Shown: positions 1 to 64,000 of the stretch, piece after piece
How positions within the stretch are numbered: position 1 is the stretch's first letter
Layout of the letters: each line of letters starts with the position of its first letter
Origin: Candidatus Omnitrophota bacterium
Lineage (GTDB): Bacteria; Omnitrophota; Gorgyraeia; 2-01-FULL-45-10
Assembly: GCA_026387175.1 (NCBI GenBank)
Contig: JAPLME010000006.1
Coordinates: forward strand, 44,078-108,077
Direction: 5' to 3'
DNA: 64,000 bases
The notes under the pieces: model-generated
Database searches by the model: none
What the model was told of the DNA's origin: nothing
What the model saw: only the letters and a program-made list of their open reading frames with translations
Position numbers and translations under genes: made by a program

Positions 1-38
1 GAACCGAGGTCCTGTATTGATAGCAGATCTTTTTTCAT
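1..38 (-). CDS. argF: Partial CDS: N-terminus of ornithine carbamoyltransferase (ArgF-like); the gene continues beyond the window start
   Basis: Minus-strand ATG at 38-36 with a GAGGG-like RBS about 9 nt upstream. The translation MKKDLLSIQDLG resembles the conserved OTC N-terminus (x-DLLSL-DL). It lies directly downstream of argD in an arg operon. Confidence 0.35.
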   Translation of the reverse strand, partial: MKKDLLSIQDLG

Positions 39-61
39 CTCAAAAACCCTCTTTTCTTTAT

Positions 62-1246
62 TTAAAACTTTGCCAGCACCTTATCGAGTATCGCGATCGC
101 TTTGTCAATTTCGGCTTTGGCGACCGTCATCGGAGGCATTATGCGAAGCACCGTATCCTGCGTGCAATTTATCAATAGGCCCTCTTTCAGGCATTCTTTA
201 TAAATATCTTCACCCTTTATCGATAATTCGATTCCGAATATGAGCCCCACACATCTCACTTCTTTTATGAAATGATATTTTGCCTTCAGGCTCTCGAGTT
301 TCTTCTTTAAATAAGCGCTCATTTTATTTGTATTGGCAAGCAGCTTCTCTTTCTTTATCGCTTCGAAGACGCCCAATGCCGCGGCGCAAACTATGGGTGA
401 GCCGCCGAACGTCGAAGCATGCGTTCCGGGCGTAAGCACATCCTGGAATTTTTCCCGGGCAACACAGGCTCCTATCGGAAGCCCGCCGCCTAAAGATTTT
501 GCAAGCGTCATGACATCGGGAGTAACTCCGAATACCTGGCTGGCGAACATCTTACCGCTCCTCCCCATACCCGTCTGCACCTCATCGAATATCAGGACCA
601 GGTCCTTTTGATCGCAAAACTGTCGCAGCGCTTTCATGTAGTCAACGCTCGGTATATTAATGCCGCCCTCACACTGTATCGGCTCAAGCATTATGCCTAT
701 TGTCTTTTTATTAACGGCGTTCTTAACGGCGTCGATATCGTTAAACGGTACGTGAACAAACCCCGGCAGGAGAGGTTCGAAGCCTATCTTCACTTTATCC
801 TGGCCTGTCGCCGTTATCATCGCTAACGTTCTGCCGTGAAACGACTTTGTCATTGTTATGATCTCATATCTTCCGCTCTCGTGTCCGTACTTTCTGGCAA
901 GCTTAACCGCTGCCTCGTTGGCCTCGGCCCCTGAATTAGCGAAGAAGACCTTGCCGGGGAATGAGTTATCGATAATCACCTTCGCAAGAATGGCCTGCAG
1001 TAAAGAGTAATAGTTATTCGATACGTGCATCAGCCGCTTTGCTTGATCAGAAACCGCTTTCGATACGATTGGATGGCAGTGGCCTATTCCTGATACCGCC
1101 CAGCCGGGGAAGAAGTCCAGATACTTGTTGGCTTCGGCATCCCAGGCTATAGCGCCTTTGGCTTTTTCCAGGCATAAAGGAACTCTCTTGTAAGTCTTCA
1201 TCACATACTTATCATACATAGCTATTACTTTATCGGTCTTATCCAT
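62..1246 (-). CDS. argD: Acetylornithine aminotransferase (class III PLP aminotransferase)
   Basis: 394 aa ORF with class-III aminotransferase motifs (FANSGAEANEAAVKLARKY, DEVQTGMGRSGKMFA, lysine in TLAKSLGGGLP). Arginine operon context. Confidence 0.85.
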   Translation of the reverse strand: MDKTDKVIAMYDKYVMKTYKRVPLCLEKAKGAIAWDAEANKYLDFFPGWAVSGIGHCHPIVSKAVSDQAKRLMHVSNNYYSLLQAILAKVIIDNSFPGKVFFANSGAEANEAAVKLARKYGHESGRYEIITMTKSFHGRTLAMITATGQDKVKIGFEPLLPGFVHVPFNDIDAVKNAVNKKTIGIMLEPIQCEGGINIPSVDYMKALRQFCDQKDLVLIFDEVQTGMGRSGKMFASQVFGVTPDVMTLAKSLGGGLPIGACVAREKFQDVLTPGTHASTFGGSPIVCAAALGVFEAIKKEKLLANTNKMSAYLKKKLESLKAKYHFIKEVRCVGLIFGIELSIKGEDIYKECLKEGLLINCTQDTVLRIMPPMTVAKAEIDKAIAILDKVLAKF

Positions 1247-1270
1247 TTGTATCCTCTATTAATAACAACT

Positions 1271-2125
1271 TTACCGCACTACCTCTGTACCGATACCTTT
1301 ATCGGTAAATATTTCCAAAAGGAGCGCGTGCGGAATGCCCGCGTCCAGAATATGCGCTTTCCTGACGCCGCCCTTTATCGCGTTTATGCAGGAGAGGGCC
1401 TTAGGTATCATTCCGCCCTCTATCACCTTCCTCTTAATGAGCCTCTCGGCATCGGTTGCCGTAATAGTGTTATATAGCGATTCCGGATCCTTCCTGTCTC
1501 TTAAAACCCCCCTTACATTCGTGAGCAGTACAAACTTCTCCGCATTCAACGCGACGGCGATCTCGCTCGCCACATCATCGGCATTCACATTATACACGTG
1601 ATGGTCGCGGCCCATACCCAGCGGATAGATGACAGGTATGATATTGTCCCTGATCAATCTCCTGATAACCGTCGTGTCGACAGAAGTGACCTCTCCGACG
1701 TAACCCAGATCTATATCGCCCTTTATCTTCTTAACACGTATTAGGCCGTTCTCCCTGCCACTTATCCCGAACGCTTTTGCGCCCATGCTCTTCAGGGCAT
1801 TCACGATCTTTCCGTTTATCGTCCCGAGCGCCCTTTCGATGATCGCCAGCGACTTATCATCGGTGTATCTGCGGCCACCGATGAACTTGGGCTCAATGCC
1901 GGCCTTCTTCATCATCTTGGATATATAAGGGCCGCCGCCATGGACTATCACGGGCCTCATGCCCGCGTAATTCATGAACATTATGTCCTCTAGGATAGCG
2001 GGATCCAGCCCCCTCTCGTCGACGCTTGAACCGCCGTATTTTATAACGATCGTCTTCTCGAAGAACTTTTTGATATGAGGCAGTGCCTCTATCAGGACCT
2101 CACTCTTCTTGATAGCTTCTTTCAT
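1271..2125 (-). CDS. argB: Acetylglutamate kinase
   Basis: 284 aa; VIKYGGSS ... VIVHGGGP motifs of the amino-acid kinase family. Sits between argJ and argD. Confidence 0.85.
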   Translation of the reverse strand: MKEAIKKSEVLIEALPHIKKFFEKTIVIKYGGSSVDERGLDPAILEDIMFMNYAGMRPVIVHGGGPYISKMMKKAGIEPKFIGGRRYTDDKSLAIIERALGTINGKIVNALKSMGAKAFGISGRENGLIRVKKIKGDIDLGYVGEVTSVDTTVIRRLIRDNIIPVIYPLGMGRDHHVYNVNADDVASEIAVALNAEKFVLLTNVRGVLRDRKDPESLYNTITATDAERLIKRKVIEGGMIPKALSCINAIKGGVRKAHILDAGIPHALLLEIFTDKGIGTEVVR

Positions 2126-2126
2126 A

Positions 2127-3347
2127 TTAAGTGCTGTACTCCGAATTTATCGCAACATACTCTTTGGAAAAATCACAGGTCCAGGCCTTTGCACCGGCCT
2201 TACCGCTCTTCAGATCGATCGTTATATAAACTTTCTTATCTTTAAAATATTTTCTTGCTTTCTCTTTTTCAAAAGTCTTGCAGATTGCACCGTTAGAAAG
2301 GGCTTTGACCGGCCCCAGATAGATATCCATCTTATCTATATCGAATTCAACCCCGCTTGCGCCCGCCGAGGCCACAACCCTGCCCCAGTTCGGGTCCGTA
2401 CCAAAGATCGCGCACTTCAGAAGATTTGAGGTCGATACTTTGCGCGCCACCTTCCTGGCGTCATCGACGGTCTTTGCGCCCTTCACCTCTATCTCGACAA
2501 ACTTCGTCGCGCCTTCGCCATCGGCGGCAAGCATCTTTGCCAGTTCCCCTGCCATATATTTCAGCGCTTCGGTAAATTTCTTGTAGCCTTTATCCTTGTT
2601 GGTGATCCTCTTATTTCCTGCCAGGCCGTTAGCCATTATAAAACAGGAGTCGTTCGTGCTCATGTCGCCGTCGGCGGATACCATATTGAACGAATTCGAT
2701 ATCGCTTCCTCGAGCGACTCCTCAAGCATCTTCTTCGATATGGAAACATCCGTAGCTATAAATGCGAGCATCGTCGCGTGCTTGGCGGTCTTCATCTCCG
2801 GATAGAGCATCCCCACGCCTTTACACGCGCCGCCTATCGTTACCACCGAATTGCCAAGTTTTACCTTAACGACAAACTCTTTCTTCTTCGTGTCCGTAGT
2901 CATTATGGTTTCGGCGAAGATGGAGCTATTCTTTTCCGATAGTCCTAGAGCAAGCTCCGGAAGCGCCTTAACGATCTTTCCTACCGGCAGTTTCACGCCG
3001 ATTATGCCCGTAGAGGCCACAAGGACCATACGCTTATCAAGGTCGAGCATCTTAGCAGTACTCGATGCCATAGCCAGAGCATCCTTTTTACCTGTCTTGC
3101 CGTTCGCGCAATTGGCGTTACCGCTATTAACGATTATCGCCTGATGGGTCTTGCCGCCGAGATGCGTCATGCTTATCTTCACTGGCGATGCTTTGCACCG
3201 ATTAGTCGTGAATGCGCCCGCCGCGACCGCAGGCACTTCAGAATATAGAAGCGCCAGGTCCTTCCTGCCCGAAAACTTGATCCCTGCTTTCACGCCGCTG
3301 GCCATAAACCCCTTGGCCGATGCCACTCCACCTTTAACTGTTATCAT
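2127..3347 (-). CDS. argJ: Bifunctional ornithine acetyltransferase / N-acetylglutamate synthase
   Basis: 406 aa; the ATMLAFIATD self-cleavage region (T of ATML) is typical of ArgJ. Adjacent to argC and argB. Confidence 0.85.
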   Translation of the reverse strand: MITVKGGVASAKGFMASGVKAGIKFSGRKDLALLYSEVPAVAAGAFTTNRCKASPVKISMTHLGGKTHQAIIVNSGNANCANGKTGKKDALAMASSTAKMLDLDKRMVLVASTGIIGVKLPVGKIVKALPELALGLSEKNSSIFAETIMTTDTKKKEFVVKVKLGNSVVTIGGACKGVGMLYPEMKTAKHATMLAFIATDVSISKKMLEESLEEAISNSFNMVSADGDMSTNDSCFIMANGLAGNKRITNKDKGYKKFTEALKYMAGELAKMLAADGEGATKFVEIEVKGAKTVDDARKVARKVSTSNLLKCAIFGTDPNWGRVVASAGASGVEFDIDKMDIYLGPVKALSNGAICKTFEKEKARKYFKDKKVYITIDLKSGKAGAKAWTCDFSKEYVAINSEYST

Positions 3348-3349
3348 CT

Positions 3350-4408
3350 CTACAGCAACCCTTCTGTTTCAGCAAACCCGCACATCAGGTTCATATTCTG
3401 GACGGCCTGGCCCGCGGCGCCCTTCACAAGGTTGTCGATACAGGATACGACTATCAACGTGGAGCCGGACACCTTCACTCCTATATCGCAGAAATTGGTG
3501 CCAACTACATCCCGGATCTGGGGAAGCTTGCCCGTATCGTAAACTCTCACGAAAGGTTTTCCCTTATAAAATGCCTTATAAATATCAACGGCTGCTTCGG
3601 TATCAAGGGGCTTCGTCAGTTTCAAATATATCGTCGAAAGTATGCCGCGGTTCATAGGAATGAGATGCGGCGTAAATACGATATCTATCTCTTCTCCCGC
3701 AACGCGTGAAAGTATGGTATTTATCTCGGGCTTATGCTGATGGTCATTGACCTTGTATGCTTTCAGGTTCTCATTGACCTCACAGAAAATGAGCCCGATG
3801 TCGGCTTTTCGCCCTGCGCCCGTAACACCGCTCTTTGAATCCGCTATCATATACGACCGATCGATCGCTTTCTCGGTAAGTATAGGCGCGATGCCCAATA
3901 TTACGCTCGTCGGATAGCATCCGGGATTTGCGAGAAGTTTTGCTTTCTTGATCCGATCGCAATAGAGTTCGGGAAGGCCGTAAACAGCCTGGGCGAGATT
4001 TGCGGTGTCTTTATGGGCAATGCCGTACCACTTCTCGTACACCTTCGGGTCCAGCCTATAATCGGCGCTCAGGTCCACGACAAGCTTTCCTGCCTTCAGG
4101 AAGGCCGGGGCTATCTCCATCGAAACTTTATGCGGCAGGCCTAAAAATACGAGATCGACGTTCTTCGCCATCCCTTGCGGGTCCGGTTTCTTACAGATGA
4201 CATCAAGCTTGCCTTTAAAGACAGGAAGAAGCGAGCTTATCGGCTCTTCCTTGTCGATTATAGCCGAAAGCTCCGTTATCTTCACGCCTTTGTGACGTAT
4301 CAGTATCTTAATAACTTCTTCGCCTGCGTATCCTGTAGCCCCAACCACTCCTACTTTAAGCATATTTATGTCCATCCTTATCTTAAATTCCCGACGAGGT
4401 TTATTCAT
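3350..4408 (-). CDS. argC: N-acetyl-gamma-glutamyl-phosphate reductase
   Basis: 352 aa; N-terminal GATGYAG Rossmann motif and the catalytic PGCYPT region. First gene of the argCJBD operon. Confidence 0.85.
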   Translation of the reverse strand: MNKPRREFKIRMDINMLKVGVVGATGYAGEEVIKILIRHKGVKITELSAIIDKEEPISSLLPVFKGKLDVICKKPDPQGMAKNVDLVFLGLPHKVSMEIAPAFLKAGKLVVDLSADYRLDPKVYEKWYGIAHKDTANLAQAVYGLPELYCDRIKKAKLLANPGCYPTSVILGIAPILTEKAIDRSYMIADSKSGVTGAGRKADIGLIFCEVNENLKAYKVNDHQHKPEINTILSRVAGEEIDIVFTPHLIPMNRGILSTIYLKLTKPLDTEAAVDIYKAFYKGKPFVRVYDTGKLPQIRDVVGTNFCDIGVKVSGSTLIVVSCIDNLVKGAAGQAVQNMNLMCGFAETEGLL

Positions 4409-4411
4409 TTA

Positions 4412-4473
4412 TCTTAAAACAAAAGACCCACTGTGTCAACTAAAATCATCGTCGGAGTTGACCCGGTGGGTCT
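4412..4473 (-). terminator. Rho-independent terminator downstream of rplM-rpsI
   Basis: Inverted repeat agacccac..gtcaac / gttgac..gtgggtct at 4424-4473. On the minus-strand transcript it is followed by UUUUGUUUUAAG. A second small hairpin, gaaaccttgttaaggtttc (4489-4507), lies right after the rpsI stop. Confidence 0.6.
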
Positions 4474-4511
4474 CGAAATTGCCTTCGGGAAACCTTGTTA
4501 AGGTTTCGGGA

Positions 4512-4907
4512 TTATCTCTTGGTGAACTGGAATCTCCTCCTCGCCCTCTTCCTGCCGTATTTCTTGCGCTCCCTGGCTCTCGGATCGCGTGTCAAGAACC
4601 CTGCTTTCTTTATGGCTGCCTTAAGATTTAAGTCCATCTTCACGAGGGCTCTGGCTATTCCAAGTTTCACCGCGCCTGCCTGGCCGCTCAATCCGCCGCC
4701 GTTGCAGTTCGCGTATATATCCAGCTTCGACACAAGATTGGCAAGCTCCAGAGGCTGCATTATCACCAGGCGGTTGACCTCCCTGGGGAAATAATTCTCG
4801 AACGGCCTCTTATTGACGGTTATCTTGCCGGCTCCGTCCATAATTCTCACGCGAGCGATTGAATTTTTACGTCTTCCAGTAGCTATGTATTGAACTTTCT
4901 CCGCCAT
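4512..4907 (-). CDS. rpsI: 30S ribosomal protein S9
   Basis: 131 aa; GRRKNSIARVRI ... C-terminal KYGRKRARRRFQFTKR is typical of S9. Confidence 0.9.
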   Translation of the reverse strand: MAEKVQYIATGRRKNSIARVRIMDGAGKITVNKRPFENYFPREVNRLVIMQPLELANLVSKLDIYANCNGGGLSGQAGAVKLGIARALVKMDLNLKAAIKKAGFLTRDPRARERKKYGRKRARRRFQFTKR

Positions 4908-5393
4908 TTATTTCTGTCCTTTTTCCTTTATGATCAGCTCTTTGGGGTTCTGAGAAGCATGCGGATGTTTATCATCGGCATAGACCCTGAGTTTCTTTAG
5001 CATCTTCGCACCGAGTTTGTTCTTAGGCAGCATTCCATGGACCGCATGCCTGATAACGCGCTCCGGGTCTTTCTTTAAGACGGTCTCAAGGTTCTCGGTA
5101 TTGAGGCCTCCCGGATATTCCGAATACCTCTTATACTCTTTCTGGGCAAGTTTTTTACCGGTGACTTTTATCTTGCTAGCGTTTATCACGATCACTTCGT
5201 CCCCGACGTTCTGGTGAGGCGAGTATATGACCTTGTCCTTACCTATTAATATACTTGCGACCCTGGTAGCCAGGCGGCCCAGGATTTTATCCTTGGCATC
5301 CACTATATACCAGATCTTCTGTATATCCTTATCTTTCGCTATAAATGTTTTCATAAGACTTTGAATGTTATCACATACCCCTATATTTGTCAA
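4908..5393 (-). CDS. rplM: 50S ribosomal protein L13
   Basis: 161 aa; WYIVDAKDKILGRLATRVASIL is the L13 signature. Immediately upstream of rpsI. Confidence 0.9.
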   Translation of the reverse strand: MTNIGVCDNIQSLMKTFIAKDKDIQKIWYIVDAKDKILGRLATRVASILIGKDKVIYSPHQNVGDEVIVINASKIKVTGKKLAQKEYKRYSEYPGGLNTENLETVLKKDPERVIRHAVHGMLPKNKLGAKMLKKLRVYADDKHPHASQNPKELIIKEKGQK

Positions 5394-5414
5394 ATAAATA
5401 TTTTACGCTTATCT

Positions 5415-7136
5415 TTAAACCGGGATGGATGCCTTAAGGAGCGTTTTCAGGTGAGCTTCTATATCTTTAACAGCGACTTCTGTAATAACGCCTGATTTCC
5501 GGTCCTTCACCTCTACGATCCCCTTCTTCGCGTTCTTCGCGCCTACCACTATTTTTATAGGTATACCGATAAGGTCCGCATCTTTGAATTTAACGCCCGC
5601 CGTTTCATTCCTGTCATCAAAAAGGGTCTCTACACCTGAGCCGGATAACCTATCATAAACGTCTTCAGCGACTTCTTTCACCTTCTTATCATCCATATTA
5701 AGGGCTATAATAATTGCCTGATACGGAGCTATCGATAAAGGCCATATGATCCCGTCCTTATCATTATTCGTCTCTATCACGCTGGCCAGTATTCTCGTAA
5801 CTCCTATCCCATAGCAGCCCATGATCGCCGGCAACTCTTTACCGTCTTTATCGAGTACCTTTGCGCCTAACACATCCGAATATTTTGTACCGAGCTTGAA
5901 CGTATGGCCGACCTCTATCGCCTGTTTTATTTCTATAGGCTTACCGCAGGCGGGGCATCCATCGTCCTTTGTTATCATCCTGAGATCCGCGAATTCTTTG
6001 GTCTCGAAATCGCGGCCGGTATTGACATTGATGAGATGGGTATCTTTTTTATTCGCGCCGGTAATAAAATTCGCCATCCCCTGAACGGTATTATCGGCAA
6101 TTATTCTTACGTTCCTCAAGCCCACCGGTCCGGAAAAACCGACCGGGGCATGCGTCACATCCTCTATGGTTTTTACATCCGCAAGCCCAAGCGTAGCGGC
6201 CTTTAGATAATTCTTAATCTTCGTCTCATTCGCTTCATGGCTGCCGCACAATAGTACCGCTATAGTGTTGCCGTCCGCTTTATAGATGAGCGTCTTCACC
6301 AGTTTTTCCGCGCCCACTCTGAGCAGTTCAGACACTTTCTCGATCGTGGTTATGCCGGGTGTGTCGACCTGGGCGATCGGCAGTGTCTTTTCTTTTGCCG
6401 CTCCCCCCTTTGTCTTGGATTTACATGCGGCGACTTCGGTGCTAGCGGAATATTTGCACTTCGAACAAACTACTATCCTGTCCTCTCCGGCTTCGGACGG
6501 CACCATAAATTCATGTGACATGCTCCCGCCCATCATCCCGGGATCGGCCTCGACAGGTATATAAGGAAGCGCGCATCTCTCGAATATCCTGCAGTACGCT
6601 TCGTACATCTTCTTATAGCTCTCTTCCAAGCCCGGTACATCGCAATCGAAAGAATAGGCATCCTTCATTATAAATTCCGAGGTCCTCATCACGCCGAAAC
6701 GGGGCCTGGGTTCATCCCTGAACTTTGTCTGGATCTGGTATAGTATAAGAGGAAGTTCCTTGTAGCTCCTTACATTGTTTGCCACGAGATCCGTCACTAT
6801 CTCCTCATGGGTGGGCCCGAGAAGGCATTCTTTGCCGTGCCTGTCCTTAAATTTTATAAGCACATCCCCGAGAAGATCATAACGGCCGGTCCTCTTCCAT
6901 ATCTCAGGCGGATGTATCGCCGGCAGGAGCACTTCCTGACTGCCTTTAGCGTCCATCTCTTCCCTGATGATCTTTTTTACTTTCTCAAGCACGCGAAATC
7001 CGAGCGGCAGATATGAATAGACTCCCGATACCAGTTTTCGTATGAACCCGCCGCGTACCATAAGTTTATGGCTTACCACCTCCGCATCCTGCGGATCTTC
7101 CTTAAGTGTCGGGATCAAGCTTTTAGACCATCTCAT
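5415..7136 (-). CDS. proS: Prolyl-tRNA synthetase (bacterial type with editing domain)
   Basis: 573 aa; N-terminal MRWSKSLIPTLKEDP...HKLMVRGGFIR and class II aaRS motifs. The length fits the bacterial INS-domain form. Confidence 0.85.
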   Translation of the reverse strand: MRWSKSLIPTLKEDPQDAEVVSHKLMVRGGFIRKLVSGVYSYLPLGFRVLEKVKKIIREEMDAKGSQEVLLPAIHPPEIWKRTGRYDLLGDVLIKFKDRHGKECLLGPTHEEIVTDLVANNVRSYKELPLILYQIQTKFRDEPRPRFGVMRTSEFIMKDAYSFDCDVPGLEESYKKMYEAYCRIFERCALPYIPVEADPGMMGGSMSHEFMVPSEAGEDRIVVCSKCKYSASTEVAACKSKTKGGAAKEKTLPIAQVDTPGITTIEKVSELLRVGAEKLVKTLIYKADGNTIAVLLCGSHEANETKIKNYLKAATLGLADVKTIEDVTHAPVGFSGPVGLRNVRIIADNTVQGMANFITGANKKDTHLINVNTGRDFETKEFADLRMITKDDGCPACGKPIEIKQAIEVGHTFKLGTKYSDVLGAKVLDKDGKELPAIMGCYGIGVTRILASVIETNNDKDGIIWPLSIAPYQAIIIALNMDDKKVKEVAEDVYDRLSGSGVETLFDDRNETAGVKFKDADLIGIPIKIVVGAKNAKKGIVEVKDRKSGVITEVAVKDIEAHLKTLLKASIPV

Positions 7137-8179
7137 ATTTTCTTCAATTCCTTCAATAGTTCCGCCGCAAAATCACTCTCTTTGACGCGCCTGACTATCC
7201 TGCCGTTAATAAATAATACGCCCGAACCCTTGCCTGCCGCTATGCCTATATCCGCTTCCCCGGCTTCACCGGGGCCGTTCACTTCACAGCCCATTACCGC
7301 AATCTTGATCGGACGCCTGGCTGATAGCTGATAGCTGATAGCTGATAGCTTGCGTTCGACATCCGCCACTATTTTCAACAGATTGACCTGACATCGGCCG
7401 CATGTCGGACATGATATTATCTCAGGCCCGAAGTTTCTCAAATTTAAAGCGCTTAAAATTCTCTTCGCCGCGCTAACCTCTTCTACGGGATCGGCCGTTA
7501 AAGATACCCTGATAGTATCGCCTATACCGTCCAATAGAAGTGCCCCTATCCCGATCGATGATTTAATTATTCCGGCTTCATGCGGACCCGCCGCAGTAAC
7601 ACCAAGATGCAGAGGATAGTCGCAAGCCCCCGATATCTTTCTGTAAGATTCCACCGTCGAGATAACATCGGAAGCTTTAAGAGATACGATTATATCATGA
7701 AAATCCAGTTCTTCAAGGATTTTAATATACCTCTTCGCCGCACTGACGAGCGCATCGGGCGATCCGGCGCCGGCAGAGCCTGAATTCACGCCTACCCTTA
7801 TGGGGATCCGCGCTCTCGAGGCGGCTCTAACTACCGCCGCTATCTCTTCTCTCTTTCTGATGTTGCCGGGATTGAGCCGAATCTTATCTGCGCCGGCCTT
7901 TATGCAGGCGAGCGCTAAGGTGTAATCGAAATGGATATCGCAGACAACAGGTATCTTTGCCTTATCCTTTATCGCCTTCACGGCAAACGCATCGTCAGAA
8001 TCCTTGATAGCGACTCTCACAATTTCGCAGCCGGCGGCCTCTAACCGCTTGATCTGGGCAACCGTTGCCTTCACATTCGCTGTCCTGGGCGTCGTCATCG
8101 ACTGGATCGAGATAGGCGCATCCTCGCCTATCCTCACCCCGCCGACCTTAACCTGTCTCGTTCGTCTGCGCTTTATCAT
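7133..8179 (-). CDS. ispG: 4-hydroxy-3-methylbut-2-enyl diphosphate synthase (GcpE)
   Basis: 348 aa; VGGVRIGEDAPISIQSMT TIM-barrel N-domain and a C-terminal CPTCGRC...GCEVNGPGE Fe-S domain. Confidence 0.85.
   Translation of the reverse strand: MIKRRRTRQVKVGGVRIGEDAPISIQSMTTPRTANVKATVAQIKRLEAAGCEIVRVAIKDSDDAFAVKAIKDKAKIPVVCDIHFDYTLALACIKAGADKIRLNPGNIRKREEIAAVVRAASRARIPIRVGVNSGSAGAGSPDALVSAAKRYIKILEELDFHDIIVSLKASDVISTVESYRKISGACDYPLHLGVTAAGPHEAGIIKSSIGIGALLLDGIGDTIRVSLTADPVEEVSAAKRILSALNLRNFGPEIISCPTCGRCQVNLLKIVADVERKLSAISYQLSARRPIKIAVMGCEVNGPGEAGEADIGIAAGKGSGVLFINGRIVRRVKESDFAAELLKELKKI
7320..7350. repeat. Tandem heptamer repeat (gctgata) x about 4.4 inside the ispG coding sequence
   Basis: Direct reading: gctgata gctgata gctgata gctgata gct. 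It encodes LSAISYQLSA in the IspG inter-domain region. Confidence 0.9.
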
Positions 8180-8249
8180 GATACATTATCCATGAATTTT
8201 TATTATCCTGTCTAGGCCTTACAGGTCGCTGTCCCAATCTCACTCTCTA

Positions 8250-8453
8250 CTCACCCCTCGCCAGAATATTTTTGGATTACTCAGCACACCCTTGCGTAGG
8301 GGTGTTGAGCGGGGCGTCGAAAGTCGCGAGCGGGCATGGATTTTTGGCCCGGGTATTCCTATCATGCCAAAAAGAGCGAGCGATCTTTCCGAGCGAAATT
8401 TCCTCGCAGGGGAAATTTCGCGTCCCCGCGAGGCACCCCTACGCAAGGGTGTG
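8250..8453. repeat. Copy A of a ~170-200 bp multi-hairpin intergenic repeat element
   Basis: About 85-90% identical to 24260-24460. Terminal 16-bp inverted repeat cccttgcgtaggggtg / cacccctacgcaaggg. Internal hairpins cgaaatttcc-tcgcagg-ggaaatttcg and ggcatgg...catgcc. It abuts the rseP stop codon at 8454. Confidence 0.85.
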
Positions 8454-9539
8454 TTAGCGGTGAAAAATTTTCGCTACCTTATCGAAGACTCCAAACTTCA
8501 TAATATCGTTATAGAATATGAATATCGTCAGCATGATTAGGAGGGTTACGCCGACATTGGCTATAGCCTCCTGCGCCTTAAGCGATAACGGCTTGCCGCG
8601 GAGTTTTTCGATCCCGAGAAACAGTATATGGCCGCCATCCAGTATAGGAAGCGGCAGAATATTGAATATGGCAAGCGACGCGCTCAATACGCCCATCAGA
8701 TGCAGTATGTAGATGAGCCCCATCTTCGCGGCCTGTCCGGTCACGACGAATATCCCTATAGGCCCTGTGAGCGATTCTTTTACGGAAAGCCTTCCTGTCA
8801 GGATCGACCAGAGGGCCTTATATGTAACGGCGGTCAGCTGCAGCAGTTTTCTCCCGCCCATATAGAGCGACCGGGTGAAGCCGTACTTTACGCTCTCGAT
8901 CGTCTGTGACGGCGTCACGCCGATCAGCGCAATGCTGACTTCAGCGCCGAAGATATCCTTGGCCTTACGCACGATAGGCGTTATCTCCTTGTCGAACGTC
9001 TTGCCTCCCCTGACTATCGTAAGCTTAATAGCGCTTTCGTCATGTTTATGTATAGCCTCGGTCATATCCTCCCAGTATTTCACTGCTTTTCCGTCGACCG
9101 CCTTAACTACGTCTCCGACGGCCAGGCCCTGCTTGGAGGCCGGATAATCCTTCATGAGCCCGCCGACCTCTGTAGTCATCGTGGGGCTCCCGAACATGAA
9201 TATCACCGAGAATATTAAGAACGCCAGGAAATAGTTTAATAGCGGACCCGCGAATATTATCTTAAACCGGTCTCCTATACTTCGCGACAGGAACTCCCAC
9301 TTCTCGCCGGCGAGCTTCTCCCACGGCTCGTCGCCGGCCATCTTGACATAACCGCCGAGAGGTATAGCCGATATCATATATTCGGTATCGCCTCTCTTTA
9401 CGGAAAATAGCTTAGAGCCGAATCCGAAAGAAAATTTCTGCACCCGCACTCCGAGACACTTTGCCGTTATGAAATGGCCCGCCTCATGCACAAGCACCAA
9501 TATGCTTAAGACGATTAAAAAAGATACTAACGATAGCAT
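8454..9539 (-). CDS. rseP: RIP zinc metalloprotease RseP (site-2 protease, PDZ-containing)
   Basis: HEAGHF zinc motif near the N-terminus, a PDZ-like region and a C-terminal LDGG motif. Start chosen at an internal Met (MLSLVSF) to limit overlap with dxr; the alternative start is 9566. Confidence 0.8.
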   Translation of the reverse strand: MLSLVSFLIVLSILVLVHEAGHFITAKCLGVRVQKFSFGFGSKLFSVKRGDTEYMISAIPLGGYVKMAGDEPWEKLAGEKWEFLSRSIGDRFKIIFAGPLLNYFLAFLIFSVIFMFGSPTMTTEVGGLMKDYPASKQGLAVGDVVKAVDGKAVKYWEDMTEAIHKHDESAIKLTIVRGGKTFDKEITPIVRKAKDIFGAEVSIALIGVTPSQTIESVKYGFTRSLYMGGRKLLQLTAVTYKALWSILTGRLSVKESLTGPIGIFVVTGQAAKMGLIYILHLMGVLSASLAIFNILPLPILDGGHILFLGIEKLRGKPLSLKAQEAIANVGVTLLIMLTIFIFYNDIMKFGVFDKVAKIFHR

Positions 9540-10675
9540 AATCTTCCGGTCTCCTCTCTCGCCCACGAGTCAGCATCCAAAACGTCTTTTACTGAAATGA
9601 CGTTTCTGACATTTCTATGCCTCGCCAGGACCTTTTCAATTATTTTTGGAATATCCGAGAATCCTATCTTTCCCTCTAAGTAATTCTTCACGGCTTCCTC
9701 GTCTGATGCGCACAGCACGGCCGGAGCCAGCGCGCCTGAGGCGGCAGAAGCCCTCGCAAGCGCCAGACAGGGAAACTTCTTTATATCGGGCCTGCGGAAT
9801 GTGAGCGCGCGGCATTTGAAAAAATCTATCCTATCCACTATCGCCTTCGAACGTTCAGGGAAAGTGAGGGCGTATTCTATCGGAAGCCTCATATCCGGCA
9901 CCCCGAGTTGCGCTATCACAGCCGCATCGGTGAACTCCACCATAGAATGCACTATCGCCTCAGGATGTATAAGCACCTCAATCAATTTTTCGCTTATATT
10001 GAACAAGTGCTTGGCCTCGATTATCTCGAGCCCTTTGTTCATCATCGTAGCGGAGTCCACTGTTATCTTCTTCCCCATCCTCCACCTGGGGTGCTTCAGA
10101 ATGTAATTAAGAGGAAGAGAATCGAACTTATCCCTTTTGACGTCCAGCAATGGCCCGCCTGAACCTGTAAGGTATATCCTGGAAACGTAATCGCTCTTGC
10201 CGTCGATGCATTGGAATATCGCGCTATGCTCGCTATCGATCGGTATTATTCTTACGCCCTTCTTCGCGGCCAGGGACATAACAAGCCCCCCGGCGCTAAC
10301 CAGAGCTTCTTTATTGGCGAGAGCGATCTCTTTTTGATTCTCTATCGCGTCGAGGAGCGGGACGAGGCATGCCGTGCCGCTTATGGCAAAGACGATAATA
10401 TCGACATCGCGCCTCGCAGCTATTTCCCGTAAACCCGGGAGCCCATAGACAATAGCGGTGGACGGAGGTAAAAGCCTATTTGCTTTGCGCGCCAGCGCCT
10501 CGCTTCCCACGGAAACTATTTTCGGCCGGAATACACGCGCCTGTTTGGCCAGGAGCTCTATGCTGGAATCTGCGCTAAGCGCCGTTACCTTAAACCTGCC
10601 GTTAAGGCGGGATATAACATCTAATGTATTAACACCGATGGAACCCGTGGAGCCTAATATCGCTATCTTCTTCAT
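9527..10675 (-). CDS. dxr: 1-deoxy-D-xylulose 5-phosphate reductoisomerase
   Basis: 382 aa; N-terminal ILGSTGSIG NADPH motif and conserved Dxr core. Sits in the dxr-cdsA-uppS cluster. Confidence 0.85.
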   Translation of the reverse strand: MKKIAILGSTGSIGVNTLDVISRLNGRFKVTALSADSSIELLAKQARVFRPKIVSVGSEALARKANRLLPPSTAIVYGLPGLREIAARRDVDIIVFAISGTACLVPLLDAIENQKEIALANKEALVSAGGLVMSLAAKKGVRIIPIDSEHSAIFQCIDGKSDYVSRIYLTGSGGPLLDVKRDKFDSLPLNYILKHPRWRMGKKITVDSATMMNKGLEIIEAKHLFNISEKLIEVLIHPEAIVHSMVEFTDAAVIAQLGVPDMRLPIEYALTFPERSKAIVDRIDFFKCRALTFRRPDIKKFPCLALARASAASGALAPAVLCASDEEAVKNYLEGKIGFSDIPKIIEKVLARHRNVRNVISVKDVLDADSWAREETGRLCYR

Positions 10676-11526
10676 CGTTTCATCATTACTTCCACATAGA
10701 AATAGAATATCGGCGCGGTGAAGAGAAGGCTATCGATAAGATCGAGTATGCCGCCGAACCCCGATAGGATCGCGCCGGAATCCTTAACACCGCAATCTCT
10801 CTTCAGAAGCGATTCAGCGAGATCCCCGACCTGCGCCAGTATACCTAAAAGCAATCCGAGAACCACGAGATGTCCCATAGGAAAACTCGGCAGATAGAGT
10901 TTACCGAAAACCGCGGTCAAGACGCTGAATAGAAGGCCGCCCATAGTGCCCTCCACCGTCTTATGCGGGCTTATCCTGGGTATCAGGTTATGTTTACCTG
11001 CGAAGTTTCCGACAAGATACGCTCCGACATCCCCCATCTTGGTCACAAGCACCACGAAAGATACCAGGAGTGCGCCCTGGGGCATGAATTTCAGTTTTAC
11101 GAAGAAAGAGAAGAACCACGCTATGTATAACAGGCCGAATAGTGTGACGGCTATACTGGCAAGCGACTGAGAGCTGTCGCGTCTTATGAATTGCAGGACA
11201 AAGATGAAGAGGCACGCTATGACTATAAAGAACGGCTCAAGCGTAAAGTACCCTTCATATCCTTTCTGAAAATATATTATGATCGGGATAAGCATTCCTA
11301 TGCTTATCCCGAAATATTTGTAAACTATTATATTCTTTTTTTCGGCAAGAACGAAGAACTCCTTTAAGCTCACACCTATCATCGCCGACGCCAGAAGCGT
11401 GAATATCCAGTTCGGAGAGAAGAATACCACCAAGACGACAGGAGTGGTCACAAGGATGCTGGTGATGATTCTTTTTGTAAGCGAACGATTATCCACCAAA
11501 CCTCCTCTCTCTCGCCTGATAGTCAT
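10672..11526 (-). CDS. cdsA: Phosphatidate cytidylyltransferase
   Basis: Polytopic membrane protein with the C-terminal CdsA signature GFGGILDLIDSLLF. The start is uncertain: the ORF opens at 11577, the Met at 11526 was chosen, and it overlaps the uppS 3' end. Confidence 0.75.
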   Translation of the reverse strand: MTIRRERGGLVDNRSLTKRIITSILVTTPVVLVVFFSPNWIFTLLASAMIGVSLKEFFVLAEKKNIIVYKYFGISIGMLIPIIIYFQKGYEGYFTLEPFFIVIACLFIFVLQFIRRDSSQSLASIAVTLFGLLYIAWFFSFFVKLKFMPQGALLVSFVVLVTKMGDVGAYLVGNFAGKHNLIPRISPHKTVEGTMGGLLFSVLTAVFGKLYLPSFPMGHLVVLGLLLGILAQVGDLAESLLKRDCGVKDSGAILSGFGGILDLIDSLLFTAPIFYFYVEVMMKR

Positions 11527-12196
11527 GCACGCACTTTTCAAAATCTTCTTTTTTAAAATCCGGCCACAATTTTTCAACCACGCAGATCTCCGAGTAGGCT
11601 ATCTGCCATAAAAGAAAATTCGACACCCTGAACTCTCCCGAGGTCCTTATCAACAGATCCGGATCCGGCAGTCTCCTCGTATAAAGATAATCCGCGAAGA
11701 GCTTCTCATCTAGACCCCCGGGGTCTATCTTCCCTTCGCGAACGTCTTTCACAATATCGCGGACAGCGTCTATTATCTCCGGCCTTCCGCCGTAATTAAG
11801 CGCGAGATTGAGGATAAGGCCGGTATTATTTTTAGTCTTCTCTATCTCGGCTTCTAATTTAATTCTCAAAGAATCCGGAAGCTCGCGCAGCCTGCCTATG
11901 ACCTGGAATCTGATATTATTCTTAAGTAATTTATCGCCTTCGCTCGCCAGGTAATGTTCCAGGAGCTTAAAGAGCGCGGAGACCTCTGTCTTCGGCCTCT
12001 TCCAGTTTTCGGTGGAAAAAGTGTAAAGGGTCAGTACTTTCACGCCGAGATCGCTGGCGGCCTGCATAGTCTCCCTGGCCGCTTTGATGCCCGCGCGGTG
12101 CCCCTCTATCCTGGAGAGTCCTCTACGAGCCGCCCACCGGCCGTTGCCGTCCATTATTACCGCAATGTGCTGAGGTATATTCTTTGAGGTGTTCAT
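11489..12196 (-). CDS. uppS: Undecaprenyl diphosphate synthase (cis-prenyltransferase)
   Basis: 235 aa; HIAVIMDGNGRWA ... conserved cis-IPPS motifs. Confidence 0.85.
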   Translation of the reverse strand: MNTSKNIPQHIAVIMDGNGRWAARRGLSRIEGHRAGIKAARETMQAASDLGVKVLTLYTFSTENWKRPKTEVSALFKLLEHYLASEGDKLLKNNIRFQVIGRLRELPDSLRIKLEAEIEKTKNNTGLILNLALNYGGRPEIIDAVRDIVKDVREGKIDPGGLDEKLFADYLYTRRLPDPDLLIRTSGEFRVSNFLLWQIAYSEICVVEKLWPDFKKEDFEKCVHDYQARERRFGG

Positions 12197-14308
12197 CTAT
12201 TTGATGAGGGTGAAGCTCATGATAAACGAAGCAAATACGATGGAGACCATCGACATGAGTTTTATCAATATATTGAGACTGGGGCCTGACGTATCCTTGA
12301 ATGGGTCCCCGACCGTATCGCCGACAACTCCCGCTTTATGCGCCGCCGAGCCCTTACCGCCAAAATTACCCTCTTCTATGTATTTCTTCGCGTTATCCCA
12401 CGATCCGCCTGAGTTCGCCATCATTATGGCAAGAACGAAACCCGAGACTGTAGCGCCGACCAGCATTCCGGTGACGCTGTCAACGCCTGCAAGGATTCCA
12501 ACCGCTATGGGCGAGGCTATTGCCAACATGGACGGCAGGATCATCTCCTTTTGCGCGGCCGCGGTAACGATATTAACGCATCTCGCGTAATCGGGCTTTG
12601 CCTTGCCTTCCATAATACCCACAATCTCTTTAAACTGTCTCCTCACCTCGACCACGATGGCGCCTGCCGCCCTTCCGACCGCGCTCATCGTAAGAGAGCA
12701 GAATACAAACGGAAGCATGCCGCCTACTAATAGGCCCACCAGCGTCTTAGGATTCATCATCGAGAGGTCGATCTTCCCGCCCATTATCTCTATCTGATCG
12801 CGATATGCCGCGATAAGCGCCAGGGCCGTGAGCGCCGCCGAGCCTATCGCAAAGCCTTTACCGGTGGCAGCCGTCGTATTGCCGAGAGAGTCGAGGGCGT
12901 CCGTCCTCTGCCTTATCTCTTTCGGCTGATGCGTCATCTCCGCGTTTCCGCCCGCGTTATCGGCCACCGGTCCATAAGCATCTGTAGCAAGAGTGATGCC
13001 AAGGGTCGATAACATTCCTACCGCCGAGATGGCGACGCCGTATAGGCCTAAATTCGCGTTAGCTGCTCCGCCCGACATGTAGTAACTCGCCATGATCGCG
13101 ATCGCTACCACTATCACAGGCACTACGGTAGACAGCATCCCTACCGACATTCCGCTTATTATGACCGTCGCCGGGCCTGTAACAGATGAAGCGGCCACCG
13201 CCCGCGTGGGTTTGTACTTACTGGACGTAAAATATTCCGTTGAAAGGCCTATCAGGACTCCTGCCACAAGGCCCGACAGGACCGCCCAATAGACGCCTAT
13301 ATACTGCATTCCGAGATTATATTTAACTACAAAAAATGAAATGATCGCTACTATGATGGAACTGGAGAATACGCCGCGCCTCAGCGCCGTCAACAAAGCT
13401 CCCTGATCGGCCTTCTCCTCTGTCTTCACAAAGAAAGTCCCGGCGATCGACGCCATCACTCCTACGGCGGCCATCACCATAGGTATGGTTACAGACTGCA
13501 GACTTAAGCCCAATCTTCCGAACGCCGCAACGCCTAATGCAGAGGTAGCGACTATCGACCCGACGTATGACTCGTAGAGGTCCGCACCCATTCCGGCAAC
13601 ATCACCGACGTTATCGCCGACGTTATCGGCTATAACCGCGGGATTTCTCGGGTCGTCTTCCGGAATGCCCGCTTCCACTTTTCCTACCAGGTCCGCGCCT
13701 ACGTCGGCGGCTTTGGTGAATATTCCTCCGCCCACCCTGGCGAATAAAGCCTGGGAGCTGGCGCCCATTCCGAAACAGAGCATAGTCGACGTTATCGCGC
13801 CAAGTTTATCCATACCATGCGGTGTCACATGGGACGAATACCACCAGTCCAGGAGATAATACCATATAGACAGGTCCAGAAGCCCCAGGCCGACCACGAC
13901 CAGTCCCATGACCGCGCCCGATGAGAAAGCGATGCCAAGCGCGGTATTCAGGCTCGTTTTTGCGGCATTGGCGGTCCTGGCGCTCGACCTGGTCGAGATA
14001 GACATTCCGATAAAACCCGACAGGCCCGAGAAGAATCCGCCGGTTAAAAACGCGAACGGGACGAATATAGGAAGCTTGCCGCTTAACGCAAGCGCAATAA
14101 GCACGAGGAACATGACGCCGAAGAATATCGCGACTCCTGAATATTGCCTTTTTAAGTATGCGTAGGCTCCTTCCCTGACAGCATCCGCTATAGCTATCAT
14201 ATCGCCGGTCCCCTCGCTCGTCTTCAATATCTTCATCGCGAGATACCCCGCAAAGGCAAGGGCCAGGATAGATCCGATAGGGGCAAGAACTAAAAGATCT
14301 AAATGCAC
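12197..14308 (-). CDS. hppA: Membrane-integral ion-translocating pyrophosphatase (V-type PPase)
   Basis: 703 aa polytopic protein; GNTTAATGKGFAIGSAAL and GDTVGDPFKDTSGPSLN signatures of H+/Na+-PPases. Confidence 0.85.
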   Translation of the reverse strand: MHLDLLVLAPIGSILALAFAGYLAMKILKTSEGTGDMIAIADAVREGAYAYLKRQYSGVAIFFGVMFLVLIALALSGKLPIFVPFAFLTGGFFSGLSGFIGMSISTRSSARTANAAKTSLNTALGIAFSSGAVMGLVVVGLGLLDLSIWYYLLDWWYSSHVTPHGMDKLGAITSTMLCFGMGASSQALFARVGGGIFTKAADVGADLVGKVEAGIPEDDPRNPAVIADNVGDNVGDVAGMGADLYESYVGSIVATSALGVAAFGRLGLSLQSVTIPMVMAAVGVMASIAGTFFVKTEEKADQGALLTALRRGVFSSSIIVAIISFFVVKYNLGMQYIGVYWAVLSGLVAGVLIGLSTEYFTSSKYKPTRAVAASSVTGPATVIISGMSVGMLSTVVPVIVVAIAIMASYYMSGGAANANLGLYGVAISAVGMLSTLGITLATDAYGPVADNAGGNAEMTHQPKEIRQRTDALDSLGNTTAATGKGFAIGSAALTALALIAAYRDQIEIMGGKIDLSMMNPKTLVGLLVGGMLPFVFCSLTMSAVGRAAGAIVVEVRRQFKEIVGIMEGKAKPDYARCVNIVTAAAQKEMILPSMLAIASPIAVGILAGVDSVTGMLVGATVSGFVLAIMMANSGGSWDNAKKYIEEGNFGGKGSAAHKAGVVGDTVGDPFKDTSGPSLNILIKLMSMVSIVFASFIMSFTLIK

Positions 14309-14309
14309 C

Positions 14310-16833
<2,524 letters not shown>

Positions 16834-16854
16834 AATTCGCTCTCTTTCGGTTCG

Positions 16855-18444
16855 CTATACTTTGATCAATTTTACGCCATAGATGTTCGGCGCGCTTCTT
16901 ATCTCATCCAGAACACTCTTCGGCACATCACTATCGATATTCAGAATGCTGACGGCCTTACCGCCCTTCGCCTCACGGCCGAACGACATTCCGGCAATAT
17001 TAACACCATTCTTGCCGAGTATCGAACCTATCTGCCCTATAATGCCCGGGACGTCTTTATTGCTTGTCACAAGCATATATCCTTCCGGGACTGCGTCGAC
17101 ATACGATTCGTCGATCTTGACTATGCGCGGATGAACCTTGGTAAAGAGCGTGCCGATAATAGAGCTCTTCATCTTATCGGTTTCAACCTCGATTATAATG
17201 AGGCTGGCAAAGTCCTGCACTTCCGCGGCCCTGGTCTCCACAATATTTATACCGCGCTCTTTGGCTATAACCATCGAGTTTACGAAGTTAACCGTCTCCT
17301 GAAGTATCGGCGTAAGCATTCCCTTCATGATCGACAACGTAAATGGCGAAAGATCATACTTCAGGATATCCCCGACGTACTTTATCTTGACTTTCTTCAT
17401 GTGCCCATCGACGAGCTGGGCCTGCATAGCGCCCATCTTCTCGGCCAATTTAAGATAAGGATCTATGACCTTACACATCTCCGGTTCTACGCATGGTACA
17501 TTGACCGCATTACGGATACAGCCGCTCATAAGATAGTCGCGAACCGTATTGGCCACCTCTATAGCGACGTTGGTCTGCGCCTCTTCCGTAGATGCTCCGA
17601 GATGCGGCGTCAATACGACCTGAGGGAGTTTCAAAAGTTTATTATCCTTCTGCGGAGGCTCATTTTCATACACATCGAGCGCGGCCCCGGCGACTTTACC
17701 GGCCTCTATCGCCTTGACAAGCGCGGCTTCATCTATAATACCGCCTCTGGCGCAATTTATAACGCGCACGCCCTTCTTCATAAGCTCAAACTGCTTATCC
17801 GATATAAGATGATTAGTCTGATCCGTAAGCGGTGTATGCACGGTGATATAATCGGAATTTTTGAATAGGGCATCAAGGTCCGCCGGCTCTATGCCCAGCA
17901 CCTTGGCTCGTTCCATCGAGAGATACGGATCATATGCGAGGACCTTCATGCCGAAACTTAAGGCGCGTTTAGCCACCTCGGTGCCTATGCGGCCCAACCC
18001 CACTATGCCGAGGGTCTTGCCATAAACCTCATGGCCCGTGAATTTTTTGCGTTCCCATTCGCCGTTCTTCATCGAAAGATCGGCCTGCGGAATGTTCCTC
18101 GATAACGCGAGCATCATAGTGAACGCGTGCTCGGCCGTAGATATCGTATTCCCCGCGGGAGTATTCACCACTATGATGCCCTTCTTTGACGCGGCTTCGA
18201 CATCGACATTGTCCAGCCCCACGCCAGCCCTTCCTATTATCTTCAGCTTATCAGCGGCCTCTATGATCTCCTTCGTAACTTTTGTGCCGCTGCGCACCGC
18301 CAGCGCATCATAATTCTTTATGATATCTTTAAGCTGAGCGGGCGTAAGCTTCGTATTGACATCGACCGTCAACTCCTTCTCCTTCTGAAGGATCTCTACG
18401 GCCTCCTTCGAGAGCGAATCGCTTATCAGGACTTTGTATGGCAT
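16855..18444 (-). CDS. serA: D-3-phosphoglycerate dehydrogenase (with a C-terminal ACT domain)
   Basis: 529 aa; GxGxIG NAD motif (GLGRIG) in a D-isomer 2-hydroxyacid dehydrogenase fold, plus a ~130 aa C-terminal ACT-like region. Confidence 0.85.
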   Translation of the reverse strand: MPYKVLISDSLSKEAVEILQKEKELTVDVNTKLTPAQLKDIIKNYDALAVRSGTKVTKEIIEAADKLKIIGRAGVGLDNVDVEAASKKGIIVVNTPAGNTISTAEHAFTMMLALSRNIPQADLSMKNGEWERKKFTGHEVYGKTLGIVGLGRIGTEVAKRALSFGMKVLAYDPYLSMERAKVLGIEPADLDALFKNSDYITVHTPLTDQTNHLISDKQFELMKKGVRVINCARGGIIDEAALVKAIEAGKVAGAALDVYENEPPQKDNKLLKLPQVVLTPHLGASTEEAQTNVAIEVANTVRDYLMSGCIRNAVNVPCVEPEMCKVIDPYLKLAEKMGAMQAQLVDGHMKKVKIKYVGDILKYDLSPFTLSIMKGMLTPILQETVNFVNSMVIAKERGINIVETRAAEVQDFASLIIIEVETDKMKSSIIGTLFTKVHPRIVKIDESYVDAVPEGYMLVTSNKDVPGIIGQIGSILGKNGVNIAGMSFGREAKGGKAVSILNIDSDVPKSVLDEIRSAPNIYGVKLIKV

Positions 18445-18462
18445 CTTTGGTCTCCCGTATCT

Positions 18463-19596
18463 CTATTTCCCCAGTATTCCGGCGGCCGCTTCAATACCGC
18501 TGCCGGCCTTAAAATTATAGCCCATCTTGTGAAGAGCCGATTCAAGAGCCTTTATCGACTCTATAGTATGCTCCTTATCTATGCCTCCCATATGCGCGAC
18601 CCTGAATAATTTGCCTTTAAGCTGTTCCTGGCCGCCAGCAAATGTCACGCCGTATTCCGTCTTAAGAAGTTTTATAAGCTCATCCGCATTCATGCCGGCG
18701 GGAGTATTCACCGCCGTAACTGCGTTAGACGGAGATTTCGAGAATAAGCTAAGGCCCATCGCCTTCGCAGCGTCCCTGAACGCGTTGGCCTGGGCGGTAT
18801 GCTCGGCTATCACATTATCGACGCCTTTACTATTAATAATCTCGAGCGCCTTACGCAAACCTATAACCAGAGTTATCGCGGAAGTGAACGGCGTGTCGGT
18901 ATCCGCCATCGCTTTCTTGTACTTTTTGAAACTGAAATAGAACTTCGGCAGCTTGGAGCTTTCCACGGCCTTCAATGCCTTCTGGCTCACCGAGCAGAAC
19001 GCGAGTCCCGGGGGTATCATCAGCCCCTTCTGGGAACCGCAGACAGCGATATCCACTCCCCAGGCGTCATTCTCGAATTTGTCAGCCCCGAGGCCGCTTA
19101 TCACATCGACCACATATAAAGCATCTGTCTTTTTTACGATCTCGCCTATGGCTTTAATATCAAAAACGGTCGCGGTCGACGTCTCGCAGAGAGTGGTGTA
19201 AACGCCTTTCACGCCGGGGTTGGCGCTGAGAAGGTCTTTAATGTCCTCCGGACGGGGGCCGGTACCCCACGGCACATCCAACGGAATGACCTCAACGCCG
19301 CACGCCTTAGCGATATCTCCGAAGCGCTCTCCGAATTTACCGCCGCGAACCACTATGATCTTATCGCCGGGAGACAGGACGTTCACTATGGACGCTTCCA
19401 TCGCGCCTGTGCCGCTCGAGGTAAAAGTATATATATCGTTGGACGTCTTGAATATCTTCTTCAGCCCGTCCGTAGCATCCTTAAATATCGCCTGATATTC
19501 TTTAGTTCTATGATGAATGATGGGTTTCGCCATCTCGTTTCTTATCTCTTCGGGAACCGGCGTCGGGCCGGGCGTCATTAAATATTTTTTAGCCAT
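18463..19596 (-). CDS. Class V PLP aminotransferase (AGXT/SerC-like); probably phosphoserine aminotransferase, given its position next to serA
   Basis: 377 aa; LMTPGPTPVP N-terminus and a class-V fold. Lies immediately downstream of serA. Confidence 0.65.
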   Translation of the reverse strand: MAKKYLMTPGPTPVPEEIRNEMAKPIIHHRTKEYQAIFKDATDGLKKIFKTSNDIYTFTSSGTGAMEASIVNVLSPGDKIIVVRGGKFGERFGDIAKACGVEVIPLDVPWGTGPRPEDIKDLLSANPGVKGVYTTLCETSTATVFDIKAIGEIVKKTDALYVVDVISGLGADKFENDAWGVDIAVCGSQKGLMIPPGLAFCSVSQKALKAVESSKLPKFYFSFKKYKKAMADTDTPFTSAITLVIGLRKALEIINSKGVDNVIAEHTAQANAFRDAAKAMGLSLFSKSPSNAVTAVNTPAGMNADELIKLLKTEYGVTFAGGQEQLKGKLFRVAHMGGIDKEHTIESIKALESALHKMGYNFKAGSGIEAAAGILGK

Positions 19597-19622
19597 TGCA
19601 TGTCTTCCTTTCCGATGGAATA

Positions 19623-20219
19623 TTATTTGTTCTGAATCACGTTCGTAATAACTTCGTCCACTATGCCGTATGCCTTAGCCTCCTCGGCAGACATGAAGAA
19701 ATCCCTGTCCGTATCCTTCTGTATCTTTTCCAAAGGCTGCTTCGTATGTTTCGCTATTATCTCTTCAAGCTTCGCGCGCAGCTTCAAGATCTCGGTCGCC
19801 TGTATGCTGATATCGGCCGCAACGCCCTGAACTCCGCCCCAAGGCTGATGTATCATTATGCGCGCGTGCGGAAGCGCGTAACGCTTCCCCGGCCTTCCCG
19901 CCGCCAGGAGCACCGCCCCCATACTTGAGGCCTGGCCCACGCAATAGGTGTTGACATCCGATTTCACGAACTGCATTGTGTCATATATCGCAAGGCCGCT
20001 CGTCACTGACCCCCCGGGAGTGTTTATATATACATTGATATCTTTTTCCGGAGATTCCATCTGCAAGAATAATAGCTGCGCTATTATAAGGTTGGCCACC
20101 ATATCATCTATCGGGGTACCTATGAAGATTATCCTGTCCTTTAACAGCCTCGAGTATATATCATACGCCCTCTCGGCTCTGCCGGTAGTCTCTATTACCA
20201 TTGGAACTAGCATACTCAT
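19623..20219 (-). CDS. clpP: ATP-dependent Clp protease proteolytic subunit
   Basis: 198 aa; [20 protein letters not shown] with Ser-His-Asp triad context. Confidence 0.9.
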
Positions 20220-20246
20220 AATGACCTCCGTGGTTTATCTATACTG

Positions 20247-21527
20247 CTATTTTTCCGTTATATTGGAATTATCCAAAAGGAACTTTACTGTCTTGCCTTC
20301 CCGTATCTTATCCTTCAGATTATCGACCAGGCCTTCTTTTTCGTAATAATCCCTGACGAAGCCTTCGGCCTTGCCGCTCTGGGAGGCTATCGACTTATAG
20401 GCGCCGCTGACATCCTCGTCGGTAACCTCTATCTTCTCTTTACCGGCTATCTCGTCCAGGATGAAGAGCAGCCTTATCTGGCGCTCAGCGTCATCTTTAA
20501 ATTTATCCTTAAATTCCTTGTCCTTCTTACCCAGCTCTTCCTTCCCAAAACCCCTCTCCTGCAGTTTCCTCTTGGCGTCCTCTACCATATGTTCCAGCTG
20601 CCTGGCAACGAAACTCGGCGGAACGCTGAAGACGTTATCATCCACGATCTTACCCAGGAGCTGGTTCTCTACATTTACCTCGGAGGCGGCTTTCGCTCTC
20701 GCCTCAAGTTCCAGCCCGATATCTTTCTTAAGCTCTTCCAGTGAGGCCTTGCCCAGATCTTTCGCGAACTCATCATCGAGATCGGGAAGCTTTCTCTCTT
20801 TTATCTCTTTTGCGAGCACATGATACCTGGCTTCCTTCCCCGCAAGCTTGGCATCCGGATACTTTTCGGGAAGCTTGGCGTCTATATCCGCTTCCTGACC
20901 CTTCTTCAGCCCGACCAGCTTCTCGGAGAGGCCGGGTATATATGAGTCCTTTTCAACGGTCAGCCAGAGATTTTCCCTTTTTTTATGGACAGCCTTTCCG
21001 TCCACAAAACAGTCCAGGTCGCTCACCACGTAATCGCCCATCTGTATGGGCCTATCGTCGGCCGCTATATATTTGGCATTCATCTCCTGAAGGCTCTTCA
21101 ATGTATTATTGATATCCTCTTCGGTGACTGCCGCCTTCTTTCTTTCCAGGTTTAACCCTTTATATGCCTTCAATTTAAACTTCGGCCGCGTCTCGATTCT
21201 CGCCTTGAAAGCGAGCGGCTTGTCTTCCTCGAAAACCAGATCACTGATCTCCGGTGTGCCAATCGGAGTGATACCATGCTCCAGCAGAGCTCTTTTATAT
21301 CCTTCGGGGACCAGGCGTTTCAGCACCTCTTCCTTGGCGGCTTTCGCGTAGCTCAGCTTAACCATGTCCTTCGGAGCCTTGCCTACCCTGAAACCGGGGA
21401 TGTTAGCTACCTTGGTTATCTCGTTATAAACCTCATCGAATGCCTTTTCTATGGTCTCCCTGGAGGCCTCTATCTCAAGCAATGTTAAGCATTCATCGAT
21501 CTGCTTCGCCTTGGATTTCACTCTCAA
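20247..21527 (-). CDS. tig: Trigger factor
   Basis: 426 aa; N-terminal ribosome-binding domain, central FKBP-like region (GFRVGKAP) and a charged C-terminal domain. Upstream of clpP as in many bacteria. Confidence 0.85.
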   Translation of the reverse strand: MRVKSKAKQIDECLTLLEIEASRETIEKAFDEVYNEITKVANIPGFRVGKAPKDMVKLSYAKAAKEEVLKRLVPEGYKRALLEHGITPIGTPEISDLVFEEDKPLAFKARIETRPKFKLKAYKGLNLERKKAAVTEEDINNTLKSLQEMNAKYIAADDRPIQMGDYVVSDLDCFVDGKAVHKKRENLWLTVEKDSYIPGLSEKLVGLKKGQEADIDAKLPEKYPDAKLAGKEARYHVLAKEIKERKLPDLDDEFAKDLGKASLEELKKDIGLELEARAKAASEVNVENQLLGKIVDDNVFSVPPSFVARQLEHMVEDAKRKLQERGFGKEELGKKDKEFKDKFKDDAERQIRLLFILDEIAGKEKIEVTDEDVSGAYKSIASQSGKAEGFVRDYYEKEGLVDNLKDKIREGKTVKFLLDNSNITEK

Positions 21528-21586
21528 TTCCTTTCGCTTACTACAATAACAATGGACAATAAAAAAAAGATTATATCACAAAAGAA

Positions 21587-22309
21587 TCACATTGTAAATT
21601 TTTCGCCGAGATAAATTTCTCTGGCCTTCGGATCCGATATAAGCTCATCCTTCGTGCCCGATATTAAAATATGGCCCTCGGCCATCAGATAGGCGCGATC
21701 GGTTATCGACAGCGTCTCTCTCACATTATGGTCCGTAACGAGTATCCCCAGCCCTTTACTCTTCAACTCCTTAATGATCTCCTGGCACTCCGCCACGGCT
21801 ATAGGGTCTATGCCGCTGAAAGGCTCGTCGAGCAATATGAACATCGGATTGGTGACAAGAGCCCGCGTTATCTCCACCCTGCGCTTCTCTCCGCCCGAAA
21901 GCGTATATGCTTTATGTTTACTGAGATGCGTTATCTTAAGCTCGTTCAATAGTTCATCGGCGCGCCGCTTCCTCTCTCTGGGAGAAAAACCGAGAGTCTC
22001 GAGGATAGCCATGATATTTTCCTGGACGGTCAGTTTTCTGAATATGGACGGCTCCTGGGCGAGATATCCGATGCCCCGGCGGGCGCGATCATGCAATGAC
22101 ATCCTGGTTATGTCCTTATGGTCGAATATTATCTTGCCGCTATCGGGGGGTATTATGCCCGTTATCATGTAGAAGGTAGTCGTCTTGCCCGCGCCATTGG
22201 GGCCCAGAAGGCCCACGATCTCGCCGCGCTTCACGTTGATATCAACGGAATTCACGACGCGCTTGGCGCCGTATTCCTTGACCAGGCCTGTGGCTTCTAA
22301 TAGATGCAT
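21587..22309 (-). CDS. lptB: LPS export ABC transporter ATP-binding protein
   Basis: 240 aa; Walker A GPNGAGKTT, LSGGEKRRVEI signature and Walker B ILLDEP. Start is coupled (TAATG) to the upstream OstA-like gene. Confidence 0.8.
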   Translation of the reverse strand: MHLLEATGLVKEYGAKRVVNSVDINVKRGEIVGLLGPNGAGKTTTFYMITGIIPPDSGKIIFDHKDITRMSLHDRARRGIGYLAQEPSIFRKLTVQENIMAILETLGFSPRERKRRADELLNELKITHLSKHKAYTLSGGEKRRVEITRALVTNPMFILLDEPFSGIDPIAVAECQEIIKELKSKGLGILVTDHNVRETLSITDRAYLMAEGHILISGTKDELISDPKAREIYLGEKFTM

Positions 22310-23112
22310 TACTTCTTCGCCTCTTGTTTAAAGCTCGCATCAAAACCGCCCATTCCGCCCTCCGGCGATAGTATAAGCTTAGGTTTGCCGGAAAGCGTCA
22401 CTTTTTTATCGGTCTCAGAATAGCTTGCTCTTTGGCTGAATGTCGTGTTATCACCTCTTACTATCTTCACATTTCCATCCGCAATTATCTCCGTAAGCCT
22501 TCTTGTAGCGGGATCGAGATTAACCGTTATCTTGTCCGCGTCGATAGTTCCGTCTTCGCTCACAACCTTGACATTCTTAAGGAAGAACGCCTGGTTCTTC
22601 TCGTAATCAAACTGTACCTCGCCGTCGCAAGTTATCACGGTCTTCGATTTTTTAGGTTTTTCGCCTTTGGCGGCATCGGGCTTCTTATCCTTAGCTTGCC
22701 CGGCGCCTTCCACAAAGTCCCCCGTAAACCCTTTAGTCGCCAGGATGGTCGCATGCACATTCTTCTCAAGCATTACATTGTTCTTGTTCCTGTCGTAGAC
22801 GCCCTTATCGGCCGTGATGACGGCCTCCGATTCCTCGCCGTACGCCGATGCGATTATGTTATCCAGTTTGACCCTGTTCTCGGATATGGCCTCGGCTGAC
22901 TCCCCTTTCACATCCCACTTCTTAACGCCGCGCTCCGTCAGCCCTTCCAGGTTAAATGAAAGGACCTTATGGTTCACCGCGTCGCCCTGAGTCTTATCCG
23001 CAGCCTCCGGGGCCTTAGCCTCTTTCGCCTTCGGCTCTTCCTTATTGCCGCAGCCTCCTGTAAACAAAAATACGACCAGCAGCGCTACTGTGAGATTTCT
23101 CATATTATTCAT
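22309..23112 (-). CDS. LptA/LptC-family (OstA-like) lipoprotein
   Basis: Signal peptide with a lipobox (LFTGGC) followed by an OstA-like beta-jellyroll region. Start chosen at an internal Met adjacent to the upstream gene's stop; the ORF opens at 23196. Confidence 0.55.
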   Translation of the reverse strand: MNNMRNLTVALLVVFLFTGGCGNKEEPKAKEAKAPEAADKTQGDAVNHKVLSFNLEGLTERGVKKWDVKGESAEAISENRVKLDNIIASAYGEESEAVITADKGVYDRNKNNVMLEKNVHATILATKGFTGDFVEGAGQAKDKKPDAAKGEKPKKSKTVITCDGEVQFDYEKNQAFFLKNVKVVSEDGTIDADKITVNLDPATRRLTEIIADGNVKIVRGDNTTFSQRASYSETDKKVTLSGKPKLILSPEGGMGGFDASFKQEAKK

Positions 23113-23999
23113 TTTGGCCTCGTCTTCCATCTTCTGTGCATCCAGACCCATTGATCCGGATACTTTCTGATATAGGACTCCACAACGTCCGACCATCTTC
23201 TCGTATTGGTTAAAATATCCGCTTCCTTATCACCGGTATCCGTTATCTCGATCGGCTTATCTATCATCAAAGTATGATTGCCGTCTTCTCTTCTTATTAT
23301 GAACGCCGGTACAATGGCGGCTCCGCTGGCCATCGCCAGCGCGGCAGGCCCCACAGGCGTATAAGCCGGCTTGCCGAAGAAATCGACGAATACGCCCTCT
23401 ACCGAATCGACATCCTGGTCGGCAAGCATACCTATTATCCCGCCTGCCTTCAGAATTTTCAGTATCCCTCTCGGCGACTGATCGCGATAGATGACATTGA
23501 CATCGGTCAACTTGCGCAGGTAATTAAGATACCGGTCGTATTTATGAAAATAGAGGCGTCTGCCTACTACCGAGCCAGGGTACTCTTTAACCTTCATCGT
23601 AGCAGCGAGCAGCTCCCAGTTGCCGAAATGGGCGGTGAGCATGATAACGCCCTTGCCCCTTTTAAGCTCATCCTCCAATATGCCTATATTCTCTATGTGG
23701 ACAAGGTTGTCTATATTAGACTTATTGATCTTAGGGAAATTGACAAGCTCTGCTCCGGTCTTACCCAGATTCTCAAAGACTTTAATAGCGAGACGCTTTA
23801 TTTCGGCTTCGTCCTTTTCAGGAAAGGCAAACCTCAGATTAGCTATTGTCAGATTCCTGTATTTCCCTGCCAGCGCGAAACCGATCCTGCCCAGCCAGGC
23901 CGCTATTGCGGCAGCGGCCCTGATCGGCATTAAATAGAATATGAATACGAGGCATCTGCCCCAATAGTAGAGATAATACCTCCTGAACTTGAATTTCAT
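23109..23999 (-). CDS. LpxL/HtrB-family lipid A (Kdo2-lipid IVA) late acyltransferase
   Basis: 296 aa; N-terminal TM segment and an HFGNWE acyltransferase motif (HX4E-like). Confidence 0.7.
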   Translation of the reverse strand: MKFKFRRYYLYYWGRCLVFIFYLMPIRAAAAIAAWLGRIGFALAGKYRNLTIANLRFAFPEKDEAEIKRLAIKVFENLGKTGAELVNFPKINKSNIDNLVHIENIGILEDELKRGKGVIMLTAHFGNWELLAATMKVKEYPGSVVGRRLYFHKYDRYLNYLRKLTDVNVIYRDQSPRGILKILKAGGIIGMLADQDVDSVEGVFVDFFGKPAYTPVGPAALAMASGAAIVPAFIIRREDGNHTLMIDKPIEITDTGDKEADILTNTRRWSDVVESYIRKYPDQWVWMHRRWKTRPK

Positions 24000-24148
24000 A
24001 TACGCTAATCACTATATAATAGTAGGGCGGGTTTGTCAATCTCTTCGCTACGGCGAAAATATCTTATAAACATTTCAGTCCGGCGTTTACTTTCGGTCAA
24101 TGCTTCCGCTTGCCGCTCGCTCGGAATAGGCTTCCTCGCTCGCTGTTG

Positions 24149-24199
24149 ATAAAATTTCGATGATGAAGCCTGTACCGCCTATATGTATCGAAATTTTAT
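24149..24199. repeat. 13-bp perfect inverted repeat (ataaaatttcgat / atcgaaattttat) separated by 25 nt
   Basis: Direct reading of the long intergenic region between the lpxL-like gene and gap. Confidence 0.8.
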
Positions 24200-24259
24200 A
24201 AAGTCGCTCCAGCATCGCCCGAAAGTTCCGCCATCTGACATATCCATATAATATTTTCG

Positions 24260-24460
24260 CCTTCGCTCCCCGGAAGATTTTTCGGCTCGCTCAGCAGGCC
24301 CTTGCGGGGTGGGTGTTGAGCGGGGCGTCGAAAGTCGCGAGCGGGCACGGATTTTTGGTCCTGGTATGCTTGCATGCCAAAAAGAGCGAGCGACCTTTCC
24401 GAGCGAAATTTCCTCGCAGGGGAAATTTCGCGTCCCCGCGATGCACCCACCCCGCAAGGG
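24260..24460. repeat. Copy B of the multi-hairpin intergenic repeat element
   Basis: Matches 8250-8453. Terminal stem cccttgcggggtgggtg / cacccaccccgcaaggg differs from copy A, but the changes are mutually compensatory. The internal hairpins are conserved. Confidence 0.85.
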
Positions 24461-24489
24461 ACGGGTCAGGAAGGACCGAAAAATCTCAC

Positions 24490-24540
24490 CAATAAAACAG
24501 GCGCCCCTAGCTAATAAGCTGAGGGGCGCCGTCTTTTTTA
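24490..24540 (-). terminator. Rho-independent terminator downstream of gap (stem-loop flanked by T-rich runs on both strands)
   Basis: ggcgcccct-agctaataagctg-aggggcgcc stem-loop at 24500-24530. T-run gtctttttta on the plus strand and UGUUUUAUU on the minus transcript. Confidence 0.6.
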
Positions 24541-24554
24541 CACCGTACCTCTGT

Positions 24555-25667
<1,113 letters not shown>

Positions 25668-25697
25668 TTATTTTTCCAGCATTTTTTATCTGAGGGC

Positions 25698-27002
25698 TTA
25701 CTTCCCTCTCAGGAATATGAGAAAATCGGCGGGATTGATCACTCCGAGGATATTGCCGAATTCATCTTTCACTATTATGATCTCACCCTTCCTTGCCTCG
25801 ACCTTGCTTAGCGCGGACTTGAGCGAAGTGTGGGGTCCGACCGTTATGAAGCGCCTCTGCATGACCTTTGTGACGGATGAGTCGAGCTCGTGCAGCAACG
25901 CCTCGGGGATCTTAAAGAGGACCTCCTTATTTATACTACTCAATTTTTCTCTAACGAAGTCGTACAGGACCGTGACCATTATCCTCTTATAGCTGATCGC
26001 CATCGGCATGAACGGCTTTCCTTCGATAAAATTCAGATGTGTCTCTAGGCTCGATTGGCCCGTCTCCTGGTCGATGGCCAGAAGGTATCTGAGCGAACTG
26101 TCCGGTATCGCGTCCACTCTCTCTTCCGGTATCGCCGCTAGATACGCGAGCTCATACACATCTTTCTCGTCCAGATCCAGAAAACTGTAATTATCCTTAA
26201 TATGGAAAGCGATCTCCCTATCCTGGTCCCTGTAGTTGGAAACGTATTTTTCGAATGTATCTACGGCATCCGCGAGGAATACACCGAGCGCGACATCGAC
26301 ATTATAAAGAAGCCCGGCGGCAACCATAGCCGCGTCGTCCGACTGCCCCGGTCCGACGTGATGGCGAATATACATGTACTTGATATGCTTTGGAAGACTG
26401 CGCTTCTTATTGTCCGGGTCCACTATCAGCCCGGATGATTTATAATAGTTCAGCCGATCCTCATGCTCCTGGTGGGCAAGCACTTCACCGTCAAGGCCCA
26501 TCTCTTCCATTATTTTAACATTGACTAGGTAACATTTGCCGTAACCGATATTGATGCCGTACAGCTCCTGGGTCTTCTTCCTTATATCGGGGTTATCTCT
26601 GAGGCCGCCCAGATACAGGCCTTTAAGTATATCGTGGTAATTTACGGTCCTGTCTTTGAACTGCGGAATTCCAAGAAGCGGTCTGCCGTTTTTTGTGACG
26701 AGCCTGTCCCTCGGGTCGTCCTCTATAGCGCTGTCGGCGTACTCGAATATCTCATCGATAAGTTCCTGGCGCTTCGTCTTTATGACTTTCGGGCTCCTGC
26801 CGAGGGCGCTTACGATATCGTCTATGGTGGTATTTACGTAGAAACGTTTATTGAATGCGCCGGCGCCGTTATGGGCGCGGCCCTCTATGGACTGCATGAA
26901 GACAAGGTCTTCTATTCTGGGGATCGTGCAGAGCCTCTCCGAGGTCTTCAGATTGCGGAAATCCTGCTGGATCAGTTCGGCCAGCGCTATCTTCTTCGGC
27001 AT
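25698..27002 (-). CDS. Hypothetical protein with a C-terminal CBS domain; no recognisable catalytic family
   Basis: 434 aa ORF. The C-terminal ~60 aa (VGPHTSLKSAL...IIIVKDEFGNILGVINPADFL) look like a CBS motif. The N-terminal ~350 aa match no family I can recall. Confidence 0.5.
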   Translation of the reverse strand: MPKKIALAELIQQDFRNLKTSERLCTIPRIEDLVFMQSIEGRAHNGAGAFNKRFYVNTTIDDIVSALGRSPKVIKTKRQELIDEIFEYADSAIEDDPRDRLVTKNGRPLLGIPQFKDRTVNYHDILKGLYLGGLRDNPDIRKKTQELYGINIGYGKCYLVNVKIMEEMGLDGEVLAHQEHEDRLNYYKSSGLIVDPDNKKRSLPKHIKYMYIRHHVGPGQSDDAAMVAAGLLYNVDVALGVFLADAVDTFEKYVSNYRDQDREIAFHIKDNYSFLDLDEKDVYELAYLAAIPEERVDAIPDSSLRYLLAIDQETGQSSLETHLNFIEGKPFMPMAISYKRIMVTVLYDFVREKLSSINKEVLFKIPEALLHELDSSVTKVMQRRFITVGPHTSLKSALSKVEARKGEIIIVKDEFGNILGVINPADFLIFLRGK

Positions 27003-27048
27003 AATTGATGAATTATATCACAGCGCCGTTTTTATGCAAGAACATACT

Positions 27049-27987
27049 CTATATGAAGATATCGCCGGCGTGTAACCTGTGGCCGCGGAGGAACGAATCG
27101 GCGTCGAGAACCTTCCCACCCTCGAGCTGAAGATATTTTATCGCTATAGTTCCGGAGCCGGTATTCATCACGATGCCCTTGCCTCTTATTGTATCAAGGA
27201 CCTCTCCCGGCTTAACCCCGTCCCTGGCCGGATAATCGGTAAGTTCGGTATTCAATATCTTCAACGTTTTACCTGAAGCGCTCGTATATGCGCTCGGCCA
27301 CGGCAATAGGCCTCTGACTCTGTTATGTATAATTCTCGCGGGCTGGCCCCAGTCGATAATGCCGTCTTCCTTCTTCAATTTAGGGGCCAGAGTAGCCAGG
27401 GTTTTGTCCTGAGGTTTAAAAACCACTCTTCCGGATTCTATCAATTCCATCGCTTCGATAAGCGCCTTAGCGCCAAGGGCCGAAAGTGTTTCATTAAGCG
27501 TGATATTAGTATCTTCTTCATTTATCATAACTTCGCGTCTCAATATTATGTCGCCTTCATCCATCCGCTCGTTCATCCTGATAATAGTAACGCCGCTCGT
27601 CTTATCGCCGTTAATTATCGCCCAGTTGGTCGGCGCGGCTCCGCGGTACTTGGGGAGAAGCGAGCCATGCAGATTTATCGCCGAGAGTCTTGGGACGGAT
27701 AGTGCTTCGGGCTTCAGTATCTGGCCAAACGCGATAACCACGAATAGGTCCGCGCCCAGCTTCTTCAGATATTCAATAGCTTCGCGGCTGGATGCGTCCT
27801 CCGGCTGATAAACGGGAATGCCGTGTGTCTCGGCCACAATCTTAGTCAGCGGAGGCTGGATCTTCAGATTGCGCCCGCGCTTTCTGTCCGGCTGCGTTAC
27901 GAGCGCCAGCACCTTATGCTTCGAGGCAATAAGCGCCTTAAACGCCGGAATGGCAAACTCCGCAGTGCCAAAGAAAACAATATTCAT
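27049..27987 (-). CDS. fmt: Methionyl-tRNA formyltransferase
   Basis: 312 aa; N-terminal IVFFGT..F formyltransferase domain and the SLLPKYRGAAP motif. Confidence 0.85.
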   Translation of the reverse strand: MNIVFFGTAEFAIPAFKALIASKHKVLALVTQPDRKRGRNLKIQPPLTKIVAETHGIPVYQPEDASSREAIEYLKKLGADLFVVIAFGQILKPEALSVPRLSAINLHGSLLPKYRGAAPTNWAIINGDKTSGVTIIRMNERMDEGDIILRREVMINEEDTNITLNETLSALGAKALIEAMELIESGRVVFKPQDKTLATLAPKLKKEDGIIDWGQPARIIHNRVRGLLPWPSAYTSASGKTLKILNTELTDYPARDGVKPGEVLDTIRGKGIVMNTGSGTIAIKYLQLEGGKVLDADSFLRGHRLHAGDIFI

Positions 27988-27999
27988 CTCTACTCCCCC

Positions 28000-30000
28000 T
28001 CACATAGAAATAGGGTCTACGTCGACCGCTATCAGGACGCCGTGCGGTTTACGGAAACTGCCGAGGACTTTCCTCAGCAGGGCGCATATAGCGGTCTTGT
28101 CCTTACCCTTCATTAATATATTATACCTGAAGTATCCGCGCATCCTGGCCATCGGCGCCGGAGCAGGCCCAGAGAACATCGCGTCCTTATCTTCCGCCCT
28201 TATAGCTTCCGCCAGCTCGTCCGCCGTCTGATGCGTGAATTCTTCATTTCTTGCCCTCACCACCACCTTGACTAAATTGATGAACGGGGGGAATAGGAGC
28301 TCTTTGCGCGACACTATCTCCTCCTCGTAGAACTTGTCATAATCGTGCTTGGCCGCCGCAAGTATCGCGTAATGGTCCGGCGTGTAGGTCTGAACTATGA
28401 CCTCTCCGCCGTCCTCACCGCGGCCCGCCCTTCCTCCCACCTGGGTAAGTAAATTAAATGTCCTCTCGCTCGAGCGAAAGTCGGGGATATTCAACGTGAC
28501 ATCCGCCGAGACGACCCCGACGAGCGTCACCTGAGGAAAATCGAGGCCCTTCGCGATCATCTGCGTCCCGACCAGCATCTTCACTTCGCCCGACTTAAAC
28601 CTGCTCAATATCCTATCATGAGATCCTTTTTTTGCGGTAGTATCCGAATCCATTCTGGCTATTTTGATATTAGCGAAAGCATGGCTCATCTCCGACTCCA
28701 CTTTCTCAGTGCCGAGGCCGAAATATCTTATGTAACCGGATTTGCATTTCGGGCATATGTCGGGCGGGGGTTGATGATAGTTGCAATAGTGGCATACGAG
28801 CTTCTTCTCCTCAAAATGATAGACCATGACCGCATCGCACCGTCTGCATTTCATGACGAACCCGCACTTCTTGCAGTTAATGAACGTCGAGAAGCCGCGC
28901 CTGTTCAGGAATATTATAACCTGATTACCCGCCTTGAGGGCTTTATCTATGGCATCCAGCAGCACCTTCGAGAATACGGTTATCCTCTTCCTCGTAGCAA
29001 GTTCCATCCTCATATCGACGATCTTCATCTTGGGCAGGAGCCTGTCCTCGATACGTCTGGTAAGGCGTATAAGCTTATAGTCGCCGTGTTTTGCCTTATA
29101 ATATGATTCGAGCGAAGGCGTCGCGCTTCCCAATATGAGCGGGCATTTATTCAGTCTGGATCTCTCCTCGGCCACATCGCGCGCGTGGTAACGCGGAACG
29201 TCATCCTGTTTATACGTCGTCTCATGCTCTTCATCTATTATTATGAGACCGAGCCGCGACATGGGGCTGAATATGGCCGAGCGCGCCCCGACGACTATAT
29301 CAGCCTTGTCGTCTTTTATCTTCTTCCATTCCAGAAATCTTTTCGCTGGAGTGAGGTGAGAATGGATGACCGCTACACGATGGCCGAACCTGGAGACAAA
29401 ACGCTCTATCGTCTGCGGCGTCAACGCTATCTCCGGCACGAGCATGATAGCCTGCTTGCCTTTCTGCAAGACTATTTCTATGGCCTGCAAATAAACCTCC
29501 GTCTTGCCGCTGGCAGTTATGCCGTGAAGGAGGAATGTCCGGGGCTCATTTTTATCGATAGACTCCTCTATCTCTTTCAGTGCTCTTCCCTGCTCCTCCA
29601 TCAGGACATGGGGCTCCGTTATCACAAAATCTTCCGCTCTCATTTCCGGGACCTTGATCCTCGACCCGATACTCTCTTTGCCCTTCCTTATGCCGCCGGG
29701 TATAACCGCGCCTATCGCCTCTCCCCATGAACAGAAGTAATTTTCGCCTATCCATTTCGTAAGCTTCAACAGTTCGTCCGTCAGGATGGGCTCTTTATCA
29801 ATAACTCCTTTTATTTCCTTCACATCCTTCACTTCGGCAACGTCATTTAAGCCCACTACATATCCTACAATGGTCCTGGGGCCGAACGGGATAAATACCC
29901 TCGCGCCTATCCTCACATCATTATAAAGCCCTTCCGGTATCCTGTACTGGAAGAGCTTGTCGACCGGCAACGATACGGCAACCTCAGCGAATTTTGTCAT
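28000..30000 (-). CDS. priA: Primosomal protein N' (replication restart helicase)
   Basis: 666 aa; Walker A GITASGKTEVY, DEEH box, and the Cys-rich zinc-binding region CKKCGF...CRRCD...CHYC...CPKC. Confidence 0.85.
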   Translation of the reverse strand: MTKFAEVAVSLPVDKLFQYRIPEGLYNDVRIGARVFIPFGPRTIVGYVVGLNDVAEVKDVKEIKGVIDKEPILTDELLKLTKWIGENYFCSWGEAIGAVIPGGIRKGKESIGSRIKVPEMRAEDFVITEPHVLMEEQGRALKEIEESIDKNEPRTFLLHGITASGKTEVYLQAIEIVLQKGKQAIMLVPEIALTPQTIERFVSRFGHRVAVIHSHLTPAKRFLEWKKIKDDKADIVVGARSAIFSPMSRLGLIIIDEEHETTYKQDDVPRYHARDVAEERSRLNKCPLILGSATPSLESYYKAKHGDYKLIRLTRRIEDRLLPKMKIVDMRMELATRKRITVFSKVLLDAIDKALKAGNQVIIFLNRRGFSTFINCKKCGFVMKCRRCDAVMVYHFEEKKLVCHYCNYHQPPPDICPKCKSGYIRYFGLGTEKVESEMSHAFANIKIARMDSDTTAKKGSHDRILSRFKSGEVKMLVGTQMIAKGLDFPQVTLVGVVSADVTLNIPDFRSSERTFNLLTQVGGRAGRGEDGGEVIVQTYTPDHYAILAAAKHDYDKFYEEEIVSRKELLFPPFINLVKVVVRARNEEFTHQTADELAEAIRAEDKDAMFSGPAPAPMARMRGYFRYNILMKGKDKTAICALLRKVLGSFRKPHGVLIAVDVDPISM

Positions 30001-30004
30001 TTGA

Positions 30005-30721
30005 TCACAATAATTTCTTAATCTTTTTCATGTCAGCCCAGGCCAGTTTTTTATCCTGCGGGTTTCTGAGAAGATATGCGGGATGGAACGTCGGCATCAC
30101 CTTTATACCTTCGTATTCATAAAAACTACCGCGAAGCCGGCTTATGGTGGTTTCCGTGTTGAGGAGCGTCTGGCTCGCGAATTTTCCCAATGTGCATATG
30201 ACTTTCGGTTTTATTATGGCTATCTGACGCCTCACGTTCTCCCTGCAGGCCGATATCTCCTCAGGAAGCGGCGCGCGGTTATTGGGCGGCCTGCACTTTA
30301 ATATATTAGCGATATAAACGTCTTCCCGTTCCAAGCCCATAGCCTCTATTATCTTGGTCAGGAGCTGTCCGGCGCGTCCGACGAATGGCAGGCCCTGGAT
30401 GTCCTCTTCCGAGCCCGGCGCCTCGCCGACGAACATTAACCTGGCTCTCGAGTTACCGGCGCCGAAGACGACATTCAATCTCGTCTTAGATAGACCGCAG
30501 GCTCTGCATCGCAACACTTCCTTTTTCAGAGCTTCAAGCTGCTGCTTTACGTCTCCGCTTGCCGAAGTCTTTGCGCTTCCCGCCGCAGGCTGCGAAGAAA
30601 ACAATTCCTCCGTCCCGGACTCTTTTTCAAATTCGATATACGATTTAACCGATCTTAAAATAGTTAAAATAGGGGACAGCGCCCTATTTTCCCTATTTTC
30701 ATTCACGCTACCATGGTTCAT
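30005..30721 (-). CDS. Family 4 uracil-DNA glycosylase with a ~50 aa N-terminal extension
   Basis: RCRACGL...[23 protein letters not shown]...HPAYLLRNP motifs of thermostable-type (family 4) UDG. Confidence 0.8.
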
Positions 30722-31851
30722 TTCGCGCTCGCAGTCTCAATAGCCAGTTTCGCCACATCGTAACAGGCCTCCGGCTTCTTTATCTTCTGTATCTCGCTTC
30801 TCATTTTGACCAATCTTTCAGGATGGGCCGTCAACTTCTCCAGAGCATCCTTAAGGTCTTCTATCCTATCCACCTTAATTGCCGCGCCGTGCCTTACGAT
30901 AAATGAACTATTGCGGGTCTCCTGTCCTATGATCGGAGCTATCACCATCATCGGAAGCTCCTTCGCAAGACTCTCGCTCACCGTTATACCACCCGACTTG
31001 GAGATCAGGAGGTCCGCTATCTCCATATATTCATATACATTATTTACAAAGCCAAAGACGGCCATCTTGTCCTTAAATTTCGGCTTTAAGGCCTCGAGCC
31101 TCTTCACAAGCTCTTCATTATGGCCGCATACAGCTATTATCTGTATCGGGCGGGATATGCTGTCTATCGTCTTCACTATGGCCTCGATCGGCCCGACGCC
31201 GAATCCTCCGCCTATAACGAGTATCGTCAGGCGGTCATCGCCGAGCCCCAGCTTATTCAATATCGCTTTTCCATCTACGGGTTTTGAAAATACCGGCTCT
31301 ATAGGTATGCCTAAAACCTTTATTTTAGATTCCTCAACCTTCCACTTCAAGAGATCGCACTTGGTATCTTCTCCGGCTACCACATAAACATCCGTCTCTC
31401 CCGCTATCCACCATGAGTGCAGCCTGTAATCGGTAACGACCGTGATAAGGCGGGAGTCGAGAGCGCCTGCCTTCTTCATATCTCCTATGACCTCGCTTGC
31501 GAAGAAATGCGTAGAGATTATTACGTCCGGCTTCCATGATAATAGATATTCGCGCAGTTTTGCGGAATTGAACCAATTGTTAAGCCTTCTCATTTGTGAG
31601 ACGATCAGGTTAATGAACGGATTGTCCGTAAGATAATAGGAGATCCCCCAGAGAGTGGGCGTCTTATTTACCATGAAGAGATATATCTGCAGATATGACC
31701 ATTTGAATGACTCGCTGGTATAATCGAGCGCGTCTATTATGCGCACCTCCGTATCCGCCGGCTTCATCTCATCGAGCGCCGCCTTCACGGCCAGGGCCGC
31801 CTTTTTATGGCCTATGCCGGCCGTCGCATACGCTATCAATATCTTTTTCAT
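30718..31851 (-). CDS. MGDG-synthase-like / UgtP-type (GT28) diacylglycerol glycosyltransferase
   Basis: N-terminal [18 protein letters not shown] (MGDG_synth domain) and a C-terminal GT-B domain. Start set at MKKILIAY, directly adjacent to the gmhB stop; the ORF opens at 31920. Confidence 0.65.
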
Positions 31852-32456
31852 TGTTTCCTGCCTTCCCTTTCTCTTCGCATCGACCTTTCGGATTTCCTTC
31901 TCTCTTTTACAAGCAGCCACTTCACCGCCTCCAGGAGGTCCTTAAAGATATAGTCCGGCTTAACGCTCCACTTTCTCATCTCATCCCTGGTGGTCTTGCC
32001 GGAAAGCACAAATATAGTATTCAGTCCCGCGCTCTTGCCGGCCAGGACATCGACCTCGCTGTCCCCTATTATAAAGGTATCGCGGGCCGTAACGCTGTAT
32101 TTCTTAATGGCCTGTTCGAGCATGCCGGGTTTGGGTTTCCTGCAATTGCAATTATCCTCGTTCGTATGGACGCAATAATAGACCTCGCTTATCTTGCCGC
32201 TATTCTTTTTAATTTCGGAGAGCATCATGCAGGTTATTTCGTCCAGCCTCTCTTTCGAAAAGTACCCCTTATTCACACCGGCCTGGTTCGATACTATCAC
32301 GACCTGCACTCTGTTACGGTTTAAGAGAGCCAGGGCCTCGAGCGCGCCCGGAAGAAAATGGAAATCTTTCAGCTCGGCCACATATTGATGCCTTGTCCAG
32401 CCGCCGGGATCTTTATTAACCACACCGTCTCTATCTATAAAGATCGTCTTTATCAT
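31848..32456 (-). CDS. gmhB: D-glycero-D-manno-heptose 1,7-bisphosphate phosphatase (HAD-IIIA)
   Basis: FIDRDGVVN (DxDG) ... the CxCRKPKPGM zinc-binding motif ... GDSEVD. Confidence 0.75.
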   Translation of the reverse strand: MIKTIFIDRDGVVNKDPGGWTRHQYVAELKDFHFLPGALEALALLNRNRVQVVIVSNQAGVNKGYFSKERLDEITCMMLSEIKKNSGKISEVYYCVHTNEDNCNCRKPKPGMLEQAIKKYSVTARDTFIIGDSEVDVLAGKSAGLNTIFVLSGKTTRDEMRKWSVKPDYIFKDLLEAVKWLLVKERRKSERSMRREREGRKQ

Positions 32457-33832
32457 AATTTAATATCCTCTTTCAACATATAGGCGAGCCACAATACGAG
32501 AAGCGGCAGGAAATGGAGCAGAAACCTGCCCCAGGTCTTGCTCGCGAAGAATACCACATCTACATAGGATATCATATAAAAGACCACATACCCGCAAAAG
32601 GCCAATATAAGCGATATCGATATATATTTCTGCGCGCCGGTGAATATCTTCCTGTAATTGAATATCGCGGCAAATATCGCGATGGGCCACAACAGGATCC
32701 ACTTCTTCGGGCCAAATAGCTGCTTCTGGAGCTCATAAAATATCGGCCCTAATTTAGGAAGCTGTTTCAATAGATACACAGGGTTCAGGTTAAGCAGGTT
32801 TATCTCGTCGTTCACGATCCCGAACCTCGCCTTTATCCATATCCACGGCGCGAGGATGATTCCGATCACGGCAAGATAGAGGATCGGAGCATAAATCGTC
32901 TTTACGGAAGTTTCTTTACGGGTCGTAATGGAAAGATAAATCACAAGAGATGCGTTTATCGCGCAATATAGCATACCCTCATTCTTCGTCCATCCGGCAA
33001 GGGCCACCATCACCGCCGACACAGCCAAAAACCGCAGGTCCTTCCTGTCCTCGATCCAGGCCAGGAGAAAGACGGCGCTCGCGAAGTAGTAGAAAGCTAG
33101 CGGCAACTCCTGATAAGCGTTGGCCGCGTAAGAATTAAACATCGGAATGCTTGCCAGCAGGAATGTGAAGACGAGCGCGTATGTACGGCTAGCGAAGCGC
33201 CTTATGGCGAAATATAGAACCGAGAGTATTCCCAGAAAGAATAACGGAAAGATGATCTTGACCAATTGGTCGTTCAGATTCCGCATTGCCAGATACATAA
33301 AAGTTTCGGTAAGCGGTATGTTCAGCGGATAGTCCGGATGCGGAAAACCGTGGACAAGGCTGGGAAAATAAGTATCGGGTATAGCCTTAGCCAGAAAAAA
33401 TATCTTCGACTTTATAGCATATATGGCTACAGCATCATAAGCCTCAATAGGCTTGATGAGCGCTCTGAAAAAAGCATATACCACCTCAAGCGTTATACCT
33501 GACGCCAGAAAGATATTCAAAAATCGATTTTTCTCATCGCTTACCGGAGGCTGATCGGCAAAGATAAACCTGCTGCCGGACTTTACATACCGGTACGCAT
33601 TTATCGCTACAAGAAAAGCCCACGGAATCAATATTCCGGAGATGCTGAACTTCAGGCCAAGTAAATAAAATAGGAGCATCTCGAGAGATATGAATCCGAC
33701 TCCCAAGGCATACGAGATGAAAGCCGTTTCTGTAAGATATAGCCTATTGAACCCTCCGGCGATCAAATACAGGATGTTAAACCCTATAAATGCGGCGGTT
33801 ATTAAGACAGTGGCTAAACTGATAAGTTCCAA
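32453..33832 (-). CDS. Polytopic membrane protein, possibly a GT-C-type glycosyltransferase
   Basis: 459 aa with roughly 12 predicted TM helices. An acidic first-loop motif (IEAYDAV) resembles the DE/DD motifs of GT-C enzymes. Weak. Confidence 0.35.
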   Translation of the reverse strand: MELISLATVLITAAFIGFNILYLIAGGFNRLYLTETAFISYALGVGFISLEMLLFYLLGLKFSISGILIPWAFLVAINAYRYVKSGSRFIFADQPPVSDEKNRFLNIFLASGITLEVVYAFFRALIKPIEAYDAVAIYAIKSKIFFLAKAIPDTYFPSLVHGFPHPDYPLNIPLTETFMYLAMRNLNDQLVKIIFPLFFLGILSVLYFAIRRFASRTYALVFTFLLASIPMFNSYAANAYQELPLAFYYFASAVFLLAWIEDRKDLRFLAVSAVMVALAGWTKNEGMLYCAINASLVIYLSITTRKETSVKTIYAPILYLAVIGIILAPWIWIKARFGIVNDEINLLNLNPVYLLKQLPKLGPIFYELQKQLFGPKKWILLWPIAIFAAIFNYRKIFTGAQKYISISLILAFCGYVVFYMISYVDVVFFASKTWGRFLLHFLPLLVLWLAYMLKEDIKL

Positions 33833-33845
33833 AGGCGTTATTCCT

Positions 33846-34211
33846 TTACCTTACTCTCTTCATAGTGTATGATTTCGCATCTATAACAAAATCCGGATCG
33901 GCACTCCTGAGGCGAGGATAGAGATAATAGACCGCTCTCCTCGATTCCATGTCGCCCTCTTCTAGGCCTTCGATCTTATATGTGCTATTTTCAGGCATCT
34001 TCGATTTGCAGTAGACTAAAAATTCGTATAGCTTGTCACCAGTAACGTAAGCATGTTTACCCTCGAGGGTCCTCGTTAAGAGAGCCTTGTAGTCATTGAT
34101 ATTCTTCTTCACGAATAGCTCTCTCGCAAAAAAGCCTATCCAGAGTGCAACCCAGGCGGCGAAAAACGCTTTTAAGATTGCTTCGGTCACTTCGTTCCCT
34201 CGCAATGACAT
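33846..34211 (-). CDS. Hypothetical small protein with one N-terminal TM helix
   Basis: 121 aa ORF immediately downstream of radical SAM gene 1. No family recognised. Confidence 0.4.
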   Translation of the reverse strand: MSLRGNEVTEAILKAFFAAWVALWIGFFARELFVKKNINDYKALLTRTLEGKHAYVTGDKLYEFLVYCKSKMPENSTYKIEGLEEGDMESRRAVYYLYPRLRSADPDFVIDAKSYTMKRVR

Positions 34212-35593
34212 TAACTTGCCACTATCCAGCGCACAAAGCGCCGGGCTAAAAATCCGAAATGTTTTACCGACTGTATCGACTTCAGCTGGTACAGTATGAT
34301 ATGCGACCTCAAATAAAATTTAGCGAAGGCCAGGCGGTGCAGGCTCTTCAGCTCTTTTCTTGTTATTCCACGAGGCACGTAAGCGGCATTTGTAAAATAA
34401 AACCGTTCCCAGTCCACATCCTTTAATTCTCCGCTCGCCAATAGCTTTTCATAGCTCTCCGTTCCGGGAAACGGCAGATATGTGAAAAAGTTGGCCCTCT
34501 TGAGCGGAAGCTCCACGGCGAAATCTATGGTCTGTTTGATAGTCGCCACTGTCTCGTCGGGAAATCCCAGTATGAAGAAGCCCGCTATATCTATGCCCGC
34601 CCTGTCGATCCTGTTAACGCATTCCCTTATCTTGGCCACGGTGATATTTTTTTTCATGGCTCTTAGTACTTCATCCGAGCCGGACTCGATCCCAAGCGAT
34701 ATCATGTATAGCCCCGTCTCTTTCATCAGGGCCAGAAGCTCATCATCGAGCGCGTCCATCCTGACGCCGTTAGGGACGGCCCATGTCATGCCCAGATCCA
34801 GCTCCTTCAGCTTCCGTAAAAGATCCTTCGCATACTCTTTATCCATCGTAAAATTGTCGTCGATTATATGGAATTCCTTTATTCCGAAATCTTTATTGAG
34901 CATCTTTATCTCGCCCAGAACGTTATCGATGGACCTGCGACGTATCTTCCTTCCGGAGACTATCTTGCCGGCGCAAAATGTGCAGGAATAGGGGCAGCCT
35001 CTCGTAACCATGATGGGCGCTATCGGAAACTGCTTAAAGAAAGCGCCATGCTGCGACTCCGGATACTCCTGTGGCTTTATAAGATCCCAGGCCGGAAGCC
35101 CAAGGCTATCCAGGTCATCCACGATTATCTTAGGATTTATCTTTATAGCGCCGCCTTCCCTGAATCCGAGGCCCGGTATTCCGGAGAAATCCTTTGGCCC
35201 CTTCTCGACCGCGTTCACAAGCTGAGGGAATCCTTTCTCCGCCTCGCCGACAAATAGAAAATCGAGGTCCTTCTCGGCCTTGAGCGTTGCCTCCGGCAGG
35301 GCCGAAGAGTGCGGCCCACCTATTACGGTCACGATATCTTTATTGAGGTTTTTTGCCGCGCGGAGCGCCAGCCTTATGAACGGAAGGTCGAACGTATAAC
35401 ATTGCAGCCCGAGGATATCCGGGTTATGCTCTTTAAGGATAGGCACAAATTTATCGATCGTGAGATTATCCTTGATGCAGTCCAGGAGCATTACATCATG
35501 CTCTTTCCTGATCGCGCTCGCCAGGTATCCCAGGCCGAGAGACGGCTGGATATGATCGCTCTGATTATAAGGCTTAACCAGAAGTACTTTCAT
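34211..35593 (-). CDS. Cobalamin-binding (class B) radical SAM enzyme, paralog 1
   Basis: N-terminal B12-binding Rossmann-like domain (VLLVKP...LGLGYLAS...GGPH) followed by the radical SAM CxxxCxxC motif (RGCPYSCTFC). Start set at MKVLLVKP; the ORF opens at 35710. Confidence 0.8.
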   Translation of the reverse strand: MKVLLVKPYNQSDHIQPSLGLGYLASAIRKEHDVMLLDCIKDNLTIDKFVPILKEHNPDILGLQCYTFDLPFIRLALRAAKNLNKDIVTVIGGPHSSALPEATLKAEKDLDFLFVGEAEKGFPQLVNAVEKGPKDFSGIPGLGFREGGAIKINPKIIVDDLDSLGLPAWDLIKPQEYPESQHGAFFKQFPIAPIMVTRGCPYSCTFCAGKIVSGRKIRRRSIDNVLGEIKMLNKDFGIKEFHIIDDNFTMDKEYAKDLLRKLKELDLGMTWAVPNGVRMDALDDELLALMKETGLYMISLGIESGSDEVLRAMKKNITVAKIRECVNRIDRAGIDIAGFFILGFPDETVATIKQTIDFAVELPLKRANFFTYLPFPGTESYEKLLASGELKDVDWERFYFTNAAYVPRGITRKELKSLHRLAFAKFYLRSHIILYQLKSIQSVKHFGFLARRFVRWIVAS

Positions 35594-35597
35594 GAGC

Positions 35598-36296
35598 TCA
35601 GTTAACAAACCTGTATTTAATGATCGCCCAGAGCGCGCCGAAACCGTGTTTCCAGGATATCTTCTTCCCTTCGGCATAACTTCTGCCGTAATAGGATATC
35701 GGCATCTCATAAATCCTCAAGGACTTATCCTTCAGGATCTTCGCGGTAAGCTCGGGCTCGACCGAAAAATCGTTCGACTTTATATCTATACCATCTATGA
35801 CCTTCTTTCGGAACATCTTATAGCACGTCTCGATATCTGATAATGTGGAGTTATATAAGAAGTTCATCATGAACGTAAGGAAGCTGTTCCCTATCTTGTG
35901 CCAGAACATATGCACACGCTGCGGCTTGCCGCCCGACAGCCTGGAGCCGTAGACAACATCGGCCATACCATCCTCTATCGGAGCAGCCATCTCCACAAAC
36001 TCGTTCGGATCGTACTCGAGGTCCGCATCCTGCACGGTGACTATCTCGCCTGTAGCAGCCTTAAAGCCCGTCCGCAATGCCGCGCCTTTGCCGCTATTCT
36101 TTTCATGGAGCACTACTTTCACTCTGGGATCAGCTGCGACTTTCGCCAGGACATCTCTCGTGCCGTCCGTGGACCCGTCATCGACTATTATCAGCTCTTT
36201 CACCATGTCGAGCTTCAACACTTTATCCATTATCTTCGTGACCGTATTCTTTTCGTTATAGACGGGCATCACGACCGACAGGATCTTCTCTCGCAT
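35598..36296 (-). CDS. GT2 glycosyltransferase, DPM1/ArnC-like (polyprenyl-phosphate sugar synthase type)
   Basis: 232 aa soluble GT2: VVMPVYNE...IIVDDGSTDGT...DADL (DXD). Confidence 0.7.
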   Translation of the reverse strand: MREKILSVVMPVYNEKNTVTKIMDKVLKLDMVKELIIVDDGSTDGTRDVLAKVAADPRVKVVLHEKNSGKGAALRTGFKAATGEIVTVQDADLEYDPNEFVEMAAPIEDGMADVVYGSRLSGGKPQRVHMFWHKIGNSFLTFMMNFLYNSTLSDIETCYKMFRKKVIDGIDIKSNDFSVEPELTAKILKDKSLRIYEMPISYYGRSYAEGKKISWKHGFGALWAIIKYRFVN

Positions 36297-36313
36297 AATT
36301 CACGTCCTTTTAA

Positions 36314-37387
36314 TTAAAATACTTTCGATTTCCGCTCTAAAAGCGTTAACAGGCTCTCCTTATCCGGGCCGACGATAACGTCCGCGCCGTGCAGGCTCTT
36401 TGTGATATTCAACAGCCTTCCGAAGGATCTATTATCCGTCAACAGGACCTCAACTTTCTTCTTCTTTTTACGCTTCAGTATCTTGTATATCGACGCAACG
36501 CCGAACAGCAAGGGGTTGACATCCACCCGCCTTATATCAAAATGATCGATGGTTACGGGCCAATTCAACCCTTTCTTCAGGAATATCATGATCTGATGCC
36601 CATGTCTCGCCACGCTTGTAGCGATCTCATCGGCCTTCTCATTGGACAACGGCCCGTCTATGAAATATCCTACCCTCACATGCCTTCCCCACCGCTCAAA
36701 AAATATTTTCTCGTTATCACTGAAGAGGTCTTTGTTATTCTTCAAAGTCCTGAAGCTCACATTTTCCTTATGATATACGTACGCCGCCTTGGCGCGTGCC
36801 GTCTTATAACCGAGTGCCTGCGCTCTCTTGCAGTAATCCGTATCGTCAAAGTATCCGACATGGTAGATCTCGTCGAGGAGGCCGACGCGCTTGATCGCTT
36901 CTTTGGTGACCAGCATGCAGAAACCGCGGCATGTGTAGAGTTCCTGTATCTGTCCTTTGAACCCCTTCAAGGTGAGAGCATACTCATCTATCGACCTTTC
37001 TCCCGGGAACTGCCCGGACGTATTACTCGACGGGTTCAATAGTCCGATGGACGGGTTCGCCTCAATAACGTCCACCATCTCTTCGAGCCAGCCGGATGCG
37101 GCGATCGTATCGTTATTCATGATGCACAGGTAAGGCGCGTCCGAAACGACCACGCCCTGGTTCACCGCCTTTACGAATCCTAGGTTCTTATCGTTCCGTA
37201 TCAATAGAAGGTCCAGGCCCTTATTCTCTTTAAGGCCCGAGAGATAGCTTTCGGTCGGGGCCTCGCTTCCGTTATCGATGACTATGAGCCTGTAAGGATA
37301 ATTCGTATTCTTCAATATCGAATCTATGCACTCGCGCGTCACTTCGAGCTGATTCCAGACGGGAATTATAATATCGCACTTACTCAT
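36314..37387 (-). CDS. GT2 glycosyltransferase (paralog family A, member 1)
   Basis: MSKCDIIIPVWNQL...IVIDNGS...MNNDT. Paralogous to 38933-39946, 39943-40992 and 40982-42139. Confidence 0.75.
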   Translation of the reverse strand: MSKCDIIIPVWNQLEVTRECIDSILKNTNYPYRLIVIDNGSEAPTESYLSGLKENKGLDLLLIRNDKNLGFVKAVNQGVVVSDAPYLCIMNNDTIAASGWLEEMVDVIEANPSIGLLNPSSNTSGQFPGERSIDEYALTLKGFKGQIQELYTCRGFCMLVTKEAIKRVGLLDEIYHVGYFDDTDYCKRAQALGYKTARAKAAYVYHKENVSFRTLKNNKDLFSDNEKIFFERWGRHVRVGYFIDGPLSNEKADEIATSVARHGHQIMIFLKKGLNWPVTIDHFDIRRVDVNPLLFGVASIYKILKRKKKKKVEVLLTDNRSFGRLLNITKSLHGADVIVGPDKESLLTLLERKSKVF

Positions 37388-38147
37388 CTTTCTTCACAAG
37401 CTCCCAGTACTTCGCCCATTTTAAAAAATTGATGAACGCGAACAGGATCCCGAAGATAAGCCCGTAAATGCCTTCTTTATACCCCTGTTTCTTCACATAA
37501 GACTTCCAGAATATTTTGAATGTCTTGTTCACAAGGGCCTTCTTTATCAGGCGCTCGCTTAATATGCCTTCAGTTTCGAGCATCTTTTTGGCCGCGATAC
37601 CGGCATACCTGTTCTGCCTTTGAACAAATTGATCGATCGAATCGAATGGATAATGATTTACATCAGCGTCGATCACGCCCATAGCGCCTTCATATACCGG
37701 CACCTCATGAACTTCACCTTTGTACTTAACATGTTTCCTATTAACCAGGTTGGGTATGTAATGATGGAACCCGCCATGGTCCATCGAGTGGCCTAAGAAG
37801 AAGTTTCTCCTCCTGAATTTATAAATTACTACATCTTCGTTTCCGGAGAGTGCCTTCTCCAGCTTCTTCCTGAAACTATCCGTAACGACGTCATCGGCGT
37901 CTATATGGAGAACCCAATCGTGCTTCGCATTATCGTTGCCTACATTCCGCTCATCGGCGAATGATCCGGAAAATTTATGATCGACTACGCGAGCGCCTAG
38001 CGACTTCGCTATCTCAATGGTCTTGTCCGTGCTGAAACCGTCAACCACGACTATATCATCCGCCCAGATGACGTTCTCAAGGCACTTGGCAATACGCTTC
38101 TCTTCGTTCTTAGTGATAATCGCTACAGTGATCTTAATCTTTTCCAT
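37380..38147 (-). CDS. GT2 glycosyltransferase (paralog family B, member 1; core-type WaaE/KdtX-like)
   Basis: VAIITKNEE...VVDGFSTD...DADD. Start set at MEKIKITV; the ORF opens at 38180. Confidence 0.7.
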   Translation of the reverse strand: MEKIKITVAIITKNEEKRIAKCLENVIWADDIVVVDGFSTDKTIEIAKSLGARVVDHKFSGSFADERNVGNDNAKHDWVLHIDADDVVTDSFRKKLEKALSGNEDVVIYKFRRRNFFLGHSMDHGGFHHYIPNLVNRKHVKYKGEVHEVPVYEGAMGVIDADVNHYPFDSIDQFVQRQNRYAGIAAKKMLETEGILSERLIKKALVNKTFKIFWKSYVKKQGYKEGIYGLIFGILFAFINFLKWAKYWELVKKDE

Positions 38148-38931
38148 GACAGCAGCAGCAACTCTCCTTCTTAGGTTCATTGTCGAGCATCTCTTTATAC
38201 TTCACGTAACTCATAAATTGATATAGCGCGCCCGCCCACGAAATAGTAAATCCCAGGAGGCCGTCTTTGAACCCGCCCTTCTGTACATACCCTTTCAGAA
38301 ATCGCGAGAGGCCTTTGCGGTACATCTTTATAAAATTAATATTACGGCGCTCCTTATACCACTTCTTTGCCTCGAGCGTTGTCTGGTTATTTATGCTTAC
38401 AAAGAAATCATGAAAATCCCTGTAAGAATAATGAATGATATCCTTCTTGAGATGGCCGCACGTGCCGTCGATAAATACCCTTGGGTGGACCTCCGCTTCC
38501 TCATATTTGAAGAAACGCTTATCGAAGAGCCTGACCTTCGCGGCAGGATACCAGCCGCTATGCCTTATCCACCTCTTACCCAGATATGACTTAATGGGTA
38601 TGGTATAGGCCTTATCTTTCATCTCGCCTTTCAATAGATTCGTAATCTCTTCGGCGAGCTCCGGAGTAACGCGCTCGTCCGCGTCCAGGCTGAGCACCCA
38701 ATTGTTCTTCGCGAGCGAGTAGGCGTAATTCCTGTGTTTGCCCTCTATGTCCATCTTACGGCTGAACACTTTGTCCGTAAACCCTTTGGCTATCTTCACG
38801 GTATCATCAGTGCTGGCATCGTCGAGGATTATGATCTCATCCGCCCATGACGCGCTCTCGAGACAGGCCGCTATGTTATCCTCTTCATTCTTCGTGATCA
38901 CTACAATTGAGACAGGCGCTTTACCGGGCAT
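38134..38931 (-). CDS. GT2 glycosyltransferase (paralog family B, member 2)
   Basis: VSIVVITKNEE...ILDDASTD...DADE. Paralog of 37380-38147. Confidence 0.7.
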   Translation of the reverse strand: MPGKAPVSIVVITKNEEDNIAACLESASWADEIIILDDASTDDTVKIAKGFTDKVFSRKMDIEGKHRNYAYSLAKNNWVLSLDADERVTPELAEEITNLLKGEMKDKAYTIPIKSYLGKRWIRHSGWYPAAKVRLFDKRFFKYEEAEVHPRVFIDGTCGHLKKDIIHYSYRDFHDFFVSINNQTTLEAKKWYKERRNINFIKMYRKGLSRFLKGYVQKGGFKDGLLGFTISWAGALYQFMSYVKYKEMLDNEPKKESCCCCHGKD

Positions 38932-38932
38932 C

Positions 38933-39946
38933 TTAATAGTACCTCACTTTCGCTTTATGGATAAATGAAAGGGCATCTAAAAACTTCCAGAATTTCTGGC
39001 CTCCTACGAATATCTCGCTGAAACGCTTCTTCTTCGTCAGTATCTTGAACGCCGTATTCATATAAAAATTATTCTTATCCGCCGTCACCATAGTTATATT
39101 GGAATGGACGGGCATCTTCACTTCGTCTTTAGCGAAGAACCATACCCAGTTACCGTCCCTGGCAAGCTTGATGGAATCCATCTCCAGCCTCTTCAGGATA
39201 TTGACGTCGTAAAGGTCGAGAATATAAGCGATCCTTTTGGGCTTGCCCCACCTGAACTCGAATATCTCTTTATTCCTGTTAAAATCTTCATCAAACGTCT
39301 TCACCTTTCCAAAGGAAGAGCTCTCCCTGTGATATACATATGCGCCGCATGCCCTGACGCACCTGTATCCTTCTTTGACGGCTTTACGCGAGAAGTCTGT
39401 ATCCTCGAAATTGCCCATCCCGTATATCTCGTCAAAGAGTCCTATCTTTCTTATTAACTCGCGTTTGATCAGCATGCAGAACCCTATCGCCGCGCCGAGT
39501 TCCACAGATCGGCCGGAAAGCCGCCTGATCTTTTCGGCATAGAGGTCCACCGGTTCCCCATCCGCCGGCTTCTGGCCCAGATTATTGCTCGACGGATTCA
39601 CTATCCCTATATCGGCCGAACTGTCGGCGACAGCTATCATCTCCTTTAGCCAGTCTTTTGTAACGATCGTATCGTTATTCAGAAGGCAGAGGAATGGGGC
39701 CTCCGAAGCGGTCATGCCCTGGTTAACGGCCCTCACAAAACCTAAATTTTCACTATTCCTGATCAGTCTAAGCGGCAGCTCGCCGGATGCCTTGAGGCCT
39801 TCGAGATAATTTACGGTCTCCTCGCCGCTTGCGTTATCTATTACAATGAGCCCGTATTCACCGGGCGTATTCTTCCTGATCGAATCTATGCAATCTTTCG
39901 TAAAAGAGAGCTGATTCCAGACCGGTATTATTATATCACACTTCAT
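38933..39946 (-). CDS. GT2 glycosyltransferase (paralog family A, member 2)
   Basis: MKCDIIIPVWNQLSFTKDCIDSI...IVIDNASGEET...LNNDT. Confidence 0.75.
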   Translation of the reverse strand: MKCDIIIPVWNQLSFTKDCIDSIRKNTPGEYGLIVIDNASGEETVNYLEGLKASGELPLRLIRNSENLGFVRAVNQGMTASEAPFLCLLNNDTIVTKDWLKEMIAVADSSADIGIVNPSSNNLGQKPADGEPVDLYAEKIRRLSGRSVELGAAIGFCMLIKRELIRKIGLFDEIYGMGNFEDTDFSRKAVKEGYRCVRACGAYVYHRESSSFGKVKTFDEDFNRNKEIFEFRWGKPKRIAYILDLYDVNILKRLEMDSIKLARDGNWVWFFAKDEVKMPVHSNITMVTADKNNFYMNTAFKILTKKKRFSEIFVGGQKFWKFLDALSFIHKAKVRYY

Positions 39947-40992
39947 CTCGTATCCTTAGCCGCCGAATCGGCTATTTGGCAGACTCTATCCGCCCCTCTT
40001 TCGACATCGACGCAATGCACCGCCGGGCAGTCTCCGGATAATTTCATGGCGACTCCGGGGTTGTCGACGAACACCAGGTTATAGCGCTTAGCCTCTTTTT
40101 TAATAGAATTTATAAATAAGGTAAGCGATAATAACGCTCCCGGAAAGATTTTCGGGAAGATCCTCTCCCTTATATTTATGTGCCGTATTCCCAGAGGTTC
40201 GGCCAAATTCCATAAATAGACTATGTGCTGCCGTCTTGCAAGAAGGAGAAGCACATCTTTAAGGCGCTCCTTGTCCAAAGTTTTCGTAACTATAAAGACT
40301 ATCCTGAGCCTCCTGCCCCATTTCGAATAAAATAACTGTTTATTCTTTTCGTGAAGCTCCCGCCGGGCTTTGTCTTTAAAAACGGTTGAAAATGTAGAAT
40401 CCCTAATGTGCTCGACCACTATGTCATTGGCGCGAATACACCGAAAATTAGCGCGTATAGCTCTGACCGAGAAATCGTCATCATCATAATATCCCAGGCC
40501 GTATGCCTCATCCAGGCCGCCTATCTTGTCGATGACCGCCCTCTTTATCAGAACGCAGTAGCCCCTGCAAAAATCTATCTCGATATAAGGATATCTTTCC
40601 GCAATAGCGGCGTTCTTGGTCTCAAAACGCGGGTTCACGAGCCCGGCGCCGGGGTTCGCTTCGACGGCCGCTATCAACTTATAGAGCCATCCGGGCGTTC
40701 TCACGACCGTATCATTGTTCATAATGCAGATATAAGGGCCCGACGACATATTTATTCCCTGGTTGACGGCCTTTACCCATCCGAGGTTTGTCCCGTTCCG
40801 TATAAGCACGGAATTTCTATTCGTCCTGACAAACTCTTCCAGACACTTTCTTGTCTCTTCGCCGCTCGCGTTATCGATCAGTATCAAATGATACGGCGTA
40901 TCGGAATTATTGACGATGCTCTCCAGACAGTTCTTTGTAAGCGCGGCCTCGTTGAATACCGGTATTATGATGTCGACCGTCCTATCTGCCAT
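39943..40992 (-). CDS. GT2 glycosyltransferase (paralog family A, member 3)
   Basis: VDIIIPVFNE...ILIDNASGEET...MNNDT. 4-nt overlap with the downstream paralog. Confidence 0.75.
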   Translation of the reverse strand: MADRTVDIIIPVFNEAALTKNCLESIVNNSDTPYHLILIDNASGEETRKCLEEFVRTNRNSVLIRNGTNLGWVKAVNQGINMSSGPYICIMNNDTVVRTPGWLYKLIAAVEANPGAGLVNPRFETKNAAIAERYPYIEIDFCRGYCVLIKRAVIDKIGGLDEAYGLGYYDDDDFSVRAIRANFRCIRANDIVVEHIRDSTFSTVFKDKARRELHEKNKQLFYSKWGRRLRIVFIVTKTLDKERLKDVLLLLARRQHIVYLWNLAEPLGIRHINIRERIFPKIFPGALLSLTLFINSIKKEAKRYNLVFVDNPGVAMKLSGDCPAVHCVDVERGADRVCQIADSAAKDTR

Positions 40993-42139
40993 CGCGTGTC
41001 TCTTTTACAGCCAAAGCGGTTTTTCGGCCTTCTTCCAGCCAATCGCACGCGCGTTTCAGCGAAGGCGGTTTTATTACAGACGATCCGGTCATTTTTGCTA
41101 TAGGATAAACAAGCCCGCCAGCCTTATCTTCGAAGGAGACTATAGCATCGAATCTCTTATCCTTCATACGTTTACGCAACCTCTCGATCATTTTCCCTGA
41201 GATTGTGAGATCGAATAATAACCGGGGGAGATTAAAATAGTCTATCCTTATATTCTGGTGCGGCGCAAGGCTCTTTTCCCTCATCGTCCCTTCTATTAAT
41301 TTTCTTATCGCGTCTTCGCCTTGCGCGGAATTGATCCATAGATGGACCCAGGACCATTCCCTGGCGAGGCCGTAGACATACTCTGTCAGCCCTGATATCT
41401 CGGCGCGATCGAGCGTATTGAGCGAGGATAAGACGCCTATGCGGAGATGCTTCCCCCACTTATCGTAATAAATCTTTTGGTTTCTCTTCACCCACTCTTC
41501 CCTGTTACCGGCCTTATCGAAGGAGGCATGAATGCGGTGGTAGACATAGGAGTCACGTATGGAGACAGACCTGTATCCCGCCTTATGGGCCCTTATCGAG
41601 TAATCTGTATCATCGTAGCCGCCTATGCCGAAAGCCTCATCCAGAACGCCTATCTTATCTATCAGCTCCCTTTTCACGAGCATACAGAAGCCCTGGCACT
41701 GGTTCATCTCCATATACTCGCCCTTATAGCGCTCGAGCGTCCGCGCATAAGCGTCGACTGAAGCATCGCTATGGCCGCCGCACTGGGGGTTTATAAGACC
41801 GACATCGGGATGGGTCTCGGCAAACTCCACCATACTCTCTAACCATCCGGGAGCCGGGATCGTATCATTGTTCATCATGCAAACGTAAGGAGCGCTGGAG
41901 ATCTTAAGTCCCTGGTTAACCGCCTTTATATATCCGGCGTTCCCCTTATTTCGTATAAGCACCGTCTTATCCGGGTTATCAGAGGCAAACTTGCGCAGGT
42001 ACTCTTCCGTATCTTTCTCGCTTGCGTTATCGATAAGAATAAGCCTGTAAGGATAGCGGGTATTTCGTAAGATATGCTCCAGGCAATCTTTGGTGAAAGA
42101 TAACTGGTTCCAGACAGGGATGATTATGTCGCACTTCAT
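40982..42139 (-). CDS. GT2 glycosyltransferase (paralog family A, member 4)
   Basis: MKCDIIIPVWNQLSFTKDCLEHI...ILIDNASEKDT...MNNDT. Confidence 0.75.
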   Translation of the reverse strand: MKCDIIIPVWNQLSFTKDCLEHILRNTRYPYRLILIDNASEKDTEEYLRKFASDNPDKTVLIRNKGNAGYIKAVNQGLKISSAPYVCMMNNDTIPAPGWLESMVEFAETHPDVGLINPQCGGHSDASVDAYARTLERYKGEYMEMNQCQGFCMLVKRELIDKIGVLDEAFGIGGYDDTDYSIRAHKAGYRSVSIRDSYVYHRIHASFDKAGNREEWVKRNQKIYYDKWGKHLRIGVLSSLNTLDRAEISGLTEYVYGLAREWSWVHLWINSAQGEDAIRKLIEGTMREKSLAPHQNIRIDYFNLPRLLFDLTISGKMIERLRKRMKDKRFDAIVSFEDKAGGLVYPIAKMTGSSVIKPPSLKRACDWLEEGRKTALAVKETRDGR

Positions 42140-43488
42140 ACTGCCACCCCCAGCCTCTTCTTGAATTTTATAATGTGCTTCTTTAACTTCCGCTCCACCG
42201 TATGGTCGATCTTTCTCTTTATCTTAACCGATAGCGGCACTTTCTTTGATTCTTCAAGAACCCCTTTCAGGAAAACATAATCTATCCCCTTTATCTTTGG
42301 GCTGTCCGGGGAGCGGGAATAATCGTTATGGCTCTTTATGAGAGATATACCTTCTTCTTCGCAATATTTATACAGATCGCTGCCGGGATGCGGCGTGAAG
42401 AAAGCGGGGCTCGCCCTATAAGGCTTTATCTTTCGTATCATTTTAAGGGTATCAAGAGCCTCTCTCTTAGTCTCGGTCGGAATACCCAGCATATAATTCG
42501 CCCAGACGCGGACGCCGTATCTCTTACATATAGCCGCCGCCTTGTAATTCTGTTCGGTCTTTGTCCCCTTCCTTAAGAAATTCAACACCCTCTGGTTCCC
42601 GCTCTCGAATCCTATCAGGAACATTACGAGCCCTGAGCGGGCCATCCTCTTCACCATATCCTCGTTCCTGCATATTATATCGGCCCTGGACTGGCAGATG
42701 AATGGCCGGCCGAACCTGTTCTTTTTATACTCATCGCAGAAATCCATTACCCATTTTCTGTTTTCGGTAAGGCAATCGTCATGGATCATCAGGCTCTGAA
42801 AATTCGATCTTTCGCGCAAGAGCTTCAATTCATCCATAACGTTCTTTACGCTCCGCCTTCTGACCTTGGAGCCGAATATGATCCTCTCGGCTGGCTGGCA
42901 AAAACTGCAATTGTAGATACAGCCTCTGCCGGCTATTATCGTGACAAAAGGTATCCTGAGGAAATGGTCTATCGGCATTTCTCCGGCGGCGAATATCTCC
43001 CTGTCGGCGAAGGGAAGGCTGTCCAGGTCCGGCTTCACGCCTCTTATTATTCGATCGGCCGTCTTCCCTGACTCCAGGTCCTTGAGCAGTTCGACGAAGC
43101 TGATCTCTCCTTCGCCGAGCACTATATGGTCTATGCCGGGGTTCTCTTTAACTTCTTCAAGCGCAAGGTTCGGATGCGGTCCGCCAACTACCACTTTTAT
43201 ATTCCTATCTATCTCTTTTACTATAGCAATGGCCCGGGTAACCGTCTCATAGTCGACGCTCATCATCGTAAAGCCGACCACCTGAGGCATAGAGGCCTTA
43301 ACCTTCTCCTTAAATTCATCCCAGGACGCAAGCTGCCTCAAATCTATAAGGCTCACTTCGTGAGCGGCCTTCTTGACGGAACTGGATATCGAAGCCAGAC
43401 CATGATTTATCCATACAAGTTTAAACCTCTCTCCGGACCGGTTAAAACCCGTTTCGGCTATTCCCGCGAATACCAGCAATACCTTCAT
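42136..43488 (-). CDS. Cobalamin-binding (class B) radical SAM enzyme, paralog 2
   Basis: B12-binding N-domain (VLLVFAG...VVGGPH) plus GRGCIYNCSFC. Start set at MKVLLVF, 4 nt after the heptosyltransferase stop; the ORF opens at 43539. Confidence 0.8.
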   Translation of the reverse strand: MKVLLVFAGIAETGFNRSGERFKLVWINHGLASISSSVKKAAHEVSLIDLRQLASWDEFKEKVKASMPQVVGFTMMSVDYETVTRAIAIVKEIDRNIKVVVGGPHPNLALEEVKENPGIDHIVLGEGEISFVELLKDLESGKTADRIIRGVKPDLDSLPFADREIFAAGEMPIDHFLRIPFVTIIAGRGCIYNCSFCQPAERIIFGSKVRRRSVKNVMDELKLLRERSNFQSLMIHDDCLTENRKWVMDFCDEYKKNRFGRPFICQSRADIICRNEDMVKRMARSGLVMFLIGFESGNQRVLNFLRKGTKTEQNYKAAAICKRYGVRVWANYMLGIPTETKREALDTLKMIRKIKPYRASPAFFTPHPGSDLYKYCEEEGISLIKSHNDYSRSPDSPKIKGIDYVFLKGVLEESKKVPLSVKIKRKIDHTVERKLKKHIIKFKKRLGVAV

Positions 43489-43492
43489 AGGA

Positions 43493-44584
43493 TCATGCGC
43501 CTTTCGATAAAAATCTGCCCGCCGCCTCCAGCACTTCATCAGCCTTTATGGACTTAAGGCACGACCTATCTTCGCAGATCTTGTATTTAAACTTTTTATA
43601 GCAGGGCCTGCAGGGGATGTCGCCTTTCGATATGACAATATGATCTTTGGACATCGGATACGGCCCGTATATATTTTCATCTACGGGCCCGAATATCGAC
43701 ACCGTATTCAACCCTAAGCCCACCGCCATATGCAGCGGACCGCCGTCATTGGTTATGATAAGCTTGCACCTGTTGATCAATCCTAGAAAATTCCTGAGGT
43801 TCGTTTTGCCGCAGGCCATTATAGCCTTGCTTTTTATCTTACTTTGGATATTATCACATATCTCTGTTTCGTGAGAATCGCCCAGAAGCACCACTTTAGC
43901 GCCGTAACGCTCCGCCAGGCCGTCGCACACCTTCGCGAATCCGTCGCTATCCCAGCGCCTGTGGCGCGCGTCGGCCCCCCAGCTCGCGCCGCATCCGGGT
44001 ATCACGCCTATCAAAGAATCGCTCTCGGTAACACCGTTAGCTTTCAGGAAGTCGTTTGCCCAGGCAATATCTTCGTTCGTTATATAGACTTTGGGGCTTG
44101 GTTTAAGATCCCTTATATTGATATCCAGAAATTTCAATATATCGCAGTAATATTCCACGACATGTTTTTCGTTGAAACCGTCTATATCTATCTTACGGGT
44201 AAGGAACCGGCCTCTCTTCCTGTAATTAAATCCGAATCTTTCCCGTATCCCTATAAGACCTAAGAGCAGGCTATACTGGTACCCCAATGAAAGATCGATG
44301 GCGATGTTGAATCTTTCCCGCATAAGGGTCATCAGGAAGTCCCAGATCAGTCTAAGACATCCCATCTTCGACCGCTCCCATGCTTTCCTGTAATCGTCTT
44401 TCTCGTATATAAAAAACTTATCGATCTTCGGGTTTGATCTTATGACCTCGTAAGATCTCTTATTACAAACGTAGCCTATAAAGCAGTCGCGATATCTGCT
44501 TTTCAATATCTCTACAAGCGGAGTAGAGAATAGGACATCTCCGATGCCAAAGGGATTTATAATAAGGATCTTTTTAATCTTCAT
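43493..44584 (-). CDS. ADP-heptose:LPS heptosyltransferase family (GT9) glycosyltransferase
   Basis: 363 aa; KILIINPFGIGDVLFSTP N-terminus and GT9 GT-B architecture (RfaC/RfaF/RfaQ family). Confidence 0.75.
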   Translation of the reverse strand: MKIKKILIINPFGIGDVLFSTPLVEILKSRYRDCFIGYVCNKRSYEVIRSNPKIDKFFIYEKDDYRKAWERSKMGCLRLIWDFLMTLMRERFNIAIDLSLGYQYSLLLGLIGIRERFGFNYRKRGRFLTRKIDIDGFNEKHVVEYYCDILKFLDINIRDLKPSPKVYITNEDIAWANDFLKANGVTESDSLIGVIPGCGASWGADARHRRWDSDGFAKVCDGLAERYGAKVVLLGDSHETEICDNIQSKIKSKAIMACGKTNLRNFLGLINRCKLIITNDGGPLHMAVGLGLNTVSIFGPVDENIYGPYPMSKDHIVISKGDIPCRPCYKKFKYKICEDRSCLKSIKADEVLEAAGRFLSKGA

Positions 44585-45843
44585 AAGCCGGTGGTCTTGG
44601 ATACCCTGATAATTGCGAGACTTGTACCTATGGCAAACCAGAAGAGGGTCGCCAGATTCAGAGAATATAGATTGGTGTCAAAGAAACTATGAACCAGAAA
44701 AGCGAAGACGCCGATAGATATACCCCAGAGAGCCGTCCGGTAAAAATCGTCTTTGATGACCTTTAACTCTTTTATAACCGCCCGGAAATATAAAATAATT
44801 AGAAATAGGAATCCGGCCAGCCCCACAACTCCAGTATCCGCCGCCATCTGCAGATAACAGTTATGGGCATAGCTCCCTTTCTTGCCTTTCCATTCGTCAT
44901 TCCTGTATTTCATAAAGTTAACGAAGAAAGTATTAAGTCCGTTACCTATCACAGGATGTTTGACGAATATCTGATAGGAAGTGCCAAGCATACTGACTCT
45001 GTCGCTGATGCTGCCCGTTGCGAATATAGCGCGCGTCATCTCGGTCTTGACCAGAACGGAGGCGGAAAGGACCAGGACAAGCAGGAGCACTATCCATATC
45101 TTGCGTTTTGAAAACGCCAGATATAACATGGATATGCCCAAGCCTATCCAGGCGCCTCTGGCCTTGGCCAGAAAAAAAAGATAGAACAATGCTGCCGATG
45201 CAAATCCCGTCAAATATCTGAGCACGGACCTCTTCATATCGAATAATGTGACACAGGCAATAGGCAGGAGCATCAGCAATATCCATGCCGCCAAATCGTT
45301 CGGATATGGAAAACACGCCGTAGGATACCCTCTGAAGAATCCTGCTCCATCGAAAATCGGACGCATACTGAAAGAAGGATAATTATGCAGCAGATCATAT
45401 CCTGTGGTGTAGTGCTGGACAAGGCCATCGATCGTTATTATCGCGATGGATAAAAATGCTACCGTCAAAAGATCCTTCAGCCGTTCCTTAGTCCTTATGG
45501 TGTCTGCCATCACAATACACAAAAATACGTATTTTAAAACTTTTGTAAAAAATGCTTTTATGCTGAGAGACGGATAAGCGGTATTAAAGAAAGAGGGTAG
45601 GATAGCGATAACAAATATTGCCAGGCCGATGCCCATCTCTATTTTTGCCGCCTTCACGTCCCGATTCAATAACTTTTGGGCTATCCACACAGCTATCGCG
45701 ATCGTTATGCCAATTTCTGATATTGATTTTGAAAAAGGCGCGGCGAAGACTACCGCATAGAGGCACCATTTTATCGTTTCACTAAAAATTATATCCAATC
45801 GCTCTCTATTATTCAAAATCCCTCTTTCCTTTATTCCTGCCAA
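44581..45843 (-). CDS. O-antigen ligase / Wzy_C-family polytopic membrane protein (WaaL-like)
   Basis: 420 aa with about 10-12 TM helices and a large loop carrying R..G...H-type Wzy_C features. Confidence 0.6.
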   Translation of the reverse strand: MAGIKERGILNNRERLDIIFSETIKWCLYAVVFAAPFSKSISEIGITIAIAVWIAQKLLNRDVKAAKIEMGIGLAIFVIAILPSFFNTAYPSLSIKAFFTKVLKYVFLCIVMADTIRTKERLKDLLTVAFLSIAIITIDGLVQHYTTGYDLLHNYPSFSMRPIFDGAGFFRGYPTACFPYPNDLAAWILLMLLPIACVTLFDMKRSVLRYLTGFASAALFYLFFLAKARGAWIGLGISMLYLAFSKRKIWIVLLLVLVLSASVLVKTEMTRAIFATGSISDRVSMLGTSYQIFVKHPVIGNGLNTFFVNFMKYRNDEWKGKKGSYAHNCYLQMAADTGVVGLAGFLFLIILYFRAVIKELKVIKDDFYRTALWGISIGVFAFLVHSFFDTNLYSLNLATLFWFAIGTSLAIIRVSKTTGL

Positions 45844-46849
45844 ATCTACCCGTATCTACGAAAGCGAGCCTTACTCCCAGCGTCACCATCAAAATGATAA
45901 CACATCCGATCAGCACGAGAGCCGATTTAAGCGGCAGCCTTTGCACCAGCAGAGCCGATAGCCCGAGCACTACGCATATACCGTATATAGCTATAACGGT
46001 TCTTCTCTTCCTGAATCCCAGAAGAGCTATCCTATGCGACGAGTGGTCACGGCCGCCCTGGAATACGGAGCGTCCCTCGATCGATCTCATCACAGTGACG
46101 AGTATGGTGTCGAATATAGGGTAAGCCAGTATAAGTATCGGCATAGCAAGTGACGTGGTAAGAAATCTTGTGCTCCAGCTTCCCATTACAGCGAGCGCCG
46201 CCAGCACAAAACCTAACACCAGGCTTCCCGTATCTCCCATAAATATGCTCGCCTTTGGGAAATTGTGCCTCAAAAAACCGAGGCCGGCGCCTGCGAGAGC
46301 AAACGCTATGATCGCTACGTCTATCTGATTACTCGTGCACATGACAATCCCGAAGAATACCGAAGCTATCACGGCTATTCCCGCCGAAAGGCCGTTCATG
46401 TTATCCAGAAGATTAAACGCATTGGTGATGCCAACTATCCAGAAGTATGTAAACAGTGTATCAAGATAGTAATTATGCAGAAAGTCCACCCTGACTCCTG
46501 ACTTGATCACTATCATCGCCGCAAGAAATTGGCCTAGTAATTTTACCTCGGGCATCATCCCCATCCTGTCGTCTACAAGGCCGACGATCAGCAGGAATGT
46601 GGCTCCGGTAATGATGCTAACCAATTTGATATCCAATGTAAAGCCGATGGTGGTAATGAGTCCGGCTATAAATGATAGATAGATAGCGACACCTCCCAGA
46701 AGAGCTGTGGGATGGGCATGGACCTTATTGATCTTGGGATGGTCAATATATTTAAGCTTAATGGCAATATTTTTGATGACGGGAGTAATGATATAAGAGA
46801 TCACCGTCGTAAGCACGAAGATTTCGATAACGTTCTTTATCCTCAGCAT
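45809..46849 (-). CDS. Polyprenyl-phosphate hexose/HexNAc-1-phosphate transferase (MraY/WecA/WbpL family)
   Basis: 346 aa polytopic protein; DD motif region and NAFNLLDNMNGL signature of the PNPT family. Confidence 0.75.
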   Translation of the reverse strand: MLRIKNVIEIFVLTTVISYIITPVIKNIAIKLKYIDHPKINKVHAHPTALLGGVAIYLSFIAGLITTIGFTLDIKLVSIITGATFLLIVGLVDDRMGMMPEVKLLGQFLAAMIVIKSGVRVDFLHNYYLDTLFTYFWIVGITNAFNLLDNMNGLSAGIAVIASVFFGIVMCTSNQIDVAIIAFALAGAGLGFLRHNFPKASIFMGDTGSLVLGFVLAALAVMGSWSTRFLTTSLAMPILILAYPIFDTILVTVMRSIEGRSVFQGGRDHSSHRIALLGFRKRRTVIAIYGICVVLGLSALLVQRLPLKSALVLIGCVIILMVTLGVRLAFVDTGRFGRNKGKRDFE

Positions 46850-46865
46850 AAATCCACCCCGACCC

Positions 46866-47834
46866 TTATTTCTTAAAATACCTGATTATATTCATAAGCA
46901 TCTCTTCCAGATCCACCTTCGGCTGAAAACCTATAAGGTTCTTTATCTTCTTAATATCCGGCGCCCTGTGCCTCATATCCTCAAAACCTTTCTCATACGC
47001 CTTCTCGTAGGGAATATGCACAATGGGAGAATCCGATTTGGTGAGCTTCTTTATCTTCACCGCCAGGGCTTGTATCGAGATGGTATTGGGATTACCTATA
47101 TTGAATATCTCCCCCACGGCCTTCCGATTATTCGCAAGGGCCGTTATCGCCCGTACCGCATCCGAGACATAGGTGAAGCTTCTCGTCTGCTTCCCGTCCC
47201 CGTATATTATTATTGGTTTATCTAAGAGCGCGCATTTAACAAAACGCGGTACGACCATGCCGTACATACCGCTTTGGCGCGGACCCACTGTATTAAAAAA
47301 TCTCACGATGACCACCGGCAGCTTCTTCTCGCGCCAGTATGCCAGCGATAAAAATTCGTCCATAGCCTTAGCGCAGGAGTAGCTCCATCTCGAGATCGTG
47401 GTCGGGCCCAGCACCCTGTCATCGTCTTCTTTAAAGATTCTCTTCCCGGGCCTGTCCTTACCGTATATTTCCGAAGTGGACGCTATTATCACTTTCTTCT
47501 TACCAATAGAATTCGCGAGCTCCAGGACGATCTCGGTGCCCTGCACGTTCGTATGCATAGATTCAAGAGGATTGTCTATTATATATTTAACTCCTACGGC
47601 GGCCGCCATATGATATACGGTATCACAGTCTCTTACAAGGCGTTTCATCAGCTTCTCATTCATGATCGTGTCTATATACAGCGAAAATTTCGGATTGAGC
47701 TTCAGATGTTTGATATTTTCCATATTGCCCGTCGATAGATTATCTATGACCGCTACCTCTTCATTTCTCCGTAAGAGCTCTTCCGCGAGATGTGAACCGA
47801 TGAAGCCCGCTCCACCTGTTATAAGACTTTTCAT
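46866..47834 (-). CDS. NAD-dependent nucleotide-sugar epimerase/dehydratase (extended SDR)
   Basis: 322 aa; GGAGFIGSHL Rossmann motif and a YxxxK active site (YSCAK). Confidence 0.8.
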   Translation of the reverse strand: MKSLITGGAGFIGSHLAEELLRRNEEVAVIDNLSTGNMENIKHLKLNPKFSLYIDTIMNEKLMKRLVRDCDTVYHMAAAVGVKYIIDNPLESMHTNVQGTEIVLELANSIGKKKVIIASTSEIYGKDRPGKRIFKEDDDRVLGPTTISRWSYSCAKAMDEFLSLAYWREKKLPVVIVRFFNTVGPRQSGMYGMVVPRFVKCALLDKPIIIYGDGKQTRSFTYVSDAVRAITALANNRKAVGEIFNIGNPNTISIQALAVKIKKLTKSDSPIVHIPYEKAYEKGFEDMRHRAPDIKKIKNLIGFQPKVDLEEMLMNIIRYFKK

Positions 47835-47873
47835 GTCACTCTCCTTGTTATATTATTTCCGGCATAGCCGTTC

Positions 47874-48638
47874 TTAACGAGACTTACACAATACGCAGTA
47901 TCCTATTCCCAAGCTGAGATCCTTAAACATGTACTCCAGTGCGAAACAGATGCGGTGAATGAGGTTCACTCTGGAGACGAGGAGCTTCGAAATTCCTGAA
48001 AACTCACGTATGGCGCTGACGCGCGTCCTCTCGTTGAAACATTTATCCGTATCGGCCCCCTTACTCGCGCGATCCTTCCTGTCGAATAGCAGCATCGCGT
48101 TCGCAATATAATGAAAGACAAGCTGGCCATAGCACCAGCATAACATCGGCTCGAAACCGCCCTCTTTCAGAAGAGCGAGGAGAGCGGCCTTATCATATCG
48201 CCGGTAATGGCCGGCGTTCCTGTCGAACTTCGAATACAGCCTTCTGTGAGCGGGGACCGTCATTATCAGATACCCGTTCTTCTTTACCACCTTATCGTGG
48301 AGAGAGCGGATCATGCTCCTGTCGTCCTGTATATGTTCGAGGATATCGGTCAAAAAAACAAGATCAAACTGCTCATCAAGCTCAAGCGCGCTCTTCTTTT
48401 CAAGCCTTATGCGCGGAGAGGTTATCTTCGTTCTGGCCAGACTCAGGCTTTCGTCCGAAGTGTCTATGCCCTTCGCATCGGCCAACCGGTCTTCGAGGGC
48501 CAGCAACAGGTTGCCGACGCCGCAGCCGACATCGCAGACGCTCTTGACCCGGCTGCCCAATATCGACAACATCTTATCGATATAGACGTCCCGCGAATAT
48601 TCCGTAGGTGTGATCGCTTCCAGTTTATCGAACTTCAT
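47874..48638 (-). CDS. Class I SAM-dependent methyltransferase
   Basis: 254 aa; VCDVGCGVGNL motif I and downstream motifs (DLVFLTDILEH). Confidence 0.75.
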   Translation of the reverse strand: MKFDKLEAITPTEYSRDVYIDKMLSILGSRVKSVCDVGCGVGNLLLALEDRLADAKGIDTSDESLSLARTKITSPRIRLEKKSALELDEQFDLVFLTDILEHIQDDRSMIRSLHDKVVKKNGYLIMTVPAHRRLYSKFDRNAGHYRRYDKAALLALLKEGGFEPMLCWCYGQLVFHYIANAMLLFDRKDRASKGADTDKCFNERTRVSAIREFSGISKLLVSRVNLIHRICFALEYMFKDLSLGIGYCVLCKSR

Positions 48639-49630
48639 TGCTTTGGCGCCTTCCCTCCGAATGTTACTCCAACAAATTGAAAAATGCCCGCGGCAAATCC
48701 GAGCGTCACCATAAGCGCAAGCGGCAGTTTTATGGCCAGAGCGATCGGCACGAAAAAAAGGCCCCGGCGTTTGTACGCTATTTTTATAAAATCAATATTA
48801 AAGAGCACATACAGAATAAATGATGCAAGCGAAAGCGCAATAAGTAACCTGTTATTTATGATAAGGAACGGAATGATGCTCACAATGAAGAACGCGCCCG
48901 ATACGCTCGCCAGGCCTTCGGACGGGCTAGCGCACCAGTTATCGAATTTTCCGCCTCTTTTTAAAAAAAGCTCCGTCCAATCCCTCGACCTTAAGAAAAA
49001 TAATTTCATCTGTTTCCTGAAGGAGGGGTGAAAGTGCTGAACAACAATAGCCGGGTCGTAGGCGATCAGTATGCCGGCTTTTTTAAGACGTTCCCCGAAA
49101 TCAAAATCCTCGACCGATGCCGTCGTAATGTCCTCGTTAAACCCGCCCACTCTTTTGAAGGCATCTCTGGTTATACCGGCGGCCCTCAGCGCAAAAACGC
49201 TCACATATTTTGTCTTGGGCGTCCACGATTCGGTCAGAAGCGCCTTGAAATACGCGAAGTAACCCTTTTCGGCGGGCTCAATATCATATTCGCCCGCTAC
49301 GGCCGCTTCCCCTTTTTTAAAATTATCTACGAAAAGCTTCAGCGTATCCGGCCTCAAAATTACATCGGAGTCGAAGAATATCAGATGATCGCCCTTAGCT
49401 TCCCCTGCACCTCTGTTCCTTGCCGCGGCCGGCCCCGGATGGGCCTCGAGACGCAGATAGATGACATCCTTGAATTTATCGGTCGTCGCTTTGAGGTCGA
49501 GCGTCGAGCTGTCATCGACAACTATCACCTCAAGGGCGTCGGCGCATAAAGTCCTGTTTGTTTCAACAGACCTCAAGAACCTTTCAAGCTTATCCGGATT
49601 GTTATAAGCCGGCGTAATGACGGATATCAT
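48635..49630 (-). CDS. GT2 glycosyltransferase with C-terminal transmembrane segments
   Basis: ISVITPAYN...VVDDSST...DSDV (DXD) plus 2-3 C-terminal TM helices. Start set at MISVIT; the ORF opens at 49729. Confidence 0.7.
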   Translation of the reverse strand: MISVITPAYNNPDKLERFLRSVETNRTLCADALEVIVVDDSSTLDLKATTDKFKDVIYLRLEAHPGPAAARNRGAGEAKGDHLIFFDSDVILRPDTLKLFVDNFKKGEAAVAGEYDIEPAEKGYFAYFKALLTESWTPKTKYVSVFALRAAGITRDAFKRVGGFNEDITTASVEDFDFGERLKKAGILIAYDPAIVVQHFHPSFRKQMKLFFLRSRDWTELFLKRGGKFDNWCASPSEGLASVSGAFFIVSIIPFLIINNRLLIALSLASFILYVLFNIDFIKIAYKRRGLFFVPIALAIKLPLALMVTLGFAAGIFQFVGVTFGGKAPKQ

Positions 49631-49644
49631 CCACTTTTCCTTTT

Positions 49645-51051
49645 TCAACCGACAAGTATCTTTCGCGCCCTCTTCAGGAGCATCTTGAACTGATACGGCG
49701 TCCTCACCTCTACGAGAAGGCCGAGCCATATATGCGGTCTTATGTAAAACCGCGCGTTCGCGCTTTTCAGGCAGCGTTCGAGCATGTCAACGGGAAGGGG
49801 CGAAACCGAAGGAATGAACTGATAGTATAGAAACTTGTTCCAGTCGACATTTTCAAAATCGACTCTTCCCTTCCATTCATCATAGATCGCGCTTCCCGGA
49901 AGCGGCATGAGCGGAGAAAAGCTTGCTCTGTCCAACTTCAATCTTAACGCAAACTCTATGCTCTTCTTGATATCGTCCTCCGTTTCATCGGGATGCCCTA
50001 TAAGAAAAAATCCTGTGACTCTTATCTTTGTATGCTTTTTTACCAGGTTCAGCTTTTCTTCGATCTCCTTCGTCGTAAGGCTCTTTTGCAGTTTTTTCAG
50101 TATTCTGTCCGATCCCGATTCGATACCGATCGCCAAAGAATAGCAGCCCGCGCGCTCCATCAGCTGAAGCAGTTCCTTATCGAGGGCATCTATCCGCACG
50201 CCGTTAGGCAAAGATATCCACACCCTCAGGCCCCGTTCGATAATACCGGACAGCACCTCCCTCGCATACTCTTTGCCCATCGTGAAATTATCGTCTTCTA
50301 TCTGGAACTCCCTGACACCGAATTTTTTATTCAGATACTCTATCTCATCCAGCACGGCGGCGCTGCTTCTCCTGCGCATCTTCCTGCCATGTATCCTGAA
50401 ACTCGCGCAAAATGTGCACGAATAAGGGCATCCGCGGCTTGTAATGATCGGCGCTATCGGAAAAGACCTCGCGAACGTCCCATGAGGCGCTTCCGGGTAT
50501 CTCCTCGGATCCATAAGTTCCCATGCGGGCATCGGCAGGCTGTCCAGGTCGCCTATGTTCCTTATGGGATTGACACATACGGCGCCGGCGGCGTTCCTAT
50601 ACGCGATATTGCTGAGATTTGCCAGAACCGACGTATCTTTTACGTCGCTCCTCTTCAAACCCGCTATCTTGTCTATTATATTTTCGCCCTCTCCCAAGAC
50701 GGCAAGATCGGCATCTTTAAGAAACGCAAGCGTCTGATGCGGGTCGCCTGTCGCATGCGGCCCTCCGACGATTATCAGTGCCTCTTTCATGCGCTGCCGC
50801 GCTATCTCCAGCTGTTTTCTCGCAGTATAGAGCCCGTTCGTATAAAGCTGGAACCCGATCACATCGTACACCTCTCCCTTTAAGCGATCGGCGAAACCTT
50901 CAAGGGAAAGCCTCTCCTTGTCGCAGTCGAGAAATGTGACATCGTGCCCGGCGTTCCTCAACACAGACGCCAGATATCCCAAGCCGAGATTCGGCGCGAT
51001 AGTATAGCAATACTGGCTGATAGGCTTTACTAAAAGCACCCGTGCCATCAA
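49645..51051 (-). CDS. Cobalamin-binding (class B) radical SAM enzyme, paralog 3
   Basis: 468 aa; VLLVKP...LGLGYLAS...GGPH B12 domain and RGCPYSCTFC. Closest paralog of gene 34211-35593. Confidence 0.8.
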   Translation of the reverse strand: MMARVLLVKPISQYCYTIAPNLGLGYLASVLRNAGHDVTFLDCDKERLSLEGFADRLKGEVYDVIGFQLYTNGLYTARKQLEIARQRMKEALIIVGGPHATGDPHQTLAFLKDADLAVLGEGENIIDKIAGLKRSDVKDTSVLANLSNIAYRNAAGAVCVNPIRNIGDLDSLPMPAWELMDPRRYPEAPHGTFARSFPIAPIITSRGCPYSCTFCASFRIHGRKMRRRSSAAVLDEIEYLNKKFGVREFQIEDDNFTMGKEYAREVLSGIIERGLRVWISLPNGVRIDALDKELLQLMERAGCYSLAIGIESGSDRILKKLQKSLTTKEIEEKLNLVKKHTKIRVTGFFLIGHPDETEDDIKKSIEFALRLKLDRASFSPLMPLPGSAIYDEWKGRVDFENVDWNKFLYYQFIPSVSPLPVDMLERCLKSANARFYIRPHIWLGLLVEVRTPYQFKMLLKRARKILVG

Positions 51052-51938
51052 AAGATACCCCGGTAGACCAGCAAATACACAATCGCGCAGTAGCAGAGAA
51101 TGTTCACCAGGAACGGGATGTCTTTCAAAAGTATCTTCTCCGGGTTAGATCCGCCCCGCCTCATATTCACCAGATAGAGATACCTGAATATCCCATATGC
51201 TACGAACGGTATCGTGTATTTAAGCTTATCGGTCCCGTGCTTTGCGACCGTTTCGGCCGAAAGAGCATACAGCGCGTAACTGAGAATGGAGCACCCGGCC
51301 ACTATGGTAATGAGCTGGTCGAGGAACTCAAGGCTGTAGCCTTCTAGGCTTTTTCTGTGCTGCTTCGATCTCTCCAGAAGAAGCGCCATCTCGGCCCGCC
51401 TCTTGCAAAGCGCCAGAAATAATGCAAGCAAAAATGTGCATAAAAGGATCCATGATGATATCAGGGACGTGATACCGCTTACAGAGACACCGGCAAGCAG
51501 CCTAAGGATGAAGGCAAGCGATATGGCAAATACGTCTATGATAGAAATATGCTTTAGCGCCAGATCATATGCGATGTGGAGGACCAGGAATATCACGACT
51601 ATCGCAAACAATTTGCCGGAAAGCATCCACGCCCAGAAAAGGCCTGTCGATACAAGCGCGAACGATACACCCGCTGCCGGGCCTATATTCAGCTCGCCCT
51701 TGGCAATGGGCCTCTTACATTTATCGGGATGGTGCATATCCTCTTTCCTGTCTATGATATCGTTCAGGATATAAGAGGCCGATGATACTATGCAGAATAT
51801 GCAGAATATTTCAATAGTAGAAAAGAGCGTGGCGGGGTCACTGAGCTTCTTAGCGAAGAAAAGACCGGCAAAAACAATGATATTCTTTGTCCATTGCTCC
51901 GGACGCATGGATATTATTATCTTTTTGAGAATCTTCAT
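51048..51938 (-). CDS. UbiA-family polyprenyl-phosphate transferase (decaprenyl-phosphate phosphoribosyltransferase-like)
   Basis: 296 aa with about 8-9 TM helices. NDIIDRKED motif (Asp-rich motif 1) and HPDKCKRPIAKGEL resemble DPPR-synthase-type UbiA members. Confidence 0.65.
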   Translation of the reverse strand: MKILKKIIISMRPEQWTKNIIVFAGLFFAKKLSDPATLFSTIEIFCIFCIVSSASYILNDIIDRKEDMHHPDKCKRPIAKGELNIGPAAGVSFALVSTGLFWAWMLSGKLFAIVVIFLVLHIAYDLALKHISIIDVFAISLAFILRLLAGVSVSGITSLISSWILLCTFLLALFLALCKRRAEMALLLERSKQHRKSLEGYSLEFLDQLITIVAGCSILSYALYALSAETVAKHGTDKLKYTIPFVAYGIFRYLYLVNMRRGGSNPEKILLKDIPFLVNILCYCAIVYLLVYRGIF

Positions 51939-51948
51939 TAGCGGTCCT

Positions 51949-52851
51949 TTATTCTTTGTAAGCGTATGCGGTTATGAGCCCGCTGTTCTTCATCATGCCC
52001 AGCACTGCATCGATAGGCAGCGATAACGCATAAAAAAGCGGGTTCGTGAACGATACATTAATGCCGTGAGCATTCAGGAAACACTGCAGGCTCCCTATTG
52101 TGCCGAACGAAAAAAGATCATGCCGGATCTTCACCTTTCCAAATTCGCTCTTCTTCAAAATCGCGGTGAGCGATTTCGGAGAAAAATGGTAGAGATGCTT
52201 AGGCAAAAAAAGATGGAACCAGTATCGCTTAAATAAGCGAGCTTCCAGCGAATCGATATTTTGAACACCGATGACCGCAACCCCGCCCTTTTTAAGCAGC
52301 CTGTAGGCCTCCTTCAGCACCGACGAGGGATCGTACATATGCTCAAGCGTCCACCAGAATGTTATCGCATCGAAGCTCTCGGGCTTAAAATGAGCGTCCA
52401 CAAGGTCCCCCTCACGGATATCCAGTCCCAGCACATCCCTGCCATACCCGGTATAACCGATATCTATGCCTTTAACATCCCATCCGAGGGCCTTGAGTAC
52501 ATATATATACCTGCCGCTGCCGCACCCCACATCAAGGAGCGATCCCTTCCGCCTTAAAGGTATCTTCCTGAAAATATTAAAATACAATTTTTCGTAAAAT
52601 GCCGGCTTTCTTTCCGTCTTCTCCGGATCGTCCTCCAAATAATACTTGAGGAGAGATTCCCTGGATGGCCGGGGGCTCAGAAAAGCAAGCCCACATTTCC
52701 CGCATCTTACCACATTATATTCTCTCTTGCAGCGCTGTTTGATATTTGCCGCTTTCAAAAGCAGGGACGGATCATCGTTCCCGCACAATCCGCATCGTAC
52801 GGTTTCCAACTGTATACTGCTTTCGTCTATTGAGCTTCTATTTTGAGCCAT
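51949..52851 (-). CDS. Class I SAM methyltransferase with an N-terminal Cys4 zinc ribbon
   Basis: CGLCG...x17...CGKCG ribbon, then LDVGCGSGRY motif I. Confidence 0.7.
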   Translation of the reverse strand: MAQNRSSIDESSIQLETVRCGLCGNDDPSLLLKAANIKQRCKREYNVVRCGKCGLAFLSPRPSRESLLKYYLEDDPEKTERKPAFYEKLYFNIFRKIPLRRKGSLLDVGCGSGRYIYVLKALGWDVKGIDIGYTGYGRDVLGLDIREGDLVDAHFKPESFDAITFWWTLEHMYDPSSVLKEAYRLLKKGGVAVIGVQNIDSLEARLFKRYWFHLFLPKHLYHFSPKSLTAILKKSEFGKVKIRHDLFSFGTIGSLQCFLNAHGINVSFTNPLFYALSLPIDAVLGMMKNSGLITAYAYKE

Positions 52852-52857
52852 CGCGAA

Positions 52858-54705
52858 TTATCTCTTCGATTCCGGCCCTGTCGGCGGCCTTGAAAAACGG
52901 TAAACATAGTATAACCCAACAGCGCCTATCATCATCAGGTAAGGCACTATAGGCGTCCTGTACCTGACGGACACTATTGTAATGAGCGAGCAATGGGCTA
53001 ATATGGAGTAAAATATGACCGCAAAGATCAAAAAGATCGATTTTTGCTTACGGGATTTCCGGAAAACCAGCCAGAGTCCTATCAGGAATATCAAATATAC
53101 GTAAAATTCCATGCTTGAAGCAAAGACGTTCGGCACCCTTGAATTATTAATGAGAAGTATAGGGTCGAAGAACCCGAAGCAGGGCCATATAAAATAATTC
53201 AGGAACCTTTTAGTGTAAATACGGCAGGCTGTAGCGGCTACGGCCGCAGGCTCTTTCAGTGCGACGCGTAACGAACCGGCGGGATCTTTAAACGGATTGA
53301 CCCCCAGAGCGTCAAGTCCCCGGTTATCCGGGCTTTTGTCGGGCCACGGGCTCTGAGCGTTCCAGCAGGCTTCGAGCCTGAAACCGGACTTCACCACCAA
53401 ATTGAACTTACCGTCATTCAGGTAATTAATAAATGTTACGGGGGCGATCAAAAAAGACGCAACGAGAACGGTGATAAGGGTATTCACGGCCTTCTTTCGA
53501 AACGTAATTTTATTCACCGCAAAAAGCTCCGTTACGAAGAATAGGACAGGCAGAGCCATGAATAAGCTCCTTGTGATACAGAGCAACCCCAGGACGAGGC
53601 CGGCGGTCACCCTGTAGAGCCTATTATCGGGCTTCCTGAAACATCGGAGATACGAAAGGACAAACGCAGCTAATAGCGGCAATATAAGGGCTTCTCCACC
53701 CAGCACCACCATATACATTATCAGTATCTGGCTCATACTTACGAGTAAAGCCGTTAATATGGAGATGCTCCTGACCCCGAAAAGCTCTTTCGCTATATAG
53801 TAGGATAAGACTGAAAGCGCTCCTCCAAGCAGGCTTTGAACGAATGTAGCCGCGTAAAAATTATGACCGAAACATTTATATACAAGAGATAGGAGGACTA
53901 TATATCCCGGCTCCCAGACACCGGGAAACAGGGTTCCCCCTTTTAGTATCTTCTCCGGGTTCGTTACCATGGTCCATGCGTTTGCGTTATAGGTACGGCC
54001 GTCATCGCTCGAGTCGACAAAGACGCTTCCTCCTCCCGTGGTCTTCAGTATGTGGAACGCGAATACGATCCTGACTATCGTGCCGACCAGAAAAAGAAGC
54101 GCAATCACCTTTCGCTCATCCTTGAAGAACGACACTATCCTAGTATAAAGAAGTTGCGCCAACCCGTCTATGCGCGTGATGGCAGCAAATAAAGCCGCTA
54201 TAACCGCTGCGGCGGCCACATACCCTGAAAATCCTTTAAGCAGACATGTCACAGCCAAATGAATAGACGCAATAACGAGCGGTATGAAGAAAAAATCCTT
54301 TCTAAGAAAAAAACCGGCGCAAAACATGGATGCAAGAAATACAGTTGTGACCGTTCCGATATAAAGATAATAGATCCCGGACAAATAAGAAGAGCCCGAT
54401 ATCTGGACATTGAGATCTAATGTTAGAAATGAGAGGTGCAAGGCAAGGCCTATTGGTATGATCTTGTGCAGATTTGTCTTAAAATCGGTCTTGAAAAAAA
54501 TCGAATGAAAAGCGCTGTAAAGACATAGGACCGACCAGCCCGCCAGAGGCACATAGAGCTTTCTAAAGGGAAGGTTTATATAGACTGCCGTGCCCATTAT
54601 GATAAAAGCTATATAGATCACCAGATAGGCCGCCATACCGAAAACTATCTGATCTGCGCCGTAAGAAACCGGATCCAAGCTATGCTTTTTTTTCAATATA
54701 GCCAT
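52858..54705 (-). CDS. GT-C-fold polytopic glycosyltransferase (ArnT/PMT family, GT39/GT83-like)
   Basis: 615 aa with about 13+ TM helices. The segment LSVLSYYIAKELFGVRSISILTALLVSMSQILIMY is typical of the ArnT/PMT_2 family. Confidence 0.65.
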   Translation of the reverse strand: MAILKKKHSLDPVSYGADQIVFGMAAYLVIYIAFIIMGTAVYINLPFRKLYVPLAGWSVLCLYSAFHSIFFKTDFKTNLHKIIPIGLALHLSFLTLDLNVQISGSSYLSGIYYLYIGTVTTVFLASMFCAGFFLRKDFFFIPLVIASIHLAVTCLLKGFSGYVAAAAVIAALFAAITRIDGLAQLLYTRIVSFFKDERKVIALLFLVGTIVRIVFAFHILKTTGGGSVFVDSSDDGRTYNANAWTMVTNPEKILKGGTLFPGVWEPGYIVLLSLVYKCFGHNFYAATFVQSLLGGALSVLSYYIAKELFGVRSISILTALLVSMSQILIMYMVVLGGEALILPLLAAFVLSYLRCFRKPDNRLYRVTAGLVLGLLCITRSLFMALPVLFFVTELFAVNKITFRKKAVNTLITVLVASFLIAPVTFINYLNDGKFNLVVKSGFRLEACWNAQSPWPDKSPDNRGLDALGVNPFKDPAGSLRVALKEPAAVAATACRIYTKRFLNYFIWPCFGFFDPILLINNSRVPNVFASSMEFYVYLIFLIGLWLVFRKSRKQKSIFLIFAVIFYSILAHCSLITIVSVRYRTPIVPYLMMIGAVGLYYVYRFSRPPTGPESKR

Positions 54706-54715
54706 TGCGTGAGGC

Positions 54716-55609
54716 TCATCCTTTCTTGGCGATCGCGACGATATCGCCTGACGGTATTATAAAATTATGATACTTTAACCGCGGAGGCAGGCGTCCGATA
54801 AGGCCTTCCATAAGGCTTACAGCGCTGCTCTTCTTTTTTGCCGATTCCTCGCTCTTCTGCCTCATATACTCCCCGGCATAATAGGGATTTATCGATTTGA
54901 AAGCGCTTTTAAATCCCAGTATCTTGAAACCCATCGTCCTGAGAAAAGCGTTAAGGTTCTTTTTCGAAAAATATACAAGATGCTGCCTGTGGATATAAGG
55001 CCATCTCTTTCCCGTGAACTTCGCGAAAAGGCTGCTTGTATCTACAGTAACTATAACAGCTATCCCTCCGGGCCTCAGCATCTTATACACCTTTTCCACC
55101 GCGATCCTGGCGCCGTTAAGGTGCTCCAGCACATCGGTCATTATTATCATATCATAATGATCCGACGGCATCTCTTTCGCTCTCACAAAATCAAGGGCCT
55201 CCACCCTGGAACCGAATCTGGCCTTTGCGACGCGTGCGGCCTCCTCCGATATGTCCACGCCGTAGACATCCCATCCGAACTCCTCTCCGACTTCCATGCA
55301 TATACCTGTTGCGCACCCTATATCTAAAAGCCGGCCGCGATGAGGCGTAAATCGGGAAAGCGACTTAAATAGGCACCGGAACGTCAGATGTCGCATCTTC
55401 CTGTGCATCTCCTCATCTTTTCCGACAATGCCCCATACCTCATGATATTTCGCATATACCCGCTCTATCTCTTCATTATTTAATATAGGGTAACTTAGCC
55501 AGAGCCCGCATCCGCTGCACCTGATTATGGAATACTTACCGTCCATATCATAAAGCGGAAGGTACTCCGCGGAACCGCATACATCGCATTTGATCTTATA
55601 TGCCATCAC
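54716..55609 (-). CDS. Class I SAM methyltransferase with an N-terminal Cys4 zinc ribbon (paralog of 51949-52851)
   Basis: CDVCG...CSGCG ribbon, then LLDIGCATGI motif I. Confidence 0.7.
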   Translation of the reverse strand: MMAYKIKCDVCGSAEYLPLYDMDGKYSIIRCSGCGLWLSYPILNNEEIERVYAKYHEVWGIVGKDEEMHRKMRHLTFRCLFKSLSRFTPHRGRLLDIGCATGICMEVGEEFGWDVYGVDISEEAARVAKARFGSRVEALDFVRAKEMPSDHYDMIIMTDVLEHLNGARIAVEKVYKMLRPGGIAVIVTVDTSSLFAKFTGKRWPYIHRQHLVYFSKKNLNAFLRTMGFKILGFKSAFKSINPYYAGEYMRQKSEESAKKKSSAVSLMEGLIGRLPPRLKYHNFIIPSGDIVAIAKKG

Positions 55610-56853
55610 TTCACCTGGGCCTTCGCCGGCTGGGGGTTCTTGAACCGTTTCTCGATCGAATTGCGAAGCTTTATTATATCATCCGAGCTGAAGGCCTTCG
55701 TAGATATCTTAGTCGTGTAATCGCCGGGCCTGCCCTTGAACCATGCATGGTCATAATCGTCGGTAAAATTTATGTCGAAATTCTCTTTATTCTTATAGAT
55801 AAGCGATCCGGGATATGGAGTATAGACCGTGATATCTATATCGTCGAGACCGGCCTCTTCCAGAAAATCCGTCGTCTCCTTTATCGACTCCCTGTTCTCG
55901 CCGGGAAGGCCTATTATAAAAAAGCCTTTCACGCGGATACCATATCTGTGGCATAGCTTTATAGCTTCCAGGTTCTTCTTTACCGTCTCGCCTTTATTGA
56001 TCGTATCGAGTATGCGCTGGGAACCCGACTCGATCCCGACGCCCACTTCTACGCAGCCGGATTCCCGCATCCTACGCAATATATCCCCGTCAACGGTATC
56101 AGACCGTATAAAGCACCTGTATATAACGCTCAATTGCTTCAATCGATCGCATATCTCTTTCATCCTTTTTCTATCGACCGTCATCGTATCATCGAAGAAC
56201 ATGACCGCCTCATAGCCGTATCGCTTTACCAGTAACGATACCTCTTCGAACACATTCTGCGGGCTCCTCATCCTAAGGGTCTTGCCCCAGGCGTTATTCG
56301 CGCAGAATTTACAACCGAAAGGACAGCCGCGCGAGGTCACCAGCGTCGTGGTCAATTTACCGTCAAGATAATACCGATAGCTCTTGATGTCGATCGTGTC
56401 CCTGTCCGGGAACGGGAAGCTGTTGATATCGGCATAGTCGCACTGGGTTACCTGAGACTGCTCCGTTGAGGCCTCTTCCCGCCGTACGATATCAAGGATA
56501 GCCCTCTCCCCCTCCCCCTTCACCACAACATCGAACTCGCTAAAAGCGTCTTCGGGCTTGCCCGAAACGTGGGGGCCGCCCAGCACATATAGCGGGGATC
56601 TGGCCCGGTTTATCTTTTTAACCTGCTTTACCAGGCGCATAACGGTCGGAAACTGCGGAGTATTGGAATAAAAGCCCACGATATCGGCGTCGATAGATTC
56701 CGGAAGAGGCTTCTCGTCATTCATATCGATGTAAGAGATATCGTTGTAGCCGTTCTGTTTGAGATACGCGATAAGGTAGAGAAGCCCGAGCGACGGAAAT
56801 ACTTTCTCGTTTATCAGAAAATCGGAATTTGGATTTATGAAAAGTATTTTCAT
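55606..56853 (-). CDS. Cobalamin-binding (class B) radical SAM enzyme, paralog 4
   Basis: 415 aa; N-terminal B12-like domain (ILFINP...LGLLYLIAYL...GGPH) and SRGCPFGCKFC. Confidence 0.8.
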   Translation of the reverse strand: MKILFINPNSDFLINEKVFPSLGLLYLIAYLKQNGYNDISYIDMNDEKPLPESIDADIVGFYSNTPQFPTVMRLVKQVKKINRARSPLYVLGGPHVSGKPEDAFSEFDVVVKGEGERAILDIVRREEASTEQSQVTQCDYADINSFPFPDRDTIDIKSYRYYLDGKLTTTLVTSRGCPFGCKFCANNAWGKTLRMRSPQNVFEEVSLLVKRYGYEAVMFFDDTMTVDRKRMKEICDRLKQLSVIYRCFIRSDTVDGDILRRMRESGCVEVGVGIESGSQRILDTINKGETVKKNLEAIKLCHRYGIRVKGFFIIGLPGENRESIKETTDFLEEAGLDDIDITVYTPYPGSLIYKNKENFDINFTDDYDHAWFKGRPGDYTTKISTKAFSSDDIIKLRNSIEKRFKNPQPAKAQVK

Positions 56854-56860
56854 TGTTCTA

Positions 56861-58033
56861 TCATCCCTTATGTTTCTCTTCCAGGCACTCCTCGTACAGC
56901 TTCATTATATCCGCGGCGAGCCTGCTCTTTGAGTATTTCGTCCGGACGGATTCTCTGCCATGCGCCCCCATCGCCAGCCGCCCGGAGCGGTCATCCATCA
57001 ACCTGATGATCTTGCGGGCGAGATCCGCATGATCGTTCGAATCGGCCAGCAGCCCGTTGTAGCCGTCCTTGACGAGATCGACGACGCCTCCTACGGCGGT
57101 CGCTATAACGGGTTTGGCCGACGCCATGGCCTCGATCAACGATACTGGAGTTCCCTCATTCAGAGACGTCAGCACCAGCAGGTCCAGGTCCGAATATACG
57201 GATGCCAGATCCTCTATCCAGCCCGTAAATATGACATGATGCTCCAGGCCGATGGCCTTCGCTTCCTCTTTAAGAAACTGGTTAAGCTCTCCGTCCCCTA
57301 CTACCACAAACCTGATATCGGCGCCGGGTCTTTCATTTAATACGGATCGCGCCGCCTTCAGAAACATCTTATGGTTTTTGATAGGGACCAGGCGCCCCAC
57401 TATCCCGATAAGCATGACCTTATCATCGACACCCAGTCTTTTTCTGAACCAGCCTCTGTTCTTATCGCATTCAAGGAACCTGCCAAGATCAAGACCAAGC
57501 GGTATGACGACGCTCTTCCGCTCCTCTGCGACCCTCAGTCTGTTGATCAAATCATTGCGCACCGCCTCGCTGACGGTTATCACCCTGTCCGTATATAACG
57601 CCAAAAATTTTTCTACGCAAACAAATATCCTGGCCTTCAGCGGACTGAAATAACCGTCGAAGACGTGCCCATGGAAAGTGTGGATCTTTATAGGGACGCC
57701 GGCGAATATCGCGGCGAGCCTGCCGAGCGCTCCCGCCTTAGCCGTGTGCGTATGCACAATGTCGGGTTTCTCGGACCTCATGATGCTGTAAAGCTTTAAA
57801 AACGTCTTGAGGTCATTTTTTAATGATATCTCCCTGCCCATCTCGGGAACGACAACAGGCTCTACACCATAGTCTTTGGCGAGATAGCCCATATCTCCCT
57901 CCGACTTGCTAACCGTTCCGCAAACAAGCGTATCCTTATATCCATTGCCGTTTAAAGAGCTCGACAGCAATATCGAATGTATGGCCGGACCACCTATATT
58001 AAGCCGAGTTATTATCCTGAGGATCTTAACCAT
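56861..58033 (-). CDS. GT4 (GT-B) glycosyltransferase
   Basis: 390 aa; N-terminal Glyco_trans_4-like domain (HTHTAKAG) and a C-terminal Glycos_transf_1 domain with an E-x7-E region. Confidence 0.75.
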   Translation of the reverse strand: MVKILRIITRLNIGGPAIHSILLSSSLNGNGYKDTLVCGTVSKSEGDMGYLAKDYGVEPVVVPEMGREISLKNDLKTFLKLYSIMRSEKPDIVHTHTAKAGALGRLAAIFAGVPIKIHTFHGHVFDGYFSPLKARIFVCVEKFLALYTDRVITVSEAVRNDLINRLRVAEERKSVVIPLGLDLGRFLECDKNRGWFRKRLGVDDKVMLIGIVGRLVPIKNHKMFLKAARSVLNERPGADIRFVVVGDGELNQFLKEEAKAIGLEHHVIFTGWIEDLASVYSDLDLLVLTSLNEGTPVSLIEAMASAKPVIATAVGGVVDLVKDGYNGLLADSNDHADLARKIIRLMDDRSGRLAMGAHGRESVRTKYSKSRLAADIMKLYEECLEEKHKG

Positions 58034-58045
58034 GGTTCTTCGGTC

Positions 58046-58324
58046 CTATATCAATTTAGTGAACGCGATAAAAATAACGTAGAAGATCGCGGAGCACAAG
58101 AGCCACCCCGCGATAATAAGCCCTGCGTGTTTCCGGCACATATTAAAAACCTCTGTGAAAAATCCGTAACTGGCTGAAGAGAGAATGTTGTGGCGCGCGT
58201 AGATCAGGATGGGGGCCGCGATATTTCTTGTACATGAATAAAATATGGCCGATCTAAATGAACTTGACAGGCCGACCATTATCCTATACGTCAAGCTGTC
58301 CGCAACAATTTTCTGATATACCAT
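58046..58324 (-). CDS. Hypothetical small membrane protein
   Basis: 92 aa ORF with a hydrophobic C-terminal helix, coupled between GT4 and the downstream gene. No family recognised. Confidence 0.35.
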   Translation of the reverse strand: MVYQKIVADSLTYRIMVGLSSSFRSAIFYSCTRNIAAPILIYARHNILSSASYGFFTEVFNMCRKHAGLIIAGWLLCSAIFYVIFIAFTKLI

Positions 58325-58331
58325 CTTCCGA

Positions 58332-58838
58332 TCAGCCCTTATTAATCACTTTTATGACCGTCCAGGTGACATTATAATTTTTTGTTTCGAAACTGAACCC
58401 AAGGCCTATATTAAACACTCCCGCTCCGGCATACATGCGTAAGCTATCGAGCCTTTTATACGCAAGCATTTCAATTAAAACGGTTACTCTTTTAGAAGTC
58501 GGGTCAATAAACGCCTTCGCTTCTCCGGCTGCGGCAGAATCTTTTAGCGTCATCTCCACAGGCTCGACTTTGAGTATCTTTTCTATGCGCGCTATAATAG
58601 TCCCATCGGCACCCCGCATCACATCGCCCTCTTTCATGATATCGGTCACAAAAACAGGTACCAACGCAACGGCCTCGCATCGTATATGCACATTTTCGAC
58701 CTTCACCCATGAAGGATCATCGGCGAGCCTTATCCATTTAAACGCGAAGAGCGCAATAAAGGCTATGACGAAAAGAACGAACAGATCAAAGATATTTATC
58801 AGTCCGAAAATCCTTCCCTTTTCATCGATAACCTTCAT
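58332..58838 (-). CDS. DUF4330-like protein (N-terminal TM anchor plus beta-rich domain)
   Basis: 168 aa; MKVIDEKGRIFGLINIFDLFVLFVIAFIALFAF fits the remembered DUF4330 N-terminal pattern. Uncertain. Confidence 0.4.
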   Translation of the reverse strand: MKVIDEKGRIFGLINIFDLFVLFVIAFIALFAFKWIRLADDPSWVKVENVHIRCEAVALVPVFVTDIMKEGDVMRGADGTIIARIEKILKVEPVEMTLKDSAAAGEAKAFIDPTSKRVTVLIEMLAYKRLDSLRMYAGAGVFNIGLGFSFETKNYNVTWTVIKVINKG

Positions 58839-58852
58839 ACCGTCTCCCTTTT

Positions 58853-60712
58853 TTAATTGATATATTTTTTTGCTTTGTAATAAAGAATAGCGAGATATTC
58901 GTGCAGTATGCCCCTTATCTGTTTTAATTCAATGCCATGCTCCCTTGAGTAATAGCTGCCTTTTTTTATGGGAACATAATAAATGTTCATTCCTTTCAGG
59001 TACTTATCGCACAACAGCTTCACCCTCAACATATGATAAGGAGAGCTTACGATTATGGCGCTCGTCCATCCCCTCGCCCCAGCAAGGTCTTTTAAGTGAA
59101 GTATCATTTCATAGGTATTGGCTGGGGATTCGTCCAATAGTATCGCTTCGGGCTTCACTCCCAACTCGACAGAAAGCGCTTTCATGACCTGCGCCTCCCG
59201 CATGATAAAGCTATATCCGCTCGAATACAGTATCTTGTCGGAATAATGTGATTTGTACAGATCTATAGCAAGGGCTACTCTCTCTTCATAGCTCTGTCCG
59301 ACTTTGCCGGATTCCCCTACGCCGCCGCCCAAAACCATTATCACGTCCGCCTTCGCGGGCGCATCGCTGATCTTCAGGGGGTTTGCCATATACCATAAGA
59401 GAGATGTATGGAATAATACGGCGTAAACGAGCAATGCCCCGGCAGCGACCGGCAGAAACCGTCTTTTTGTGCCTTTGTATATCTTTACCAGGTTCGCTTT
59501 CCATAACGTATCTTTTTGTTTTGCCTTTTCCTGCGCAACCTGCTCCACCAGGGCCGACATCTGCGCCACCTTGTTGGCCCACGAATTCTTCTCTGCCGTC
59601 TCCATAAAAAGCTGGCGCTCGGCCTCGCTTACGGGCTTCTCTATGGCTTCGCGCACTTGCGCGGAAAAGGCCTCCGCTGACTCGGCGACCATTACCACGG
59701 CGCCGTTCTCGGAGTTGAATTTCACGACTTCCGGCAAACCCGTGGAAACTACCTTCTTGCCGAGCGAGAGATACTCGTTCAGTTTAGTCGGATAGACGTT
59801 CCTGGTATACTCGGTTATCTTATAGGGTATCAATGCGACATCAAACTCCCGCACATATAGCGGCAACTCATCCCGTCCCTTTTGGCCGAGGAAAAAGACA
59901 TTCGGCAGATCCTTAACCTGTGAGGTATCGGTCTGTATCGGCCCACAGAATACAAAGTTGGCGTCTTTGTTGCGCGTCGCCGCCGTGCGCACCAGATCGA
60001 AATCTATCCATTTATGGATGCCCCCCAGATACCCGACGATCGGATGCCCTATACGCCCTATGTCCTCCGGAACCAGCGAGGTATTGGTCAGGGCTTTCGC
60101 GAAATTCTCAATATTGACGCCAAAAGGAAAGTAATGGACCTTCTTGCTCCACTGCGAACAGTATCTGAAAAGCTCCATGCTGGTCACGAATACGAGATCC
60201 GACCGCTTCACCATCTTCTCTTCCGTGCGCTTTATATTCTTAGCGCCCTTGGAGCTCACCTGGAAGGAATCTATACAATAATAGATAAGGACTTTCGGGT
60301 CTATCTTCTCGATTATGTCCAGGCTCAATCCTGTAGGCAGAAAGTCCCATATTATCGGATCAGAGAAACCCACCGCCTTAAGCCATTTGAAGAGGACCGA
60401 GAATACGAGCTTGCGGTTCAAAAATCTGGCGGGGCGCAAATACGGAAACGGCAATACGAGCGGCGAATAGACATACAGGCCGTCCTCTATTTTCCTGATG
60501 CCGTGCAGCCCTTTTCCCCAGTTGGCAAGGCGGCTTCGTATCCTGCCGATATCCCGCACATTAGGAGCCCTGGCGCCCGTATTTTCTATAAAAAGCACCC
60601 TATCGCCGCTTCTGGCGAGCCTCGTCATGATCTCCTGATGGCCCTGCCAAATGAAATCCCAATCGATGCTTGATATGCATATAATATTCTGATGTTTTTG
60701 CATGTTTTCCAT
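58853..60712 (-). CDS. Fusion protein: N-terminal GT-B (GT4-like) glycosyltransferase, then a TM helix, then a C-terminal DUF218 (YdcF/ElyC-like) domain
   Basis: 619 aa single ORF. Residues ~1-400 are GT-like. A hydrophobic helix LPVAAGALLVYAVLFHTSLLWYMA follows. The C-terminus carries ADVIMVLGGG...SSGYS...SSPYHMLR, characteristic of DUF218. Confidence 0.65.
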   Translation of the reverse strand: MENMQKHQNIICISSIDWDFIWQGHQEIMTRLARSGDRVLFIENTGARAPNVRDIGRIRSRLANWGKGLHGIRKIEDGLYVYSPLVLPFPYLRPARFLNRKLVFSVLFKWLKAVGFSDPIIWDFLPTGLSLDIIEKIDPKVLIYYCIDSFQVSSKGAKNIKRTEEKMVKRSDLVFVTSMELFRYCSQWSKKVHYFPFGVNIENFAKALTNTSLVPEDIGRIGHPIVGYLGGIHKWIDFDLVRTAATRNKDANFVFCGPIQTDTSQVKDLPNVFFLGQKGRDELPLYVREFDVALIPYKITEYTRNVYPTKLNEYLSLGKKVVSTGLPEVVKFNSENGAVVMVAESAEAFSAQVREAIEKPVSEAERQLFMETAEKNSWANKVAQMSALVEQVAQEKAKQKDTLWKANLVKIYKGTKRRFLPVAAGALLVYAVLFHTSLLWYMANPLKISDAPAKADVIMVLGGGVGESGKVGQSYEERVALAIDLYKSHYSDKILYSSGYSFIMREAQVMKALSVELGVKPEAILLDESPANTYEMILHLKDLAGARGWTSAIIVSSPYHMLRVKLLCDKYLKGMNIYYVPIKKGSYYSREHGIELKQIRGILHEYLAILYYKAKKYIN

Positions 60713-60860
60713 TCAAAATTTGTAGTGGAAGTGATTTTACCATACTGTTTATCATATCTCAATTTAATTATATAGATATGATATGAGAGAAATATTATTT
60801 ATTGGATAGCCGGAGAGCTTTAGCAGAATGGCAACCGGATGCGAATTTTAAAGCAAATAT
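60713..60860 (-). promoter_or_regulatory. AT-rich 148-bp intergenic region; likely promoter region for the downstream (lower-coordinate) operon
   Basis: This is the only sizeable non-coding gap in the glycan locus. It is strongly AT-rich with several TATA-like hexamers. No specific -35/-10 pair is asserted. Confidence 0.35.
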
Positions 60861-61634
60861 CTAACTTTTTAATTTATTCTTAACAAGTATGCCCGGCAGA
60901 TGATCTACCCAGTTATACGCTCCCGATACCTTCATCTTAAATCTAAAGATATTGTCGGTGCCGTATACCCGTATCCTTCTGGCAACGAAAGGCTCTTCTT
61001 CCGAATTATCCATACCCATGATATTTGTGAACGCTTTTGAATATCCTGCGTCCCTTAGCAGGCGTTCGGTGGCTTTATTGAACGATCTTCGGCTGCCGAA
61101 AGGATAGGAAAAATACCTGACATCGCATCCCACCATATCCCTTATCCTTTCCCGCGATGCCGACGCCTCGTGACTGGCCGACTTCTCATCCAGATCGGAC
61201 ATCGTCTTGTGAGTGCATGAATGGGAACCGATTTCGACGCCGCAGGAGCTCATATCCTTGACCTGCGCCCATGTTAACGGCCTTAACGGCTGAGCGTTAT
61301 TGAAAAGCCGATCGGATCCGAGCCTGGAATCGATAAAATCCGTAGTGATGAACAGGATCGACCGCGCGCCATACCGCTTCAGCAGCGGAAAAGCGTTTGT
61401 ATAAACGTTCTCGAATCCATCATCGAAGGTAAGTAGATAGCTTCTGCCACAAGTCGAGAGATAGCGCATCTGTTCCTCAAACCGCTCCGGCGTCACATTG
61501 ATCTTTTGCGGATCCGACGAAGGATCTATATCGCCGATGGAATGATAGACGAGAACGACGTTCCGTTTACGGTAAAACGGCGTTATGAAAATATATGCGA
61601 GGAAGCTTATAAGGTCTTTAACGAGCTGCACCAT
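60861..61634 (-). CDS. Polysaccharide deacetylase (CE4 / NodB homology)
   Basis: 257 aa; LTFDDGFENVY (TFDDG motif) and downstream His-containing motifs of the NodB domain. Confidence 0.75.
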   Translation of the reverse strand: MVQLVKDLISFLAYIFITPFYRKRNVVLVYHSIGDIDPSSDPQKINVTPERFEEQMRYLSTCGRSYLLTFDDGFENVYTNAFPLLKRYGARSILFITTDFIDSRLGSDRLFNNAQPLRPLTWAQVKDMSSCGVEIGSHSCTHKTMSDLDEKSASHEASASRERIRDMVGCDVRYFSYPFGSRRSFNKATERLLRDAGYSKAFTNIMGMDNSEEEPFVARRIRVYGTDNIFRFKMKVSGAYNWVDHLPGILVKNKLKS

Positions 61635-62382
61635 CTTTTACGGCCTTTACGACATAATTTATGGCTAAAAATCTGCTCGAAACAAAGTTAAGCTTTTTTG
61701 AAAGATAAAGAGATAGCCTCGGATTTATCCTATTCAATAGGGACAACCTGAAGACATGAAACACTGTCCGCTCAACCCTGAAACCGTATTTCTTTAATAA
61801 AAGTTCCAGTTCTTTTCCACAAAGCAGCTTGGGCTCAAAATCGTAATTCATAAAAGACCCGGAGATGTCCGCCTTGATTATCTTTCGTGAGACCTTAAGA
61901 AACGCGCGTAGATAATAATCGAGTTTGTTCGTAATGCTGGAAGCATTCGGCGCGGTGAAGATGGCGATACCATTCTTCCCTGTAACGCGGGCGACCTCCC
62001 TGATGCCGGCCTCAACGTTATCGAGATATTCCAGCACCCCAGCGCATACCACAGCGTCAAAGAAACCATCCTGGAACCCAAGCTTTTCTATGTTTCCTAC
62101 GGAAAATTCGGCGTTCCTGAACTTTTTACCGTTTGCAATGGCTATCATTTCGCTTGAGACATCGACCCCATACAGCCTGCCACACCTTCCGGAAAGCTCA
62201 TCCGTATATACGCCGGGACCGCATCCTATATCCAATATTCTCTTGCGATCGGCTCCAAGCATAGTAAGCACGATTCTTTTTCTTTCCGCAAATATAAAAG
62301 ATCTCAGATCGTTAATCCGCCCATATTTACCGTTGTACTCAACAGCCTGGTCATCAAAATATTTAATTACTTTTTCTTTCAT
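61618..62382 (-). CDS. Class I SAM-dependent methyltransferase
   Basis: 254 aa; ILDIGCGPGVYT motif I (Methyltransf_11-like). Confidence 0.75.
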   Translation of the reverse strand: MKEKVIKYFDDQAVEYNGKYGRINDLRSFIFAERKRIVLTMLGADRKRILDIGCGPGVYTDELSGRCGRLYGVDVSSEMIAIANGKKFRNAEFSVGNIEKLGFQDGFFDAVVCAGVLEYLDNVEAGIREVARVTGKNGIAIFTAPNASSITNKLDYYLRAFLKVSRKIIKADISGSFMNYDFEPKLLCGKELELLLKKYGFRVERTVFHVFRLSLLNRINPRLSLYLSKKLNFVSSRFLAINYVVKAVKDGAAR

Positions 62383-62389
62383 AATATAC

Positions 62390-63553
62390 CTATGATTTTA
62401 GCCGCAATTCCTTCGAGATCTCTTCTTTTACCGCATCGACAAGCCCCGAGGCAATGACCTCGTTTCCTTTCTCGGTCAGATGAACTATATCATAATAGAC
62501 TTCTTCGGAAGGGTGTTTCAAAAGTTCAGTGTGAATATCGACTGTCTTTACGGACATATCCCGCGCGATCTCGTCTATCGCGTTCCGCGTCAACGCGTGA
62601 AGATAGTAATAGATATCTTCCCTCGTCACAGGCTGTCCGGCATTCACCTTTACCCTAATGGCCTCTACCTGCTTAGGGTCGAAGTACATATCGTATCCTT
62701 TTATAACCGTTCCCTGCTTAGCCAGTATGATCCCTATGCCGTGTTCTCTGGCCTTCGCGACCAGTTCCCGCAGATTTTTCGAAAACTCCCGCATGATCTT
62801 GGCAATAAGCTCTTTGCTATACACCTTTTTCTTAAAAATACAATTCTTCTCTATTATGATCGAAAATAAGAGGCTCTTCGAATATAATAAATTGAAAAGA
62901 TGCGGAACCGCCGCAAAGTGCCTCGTGACAGGGCTAAGGTCATCCACCCTATGATAATCATTAAACGCTTCGTAGAAAGTTATCAGGTCCGGCCGGTATC
63001 TGAGAATTTCGTTCGTGAAAAGGCTCAGGATGGTTTTTGATGTGCTGCCCATATAACCGGCGTTCATAACCTCGGCCCTCACCGGCAGATCGATCGCATT
63101 CAGCTTTTTCTCGAGTATAGACGGATAATCGTTTCCGTCTTCGACCTCAAGCCCTTCCGTAGAAGACCCACCAAGGCAAAATATCCTGTAAACACCATCC
63201 GGCTTTTCTGCCGAAAATTCTTTGCCTCTAAATCCAAGACTGTTGACCGCTACCTTAAATTCCCTGGATCCATAACGCTGATTATAAACTCCCGGCTTGG
63301 ACTTGCAATATTTCGTGCCGTCAGGCATTTTAATGATCTCATGCTTTACCCTGTCATACATAACGATCTTCTCGGAAGGCCCATTATTCCCGGCACCCTG
63401 ATGCCTCACATCAAAACCATAGGAAAGATACCGTCCGGTCTTATACTTAAGAGCGAAATAGGTGCGCGCGCCAAGCTCAAGACAGGTGACAAGCAGTATT
63501 AACGGTATAAACGAAAAGATAACTATCTTCAGGGGATGCTGCTTATTTACCAT
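62390..63553 (-). CDS. Membrane-anchored SGNH/GDSL-family hydrolase or O-acetyltransferase accessory protein (AlgX/AlgJ/DltD-like)
   Basis: 387 aa; N-terminal TM helix and a block-I-like FCLGGSSTEG motif (GDS(L)-type) downstream. Confidence 0.55.
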   Translation of the reverse strand: MVNKQHPLKIVIFSFIPLILLVTCLELGARTYFALKYKTGRYLSYGFDVRHQGAGNNGPSEKIVMYDRVKHEIIKMPDGTKYCKSKPGVYNQRYGSREFKVAVNSLGFRGKEFSAEKPDGVYRIFCLGGSSTEGLEVEDGNDYPSILEKKLNAIDLPVRAEVMNAGYMGSTSKTILSLFTNEILRYRPDLITFYEAFNDYHRVDDLSPVTRHFAAVPHLFNLLYSKSLLFSIIIEKNCIFKKKVYSKELIAKIMREFSKNLRELVAKAREHGIGIILAKQGTVIKGYDMYFDPKQVEAIRVKVNAGQPVTREDIYYYLHALTRNAIDEIARDMSVKTVDIHTELLKHPSEEVYYDIVHLTEKGNEVIASGLVDAVKEEISKELRLKS

Positions 63554-63564
63554 GCGTAGGCCTT

Positions 63565-64000
63565 CTATTTTTTTGTAAAATAATTTTTCGAATGCGATGC
63601 GGTCTTCAATAGCTGCATCAATCCTATATTGTCAATCCTCGATATGCCTATTGCATAGATCAGCTGGAACATCTTTTCATATAGCGCTTCCAAGGGAAGC
63701 TTTATCAAAAATTTCACCAGGCCCGCGGGAAGACGTAAGGCGACACCGAGCGCAAAGACCTTCTGGAGGTTTTGCATCTGGCGGGCCTTCTCCATCTTGA
63801 CGGGGCTCGTCATGAAATATGAGCTTTCCATATTTCCGAAATCATGGCCGCTCGACAGGTAACCGTTGCTTGAAGCGTATTCGAATATCTCCGTTCCGGG
63901 ATAGGGCTGAAGCAAAGAGCACCAGGCATACGTCGGATGGATGCGCTTGTTCAGCAAAAATGTCTTAAACGCATTCTCGATGGTCTCCCCGGGAGTTCCG
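63565..64000 (-). CDS. Cobalamin-binding radical SAM enzyme, paralog 5 (C-terminal part only; gene continues beyond the window end)
   Basis: The reading frame is open to the window edge. The translation ...GTPGETIENAFKTFLLNKRIHPTYAWCSLLQPYPGTEIFEYA matches the C-terminal region of the other four paralogs (PGET...LxPxPGT). Confidence 0.6.
   Translation of the reverse strand, partial: GTPGETIENAFKTFLLNKRIHPTYAWCSLLQPYPGTEIFEYASSNGYLSSGHDFGNMESSYFMTSPVKMEKARQMQNLQKVFALGVALRLPAGLVKFLIKLPLEALYEKMFQLIYAIGISRIDNIGLMQLLKTASHSKNYFTKK

Follow-up and report, generated by a model that had tools for sequence, protein, structure and literature searches.

In IS200/IS605 elements DNA hairpins are recognised, no classical target duplication is formed, and insertion is strand-specific and coupled to replication, which results in a fixed orientation relative to co-directional genes. 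REPINs carry compensatory changes across their hairpin arms and have an alternative 'clover' fold with each arm folded on itself (PMC3116915), and the Correia elements (CREE) of Neisseria form long RNA hairpins that are cut or bound by RNase III and can alter the expression of adjacent genes (PMC2649163). The element described here, E1, was found in two copies (A and B) in the window, i.e. the whole stretch of 64,000 nucleotides that was analysed, from a member of Candidatus Omnitrophota, an uncultivated and poorly studied phylum. In its behaviour E1 comes closest to a REPIN or to an element of the Correia/ERIC type, yet it is assigned to none of these. The favoured reading, held at a probability of roughly 0.55, is that of a new family of non-autonomous, dispersed, orientation-locked hairpin repeats of one Candidatus Omnitrophota clade, similar to REPIN, BIME and MITE elements. 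The element as such is real and well supported; its sequence is new and its pattern of conservation unusual, yet it is of a familiar general kind. A literature search on Omnitrophota intergenic repeats found no published description of it, nor were any repeat or non-coding RNA families of Omnitrophota found described.

With REPINs and BIMEs, E1 shares an extragenic and dispersed distribution, two inverted arms that pair into a long hairpin, the occurrence in mosaics with other short motifs, and the existence of single arms and remnants. The arms of its closing stem, P1, pair over 17–24 bp and are mostly small imperfect palindromes, which allows a 'clover' fold, and the compensatory changes across the arms also have their counterpart in REPINs (PMC3116915). 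In REPINs, however, conservation is highest in the arms, which are separated by a short spacer, whereas the spacer of E1 is about 125 nt long, branched and more conserved than the arms; furthermore, E1 adds an outer 14-nt inverted repeat and a tail, and its hosts belong to another phylum. No RAYT gene was found in the loci examined, which cover a few kb each.

The Correia elements and the ERIC/IRU elements of enterobacteria resemble E1 in their intergenic location, their length of 100–200 bp, the terminal inverted repeats around a conserved core and the co-transcription with adjacent genes. They have no sequence similarity to E1, and the ends of Correia elements are conserved in sequence and associated with TA duplications, whereas the main stem of E1 is variable in sequence and a duplication is not definable. 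A near-uniform orientation, as seen for E1, is not known to be a feature of the Correia/ERIC families. Hairpin recognition rather than a terminal sequence, together with a fixed orientation, would link E1 to IS200/IS605, but those elements have two subterminal hairpins of the same orientation on one strand, whereas E1 has one long-range stem closing a three-way junction; neither tnpA nor tnpB was seen near any E1 copy. Integron attC sites likewise depend on structure over sequence, are recombined as folded single strands and are found immediately behind stop codons, in an orientation fixed relative to the gene upstream of them; the genes flanking E1, in contrast, are core housekeeping genes in ordinary operons, with neither cassette arrays nor an integrase context. 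The only GTTGAGC in E1, considered as an attC core site, is internal rather than at the ends, has no inverted partner and is probably due to chance. As in MITEs, terminal inverted repeats (GGAGATTTTTCGGC / GCCGAAAAATCTCC) flank most copies, and a presence/absence polymorphism is found at argC/argJ and rseP/ispG.

Copies in the window and in related genomes

Comparison of the segments 8250–8453 (copy A) and 24260–24460 (copy B) demonstrated their homology; blastn aligns them over 196 nt at 87.8% identity (E=4e-63), in agreement with the 85–90% given in an earlier note on this DNA. The core of copy A, from P1 arm to P1 arm, comprises 169 nt at 8285–8453 (nhmmer E=5e-51) and that of copy B lies at 24299–24460, the full unit of copy B, delimited by the two outer repeats (AAGATTTTTCGGCT ... 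GACCGAAAAATCTC), extending from 24274 to 24487 (nhmmer E=6e-56). With nhmmer --max, neither a third copy in the 64-kb window nor any further copy in the later loci was found.

The genes around both copies are all located on the minus strand. Copy A interrupts the gene run dxr-rseP-ispG-proS between rseP (8454–9566), its upstream neighbour, and ispG (7133–8179), its downstream neighbour, and in gene direction its first base immediately follows the stop codon of rseP (TAA, minus strand, 8454–8456). The neighbours of copy B are gap (24555–25658, upstream) and an lpxL-type acyltransferase gene (23109–23999, downstream). The earlier note had placed copy B upstream of gap; given the minus-strand orientation of gap and the position of the copy behind the terminator, it is actually downstream, beginning about 12 nt past gap's own terminator hairpin (24500–24531) in gene direction. 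On the acyltransferase side copy B is adjoined by a second inverted-repeat family (24047–24266), past which a promoter-like TTGACA-17-TATAGT precedes the acyltransferase gene.

About 15 more full or partial copies were found in Candidatus Omnitrophota MAGs and in metagenomes, at unrelated loci of several genomes and samples, so that the pair in the window does not stand alone. A 19-mer scan of one genome per species located copies in the Omnitrophota MAGs JAHJHP01 (at least five exact matches) and JAFGRN01, and one further copy in a MAG labelled Planctomycetia, most of the matches lying at contig ends; a 20-mer scan of JGI metagenomes added seven more copies, and a protein search with a translated frame yielded two diverged ones (L031 and L032). 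Two scans of viral contigs with core patterns gave no copies. Seed matches in Phenylobacterium, Levilactobacillus, a Verrucomicrobia MAG and others did not extend past the 19–20-mer and were ascribed to chance, the chance seed loci (L008, L014, L017, L018, L020–L022, L029, L030) being dropped. The closest RseP and ArgJ homologues of the window are all labelled Candidatus Omnitrophica/Omnitrophota, and an ArgJ identical to that of the window is encoded on a 242-kb MAG contig at NCBI. The element was not recognised as any named family from its sequence, which is borne out by Rfam: the whole window gave no match at the gathering score, and at permissive E-values the region 8150–8520 matched only a microRNA model through the P4 hairpin, with 19.5 bits against the 80 needed, i.e. 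by chance.

Predicted fold and covariation of paired positions

An alignment of ten sequences (A3) submitted to RNAalifold gave 59 pairs, arranged in the order P1, internal loop, P2 and a three-way junction with P3 and P4. P1 is the variable closing stem, with 17–24 bp across copies. In copy A its 5' arm CACACCCTTGCGTAGGGGTG (8285–8304) pairs perfectly with the 3' arm CACCCCTACGCAAGGGTGTG (8434–8453), and in copy B the 5' arm CCCTTGCGGGGTGGGTG (24299–24315) pairs with the 3' arm CACCCACCCCGCAAGGG (24444–24460), all read on the plus strand; the perfect terminal inverted repeat claimed earlier for both copies is thus present, with 20 bp in A and 17 bp in B. On inspection, most P1 arms are small palindromes in themselves, e.g. 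CCCTC-GCGGG-GAGGG. The internal loop between P1 and P2 consists of UUGAG opposite CGARG, and P2 of copy A (GCGGGG/CCCCGC, plus strand) is formed by 8309–8314 with 8424–8429. The P3 arm of copy A (8319–8389, plus strand) includes GAAAGTCGCGAGC/GCGAGCGATCTTTC with a conserved GA-opposite-GA internal loop, and a variable tip. Within P3 are found the invariant unpaired GGGCAYGG (8332–8339 in copy A) and the tip helix TTTTTGGC/GCCAAAAA (8341–8348 with 8366–8373 in copy A), a P3 helix that RNAalifold gives as UUUUUGGC/GCCAAAAA. P4 is a hairpin of 11–12 bp, GCGAAATTTCC-TCGCAGG-GGAAATTTCGC, located on the plus strand at 8393–8421 in copy A and, with the same sequence, at 24403–24431 in copy B. The conservation of this hairpin, already proposed from the two copies, extends to covariation in other copies, whereas the 'ggcatgg...catgcc' hairpin proposed with it finds no support there, the supported helix being TTTTTGGC/GCCAAAAA.

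The length of 170–200 bp first proposed for the unit proved too small, as an outer inverted repeat and a conserved tail belong to it; the unit measures about 170–215 bp. In most copies the 14-nt outer repeat GGAGATTTTTCGGC...GCCGAAAAATCTCC lies 10–13 nt outside P1. It was found only together with the element in the loci examined and is absent from the diverged copy L032. Copy B carries it at 24274–24287 and 24474–24487, and copy A has a motif, GAATATTTTTGG (8264–8275, plus strand), that is degenerate relative to the consensus GGAGATTTTTCGGC. The conserved tail of copy A, in gene direction GGCGAGGGGTGAGTAGAGAGTGAGATTGGGAC, lies at 8231–8263 (plus-strand coordinates) and is dispersed with the element: the tail (in gene direction GGGGTGAGTAGAGAGTGAGAYTGG) follows E1 at rseP both in the window and in L035, in L040 it does so at argJ, and it is therefore part of the dispersed unit. 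A further candidate for the outer repeat, GAAAAATTTT at 8459–8470 inside rseP, is native coding sequence merely resembling the repeat, since all RseP homologues, including those at empty sites, end in KIF[HRK][RH].

The P1 arms read GCGTAGGGGTG/CACCCCTAC in copy A and GCGGGGTGGGTG/CACCCACCCC in copy B, and their differences, about three substitutions and one 1-nt indel, are mirrored in the opposite arm, as had been noticed before; two base pairs are also flipped farther out in the stem of A. By our own count on the alignment, mismatches between A and B affect 6 of 21 P1 arm positions and about 9 of 129 positions in the core, so that the density of differences is about four times higher in the P1 stem than in the core, or spacer, which is about 93% identical between A and B and nearly invariant among ten copies.

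Matched changes of this kind hold across the family. On A3, standard pairs occupied 96.6% of the cells, compared with 91.2% in shuffles and 35–58% in slid controls, and 20 of the 59 pairs were altered on both sides, compared with 4.7±1.6 in shuffles (0 of 500 reaching 20) and 0–4 in slid controls; as the ten aligned sequences are related, the cell counts overstate independent events, and more reliance can be placed on the pair-level counts and slid controls. Double-sided changes in other copies affect 5 of the 12 pairs of P4, where GCG.../...CGC of the window corresponds to GCA.../...TGC in copies of the JAHJHP type and L007 has three further compensated pairs, while P2 of L023 reads GCAGGG/CCCTGC. 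The P1 arms of L032 (GCCATTTCGGGCGGGATG/CATCCCGCCCGAGATGGC) are unrelated in sequence to those of A or B and still pair, with one U-G. It is therefore the fold of a single strand that is maintained across copies.

Perfection of the stem, stated earlier on the basis of copies A and B, is true of these two but not of L010, L024, L009, L023 and L031, which have one or two mismatches or a bulge. Most of the extra copies come from short-read metagenome assemblies, in which arms of different copies may be joined, and the imperfect stems in these assemblies are accordingly uncertain; they may in part be assembly chimeras. For example, L011 and L024 have a common 5' flank and a differing 3' arm, and the flanks of L009 and L025 are identical while their cores are about 5% apart.

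Covariation does not identify whether the folding molecule is RNA or single-stranded DNA. As RNA, copy A was calculated to fold with -104.2 kcal/mol on the plus strand and -89.0 kcal/mol on the minus strand (z = -9.0 and -7.5 against shuffled sequences), and copy B with -101.1 and -85.2 kcal/mol, respectively. As DNA, the values for copy A were -57.7 (plus) and -54.7 kcal/mol (minus), with z = -8.8 and -8.4, and both strands are thus predicted to fold equally well. The noncanonical cells read on the plus strand comprise 19 G-U and 6 A-C; counted by columns they are 8 and 5, and 10 of the 19 G-U cells fall in two junction columns inherited by most copies, so these counts are not decisive as to the strand. 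Three occurrences of tandem G-A motifs favour the plus strand (in the P3 loop, in the P1/P2 loop, and in P1 of L024 and L019), all of which turn into pyrimidine mismatches when read on the minus strand; together with U-G pairs where P1 and P2 join, tandem G-A motifs make these two stems almost continuous on the plus strand only. The noncanonical pairs thus favour the plus strand, yet host transcription yields minus-strand RNA.

Insertion sites, orientation and competing explanations

Comparison of filled and empty sites showed that E1 is an insertion into gene spacers that measure just 2 nt in relatives. At argC/argJ the site is empty, with a 2-nt spacer, in both the window (3347–3350) and L041; it is filled in L023, whose ArgC is 91% identical to that of the window and where the element starts at the stop codon, and L040 has a mosaic of at least 454 nt ahead of argJ. 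At rseP/ispG, L039 (RseP 85% identical to that of the window) is empty, with stop and start 2 nt apart, and other relatives contain different material: a different palindrome with a 32-bp stem in L033/L034 (RseP 87%), which belong to the MAG JAHJHP01 that carries the element elsewhere; an outer repeat and another hairpin module in L036 (RseP 84%); and a different repeat family in L037 (RseP 84%). The closest relative, L035 (RseP 92%), has only a remnant, in which the distal P1 arm is retained together with the outer repeat on that side and the same tail, the core being decayed and interrupted by another element. The distal arm of this remnant, CACCCACCCCTCAAGGGAC, belongs to the B type. Should copy A and the remnant go back to a single insertion, P1 of copy A has changed on both arms in place, which would need selection or arm-to-arm conversion at that site and not only selection at the stage of copying. 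The junctions at both loci lie at the TA of the stop codon and beside a GAGAT-like sequence; no target-site duplication could be defined at argC/argJ or rseP/ispG, where mosaic neighbours and broken contigs interfere.

In at least 12 of the 13 loci with an orientation, the element is antisense to both flanking genes (two-sided binomial probability of about 0.003), the sense exception being L012, downstream of recO. In most loci 0–20 nt separate the gene-proximal end from the stop codon upstream of it; in L023 the stop codon is supplied by the outer repeat itself, and in L019 the reading frame crosses the outer repeat to end against P1. E1 is flanked by rseP, ispG, gap, lpxL, infB, argC, dxs and similar housekeeping genes. 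Such an orientation lock is expected from strand-specific insertion of the IS200/IS605 type, and equally if the reverse orientation harms host transcripts.

The element also behaves as a repeat in other respects. Six copies have a palindrome of about 45 nt, CCTGCCTGCC...GGCAGGCAGG, nested in the tip of P3, a GC-rich palindromic insert of 58 nt splits P3 from P4 in L031, L027 is truncated and lacks the 5' half, and at least four other repeat families form mosaics with E1. This modular, nested and locus-variable pattern is that of BIME/REP, REPIN and MITE landscapes. The earlier note had offered two readings, and that of a MITE/REP-like element with a constrained terminal hairpin fits better, given the presence/absence differences, the decayed remnant, the nesting of palindromes and the outer inverted repeats. 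The other, a structured small RNA argued from double-sided compensation, does not follow from compensation by itself: REPIN DNA hairpins show the same (PMC3116915), and hairpins can be generated and kept up by template switching at replication, which can give rise to matched changes in the absence of selection on RNA (PMC8794818). Overall, E1 looks more like a genomic parasite of the REP/MITE type than a dedicated RNA gene.

On this reading as a mobile hairpin repeat, the fold would be what counts for the propagation of E1 itself, and a putative strand-specific enzyme would recognise it in single-stranded nucleic acid, comparable to REPIN/RAYT or IS200/IS605; recognition of this kind would explain both the orientation lock and the fact that P1 keeps its pairing and not its sequence. 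The clustered, mirrored differences in P1 may have arisen in a few steps, one arm being copied from the other by template switching or arm-to-arm conversion, instead of by many independent compensations, and template switching would account for the clustering, indels included. Copies inside operons would be co-transcribed in gene direction and place a long RNA duplex in host mRNAs, which could alter processing or stability as a side effect. Counting against this reading, neither a mobilising gene nor an autonomous parent with the same ends was found in the loci examined, there are only two copies in 64 kb, the noncanonical pairs favour the strand opposite to the one transcribed by the host, and conservation is higher in the interior than in the arms, whereas REPINs and most MITEs show the opposite pattern.

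The alternative that survives best, although considered unlikely, is a cis-acting RNA module in host mRNAs that is retained by selection, copies in the wrong orientation being selected against. It would account for the strict orientation relative to the flanking genes and for the location at or next to stop codons, where co-transcription is unavoidable in operons with 2-nt empty spacers, and the RNase III processing of co-transcribed Correia repeat hairpins in Neisseria provides a precedent (PMC2649163). P1 keeps its pairing and not its sequence, as would a double-stranded RNA signal, unpaired core nucleotides are conserved, and the rseP-ispG spacer holds some hairpin element in several relatives; at this same spacer, however, the core has decayed in the closest relative L035, and L039 does without the element. 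Copy B, moreover, lies behind the gap terminator and ahead of a promoter-like site and may be poorly transcribed, RNA in gene direction folds more weakly (-89 against -104 kcal/mol) with its tandem G-A motifs turned into pyrimidine mismatches, and the flanking genes have no common function. An RNase III-type processing site, a 3' exonuclease barrier or a decoupler of cistrons are roles that might be proposed for such a module.

The conserved interior, including GGGCAYGG and the GA-opposite-GA loop, is also the pattern of a functional structured RNA, and a doubtful but conceivable alternative is that E1 represents a new Omnitrophota class of structured nucleic-acid module, not merely selfish, whose core would be recognised by a specific partner protein. 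The features in question are the three-way-junction core, the invariant unpaired GGGCAYGG, the tandem G-A motifs and a closing stem that evolves fast yet is perfectly paired. Recognition might take place on RNA in operon transcripts, as a portable processing or stability signal, or on single-stranded DNA by a mobilisation enzyme, the latter of a kind so far unlinked to such branched substrates.

A family of stand-alone small RNA genes on the plus strand, antisense to the flanking genes, is improbable. Conserved loops with covarying stems are typical of functional RNAs, and the plus-strand RNA folds better (-104.2/-101.1 against -89.0/-85.2 kcal/mol) with P1 and P2 near-continuous, through tandem G-A and U-G, on that strand only; the excess of G-U over A-C cells (19 against 6), however, owes 10 cells to the two inherited junction columns and shrinks to 8 against 5 by columns. 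The plus strand has neither a conserved upstream promoter nor a downstream terminator, promoter and terminator scans having found none that the element owns, and Rfam gave no match. Multiple copies, presence/absence, nested insertions and a decayed orthologue would likewise be unusual for such genes. An intrinsic terminator was also considered, but no terminator-like site is present in 7900–8800 and no T run follows P1 on either strand; a ribozyme, group II intron domain V, retron, 6S/Y RNA and attC were set aside, having no Rfam support and junctions without the defining cores.

A small protein-coding gene is hardly credible, although open reading frames of 60–90 codons cross the element: all six frames are largely stop-free, which reflects base composition and not coding, several 1-nt indels between A and B shift every frame, the changes track stem partners and not codon position, and a profile of the best-conserved frame gave no more than two matches in 5.8 billion proteins, both hypothetical ORFs. 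A one-off segmental duplication or chance resemblance with only apparent compensation, which the presence of just two copies in the 64-kb window might suggest, is effectively excluded by the roughly 15 other copies, the A/B similarity (E=4e-63) and covariation far above controls.

As a mobile hairpin repeat or otherwise, E1 indicates that compact Omnitrophota operons tolerate or use structured inserts of about 200–300 bp exactly between translationally coupled genes. It also offers a natural case for the origin of 'compensatory' stem evolution, with P1 diverging four times faster than the core and staying perfectly paired; the paired divergence could result from selection acting on RNA or on a transposition intermediate, or else from copying between the arms. 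In practical terms, E1 can be mistaken for a small RNA or small ORFs, is usable as a lineage marker, and breaks short-read assemblies. Six Logan contigs with the exact rseP of the window all end inside the element, as is expected at a repeat.

Repeat families adjoining the focal element

The second copy of the focal element E1, the dispersed hairpin-forming repeat, located behind gap, is directly adjoined by a member of a second repeat family (24047–24266), which has the termini GGCGAAAATAT...ATATTTTCGCC and, in this copy, inverted arms of 32 nt. The same family is present in loci L013, L015, L027, L032, L035, L037 and L040 from other assemblies and metagenomes, and in L032 the interior sequence homologous to it likewise lies beside E1. 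A third, MITE-like family of ~250–350 nt with terminal inverted repeats of ~37 nt (GACCTAAGYCGAAGYAATATGAGCACATTGAAAATAT...) frequently neighbours E1 as well. It was found in L013 (~225–505), L024, L016, L012 and L040 (~95–400), and as a solo end in L009 and L010; no member occurs in the 64-kb window.

Hairpin modules within and around E1

A palindrome of ~45 nt, CCTGCCTGCC-N16-GGCAGGCAGG, is nested within E1, inside the variable tip of the P3 arm, in L013, L015, L019, L026, L027 and L028. It is also free-standing in L015, and assemblies break within it; the palindrome behaves as a small mobile hairpin in its own right. None was found in the 64-kb window. In L023 (~170–215), an inserted hairpin module of another kind, ...CAGTCAGGCGTYTACTTTYGG...CCTTCGCTTG..., separates the outer repeat from the closing stem P1. 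The module is also found behind rseP, after the outer repeat, in L036 (3608–3660) and L035 (2385–2425), and a stretch similar to it is seen in the window at ~24080–24125. Downstream of E1 in L007 (~250–480) there are recurrent GC-rich units of the type GGCGGGAT...CCCGCC, and a 58-nt insert inside the L031 copy (6085–6140) consists of the same units, which may represent another small REP-like family.

Target sites and the rseP–ispG spacer

Both spacers devoid of E1, i.e. argC/argJ in the window (3345–3352) and rseP/ispG in L039 (2572–2580), resemble the outer end of its repeat (GAGAT), the former reading GTAGAGATGATAAC and the rseP end AAGATATTT. In L035, the distal repeat finds a perfect complement of 14 nt in the final rseP codons (GAAAATTTTTCGGC). 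These similarities may reflect a target preference, or may be due to chance. The rseP–ispG spacer of the Omnitrophota MAG JAHJHP01 (L033/L034, 4088–4180) is occupied by an inverted repeat (GGGGACGTGTCACTTTGGGACACTCCACTTT...) that pairs perfectly over 32 bp around a loop of 32 nt and is unrelated to E1. It seems that hairpin elements accumulate in this spacer across various lineages.

Other repeats and hairpins in the window

The direct-repeat families D1–D5 (36314–42139) have no bearing on E1; they correspond to four paralogous family-2 glycosyltransferase genes in tandem, followed by a gene for a B12-binding radical SAM protein. The hairpin GGCGCCCCT-N13-AGGGGCGCC at 24500–24540 is accompanied by T-rich runs on either strand and resembles a bidirectional intrinsic terminator of gap; it escaped the terminator scan because the loop is longer than 8 nt.

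Follow-up and report, generated by a model that had tools for sequence, protein, structure and literature searches.

The 64,000-nucleotide window analysed here, from an uncultivated Omnitrophota bacterium, holds a glycan locus interspersed with five B12-binding radical SAM enzymes (RS1-RS5), and a gene that loads a sugar onto polyprenyl phosphate immediately precedes three of them, RS1, RS3 and RS5. From this gene context we suggest, with about even confidence, that the radical SAM enzymes modify sugars while these sit on the lipid carrier, before GT-C transfer to an envelope glycan; the change would probably be C-methylation. The locus begins near 30718, rather than at 34211 as the sequence-only reading had placed it, and extends at least 10 kb beyond the window end, for a total of at least 43 kb including the part outside the window. 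All of its genes lie on the minus strand:

30718..31920, minus: GT28/MGDG-synthase-like glycosyltransferase (Pfam MGDG_synth and Glyco_tran_28_C), the probable downstream end of the locus, with UDG and PriA next
31848..32456, minus: HAD phosphatase, GmhB/HisB-N-like (Pfam Hydrolase_like, HAD_2, PNK3P)
32453..33832, minus: module A GT-C (PMT_2, 32.2 bits vs cut-off 26.1), polytopic membrane protein with many hydrophobic segments
33846..34211, minus: 121-aa protein with one TM helix and no family match
34211..35593, minus: RS1, B12-binding and radical SAM, 460 aa, CPYSCTFC at residue 200
35598..36296, minus: short soluble GT2 (232 aa), polyprenyl-phosphate glycosyltransferase type, ending 4 nt upstream of RS1
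36314..42139, minus: six tandem GT2 genes of ordinary chain-building type
42136..43488, minus: RS2, B12-binding and radical SAM, 450 aa, CIYNCSFC at residue 190
43493..44584, minus: GT9 (heptosyltransferase family)
44581..45843, minus: Wzy_C (O-antigen ligase/polymerase-like) membrane protein
45809..46849, minus: WecA/MraY-type polyprenyl-phosphate HexNAc-1-P transferase (Glycos_transf_4)
46866..47834, minus: NAD-dependent sugar epimerase/dehydratase
47874..48638, minus: class-I SAM methyltransferase
48635..49729, minus: GT2 glycosyltransferase
49645..51048, minus: RS3, B12-binding and radical SAM, 467 aa, CPYSCTFC at residue 208
51048..51938, minus: UbiA-family polyprenyl-phosphate phosphoribosyltransferase (DPPR-synthase type), its stop overlapping the RS3 start
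51949..52851, minus: module B class-I SAM methyltransferase (61% orthologue in L009)
52858..54705, minus: module B GT-C (PMT_2, 615 aa; 35% orthologue in L009)
54716..55609, minus: class-I SAM methyltransferase, its start overlapping the RS4 stop by 4 nt
55606..56853, minus: RS4, B12-binding and radical SAM, 415 aa, CPFGCKFC at residue 177
56861..58033, minus: GT4 (Glycos_transf_1) glycosyltransferase
58332..58838, minus: DUF4330 protein with one TM helix
58853..60712, minus: Glycos_transf_1 and DUF218 fusion protein
60861..61634, minus: polysaccharide deacetylase family protein (Polysacc_deac_1)
61618..62382, minus: class-I SAM methyltransferase
62390..63553, minus: GDSL-like acylhydrolase/acyltransferase with an N-terminal TM or signal segment
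63565..64000, minus: RS5, C-terminal 144 aa only; the full gene (472 aa) is on contig L001

The presence of GT9, Wzy_C, WecA-like and GmhB-like HAD genes indicates an LPS/O-antigen-type locus, and lpxL-like, lptC/A and lptB genes lie directly downstream; with moderate confidence, we take everything between 30.7 kb and some point past 64 kb as one LPS-core/O-antigen-type envelope-glycan locus. The polysaccharide character originally proposed is thus borne out, as are the surrounding GT2 (eight genes), GT9, Wzy_C, WecA/MraY-type, GT4 and PMT_2 genes and the 6-8 kb spacing of the radical SAM genes. Two counts for 34211-64000 needed correction: it holds four class-I methyltransferases instead of at least five (eight once L001 extends the locus), and one Pfam-recognisable GT-C (52858-54705) instead of several, a second (32453-33832) lying just outside. 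Four of the six tandem GT2s are paralogues 34-45% identical, and the other two are about 31% identical to each other.

The four complete enzymes have the architecture claimed for them, with PF02310 matches of 53-76 bits (cut-off 32.1) and PF04055 matches of 65-108 bits (cut-off 29.5). Each contains CxxxCxxC exactly once and a GGPH motif; VLLV and LGLGYLAS, which had been listed as shared by all, are present in RS1 and RS3. The starts read at 35593 and 43488 are right, while that of RS3 is more likely the ATG at 51048 than 51051, as in the identical public protein (NCBI MCX5677931.1; P0001, 467 aa). For the fifth, the window gives no basis for the claimed architecture, since its portion of the ORF (63565-63999) covers only residues 329-472 of 472; the B12 domain and CxxxCxxC lie outside, and the fragment has no Pfam match and only a weak HpnJ C-terminal match. 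The claim is nonetheless true of the full gene, found on an overlapping Logan contig (SRR25046533_54029; L001 8571-9989), in which both B12-binding and Radical_SAM domains are present. Pairwise identity among the five is 27-42%, so they are diverged and not near-identical duplicates of a housekeeping enzyme; because closer relatives of each occur in other genomes, they are, judged by their sequences, ancient paralogues. None has TM segments, and they are therefore expected to be cytoplasmic.

That each paralogue tailors a different sugar, as the sequence-only reading had it, says too little: what is conserved beside these enzymes is specifically a polyprenyl-phosphate sugar synthase, in many cases together with a GT-C, which suggests that lipid-linked monosaccharide donors are what is tailored. 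The loaders differ: an ArnC/PpgS/AglJ-like GT2 for RS1, the UbiA-type phosphoribosyltransferase for RS3, and a methyltransferase-GT2 fusion (on L001) for RS5. In each case the radical SAM gene starts within 4 nt of, or overlaps, the stop of the carrier-loading gene, and each of the three modules also contains a GT-C (PMT_2) transferase. The UbiA protein passes the curated decaprenyl-phosphate phosphoribosyltransferase cut-off (NCBIfam NF008977, 300.7 bits vs 234). Polyprenyl/dolichyl-phosphate transferases are the best matches of the RS1-side GT2 (AglJ, PpgS, ArnC, PgfS, Dol-P-hexose transferase) and of the GT2 domain of the RS5-side fusion, and of none of the seven other window GT2s; this type call reflects best matches of about 60-220 bits against equivalog cut-offs of 325-529. 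Fusions of methyltransferase with radical SAM (P0020) and with GT2 link the three activities. No flippase was identified in the three modules; the 121-aa protein beside RS1 is not one of the GtrA type.

These combinations of genes are also seen in other Omnitrophota, in a PVC-group MAG and a Thermoleophilia MAG, in DPANN archaea and on one viral contig. Recent reviews and targeted full-text searches yielded no account of B12-radical SAM enzymes in polysaccharide/LPS loci. The arrangement is not unique to this genome: one locus (L022) has up to seven in tandem, and multi-copy loci of this kind are common in uncultivated anaerobes. In all six loci of the RS3 orthogroup (the window, L005 from Thermoleophilia, L008, L009, L091 and L092), UbiA and a PMT_2-type or large unannotated/membrane protein lie within four genes, the PMT_2-type match being weak in three. 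The nearest relatives of RS1 are in a Planctomycetota MAG (L013, 49.7%) and an 'archaeon' MAG (L011, 44.8%); in the latter the RS1-GT2 pair is orthologous (45% and 46% identity) and PMT_2 adjoins. L009 has 72% orthologues of both RS2, placed between GT9 and GT2, and RS4, directly upstream of a 625-aa PMT_2. Among 129 ORFs immediately flanking 80 distant relatives in named genomes, Glycos_transf_2 was the commonest family (18 vs 6 for the next). GT2 frequency fell from 11% at distance 1 to 2.5% at a distance of at least four genes (odds ratio 4.9, p = 9e-5), and the 10 neighbouring GT2s tested were all of the polyprenyl-phosphate type. With crude ORF calling on the fetched loci, PMT_2 lay within four genes in at least 5 of 16 GT2-radical SAM loci, including Woesearchaeota, Aenigmatarchaeota, PVC-group and Omnitrophota MAGs, and enrichment of large polytopic proteins near such pairs was not significant (10/16 vs 14/43, p = 0.07). 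Adjoining glycan genes were absent in 3 of 11 closer-homologue contexts (L007, L095, L096), and the families are therefore functionally mixed.

Tailoring may instead take place on nucleotide sugars, on the undecaprenyl-PP-oligosaccharide as it grows, or on the completed chain; carrier-gene adjacency would then reflect only a shared pathway. The glycan-locus context would be the same, and adjacency fits action before carrier loading (on the NDP-sugar) or after it alike. Neither RS2 nor RS4 directly adjoins a carrier-loading gene: RS2 is flanked by GT9 on one side and chain-building GT2s on the other, and RS4 lies beside a GT4 and a methyltransferase followed by the 615-aa GT-C. Characterised sugar-modifying relatives (the GenK group, AprD4) act on soluble glycosides. 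However, the conserved neighbour is specifically a polyprenyl-phosphate-type GT2 or UbiA, not a chain-building GT2. The lipid-linked stage is also favoured because the UbiA donor, PRPP, makes an improbable substrate for earlier tailoring, and because the viral contig carries a bare PMT_2-methyltransferase-radical SAM cassette without a synthase. Lipid-linked sugars are the substrates of two characterised enzymes, HpnJ and Cds. The MoeK5 substrate is likewise lipid-linked; this enzyme is one of moenomycin A biosynthesis, where it is listed as a C-methylase.

The chemistry itself may differ. Some or all of the enzymes might not be cobalamin-dependent methylases, catalysing instead AprD4-, HpnJ-, Cds- or OxsB-like sugar deoxygenation, ring contraction or epimerisation, which we consider rather doubtful; RS3, for example, might convert polyprenyl-P-ribose to another pentofuranose donor independently of O2, replacing DprE1/DprE2. 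In the six UbiA-RS3 loci, DprE1/DprE2-like genes showed no consistent association; L008 has one adh_short gene, apart from that module. The top NCBIfam matches are the non-methylases HpnJ and BchE, and AprD4, another non-methylase, is by sequence the best solved relative of RS2 and RS4, tied-best for RS1 and second-best for RS3. AprD4 is not known to bind cobalamin. The locus also holds a deacetylase, as HpnIJK has HpnK. On the other hand, every match is far below its family cut-off, none of the five reaching an NCBIfam equivalog cut-off, and characterised cobalamin-radical SAM enzymes are mostly methylases. The AF2 model of RS3 (pLDDT 91.7) matches class-B radical SAM folds, with MgmA, a methylase, at the top of its best PDB matches, which also include TsrM, AprD4, OxsB, CysS and TokK.

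A lipid substrate (polyprenyl carrier, glycolipid tail or membrane lipids), as for HpnP/HpnR, GDGT-modifying and ladderane-type enzymes, is improbable. There are matches to HpnR and to the TIGR04072 'lipid biosynthesis B12-binding/radical SAM' model, the locus includes UbiA and the MGDG-synthase-like gene, and in an Aenigmatarchaeota genome a relative of RS5 lies near a cis-prenyltransferase; but the scores (112-133 vs a cut-off of 360) are far too low, fatty-acid, isoprenoid-chain and hopanoid genes are absent inside the locus, and the conserved partners handle sugars. Incidental co-location, in which B12-radical SAM genes of unrelated function (RiPP, cofactor), numerous in Omnitrophota and other anaerobes, landed in a large variable glycan island, is already disfavoured and very improbable: the families are very large (>2,400 and >1,400 matches) and some members sit in non-glycan contexts, but here starts and stops overlap those of glycan genes, orthologous pairs and triads are kept across phyla despite shuffled gene order, GT2 is enriched at distance 1, and the window's housekeeping half (1-30000) contains no B12-radical SAM paralogue.

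Under the preferred lipid-carrier reading, the locus would combine ordinary chain-building glycosyltransferases with three 'lipid-carrier decoration modules'. Each would comprise a loader of one sugar onto polyprenyl phosphate (short GT2, UbiA-type using PRPP, or methyltransferase-GT2 fusion), one or two soluble radical SAM enzymes that carry a cobalamin-type domain at the N-terminus and are translationally coupled to the loader, and a GT-C (PMT_2, ArnT-like) transferase. Modules B and C would include class-I SAM methyltransferases as well; module A has none close by. A polyprenyl-P-monosaccharide would be formed at the cytoplasmic side of the membrane. Hydrogen abstraction from an unactivated sugar carbon by the radical SAM enzyme would then most likely lead to its C-methylation via methylcobalamin, the alternatives being ring contraction of the HpnJ/Cds type, deoxygenation of the AprD4 type, or epimerisation. 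O-methyltransferases could add further methyl groups, after which the altered donor would be flipped and attached by the GT-C to lipid A-core, O-chain or another periplasmic acceptor. RS2 (beside GT9) and RS4 (beside a methyltransferase and the 615-aa GT-C) would be further tailoring enzymes of the same locus. The novelty is the wiring of carrier-loading and radical SAM genes into glycan-donor modules, which, if the proposal is true, suggests a so far undescribed route to unusual sugars for the cell surface.

The sequence-only reading of this DNA had proposed that five ORFs of one glycan locus share a single architecture, a B12-binding domain followed by a CxxxCxxC radical SAM core. Within the window this holds for the first four of them (RS1 to RS4).

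34211-35593, minus strand: RS1
42136-43488, minus strand: RS2
49645-51048, minus strand: RS3
55606-56853, minus strand: RS4
63565-64000, minus strand: RS5, partial

The Pfam profile search suggested by that reading placed both domains above their cut-offs in RS1-RS4, with 65-108 bits for PF04055 (cut-off 29.5) and 53-76 bits for PF02310 (cut-off 32.1), and a GGPH motif is present in each of the four. A single CxxxCxxC motif occurs in each of RS1-RS5. The DxHxxG motif, whose absence is usual for class B radical SAM enzymes, was sought in the RS enzymes and not found, and a search for transmembrane segments in RS1-RS4 found none. The window part of RS5 comprises only its last 144 residues, which have no Pfam match and resemble the HpnJ model only weakly, over its C-terminal part, so the claimed N-terminal architecture does not lie inside the window. 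The full gene is carried by the Logan contig SRR25046533_54029 (L001, positions 8571-9989), which overlaps the window end; it encodes 472 residues with both domains, including PF02310, and the RS5 cysteine motif is found only there.

The five paralogues are strongly diverged, with pairwise identities of 27-42%, and each is closer to some protein in another genome than to its neighbors in the locus. The nearest relatives of RS1 are found in a Planctomycetota MAG (49.7%) and an 'archaeon' MAG (44.8%), and those of RS3 in other Omnitrophota (52%) and a Thermoleophilia MAG (50.5%). RS2 and RS4 are 72% identical to proteins of a second Omnitrophota-like contig (L009), and the closest of the genome-scan loci to RS5 is L022, at 39%. 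The low identity within the locus, together with the closer relatives elsewhere, rules out a lineage-specific expansion or recent duplication. Nor are the five near-identical copies of a characterised enzyme, the outcome that would have overturned the sequence-only reading, as no NCBIfam equivalog cut-off was reached by any RS enzyme. The best matches, to HpnJ, BchE and Sden_1168, scored 130-190 bits where the cut-offs are about 480-580. The RS enzymes are not HpnJ (TIGR03471), given scores of 133-183 bits against 577.6, and the window has no squalene-hopene cyclase or hpn genes. Membership in BchE (TIGR02026), AprD4 (NF033070), PhpK, Sden_1168, HpnR, BzaD, MgmA (TIGR04014), TIGR04295 and TIGR04072 was likewise rejected, all scores falling below the cut-offs, mostly 3-6 fold, and the ladderane-type model scored far under its curated cut-off. 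The nearest approach to any cut-off was to a hypothetical-equivalog model, TIGR04013 (117-134 bits against 251).

The closest solved proteins, by sequence (about 90 bits) and by fold, are MgmA/QCMT (PDB 9CCB) and the apramycin radical SAM 1,2-diol dehydratase AprD4 (6FD2), followed in sequence by TokK, TsrM, CysS and OxsB. Identity to AprD4 and MgmA is only about 20-24%; AprD4 acts on paromamine and MgmA on a protein glutamine, and the AprD4 equivalog cut-off was missed at 113 against 500. An AlphaFold model of RS3 (pLDDT 91.7) matched the structures of MgmA, TsrM, AprD4, OxsB, CysS and TokK across both domains. On sequence and structural modeling, the fold class of the RS enzymes is established as class B radical SAM, with cobalamin binding predicted; AprD4, which has the same fold, is not known to bind cobalamin.

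All 59 non-nested ORFs of at least 100 residues in the window are on the minus strand, an extreme co-orientation, and GC skew is below zero in every 2-kb bin; tRNA and Rfam scans of the window returned no match. The window comes from an Omnitrophota MAG in which RS3 is identical to NCBI MCX5677931.1, encoded on a 242-kb contig. Positions 1-30000 hold housekeeping genes (argD/B/J/C, rpsI-rplM, proS, ispG, rseP, dxr, cdsA, uppS, an H+-PPase, purA, serA, clpP, tig, lptB, an LptC/LptA-like gene, an lpxL-like acyltransferase, gap, fmt, priA and UDG). Among these are a 129-residue ORF (24179-24568) without a family match and a 434-residue protein (25698-27002) whose sole match is a C-terminal CBS domain. 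Glycan-assembly genes occupy about 30718 to the window end, and L001 extends the locus by at least 10 kb.

Genes of the glycan locus accompanying the radical SAM enzymes
32453-33832 and 52858-54705, minus strand: two PMT_2 (GT-C) transferases, PMT_2 score above cut-off
Glycan part of the window, minus strand: GT28-like transferase and GmhB-like HAD phosphatase
Glycan part of the window, minus strand: eight GT2 genes, with GT9, Wzy_C, a WecA/MraY-type transferase and an epimerase
Glycan part of the window, minus strand: four class-I methyltransferases
Glycan part of the window, minus strand: GT4, a Glycos_transf_1+DUF218 fusion, DUF4330, a polysaccharide deacetylase and a GDSL protein
L001, past the window end: methyltransferase-GT2 fusion, two methyltransferases, a third PMT_2 (4568-5815), GT2, epimerase, radical SAM/SPASM protein, another methyltransferase, HAD and cytidylyltransferase

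At least five methyltransferases had been counted in the locus, one more than the window contains. The gene set of an LPS core/O-antigen assembly locus was found by Pfam (Glycos_transf_4, Wzy_C, Glyco_transf_9 and a GmhB-like HAD), and Lip_A_acyltrans, LptC/LptA-like and LptB genes lie nearby at 21587-23999. By gene content the locus qualifies as an LPS core/O-antigen assembly locus, with LPS as a putative acceptor. One 295-residue protein (22309-23196), adjoining lptB and the lpxL-like acyltransferase, has an LptC-like domain at residues 40-155 and an LptA/LptD_N-like one at 194-274, and may be a fused LptC-LptA bridge component. Six GT2 genes stand in a row at 36314-42139, four of them mutual paralogues at 34-45% identity and two at about 31%; this run is a local expansion of chain-building transferases, unlike the ancient radical SAM paralogues. 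The region of L001 some 6-10 kb past the window end (1-3660) encodes a CTP_transf_3 cytidylyltransferase, a Hydrolase_3 HAD, a 358-residue methyltransferase, an epimerase and a 353-residue radical SAM + SPASM protein without a B12 domain, and may be a sub-pathway for a nonulosonic/Kdo-type acid that includes a sixth radical SAM enzyme.

RS1, RS3 and RS5 are each tightly coupled to a carrier-loading gene, one whose product is predicted to put a sugar on polyprenyl phosphate: a GT2 gene (35598-36296) stops 4 nt before RS1, the stop of a UbiA gene (51048-51938) overlaps the RS3 start, and on L001 a methyltransferase-GT2 fusion overlaps the start of RS5. The best matches of the RS1-adjacent GT2 and of the GT2 domain of the RS5-adjacent fusion are AglJ, PpgS, dolichyl-P-hexose transferase, ArnC and PgfS, all of which load sugar onto polyprenyl or dolichyl phosphate. 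The remaining seven GT2s of the window, which served as a control set, match MftF, PgaC, EpsD or rhamnosyltransferase types. The polyprenyl-P type was also the best match of all ten radical SAM-adjacent GT2s tested in other loci and of both methyltransferase-GT2 fusions (L001 7195-8574 and L010 6542-7825), with every score below the equivalog cut-offs, so that this is a class assignment and no function call. The UbiA protein has multiple transmembrane segments and scores 80.5 bits for PF01040 (cut-off 34.2), and it passes the decaprenyl-phosphate phosphoribosyltransferase model NF008977 at 300.7 bits against 234. A PMT_2 GT-C gene lies near each of the three carrier-loading genes, which delimits three modules.

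Modules of the locus
Module A: GT2 / RS1 / 121-aa ORF / PMT_2
Module B: RS4 / methyltransferase / PMT_2 / methyltransferase / UbiA / RS3
Module C (mostly off-window): PMT_2 / methyltransferase / methyltransferase / methyltransferase-GT2 / RS5

The only small ORF of module A (33846-34211, 121 residues) was considered as a GtrA/ArnE-type flippase and rejected, having one transmembrane segment and no family match. No GtrA-, ArnE/F- or EamA-like small multi-TM flippase was seen in the locus, and no DprE1/DprE2 or PAP2 phosphatase in the modules.

Read most economically, the modules would form a pathway of the Arn/Gtr/DPA type that decorates sugars on the lipid carrier and includes an additional radical step. 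Polyprenyl phosphate would receive a sugar at the cytoplasmic face; an unactivated carbon of that sugar would be modified by the soluble radical SAM enzyme; the sugar might then be O-methylated by SAM methyltransferases; and the donor would be flipped and its sugar moved by the GT-C enzyme onto an envelope glycan (LPS or another glycoconjugate). Modification could instead occur at the nucleotide-sugar stage. Several points favor the lipid-linked stage: the UbiA donor is PRPP, making prior tailoring unlikely; a cassette of PMT_2, methyltransferase and radical SAM genes on another contig (L093) includes no synthase; and HpnJ and the calditol synthase Cds act on lipid-linked sugars, as does MoeK5. 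As to the chemistry within such a pathway, C-methylation is the commonest reaction among cobalamin-dependent radical SAM enzymes, and ring contraction, deoxygenation and epimerisation are alternatives because the nearest relatives by score include non-methylases.

The same associations recur in other genomes. The RS3 orthogroup comprises six loci, found in Omnitrophota and in one Thermoleophilia MAG; in every one of them, UbiA and a PMT_2-type or unannotated 575-625-residue protein lie within four genes, in variable order; the PMT_2 match is only weak in three of the six. Proteins of 506-621 residues without a Pfam match sit between UbiA and radical SAM or PMT_2 genes in two RS3-type modules (L005 13430-14950 and L091 1357-3222) and may be unrecognised GT-C-like transferases. 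In L009 the window locus recurs in rearranged form, with six or more B12-radical SAM genes; L011 has orthologues of the RS1-GT2 pair (45% and 46% identity) with PMT_2 adjoining; and a PVC-group MAG has the order PMT_2 / GT2-methyltransferase / PMT_2 / radical SAM / radical SAM.

A scan for distant relatives, taking one genome per species, gave 80, spread over many phyla of bacteria and archaea and with identities of 27-40%, and more than one B12-radical SAM gene was present in 24 of 75 usable loci. One locus (L022 1-11324, MAG 'bacterium isolate Modern_marine.mb.49') has seven in tandem on one strand, followed by GT9. Among 129 immediately flanking ORFs in an unbiased Pfam scan, Glycos_transf_2 ranked first (18; next family 6), and GT2 frequency was 11% at distance 1 against 2.5% at four or more genes (odds ratio 4.9, p = 9e-5). 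At least 5 of 16 GT2-radical SAM loci have PMT_2 within four genes, including Woesearchaeota, Aenigmatarchaeota, PVC-group and Omnitrophota MAGs. The enrichment of large polytopic proteins beside GT2-radical SAM pairs (10/16 against 14/43) is suggestive only (p = 0.07, not significant); the ten comprise three PMT_2 proteins above cut-off, one weak match, two flippases and four unassigned proteins. The association with glycan genes is not universal: three loci have no adjoining glycan genes, namely L007 and two loci of the RS5 family (L095 and L096), which come from an Aenigmatarchaeota genome and a Proteobacteria MAG.

The synthase-less cassette (L093 5772-9401, JGI 3300033148 Ga0366832_1002060) is compact, with overlapping PMT_2, class-I methyltransferase and B12-radical SAM genes, the last encoding a protein 45% identical to RS3. 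Its 45-kb contig, the same as L094, is listed in IMG/VR as IMGVR_UViG_3300033148_008057 and also carries YopX, two phage integrases, ParB, a DNA methylase and dozens of tiny ORFs; it was the single locus found in the viral scan. By analogy with gtrABC, the cassette looks like a phage surface-conversion module. Among the best 120 matches of RS3 or RS5 there were no fusions of radical SAM to GT2 or GT-C, and the only methyltransferase-radical SAM fusion was P0020, a 717-residue Logan protein, 50% identical to RS3, that includes the B12-binding domain. A class-I methyltransferase-radical SAM fusion is also encoded at L096 5986-7854.

The predicted pathway is akin to several known systems. In the HpnI/HpnK/HpnJ pathway to bacteriohopanetetrol cyclitol ether and in the Cds system, a lipid receives a sugar from a GT2, deacetylation may follow, and the lipid-linked sugar is then remodeled by a radical SAM enzyme; HpnJ is of B12 type, like the RS enzymes, and is the best or second-best NCBIfam match of RS1 and RS4. 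In those systems, however, the product stays on the lipid, whereas here hopanoid and GDGT genes are absent, the predicted carrier is polyprenyl phosphate and the product would pass to a GT-C enzyme. In the Arn system (ArnC/ArnD/ArnE-F/ArnT) and phage gtrABC, a GT2 makes a polyprenyl-P-sugar that may be changed on the lipid (ArnD deformylase), is flipped, and is transferred to LPS by a GT-C enzyme. ArnC is among the best matches of the module GT2s, all below equivalog cut-offs, and gtr genes sit on prophages as the PMT_2-methyltransferase-radical SAM cassette sits on a viral contig; an ArnE/F or GtrA flippase was not found here, and the predicted on-lipid radical SAM step is without precedent in Arn/gtr systems. 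The decaprenyl-phosphoarabinose pathway (UbiA/Rv3806c, DprE1/DprE2, Emb/Aft GT-C) shares with module B a UbiA-type phosphoribosyltransferase, here above the curated cut-off, an adjacent GT-C gene and, as predicted here, modification of the sugar while lipid-linked; B12-radical SAM and methyltransferase genes take the position of DprE1/DprE2 in all six RS3-type loci. GenK/GenD1, Fms7 and MoeK5, compared by description, have the class B architecture of the RS enzymes and methylate unactivated carbons, which are sugar carbons, in aminoglycoside and moenomycin pathways. They belong to actinomycete secondary-metabolite clusters with one enzyme per step, whereas here an uncultivated anaerobe has five diverged enzymes within one primary envelope-glycan locus.

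In the radical SAM superfamily, which exceeds 800,000 enzymes, the cobalamin-dependent ones make up a major subclass, and predicting what their many uncharacterised members do is difficult. Reviews of the cobalamin-dependent (2022, 2026) and lipid-modifying (2026) enzymes list no substrate that is a polysaccharide, glycan or LPS or is polyprenyl-linked. A search of open-access full text for B12/radical SAM with polysaccharide, O-antigen, GT-C/polyprenyl, dolichol phosphate or undecaprenyl gave nothing relevant, and a preprint on Omnitrophota genomes mentions radical SAM only as a domain of giant proteins. The novelty lies in the combination and in the substrate class that it implies; the superfamily is known and the pathway logic resembles that of known systems.

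A broader reading is speculative and would probably fail in its full form: that cobalamin-type radical SAM enzymes constitute a layer of glycan biosynthesis that has gone unrecognised although widespread, present in uncultivated anaerobic bacteria, in DPANN archaea and in one phage or more, remodeling polyprenyl-phosphate-linked monosaccharides by C-methylation, carbocyclisation, deoxygenation or epimerisation into GT-C donors unknown in cultivated organisms. The UbiA-RS3 pair would then convert polyprenyl-P-ribose into a new pentofuranose donor by a radical reaction independent of O2, and the cassette would be mobile, with phage-driven surface conversion.

If the more limited proposal of a lipid-carrier pathway holds, lipid-carrier-linked sugars would be a substrate class for a sizeable share of orphan cobalamin-dependent radical SAM enzymes, and the modules, compact sets of two or three genes for a carrier-loading enzyme, a radical SAM enzyme and a GT-C, would be testable by expression. 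C-branched or carbocyclic sugars would be predicted at the cell surface in Omnitrophota, in DPANN archaea and in further uncultivated anaerobes, with relevance to host-symbiont contact, phage receptors and biomarkers, and the RS3-type modules would suggest that the DprE1/DprE2 step in making arabinofuranose-type donors has an anaerobic alternative.

Follow-up and report, generated by a model that had tools for sequence, protein, structure and literature searches.

Pentofuranosylation by a UbiA-family polyprenyl-phosphate 5-phosphoribosyltransferase (PPPRS), a flippase and a GT-C glycosyltransferase has been characterized in non-actinobacteria (Kelly et al., PNAS 2024; PMC11127046). In Citrobacter youngae O1/O2, where a three-component system adds pentofuranose side chains, the parts are ORF15 (PPPRS-PRP), ORF14 (a 4-TM flippase), ORF12 (GT-C/GT136) and an optional SDR epimerase, ORF13, which is GalE-like (PMC11127046). 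The characterized PPPRS products all serve as a GT-C donor or donor precursor, as in mycobacterial arabinan, the Pseudomonas pilin system TfpW and the Citrobacter O antigen (PMC11127046). The analyses described here concern a 64 kb stretch of DNA (64,000 nt, ‘the window’) from an uncultured Omnitrophota bacterium, in which a large surface-sugar gene cluster is the setting of a four-gene block that encodes both a UbiA-family protein and a GT-C protein. We lean, with modest confidence, towards the view that the UbiA product is the donor for the neighbouring GT-C, the block being a variant extracytoplasmic pentofuranosylation system.

An ORF check recovered four tightly packed minus-strand ORFs, with exactly the coordinates and lengths reported in an earlier note on this DNA (Table 1). 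Spacers of 10, 6 and 10 bp separate the UbiA, MT_a, GT-C and MT_b genes, and on each side a radical-SAM gene shares 4 bp with the outermost gene of the block, an arrangement that indicates a single operon. The earlier note mentioned neither these two paralogous B12-binding radical-SAM genes nor the conserved unit of about 16 genes in which the block is embedded. Strong HMM scores, together with the recurrence of the whole block in relatives whose GT-C is 35–66% identical, indicate that the arrangement is not due to chance.

Table 1. Features of the surface-sugar gene cluster, in window coordinates
Feature	Position	Strand	Basis or remarks
GT9, heptosyltransferase-like	43493-44584	-	Pfam, NCBIfam
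Wzy_C/O-antigen-ligase-like	44581-45843	-	Pfam, NCBIfam
WecA/MraY-family polyprenyl-phosphate sugar-1-phosphate transferase	45809-46849	-	Pfam, NCBIfam
Extended SDR, GalE/UDP-xylose-synthase/4,6-dehydratase-like, TGGAGFIGS and YSCAK motifs	46866..47834	-	Pfam Epimerase, 186 bits
Membrane-anchored GT2, catalytic domain and ~4 C-terminal TM helices	48635..49729	-	Pfam, hydropathy
rSAM_a, B12-binding-domain radical SAM enzyme, 4-bp overlap with UbiA gene	49645..51051	-	Pfam
UbiA-superfamily polyprenyl-phosphate 5-phosphoribosyltransferase (PPPRS/DPPRS family), 296 aa	51048..51938	-	NF008977, PDB 8j8j match
NDIIDRKED, first Asp-rich motif, UbiA residues 59-67	51738..51764	-	Read in sequence
MT_a, class I SAM methyltransferase, 300 aa	51949..52851	-	Methyltransf_23, 81.7 bits
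MT_a N-terminal Cys4 zinc ribbon, C20/C23/C50/C53	52693-52794	-	
GT-C, 615 aa	52858-54705	-	Pfam PMT_2, AlphaFold, Foldseek
GT-C core, residues 197-615	52858..54117	-	TM1, periplasmic loop with D231/D234/D235, more TM helices, ~95-aa periplasmic insert
D231-S-S-D234-D235 acidic motif, first periplasmic loop of GT-C, candidate catalytic base	54001..54015	-	
GT-C N-terminal extension, residues 1-196, six TM helices and beta-hairpin	54118..54705	-	
MT_b, class I SAM methyltransferase, 297 aa	54716..55609	-	Methyltransf_23, 89.3 bits
MT_b N-terminal Cys4 zinc ribbon, C8/C11/C31/C34	55508-55588	-	
rSAM_b, B12-binding-domain radical SAM enzyme	55606..56853	-	Pfam B12-binding and Radical_SAM
GT4	56861-58033	-	Pfam, NCBIfam
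92-aa ORF	58046-58324	-	Conserved upstream part of unit
DUF4330	58332-58838	-	Pfam, NCBIfam
GT1-DUF218 fusion	58853-60712	-	Pfam, NCBIfam

Profile and residue evidence make the UbiA protein almost certainly a decaprenyl/polyprenyl-phosphate phosphoribosyltransferase that produces a lipid-linked ribose donor. The NCBIfam DPPRS model NF008977 scores 300.7 bits (cutoff 234), against 38 bits for the heme O synthase and 29 bits for the UbiA model, and Rv3806c (PDB 8j8j) aligns full length (residues 6–287, E=3.7e-34), which places the protein in the DPPR-synthase clade and not with the quinone or heme O enzymes, as had been anticipated. In particular, 11 of 12 PRPP/Mg-binding residues of Rv3806c, which according to mutagenesis and structure bind Mg2+, ribose, 5-phosphate and pyrophosphate (PMC10994848), are retained (R12, K18, Y56, N59, D63, K73, R76, Y124, K129, F143 and K196), the single substitution being H121 in place of Q135. 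The NDIIDRKED motif is present as previously read; N59 and D63 within it correspond to the Mg2+/PRPP ligands N73 and D77 of Rv3806c (PMC10994848; PMC11127046). Across 17 homologues N59, D60, D63 and D67 are invariant, as are the KRRxE loop and the N/D motif.

The GT-C fold claimed for the 615-aa protein is borne out by an AlphaFold model (pLDDT 91.6, pTM 0.91), for which all 12 Foldseek matches in the PDB at E<=0.001 are GT-C enzymes, including AglB (7.9e-6), PglB, STT3, ArnT and Pmt4. A sequence-level PDB search gave no match even at E<=1, and Pfam PMT_2 covers residues 270–423 (33.6 bits, gathering score 26.1). The earlier note had pointed to both ArnT and EmbB for comparison; the former is among the matches, whereas Emb (E=0.3), like AftA (E=0.71), fits poorly. 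Considering these poor fits, and that neither DprE1 nor DprE2 was found anywhere in the 64 kb, the proposed analogy to arabinan biosynthesis is not well supported. The acidic motif lies directly after the first core TM helix, in a loop that would be periplasmic by the positive-inside rule, and this position fits the published rule that the GT-C acidic motif is located just past that helix (PMC11127046); among 32 subfamily members D235 is invariant, and S233 and D234 nearly so. The N-terminal domain, modelled by itself (pLDDT 89.8), matched no known fold in a Foldseek search of the PDB (best E=1.0, TM-score 0.21), and a Pfam search returned nothing at E<=5 but noise. Subfamily members of about 600 aa retain this domain even at identities as low as 17%; P53, W57 and Y112 never vary in it, and R48 and Y115 hardly do.

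The methyltransferases on either side of the GT-C gene are paralogues, as described previously (27% identity over 233 aa, E=1e-23, zinc ribbon within the alignment), and the Cys4 pattern is kept in 9/9 aligned orthologous or related sequences (loci L001, L002, L003, L087 and L091). MT_b is weakly like TcaB9 and D-mycarose 3-C-methyltransferase, which are zinc-binding sugar 3-C-methyltransferases (PDB 5t64, 4rv9; E~8e-4); sugar methylation by MT_a and MT_b we can only infer. Further, rSAM_a is a paralogue of rSAM_b (29% identity, E=7e-50). The best PDB match of rSAM_b is AprD4, a sugar diol-dehydratase (6fd2, E=3.8e-25), and rSAM_a matches 9ccb (2.5e-25) and AprD4 (1.2e-18). A recognizable rSAM_b orthologue occurs in eight loci, in all of which it lies directly upstream of GT-C or MT_b (60–77% identity).

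Of the other neighbours, the membrane-anchored GT2, the true start of which is probably at 49630, matches Glycos_transf_2 (89.9 bits), Glyco_trans_2_3 and Glyco_transf_21 in Pfam; it matches DPMS and ArnC weakly, over no more than its first 100–130 residues (E=2.6e-5 and 1.4e-4), and chondroitin synthase at least as well. The SDR, for which NCBIfam matches (LegB-like, RmlB, ArnA-like) all fall under cutoff, has an orthologue in L003 (76% identity) and could act in nucleotide-sugar modification or in epimerization of a lipid-linked pentose. The glycan-assembly genes at 43493–46849 are syntenic in L001, L003 and L089, and gene order in the upstream part (56861–60712) is identical in L001, L002, L003, L087 and L089. 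Genes for LPS (an LpxL-like acyltransferase, LptC/A, LptB and the GT9) are likewise found in the window, as is a second GT-C (32453–33832), next to which a DPMS/ArnC/GtrB-like GT2 (35598–36296; E=1.6e-19 to DPMS) is its predicted, canonical donor synthase.

A UbiA gene lies 0–2 genes from the GT-C gene in five separate loci: that of the window itself, L001, L002, L003/L089 and L090. Identities across them are 66–81% for UbiA and 35–66% for GT-C. All four genes do occur together elsewhere, since the whole block recurs in relatives, but in L090 UbiA directly adjoins GT-C and no methyltransferase is present, so that the pair can do without the methyltransferases. This GT-C and UbiA synteny is confined to a narrow Omnitrophota clade. 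No UbiA gene was found within 8–10 kb of GT-C genes of the same subfamily (27–33% identity) in L091, L092/93 and L096, or near that on the short contig L094, and since these distant members have no nearby UbiA the donor link is plausible rather than shown. The module reading of the earlier note stands for the assignment of the UbiA enzyme to the DPPRS family, whereas its feeding of the GT-C rests on narrow-clade synteny. The distant relatives retain B12-radical-SAM genes and, where their flanks are long enough (L091, L092 and L096), full-length orthologues of the membrane-anchored GT2 (34–42% identity) beside or near GT-C; on L094 a B12-radical-SAM gene adjoins GT-C. Additionally, of 82 loci from other genomes that carry the nearest DPPRS-like relatives (41–49% identity), only about 5 have a PMT_2 GT-C within 7 kb, so that the two genes are not as a rule neighbours in the DPPRS family.

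Could the UbiA homologue be an ordinary aromatic/quinone or lipid-ether prenyltransferase that lies in a glycan cluster by coincidence? It belongs to the UbiA superfamily (PF01040, 80.5 bits), and relatives are annotated in JGI as ‘4-hydroxybenzoate polyprenyltransferase’; the quinone, heme O and GGGP models, however, reach 25–53 bits, far under their cutoffs and far from the DPPRS score, and phosphoribose-binding residues peculiar to Rv3806c and absent from other UbiA enzymes (PMC10994848) are conserved here, and we regard this reading as very improbable. A stronger competitor, although still an unlikely one, is that the GT-C donor is a hexose or modified hexose supplied by the 48635–49729 GT2, or another GT2, in Gtr/Arn fashion. 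The B12 radical SAM enzymes would then be the true functional partners of the GT-C, the PPPRS gene an insertion into the operon in one clade, and its product destined for another GT-C (32453–33832 or unlinked) or a second reaction. The GT2 and B12-radical-SAM genes that accompany GT-C in the UbiA-less loci (in L091 the GT2 comes directly after GT-C), the C-terminal TM helices of this GT2, as in lipid-directed GT2s, and the far greater conservation of UbiA than of GT-C (66–81% against 33–66% identity), which places the two genes under different evolutionary constraints, all point that way. Against it, the GT2 is no closer to DPMS/ArnC than to chondroitin synthase, the far better DPMS/ArnC-like GT2 adjoins the other GT-C, and a PPPRS requires a GT-C consumer, the nearest being one gene off and, in L090, directly adjacent.

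There is also a small chance that PPPRS and GT-C cooperate on an acceptor other than a polysaccharide, either lipid A/LPS core (ArnT-like, as charge or surface remodelling) or protein (PMT/TfpW-like O-glycosylation), which would be a variant of our preferred explanation and does not contradict it. ArnT and PMTs are among the fold matches, the Pfam family is PMT_2, LPS genes occur in the window and a PPPRS is used in TfpW-type pilin arabinosylation (PMC11127046); yet the neighbours are WecA-like, Wzy_C-like and many GT2/GT4 genes and not those for lipid A, none of the adjoining genes encodes a pilin or another target protein, and a large periplasmic domain that might point to an acceptor is missing from the GT-C.

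Returning to the UbiA product as GT-C donor, we suggest that the UbiA enzyme would move 5-phosphoribose from PRPP to polyprenyl phosphate at the cytoplasmic face, a step that is well supported, the acceptor lipid probably being undecaprenyl phosphate since UppS is encoded in the window. An unlinked phosphatase might then strip the 5-phosphate to give polyprenyl-P-ribofuranose: the block encodes no HAD-PRP or PAP2 phosphatase, the 64 kb no phosphatase domain of that system, and the sole HAD, GmhB-like, is 19 kb from the block. Co-transcribed cytoplasmic enzymes, namely both B12-type radical SAM proteins, both zinc-ribbon methyltransferases and perhaps also the GalE-like SDR, may tailor the lipid-linked sugar, which would then reach the periplasmic face; no SMR, GtrA or MATE flippase is encoded in the 64 kb, and no ORF of <260 aa with >=3 TM segments occurs there. 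Finally, the D234/D235 loop of the GT-C, the fold of which is established, would transfer the pentofuranose to a surface glycan built by the surrounding WecA-like, GT2, GT4, GT9 and Wzy_C-like gene products. Since DprE1/E2 are absent from the window, the sugar is probably ribofuranose and not arabinofuranose; xylofuranose is possible should the SDR serve as an epimerase.

Compared with Gtr (GtrA flippase, GtrB Und-P-Glc synthase, GtrC GT-C) and ArnC/ArnE-F/ArnT, neither GtrA nor an SMR flippase is present here and the GT2 that accompanies this GT-C subfamily is not clearly GtrB/ArnC-like, but distant relatives suggest a membrane-associated GT2 with GT-C, and a clear DPMS/ArnC/GtrB-like GT2 lies beside the second GT-C. 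With ArnT, PMT and oligosaccharyltransferases (GT-C_A; GT83, GT39, GT66) the GT-C shares its fold, the PMT_2 family and an acidic motif after core TM1 in the first periplasmic loop; it differs in about 196 residues (six TM helices) ahead of the canonical TM1, in having no large soluble periplasmic domain and in the lack of any sequence-level PDB match. The mycobacterial pathway (Rv3806c, Rv3807c phosphatase, DprE1/DprE2, Rv3789, Emb/Aft) has a first enzyme homologous over its full length, with substrate-binding residues conserved at 11/12 positions, and the same logic of a lipid-linked pentofuranose for GT-C enzymes outside the cytoplasm; here, by contrast, DprE1/DprE2, a PAP2 phosphatase and a GtrA-like protein are missing, Emb/AftA are poor structural matches, the lipid is likely undecaprenyl rather than decaprenyl phosphate and the context is an LPS-/EPS-like glycan rather than arabinogalactan.

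In contrast to the system of Kelly et al., the PPPRS here is a bare 296 aa protein to which no HAD phosphoribose-phosphatase domain is fused and the window has no 4-TM flippase gene, so that two of the three defining components (phosphatase and flippase) are missing. The GT-C, of PMT_2 type, carries an additional 6-TM domain at its N-terminus and lacks a C-terminal carbohydrate-binding module; the accessory genes encode radical SAM enzymes of B12 type and zinc-ribbon methyltransferases, two of each, and the lineage is Omnitrophota. What the two share is a PRPP-dependent UbiA-family PPPRS gene near a GT-C gene in a diderm bacterium, within a locus for surface glycans, the absence of DprE1/E2, with ribofuranose, or xylofuranose through the SDR, expected, and a GalE-like SDR close by. 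The concept of the PPPRS and GT-C arrangement is not new, and the locus is an unusual variant form of it.

We assign the UbiA-family protein (296 aa), on strong sequence evidence, as a PRPP-dependent polyprenyl-phosphate phosphoribosyltransferase (PPPRS). It scores 300.7 bits against the NCBIfam model for decaprenyl-phosphate phosphoribosyltransferase (DPPRS; NF008977, curated cutoff 234) and 25–53 bits, far under the cutoffs, against the heme O synthase, UbiA, MenA-type and GGGP-synthase models, and its only relatives in the PDB are two entries of the mycobacterial enzyme Rv3806c (8j8j: E=3.7e-34, residues 6–287 of 296). For Rv3806c the residues binding the Mg2+, ribose, 5-phosphate and pyrophosphate of PRPP have been enumerated, with N73 and D77 of the N-D-x-x-D-x-x-x-D motif serving as Mg2+/PRPP ligands, and its phosphoribose site is one that other UbiA enzymes lack (PMC10994848). 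Alignment with 8j8j shows identical residues at R12 (R22 in Rv3806c), K18 (K28), Y56 (Y70), N59 (N73), D63 (D77), K73 (K87), R76 (R90), Y124 (Y138), K129 (K143) and K196 (K208); Y157 is replaced by F143, a variant that also occurs naturally in mycobacteria, and Q135 by H121, the sole real substitution among the PRPP-site residues. Most PRPP-site positions are invariant among 17 homologues (44–81% identity), as are N59, D60, D63, D67 and, in the R/E motif of loop IV, K179-R-R-x-E183. Given the DPPRS profile score and the conserved PRPP-site residues, clustering with quinone or heme O enzymes is ruled out, and the placement in the DPPR-synthase clade proposed in the earlier note stands.

By itself, the sequence of the 615-aa protein of the block is thin evidence for a GT-C glycosyltransferase: it matches Pfam PMT_2 at 33.6 bits (gathering score 26.1), bears the NCBI name 'family 39', and gave no NCBIfam match and no PDB sequence match at E<=1. 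The AlphaFold model, built from an alignment of 32 subfamily sequences (pLDDT 91.6, pTM 0.91), argues strongly for the GT-C fold; each of its 12 Foldseek matches in the PDB at E<=0.001 is a GT-C enzyme (TM-scores relative to the query, 0.30–0.45), among them AglB (7.9e-6), PglB, STT3, ArnT and Pmt4. Just after the first core TM helix lies the acidic motif FVDSSDDGRTYN (D231-x-x-D234-D235), in which D235 never varies across the 32 sequences and D234 is conserved at 90% or more, and which the predicted topology would place in the first periplasmic loop. The canonical TM1 begins at about residue 197, and residues 1–196 form six extra TM helices and a beta-hairpin (pLDDT 89.8 when modelled alone). 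This N-terminal domain is kept throughout the subfamily: P53, W57 and Y112 do not vary, R48 and Y115 hardly do, and by the positive-inside rule these residues would face the periplasm. The domain has no Pfam match, and the best result of a PDB fold search was E=1.0 with a TM-score of 0.21. Among 1.84 billion cluster representatives searched by profile, the subfamily (~600 aa) accounts for 56 clusters at E<1e-30 and for 528 at E<1e-10. When a 10-sequence alignment was run against species-representative genomes, 72 stretches matched and none was a true relative, and with the GT-C profile a word-indexed protein search turned up only further, generic PMT_2 proteins. Paralogy with the window's second GT-C was tested, and no similarity between the two was detectable.

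The four genes of the block are real ORFs, closely packed on the minus strand with intergenic spacers of 10, 6 and 10 bp, and they are bracketed by two B12-binding radical SAM genes, rSAM_a and rSAM_b, each of which overlaps the adjoining gene by 4 bp. The two radical SAM proteins are paralogues (29% identity, E=7e-50), as are the zinc-ribbon methyltransferases MT_a and MT_b (27% identity, E=1e-23), whose orthologues keep the N-terminal Cys4 ribbons. Both radical SAM proteins contain PF02310 (B12-binding) and PF04055, with CxxxCxxC seen as CPYSCTFC and CPFGCKFC, features by which they would be counted as class B radical SAM enzymes; the best PDB relative of rSAM_b is the sugar diol-dehydratase AprD4 (E=3.8e-25), which is not known to use B12, and cobalamin use by the pair therefore stays putative. 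MT_b is weakly similar to zinc-binding sugar 3-C-methyltransferases (E about 8e-4), and the methyltransferases and radical SAM enzymes of the block are candidates for tailoring the sugar.

Coordinates of the features discussed, in window positions
Feature	Position	Strand	Remarks
Housekeeping and LPS-transport genes	first 30 kb	-	including UppS, LptB, LptC/A, LpxL-like acyltransferase
One large glycan cluster	~30.7 kb to window end	-	WecA-like initiating transferase, Wzy_C/O-antigen-ligase-like, GT9, nine GT2, GT4, GT1; polysaccharide deacetylase, SGNH hydrolase, more methyltransferases, at least four B12-type radical SAM genes
Second lipid-linked-sugar module	31848–36296	-	
GmhB-like HAD phosphatase	31848–32456	-	second module
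Second PMT_2 GT-C	32453–33832	-	second module
Single-TM ORF	33846–34211	-	second module; 121 aa
B12-type radical SAM gene	34211–35710	-	second module
DPMS/ArnC/GtrB-like GT2	35598–36296	-	second module; E=1.6e-19 to Pyrococcus DPMS, whole catalytic domain
Seven GT2 genes	35598–42139	-	232–385 aa, head to tail
B12-domain radical SAM gene	42136–43539	-	
GalE-like extended SDR	46866–47834	-	TGxxGxxG and YxxxK motifs; three genes downstream of UbiA
Membrane-anchored GT2	48635–49729	-	longest ORF; overlaps 3' end of rSAM_a by 85 bp
rSAM_a	49645–51051	-	
UbiA (PPPRS)	51048–51938	-	
MT_a	51949–52851	-	
GT-C	52858–54705	-	
MT_b	54716–55609	-	
rSAM_b	55606–56853	-	
Small ORF	58046–58324	-	
TuaH-like GT1 domain fused to C-terminal DUF218	58853–60712	-	DUF218 is YdcF/SanA/ElyC-like; 60–63% identity in L087, L089
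Radical SAM C-terminal fragment (probable)	63565–63957	-	

All 61 called genes of the window lie on the minus strand, GC skew is negative in all 2-kb bins and cumulative skew drops steadily to -4.0, which fits a long stretch of a single replichore with extreme gene co-orientation. The run of seven GT2 genes in the glycan cluster is followed by radical SAM, GT9, Wzy_C-like and WecA-like genes. None of the B12-domain radical SAM proteins of this cluster comes anywhere near an NCBIfam equivalog cutoff (HpnJ, BchE, PhpK, AprD4 and others), and the density of their genes suggests that the glycan is extensively C-methylated or deoxygenated. The second lipid-linked-sugar module is separate from the block, and it likewise combines a GT-C with a B12-type radical SAM enzyme. 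Further along the cluster, the small ORF (92–136 aa including its equivalents) always stands between DUF4330 and GT4 in the window and in L001, L002, L003 and L087, and its conservation is limited to the motif E-S-x-S-Y-R/K-I in the N-terminal part and a basic tail at the C-terminus. DUF218 proteins are tied to undecaprenyl-phosphate metabolism, and the GT1–DUF218 fusion may bear on the handling of lipid carriers in the cluster.

Considering next the loci of other genomes that hold homologues of the GT-C or UbiA protein (L001–L096), the block recurs in relatives, and the four genes accordingly co-occur elsewhere. L001 and L002 (GT-C identity to the window 66% and 62%) have the gene order of the window; L003/L004/L089 (35%) read rSAM_b, GT-C, MT_b, MT_a, UbiA, GT2; L090 (35%) reads rSAM_b, GT-C, UbiA, rSAM_a, GT2 and lacks the methyltransferases; and L087 (39%) reads rSAM_b, GT-C, MT_b up to the contig end. 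Within the four-gene set GT-C and UbiA are the tighter pair, and in the loci sharing the block UbiA is 66–81% identical as against 35–66% for GT-C. Their linkage is kept in L001, L002, L003/L089 and L090 and absent from remoter GT-C relatives: a six-frame HMM search found no UbiA within 8–10 kb of the GT-C in L091 (33% identity), L092/L093 (29%) or L096 (27%), and none in L094 (28%), where the contig is short. The GT-Cs of L091, L092/L093, L094 and L096 belong to the same subfamily and still have the N-terminal domain, and little neighbourhood is visible on the short contigs of L088 and L094/L095. B12-type radical SAM genes are retained adjoining or near the GT-C in L091, L092/L093, L094 and L096, and a full-length orthologue (34–42% identity) of the membrane-anchored GT2 is retained in L091, L092 and L096. 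Because the orthologues of this GT2 measure 331–340 aa, translation of its gene probably begins at the ATG at 49630 (MISVITPAYNN...).

These neighbourhoods bear on which enzyme makes the donor for the GT-C. We lean towards the view that the PPPRS supplies the adjacent GT-C for pentofuranosylation, because the genes are apparently co-transcribed (short spacers, overlaps), because their adjacency is conserved within one clade, because PPPRS products are established as being consumed by GT-C enzymes, and because the window's other GT-C has a canonical partner of its own in the DPMS/ArnC/GtrB-like GT2. The donor could instead be made by the membrane-anchored GT2, given that B12-type radical SAM enzymes and this TM-anchored GT2 are the ancestral and most conserved partners of the GT-C subfamily and that UbiA looks like a clade-specific insertion; we consider this rather unlikely. 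The acceptor may be a polysaccharide, LPS core or lipid A, or a protein.

That a DPPRS-like gene sits beside a GT-C is not a general rule. Such genes occur as at least 593 matching stretches in the species-representative genome collection, across many phyla, and we sampled the best 80 of these (41–49% identity), from Acidobacteriota, Chloroflexota, Zixibacteria, WOR-3, Planctomycetota, Bacteroidota and others, together with L005 and L006, giving 82 loci. A PMT_2 GT-C lay within 7 kb in only about five of the 82; Pfam confirmed it in L036 and L017, and the other three are probably L048, L073 and L085, which cluster with L017. The commonest neighbours are GT4 (28 loci), DUF362 (22), SDR epimerase (18) and a STAS protein (13). 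The DUF362 protein (~365 aa; L005, L015 and 20 more in L005–L086) is, in phyla other than that of the window, the specific neighbour seen most often, in many cases directly downstream; the small STAS-domain protein is encoded upstream of the DPPRS-like UbiA, and an unannotated ~340-aa family is found in 10 loci; in the DUF362/STAS neighbourhoods, polyprenyl-P-ribose chemistry seems to be put to another use, so far uncharacterised. In L015, from a Candidatus Omnitrophota MAG, a 46%-identical PPPRS precedes a protein of 490 aa (10962–12434; ~9 TM segments, no Pfam match), after which comes DUF362; since this context differs from that of the window, PPPRS loci of at least two kinds exist in Omnitrophota. 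ORFs with four hydrophobic segments stand directly beside UbiA in L008 (1662–2012, 116 aa) and L043 (10901–11272, 123 aa), and are probably the two members of the scanned neighbour set that match Pfam Multi_Drug_Res (SMR).

A published counterpart is the three-component system that adds alpha-ribofuranose or alpha-xylofuranose side chains to Citrobacter youngae O antigens, comprising a PPPRS fused to a HAD phosphoribose-phosphatase (PRP), a 4-TM flippase and the GT-C that founded GT136; a GalE-like SDR (ORF13) turns Ribf into Xylf, and DprE1/E2 homologues occur where Araf is the product (Kelly et al., PNAS 2024, PMC11127046). The window differs in that its PPPRS is a bare UbiA domain, without the HAD PRP domain, and in that the operon's accessories are radical SAM enzymes and methyltransferases, not epimerases. 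It also lacks the SMR-type flippase that the published systems lead one to expect and that L008 and L043 have: none of the 61 window genes matches a Pfam family of EmrE/ArnE-like 4-TM or (as in mycobacteria) GtrA-like flippases, PAP2, MATE, SMR and GtrA domains are absent from all of them, and neither strand has an ORF shorter than 260 aa that contains at least three hydrophobic segments. Two ORFs were considered as flippases and rejected, the 92-aa small ORF (at most one hydrophobic segment, poor conservation, no Pfam match) and the 121-aa ORF of the second module (one TM, no Pfam match). The sole HAD of the window is GmhB-like (170.7 bits, cutoff 178) and lies 19 kb off, beside the second GT-C; it may be a candidate phosphoribose 5-phosphatase working in trans. 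Given the GalE-like SDR near UbiA, xylofuranose may be the sugar.

Two features of the locus are unusual: it lacks genes for a flippase and a phosphatase, and its GT-C belongs to a subfamily that has a novel N-terminal membrane domain and is always accompanied by B12-type radical SAM enzymes. In one reading the conserved unit would represent a type of periplasmic system for glycan modification that is itself new. Its GT-C, marked by the unique N-terminal 6-TM domain, would have B12-type radical SAM enzymes as obligate partners, a lipid-bound sugar (here polyprenyl-P-ribofuranose from the PPPRS) would be C-methylated or deoxygenated by these and the methyltransferases, and the N-terminal domain would stand in for a separate flippase or deliver the donor to the active site. 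We regard this as distinctly improbable; were it true, on-lipid tailoring would give a pentofuranose new to bacterial glycans.

Lipid-linked pentofuranose donors are most familiar as drug targets in the cell wall of tuberculosis bacteria, and Omnitrophota are a phylum of uncultured, ultra-small bacteria, to which the locus of the window extends this chemistry. The GT-C subfamily, with its unassigned 6-TM N-terminal domain and constant company of B12-type radical SAM enzymes, offers a testable lead to novel sugar-tailoring chemistry and one on donor flipping where a flippase gene is missing, and the DPPRS-like genes, mostly without an adjacent GT-C, imply partners and products that are largely unexplored. 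Practical value is modest: glycoengineering gains new enzymes, and genes at present called 'glycosyltransferase family 39' or '4-hydroxybenzoate polyprenyltransferase' can be annotated better.

What the earlier note had observed is thus borne out, and its interpretation in part. The idea of a lipid-linked donor feeding a GT-C was right in kind; it is not new, since the framework of Kelly et al. already holds it, use of such donors on Gram-negative O antigens having been first shown in 2024 (PMC11127046). The proposed analogy to arabinan biosynthesis is less apt than those systems: DprE1 (FAD_binding_4/ALO FAD oxidase) and DprE2 (a classical short SDR reductase) are absent from all 61 window genes, and EmbB (E=0.3) and AftA (E=0.71) rank far behind AglB, PglB, ArnT and the PMTs in the Foldseek search, which speaks against an Emb/Aft-type arabinosyltransferase. 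We would class the locus with the extracytoplasmic pentofuranosylation systems described recently, as a variant of them, which it resembles in having a PPPRS linked to a GT-C, with one gene between them, in a glycan locus.
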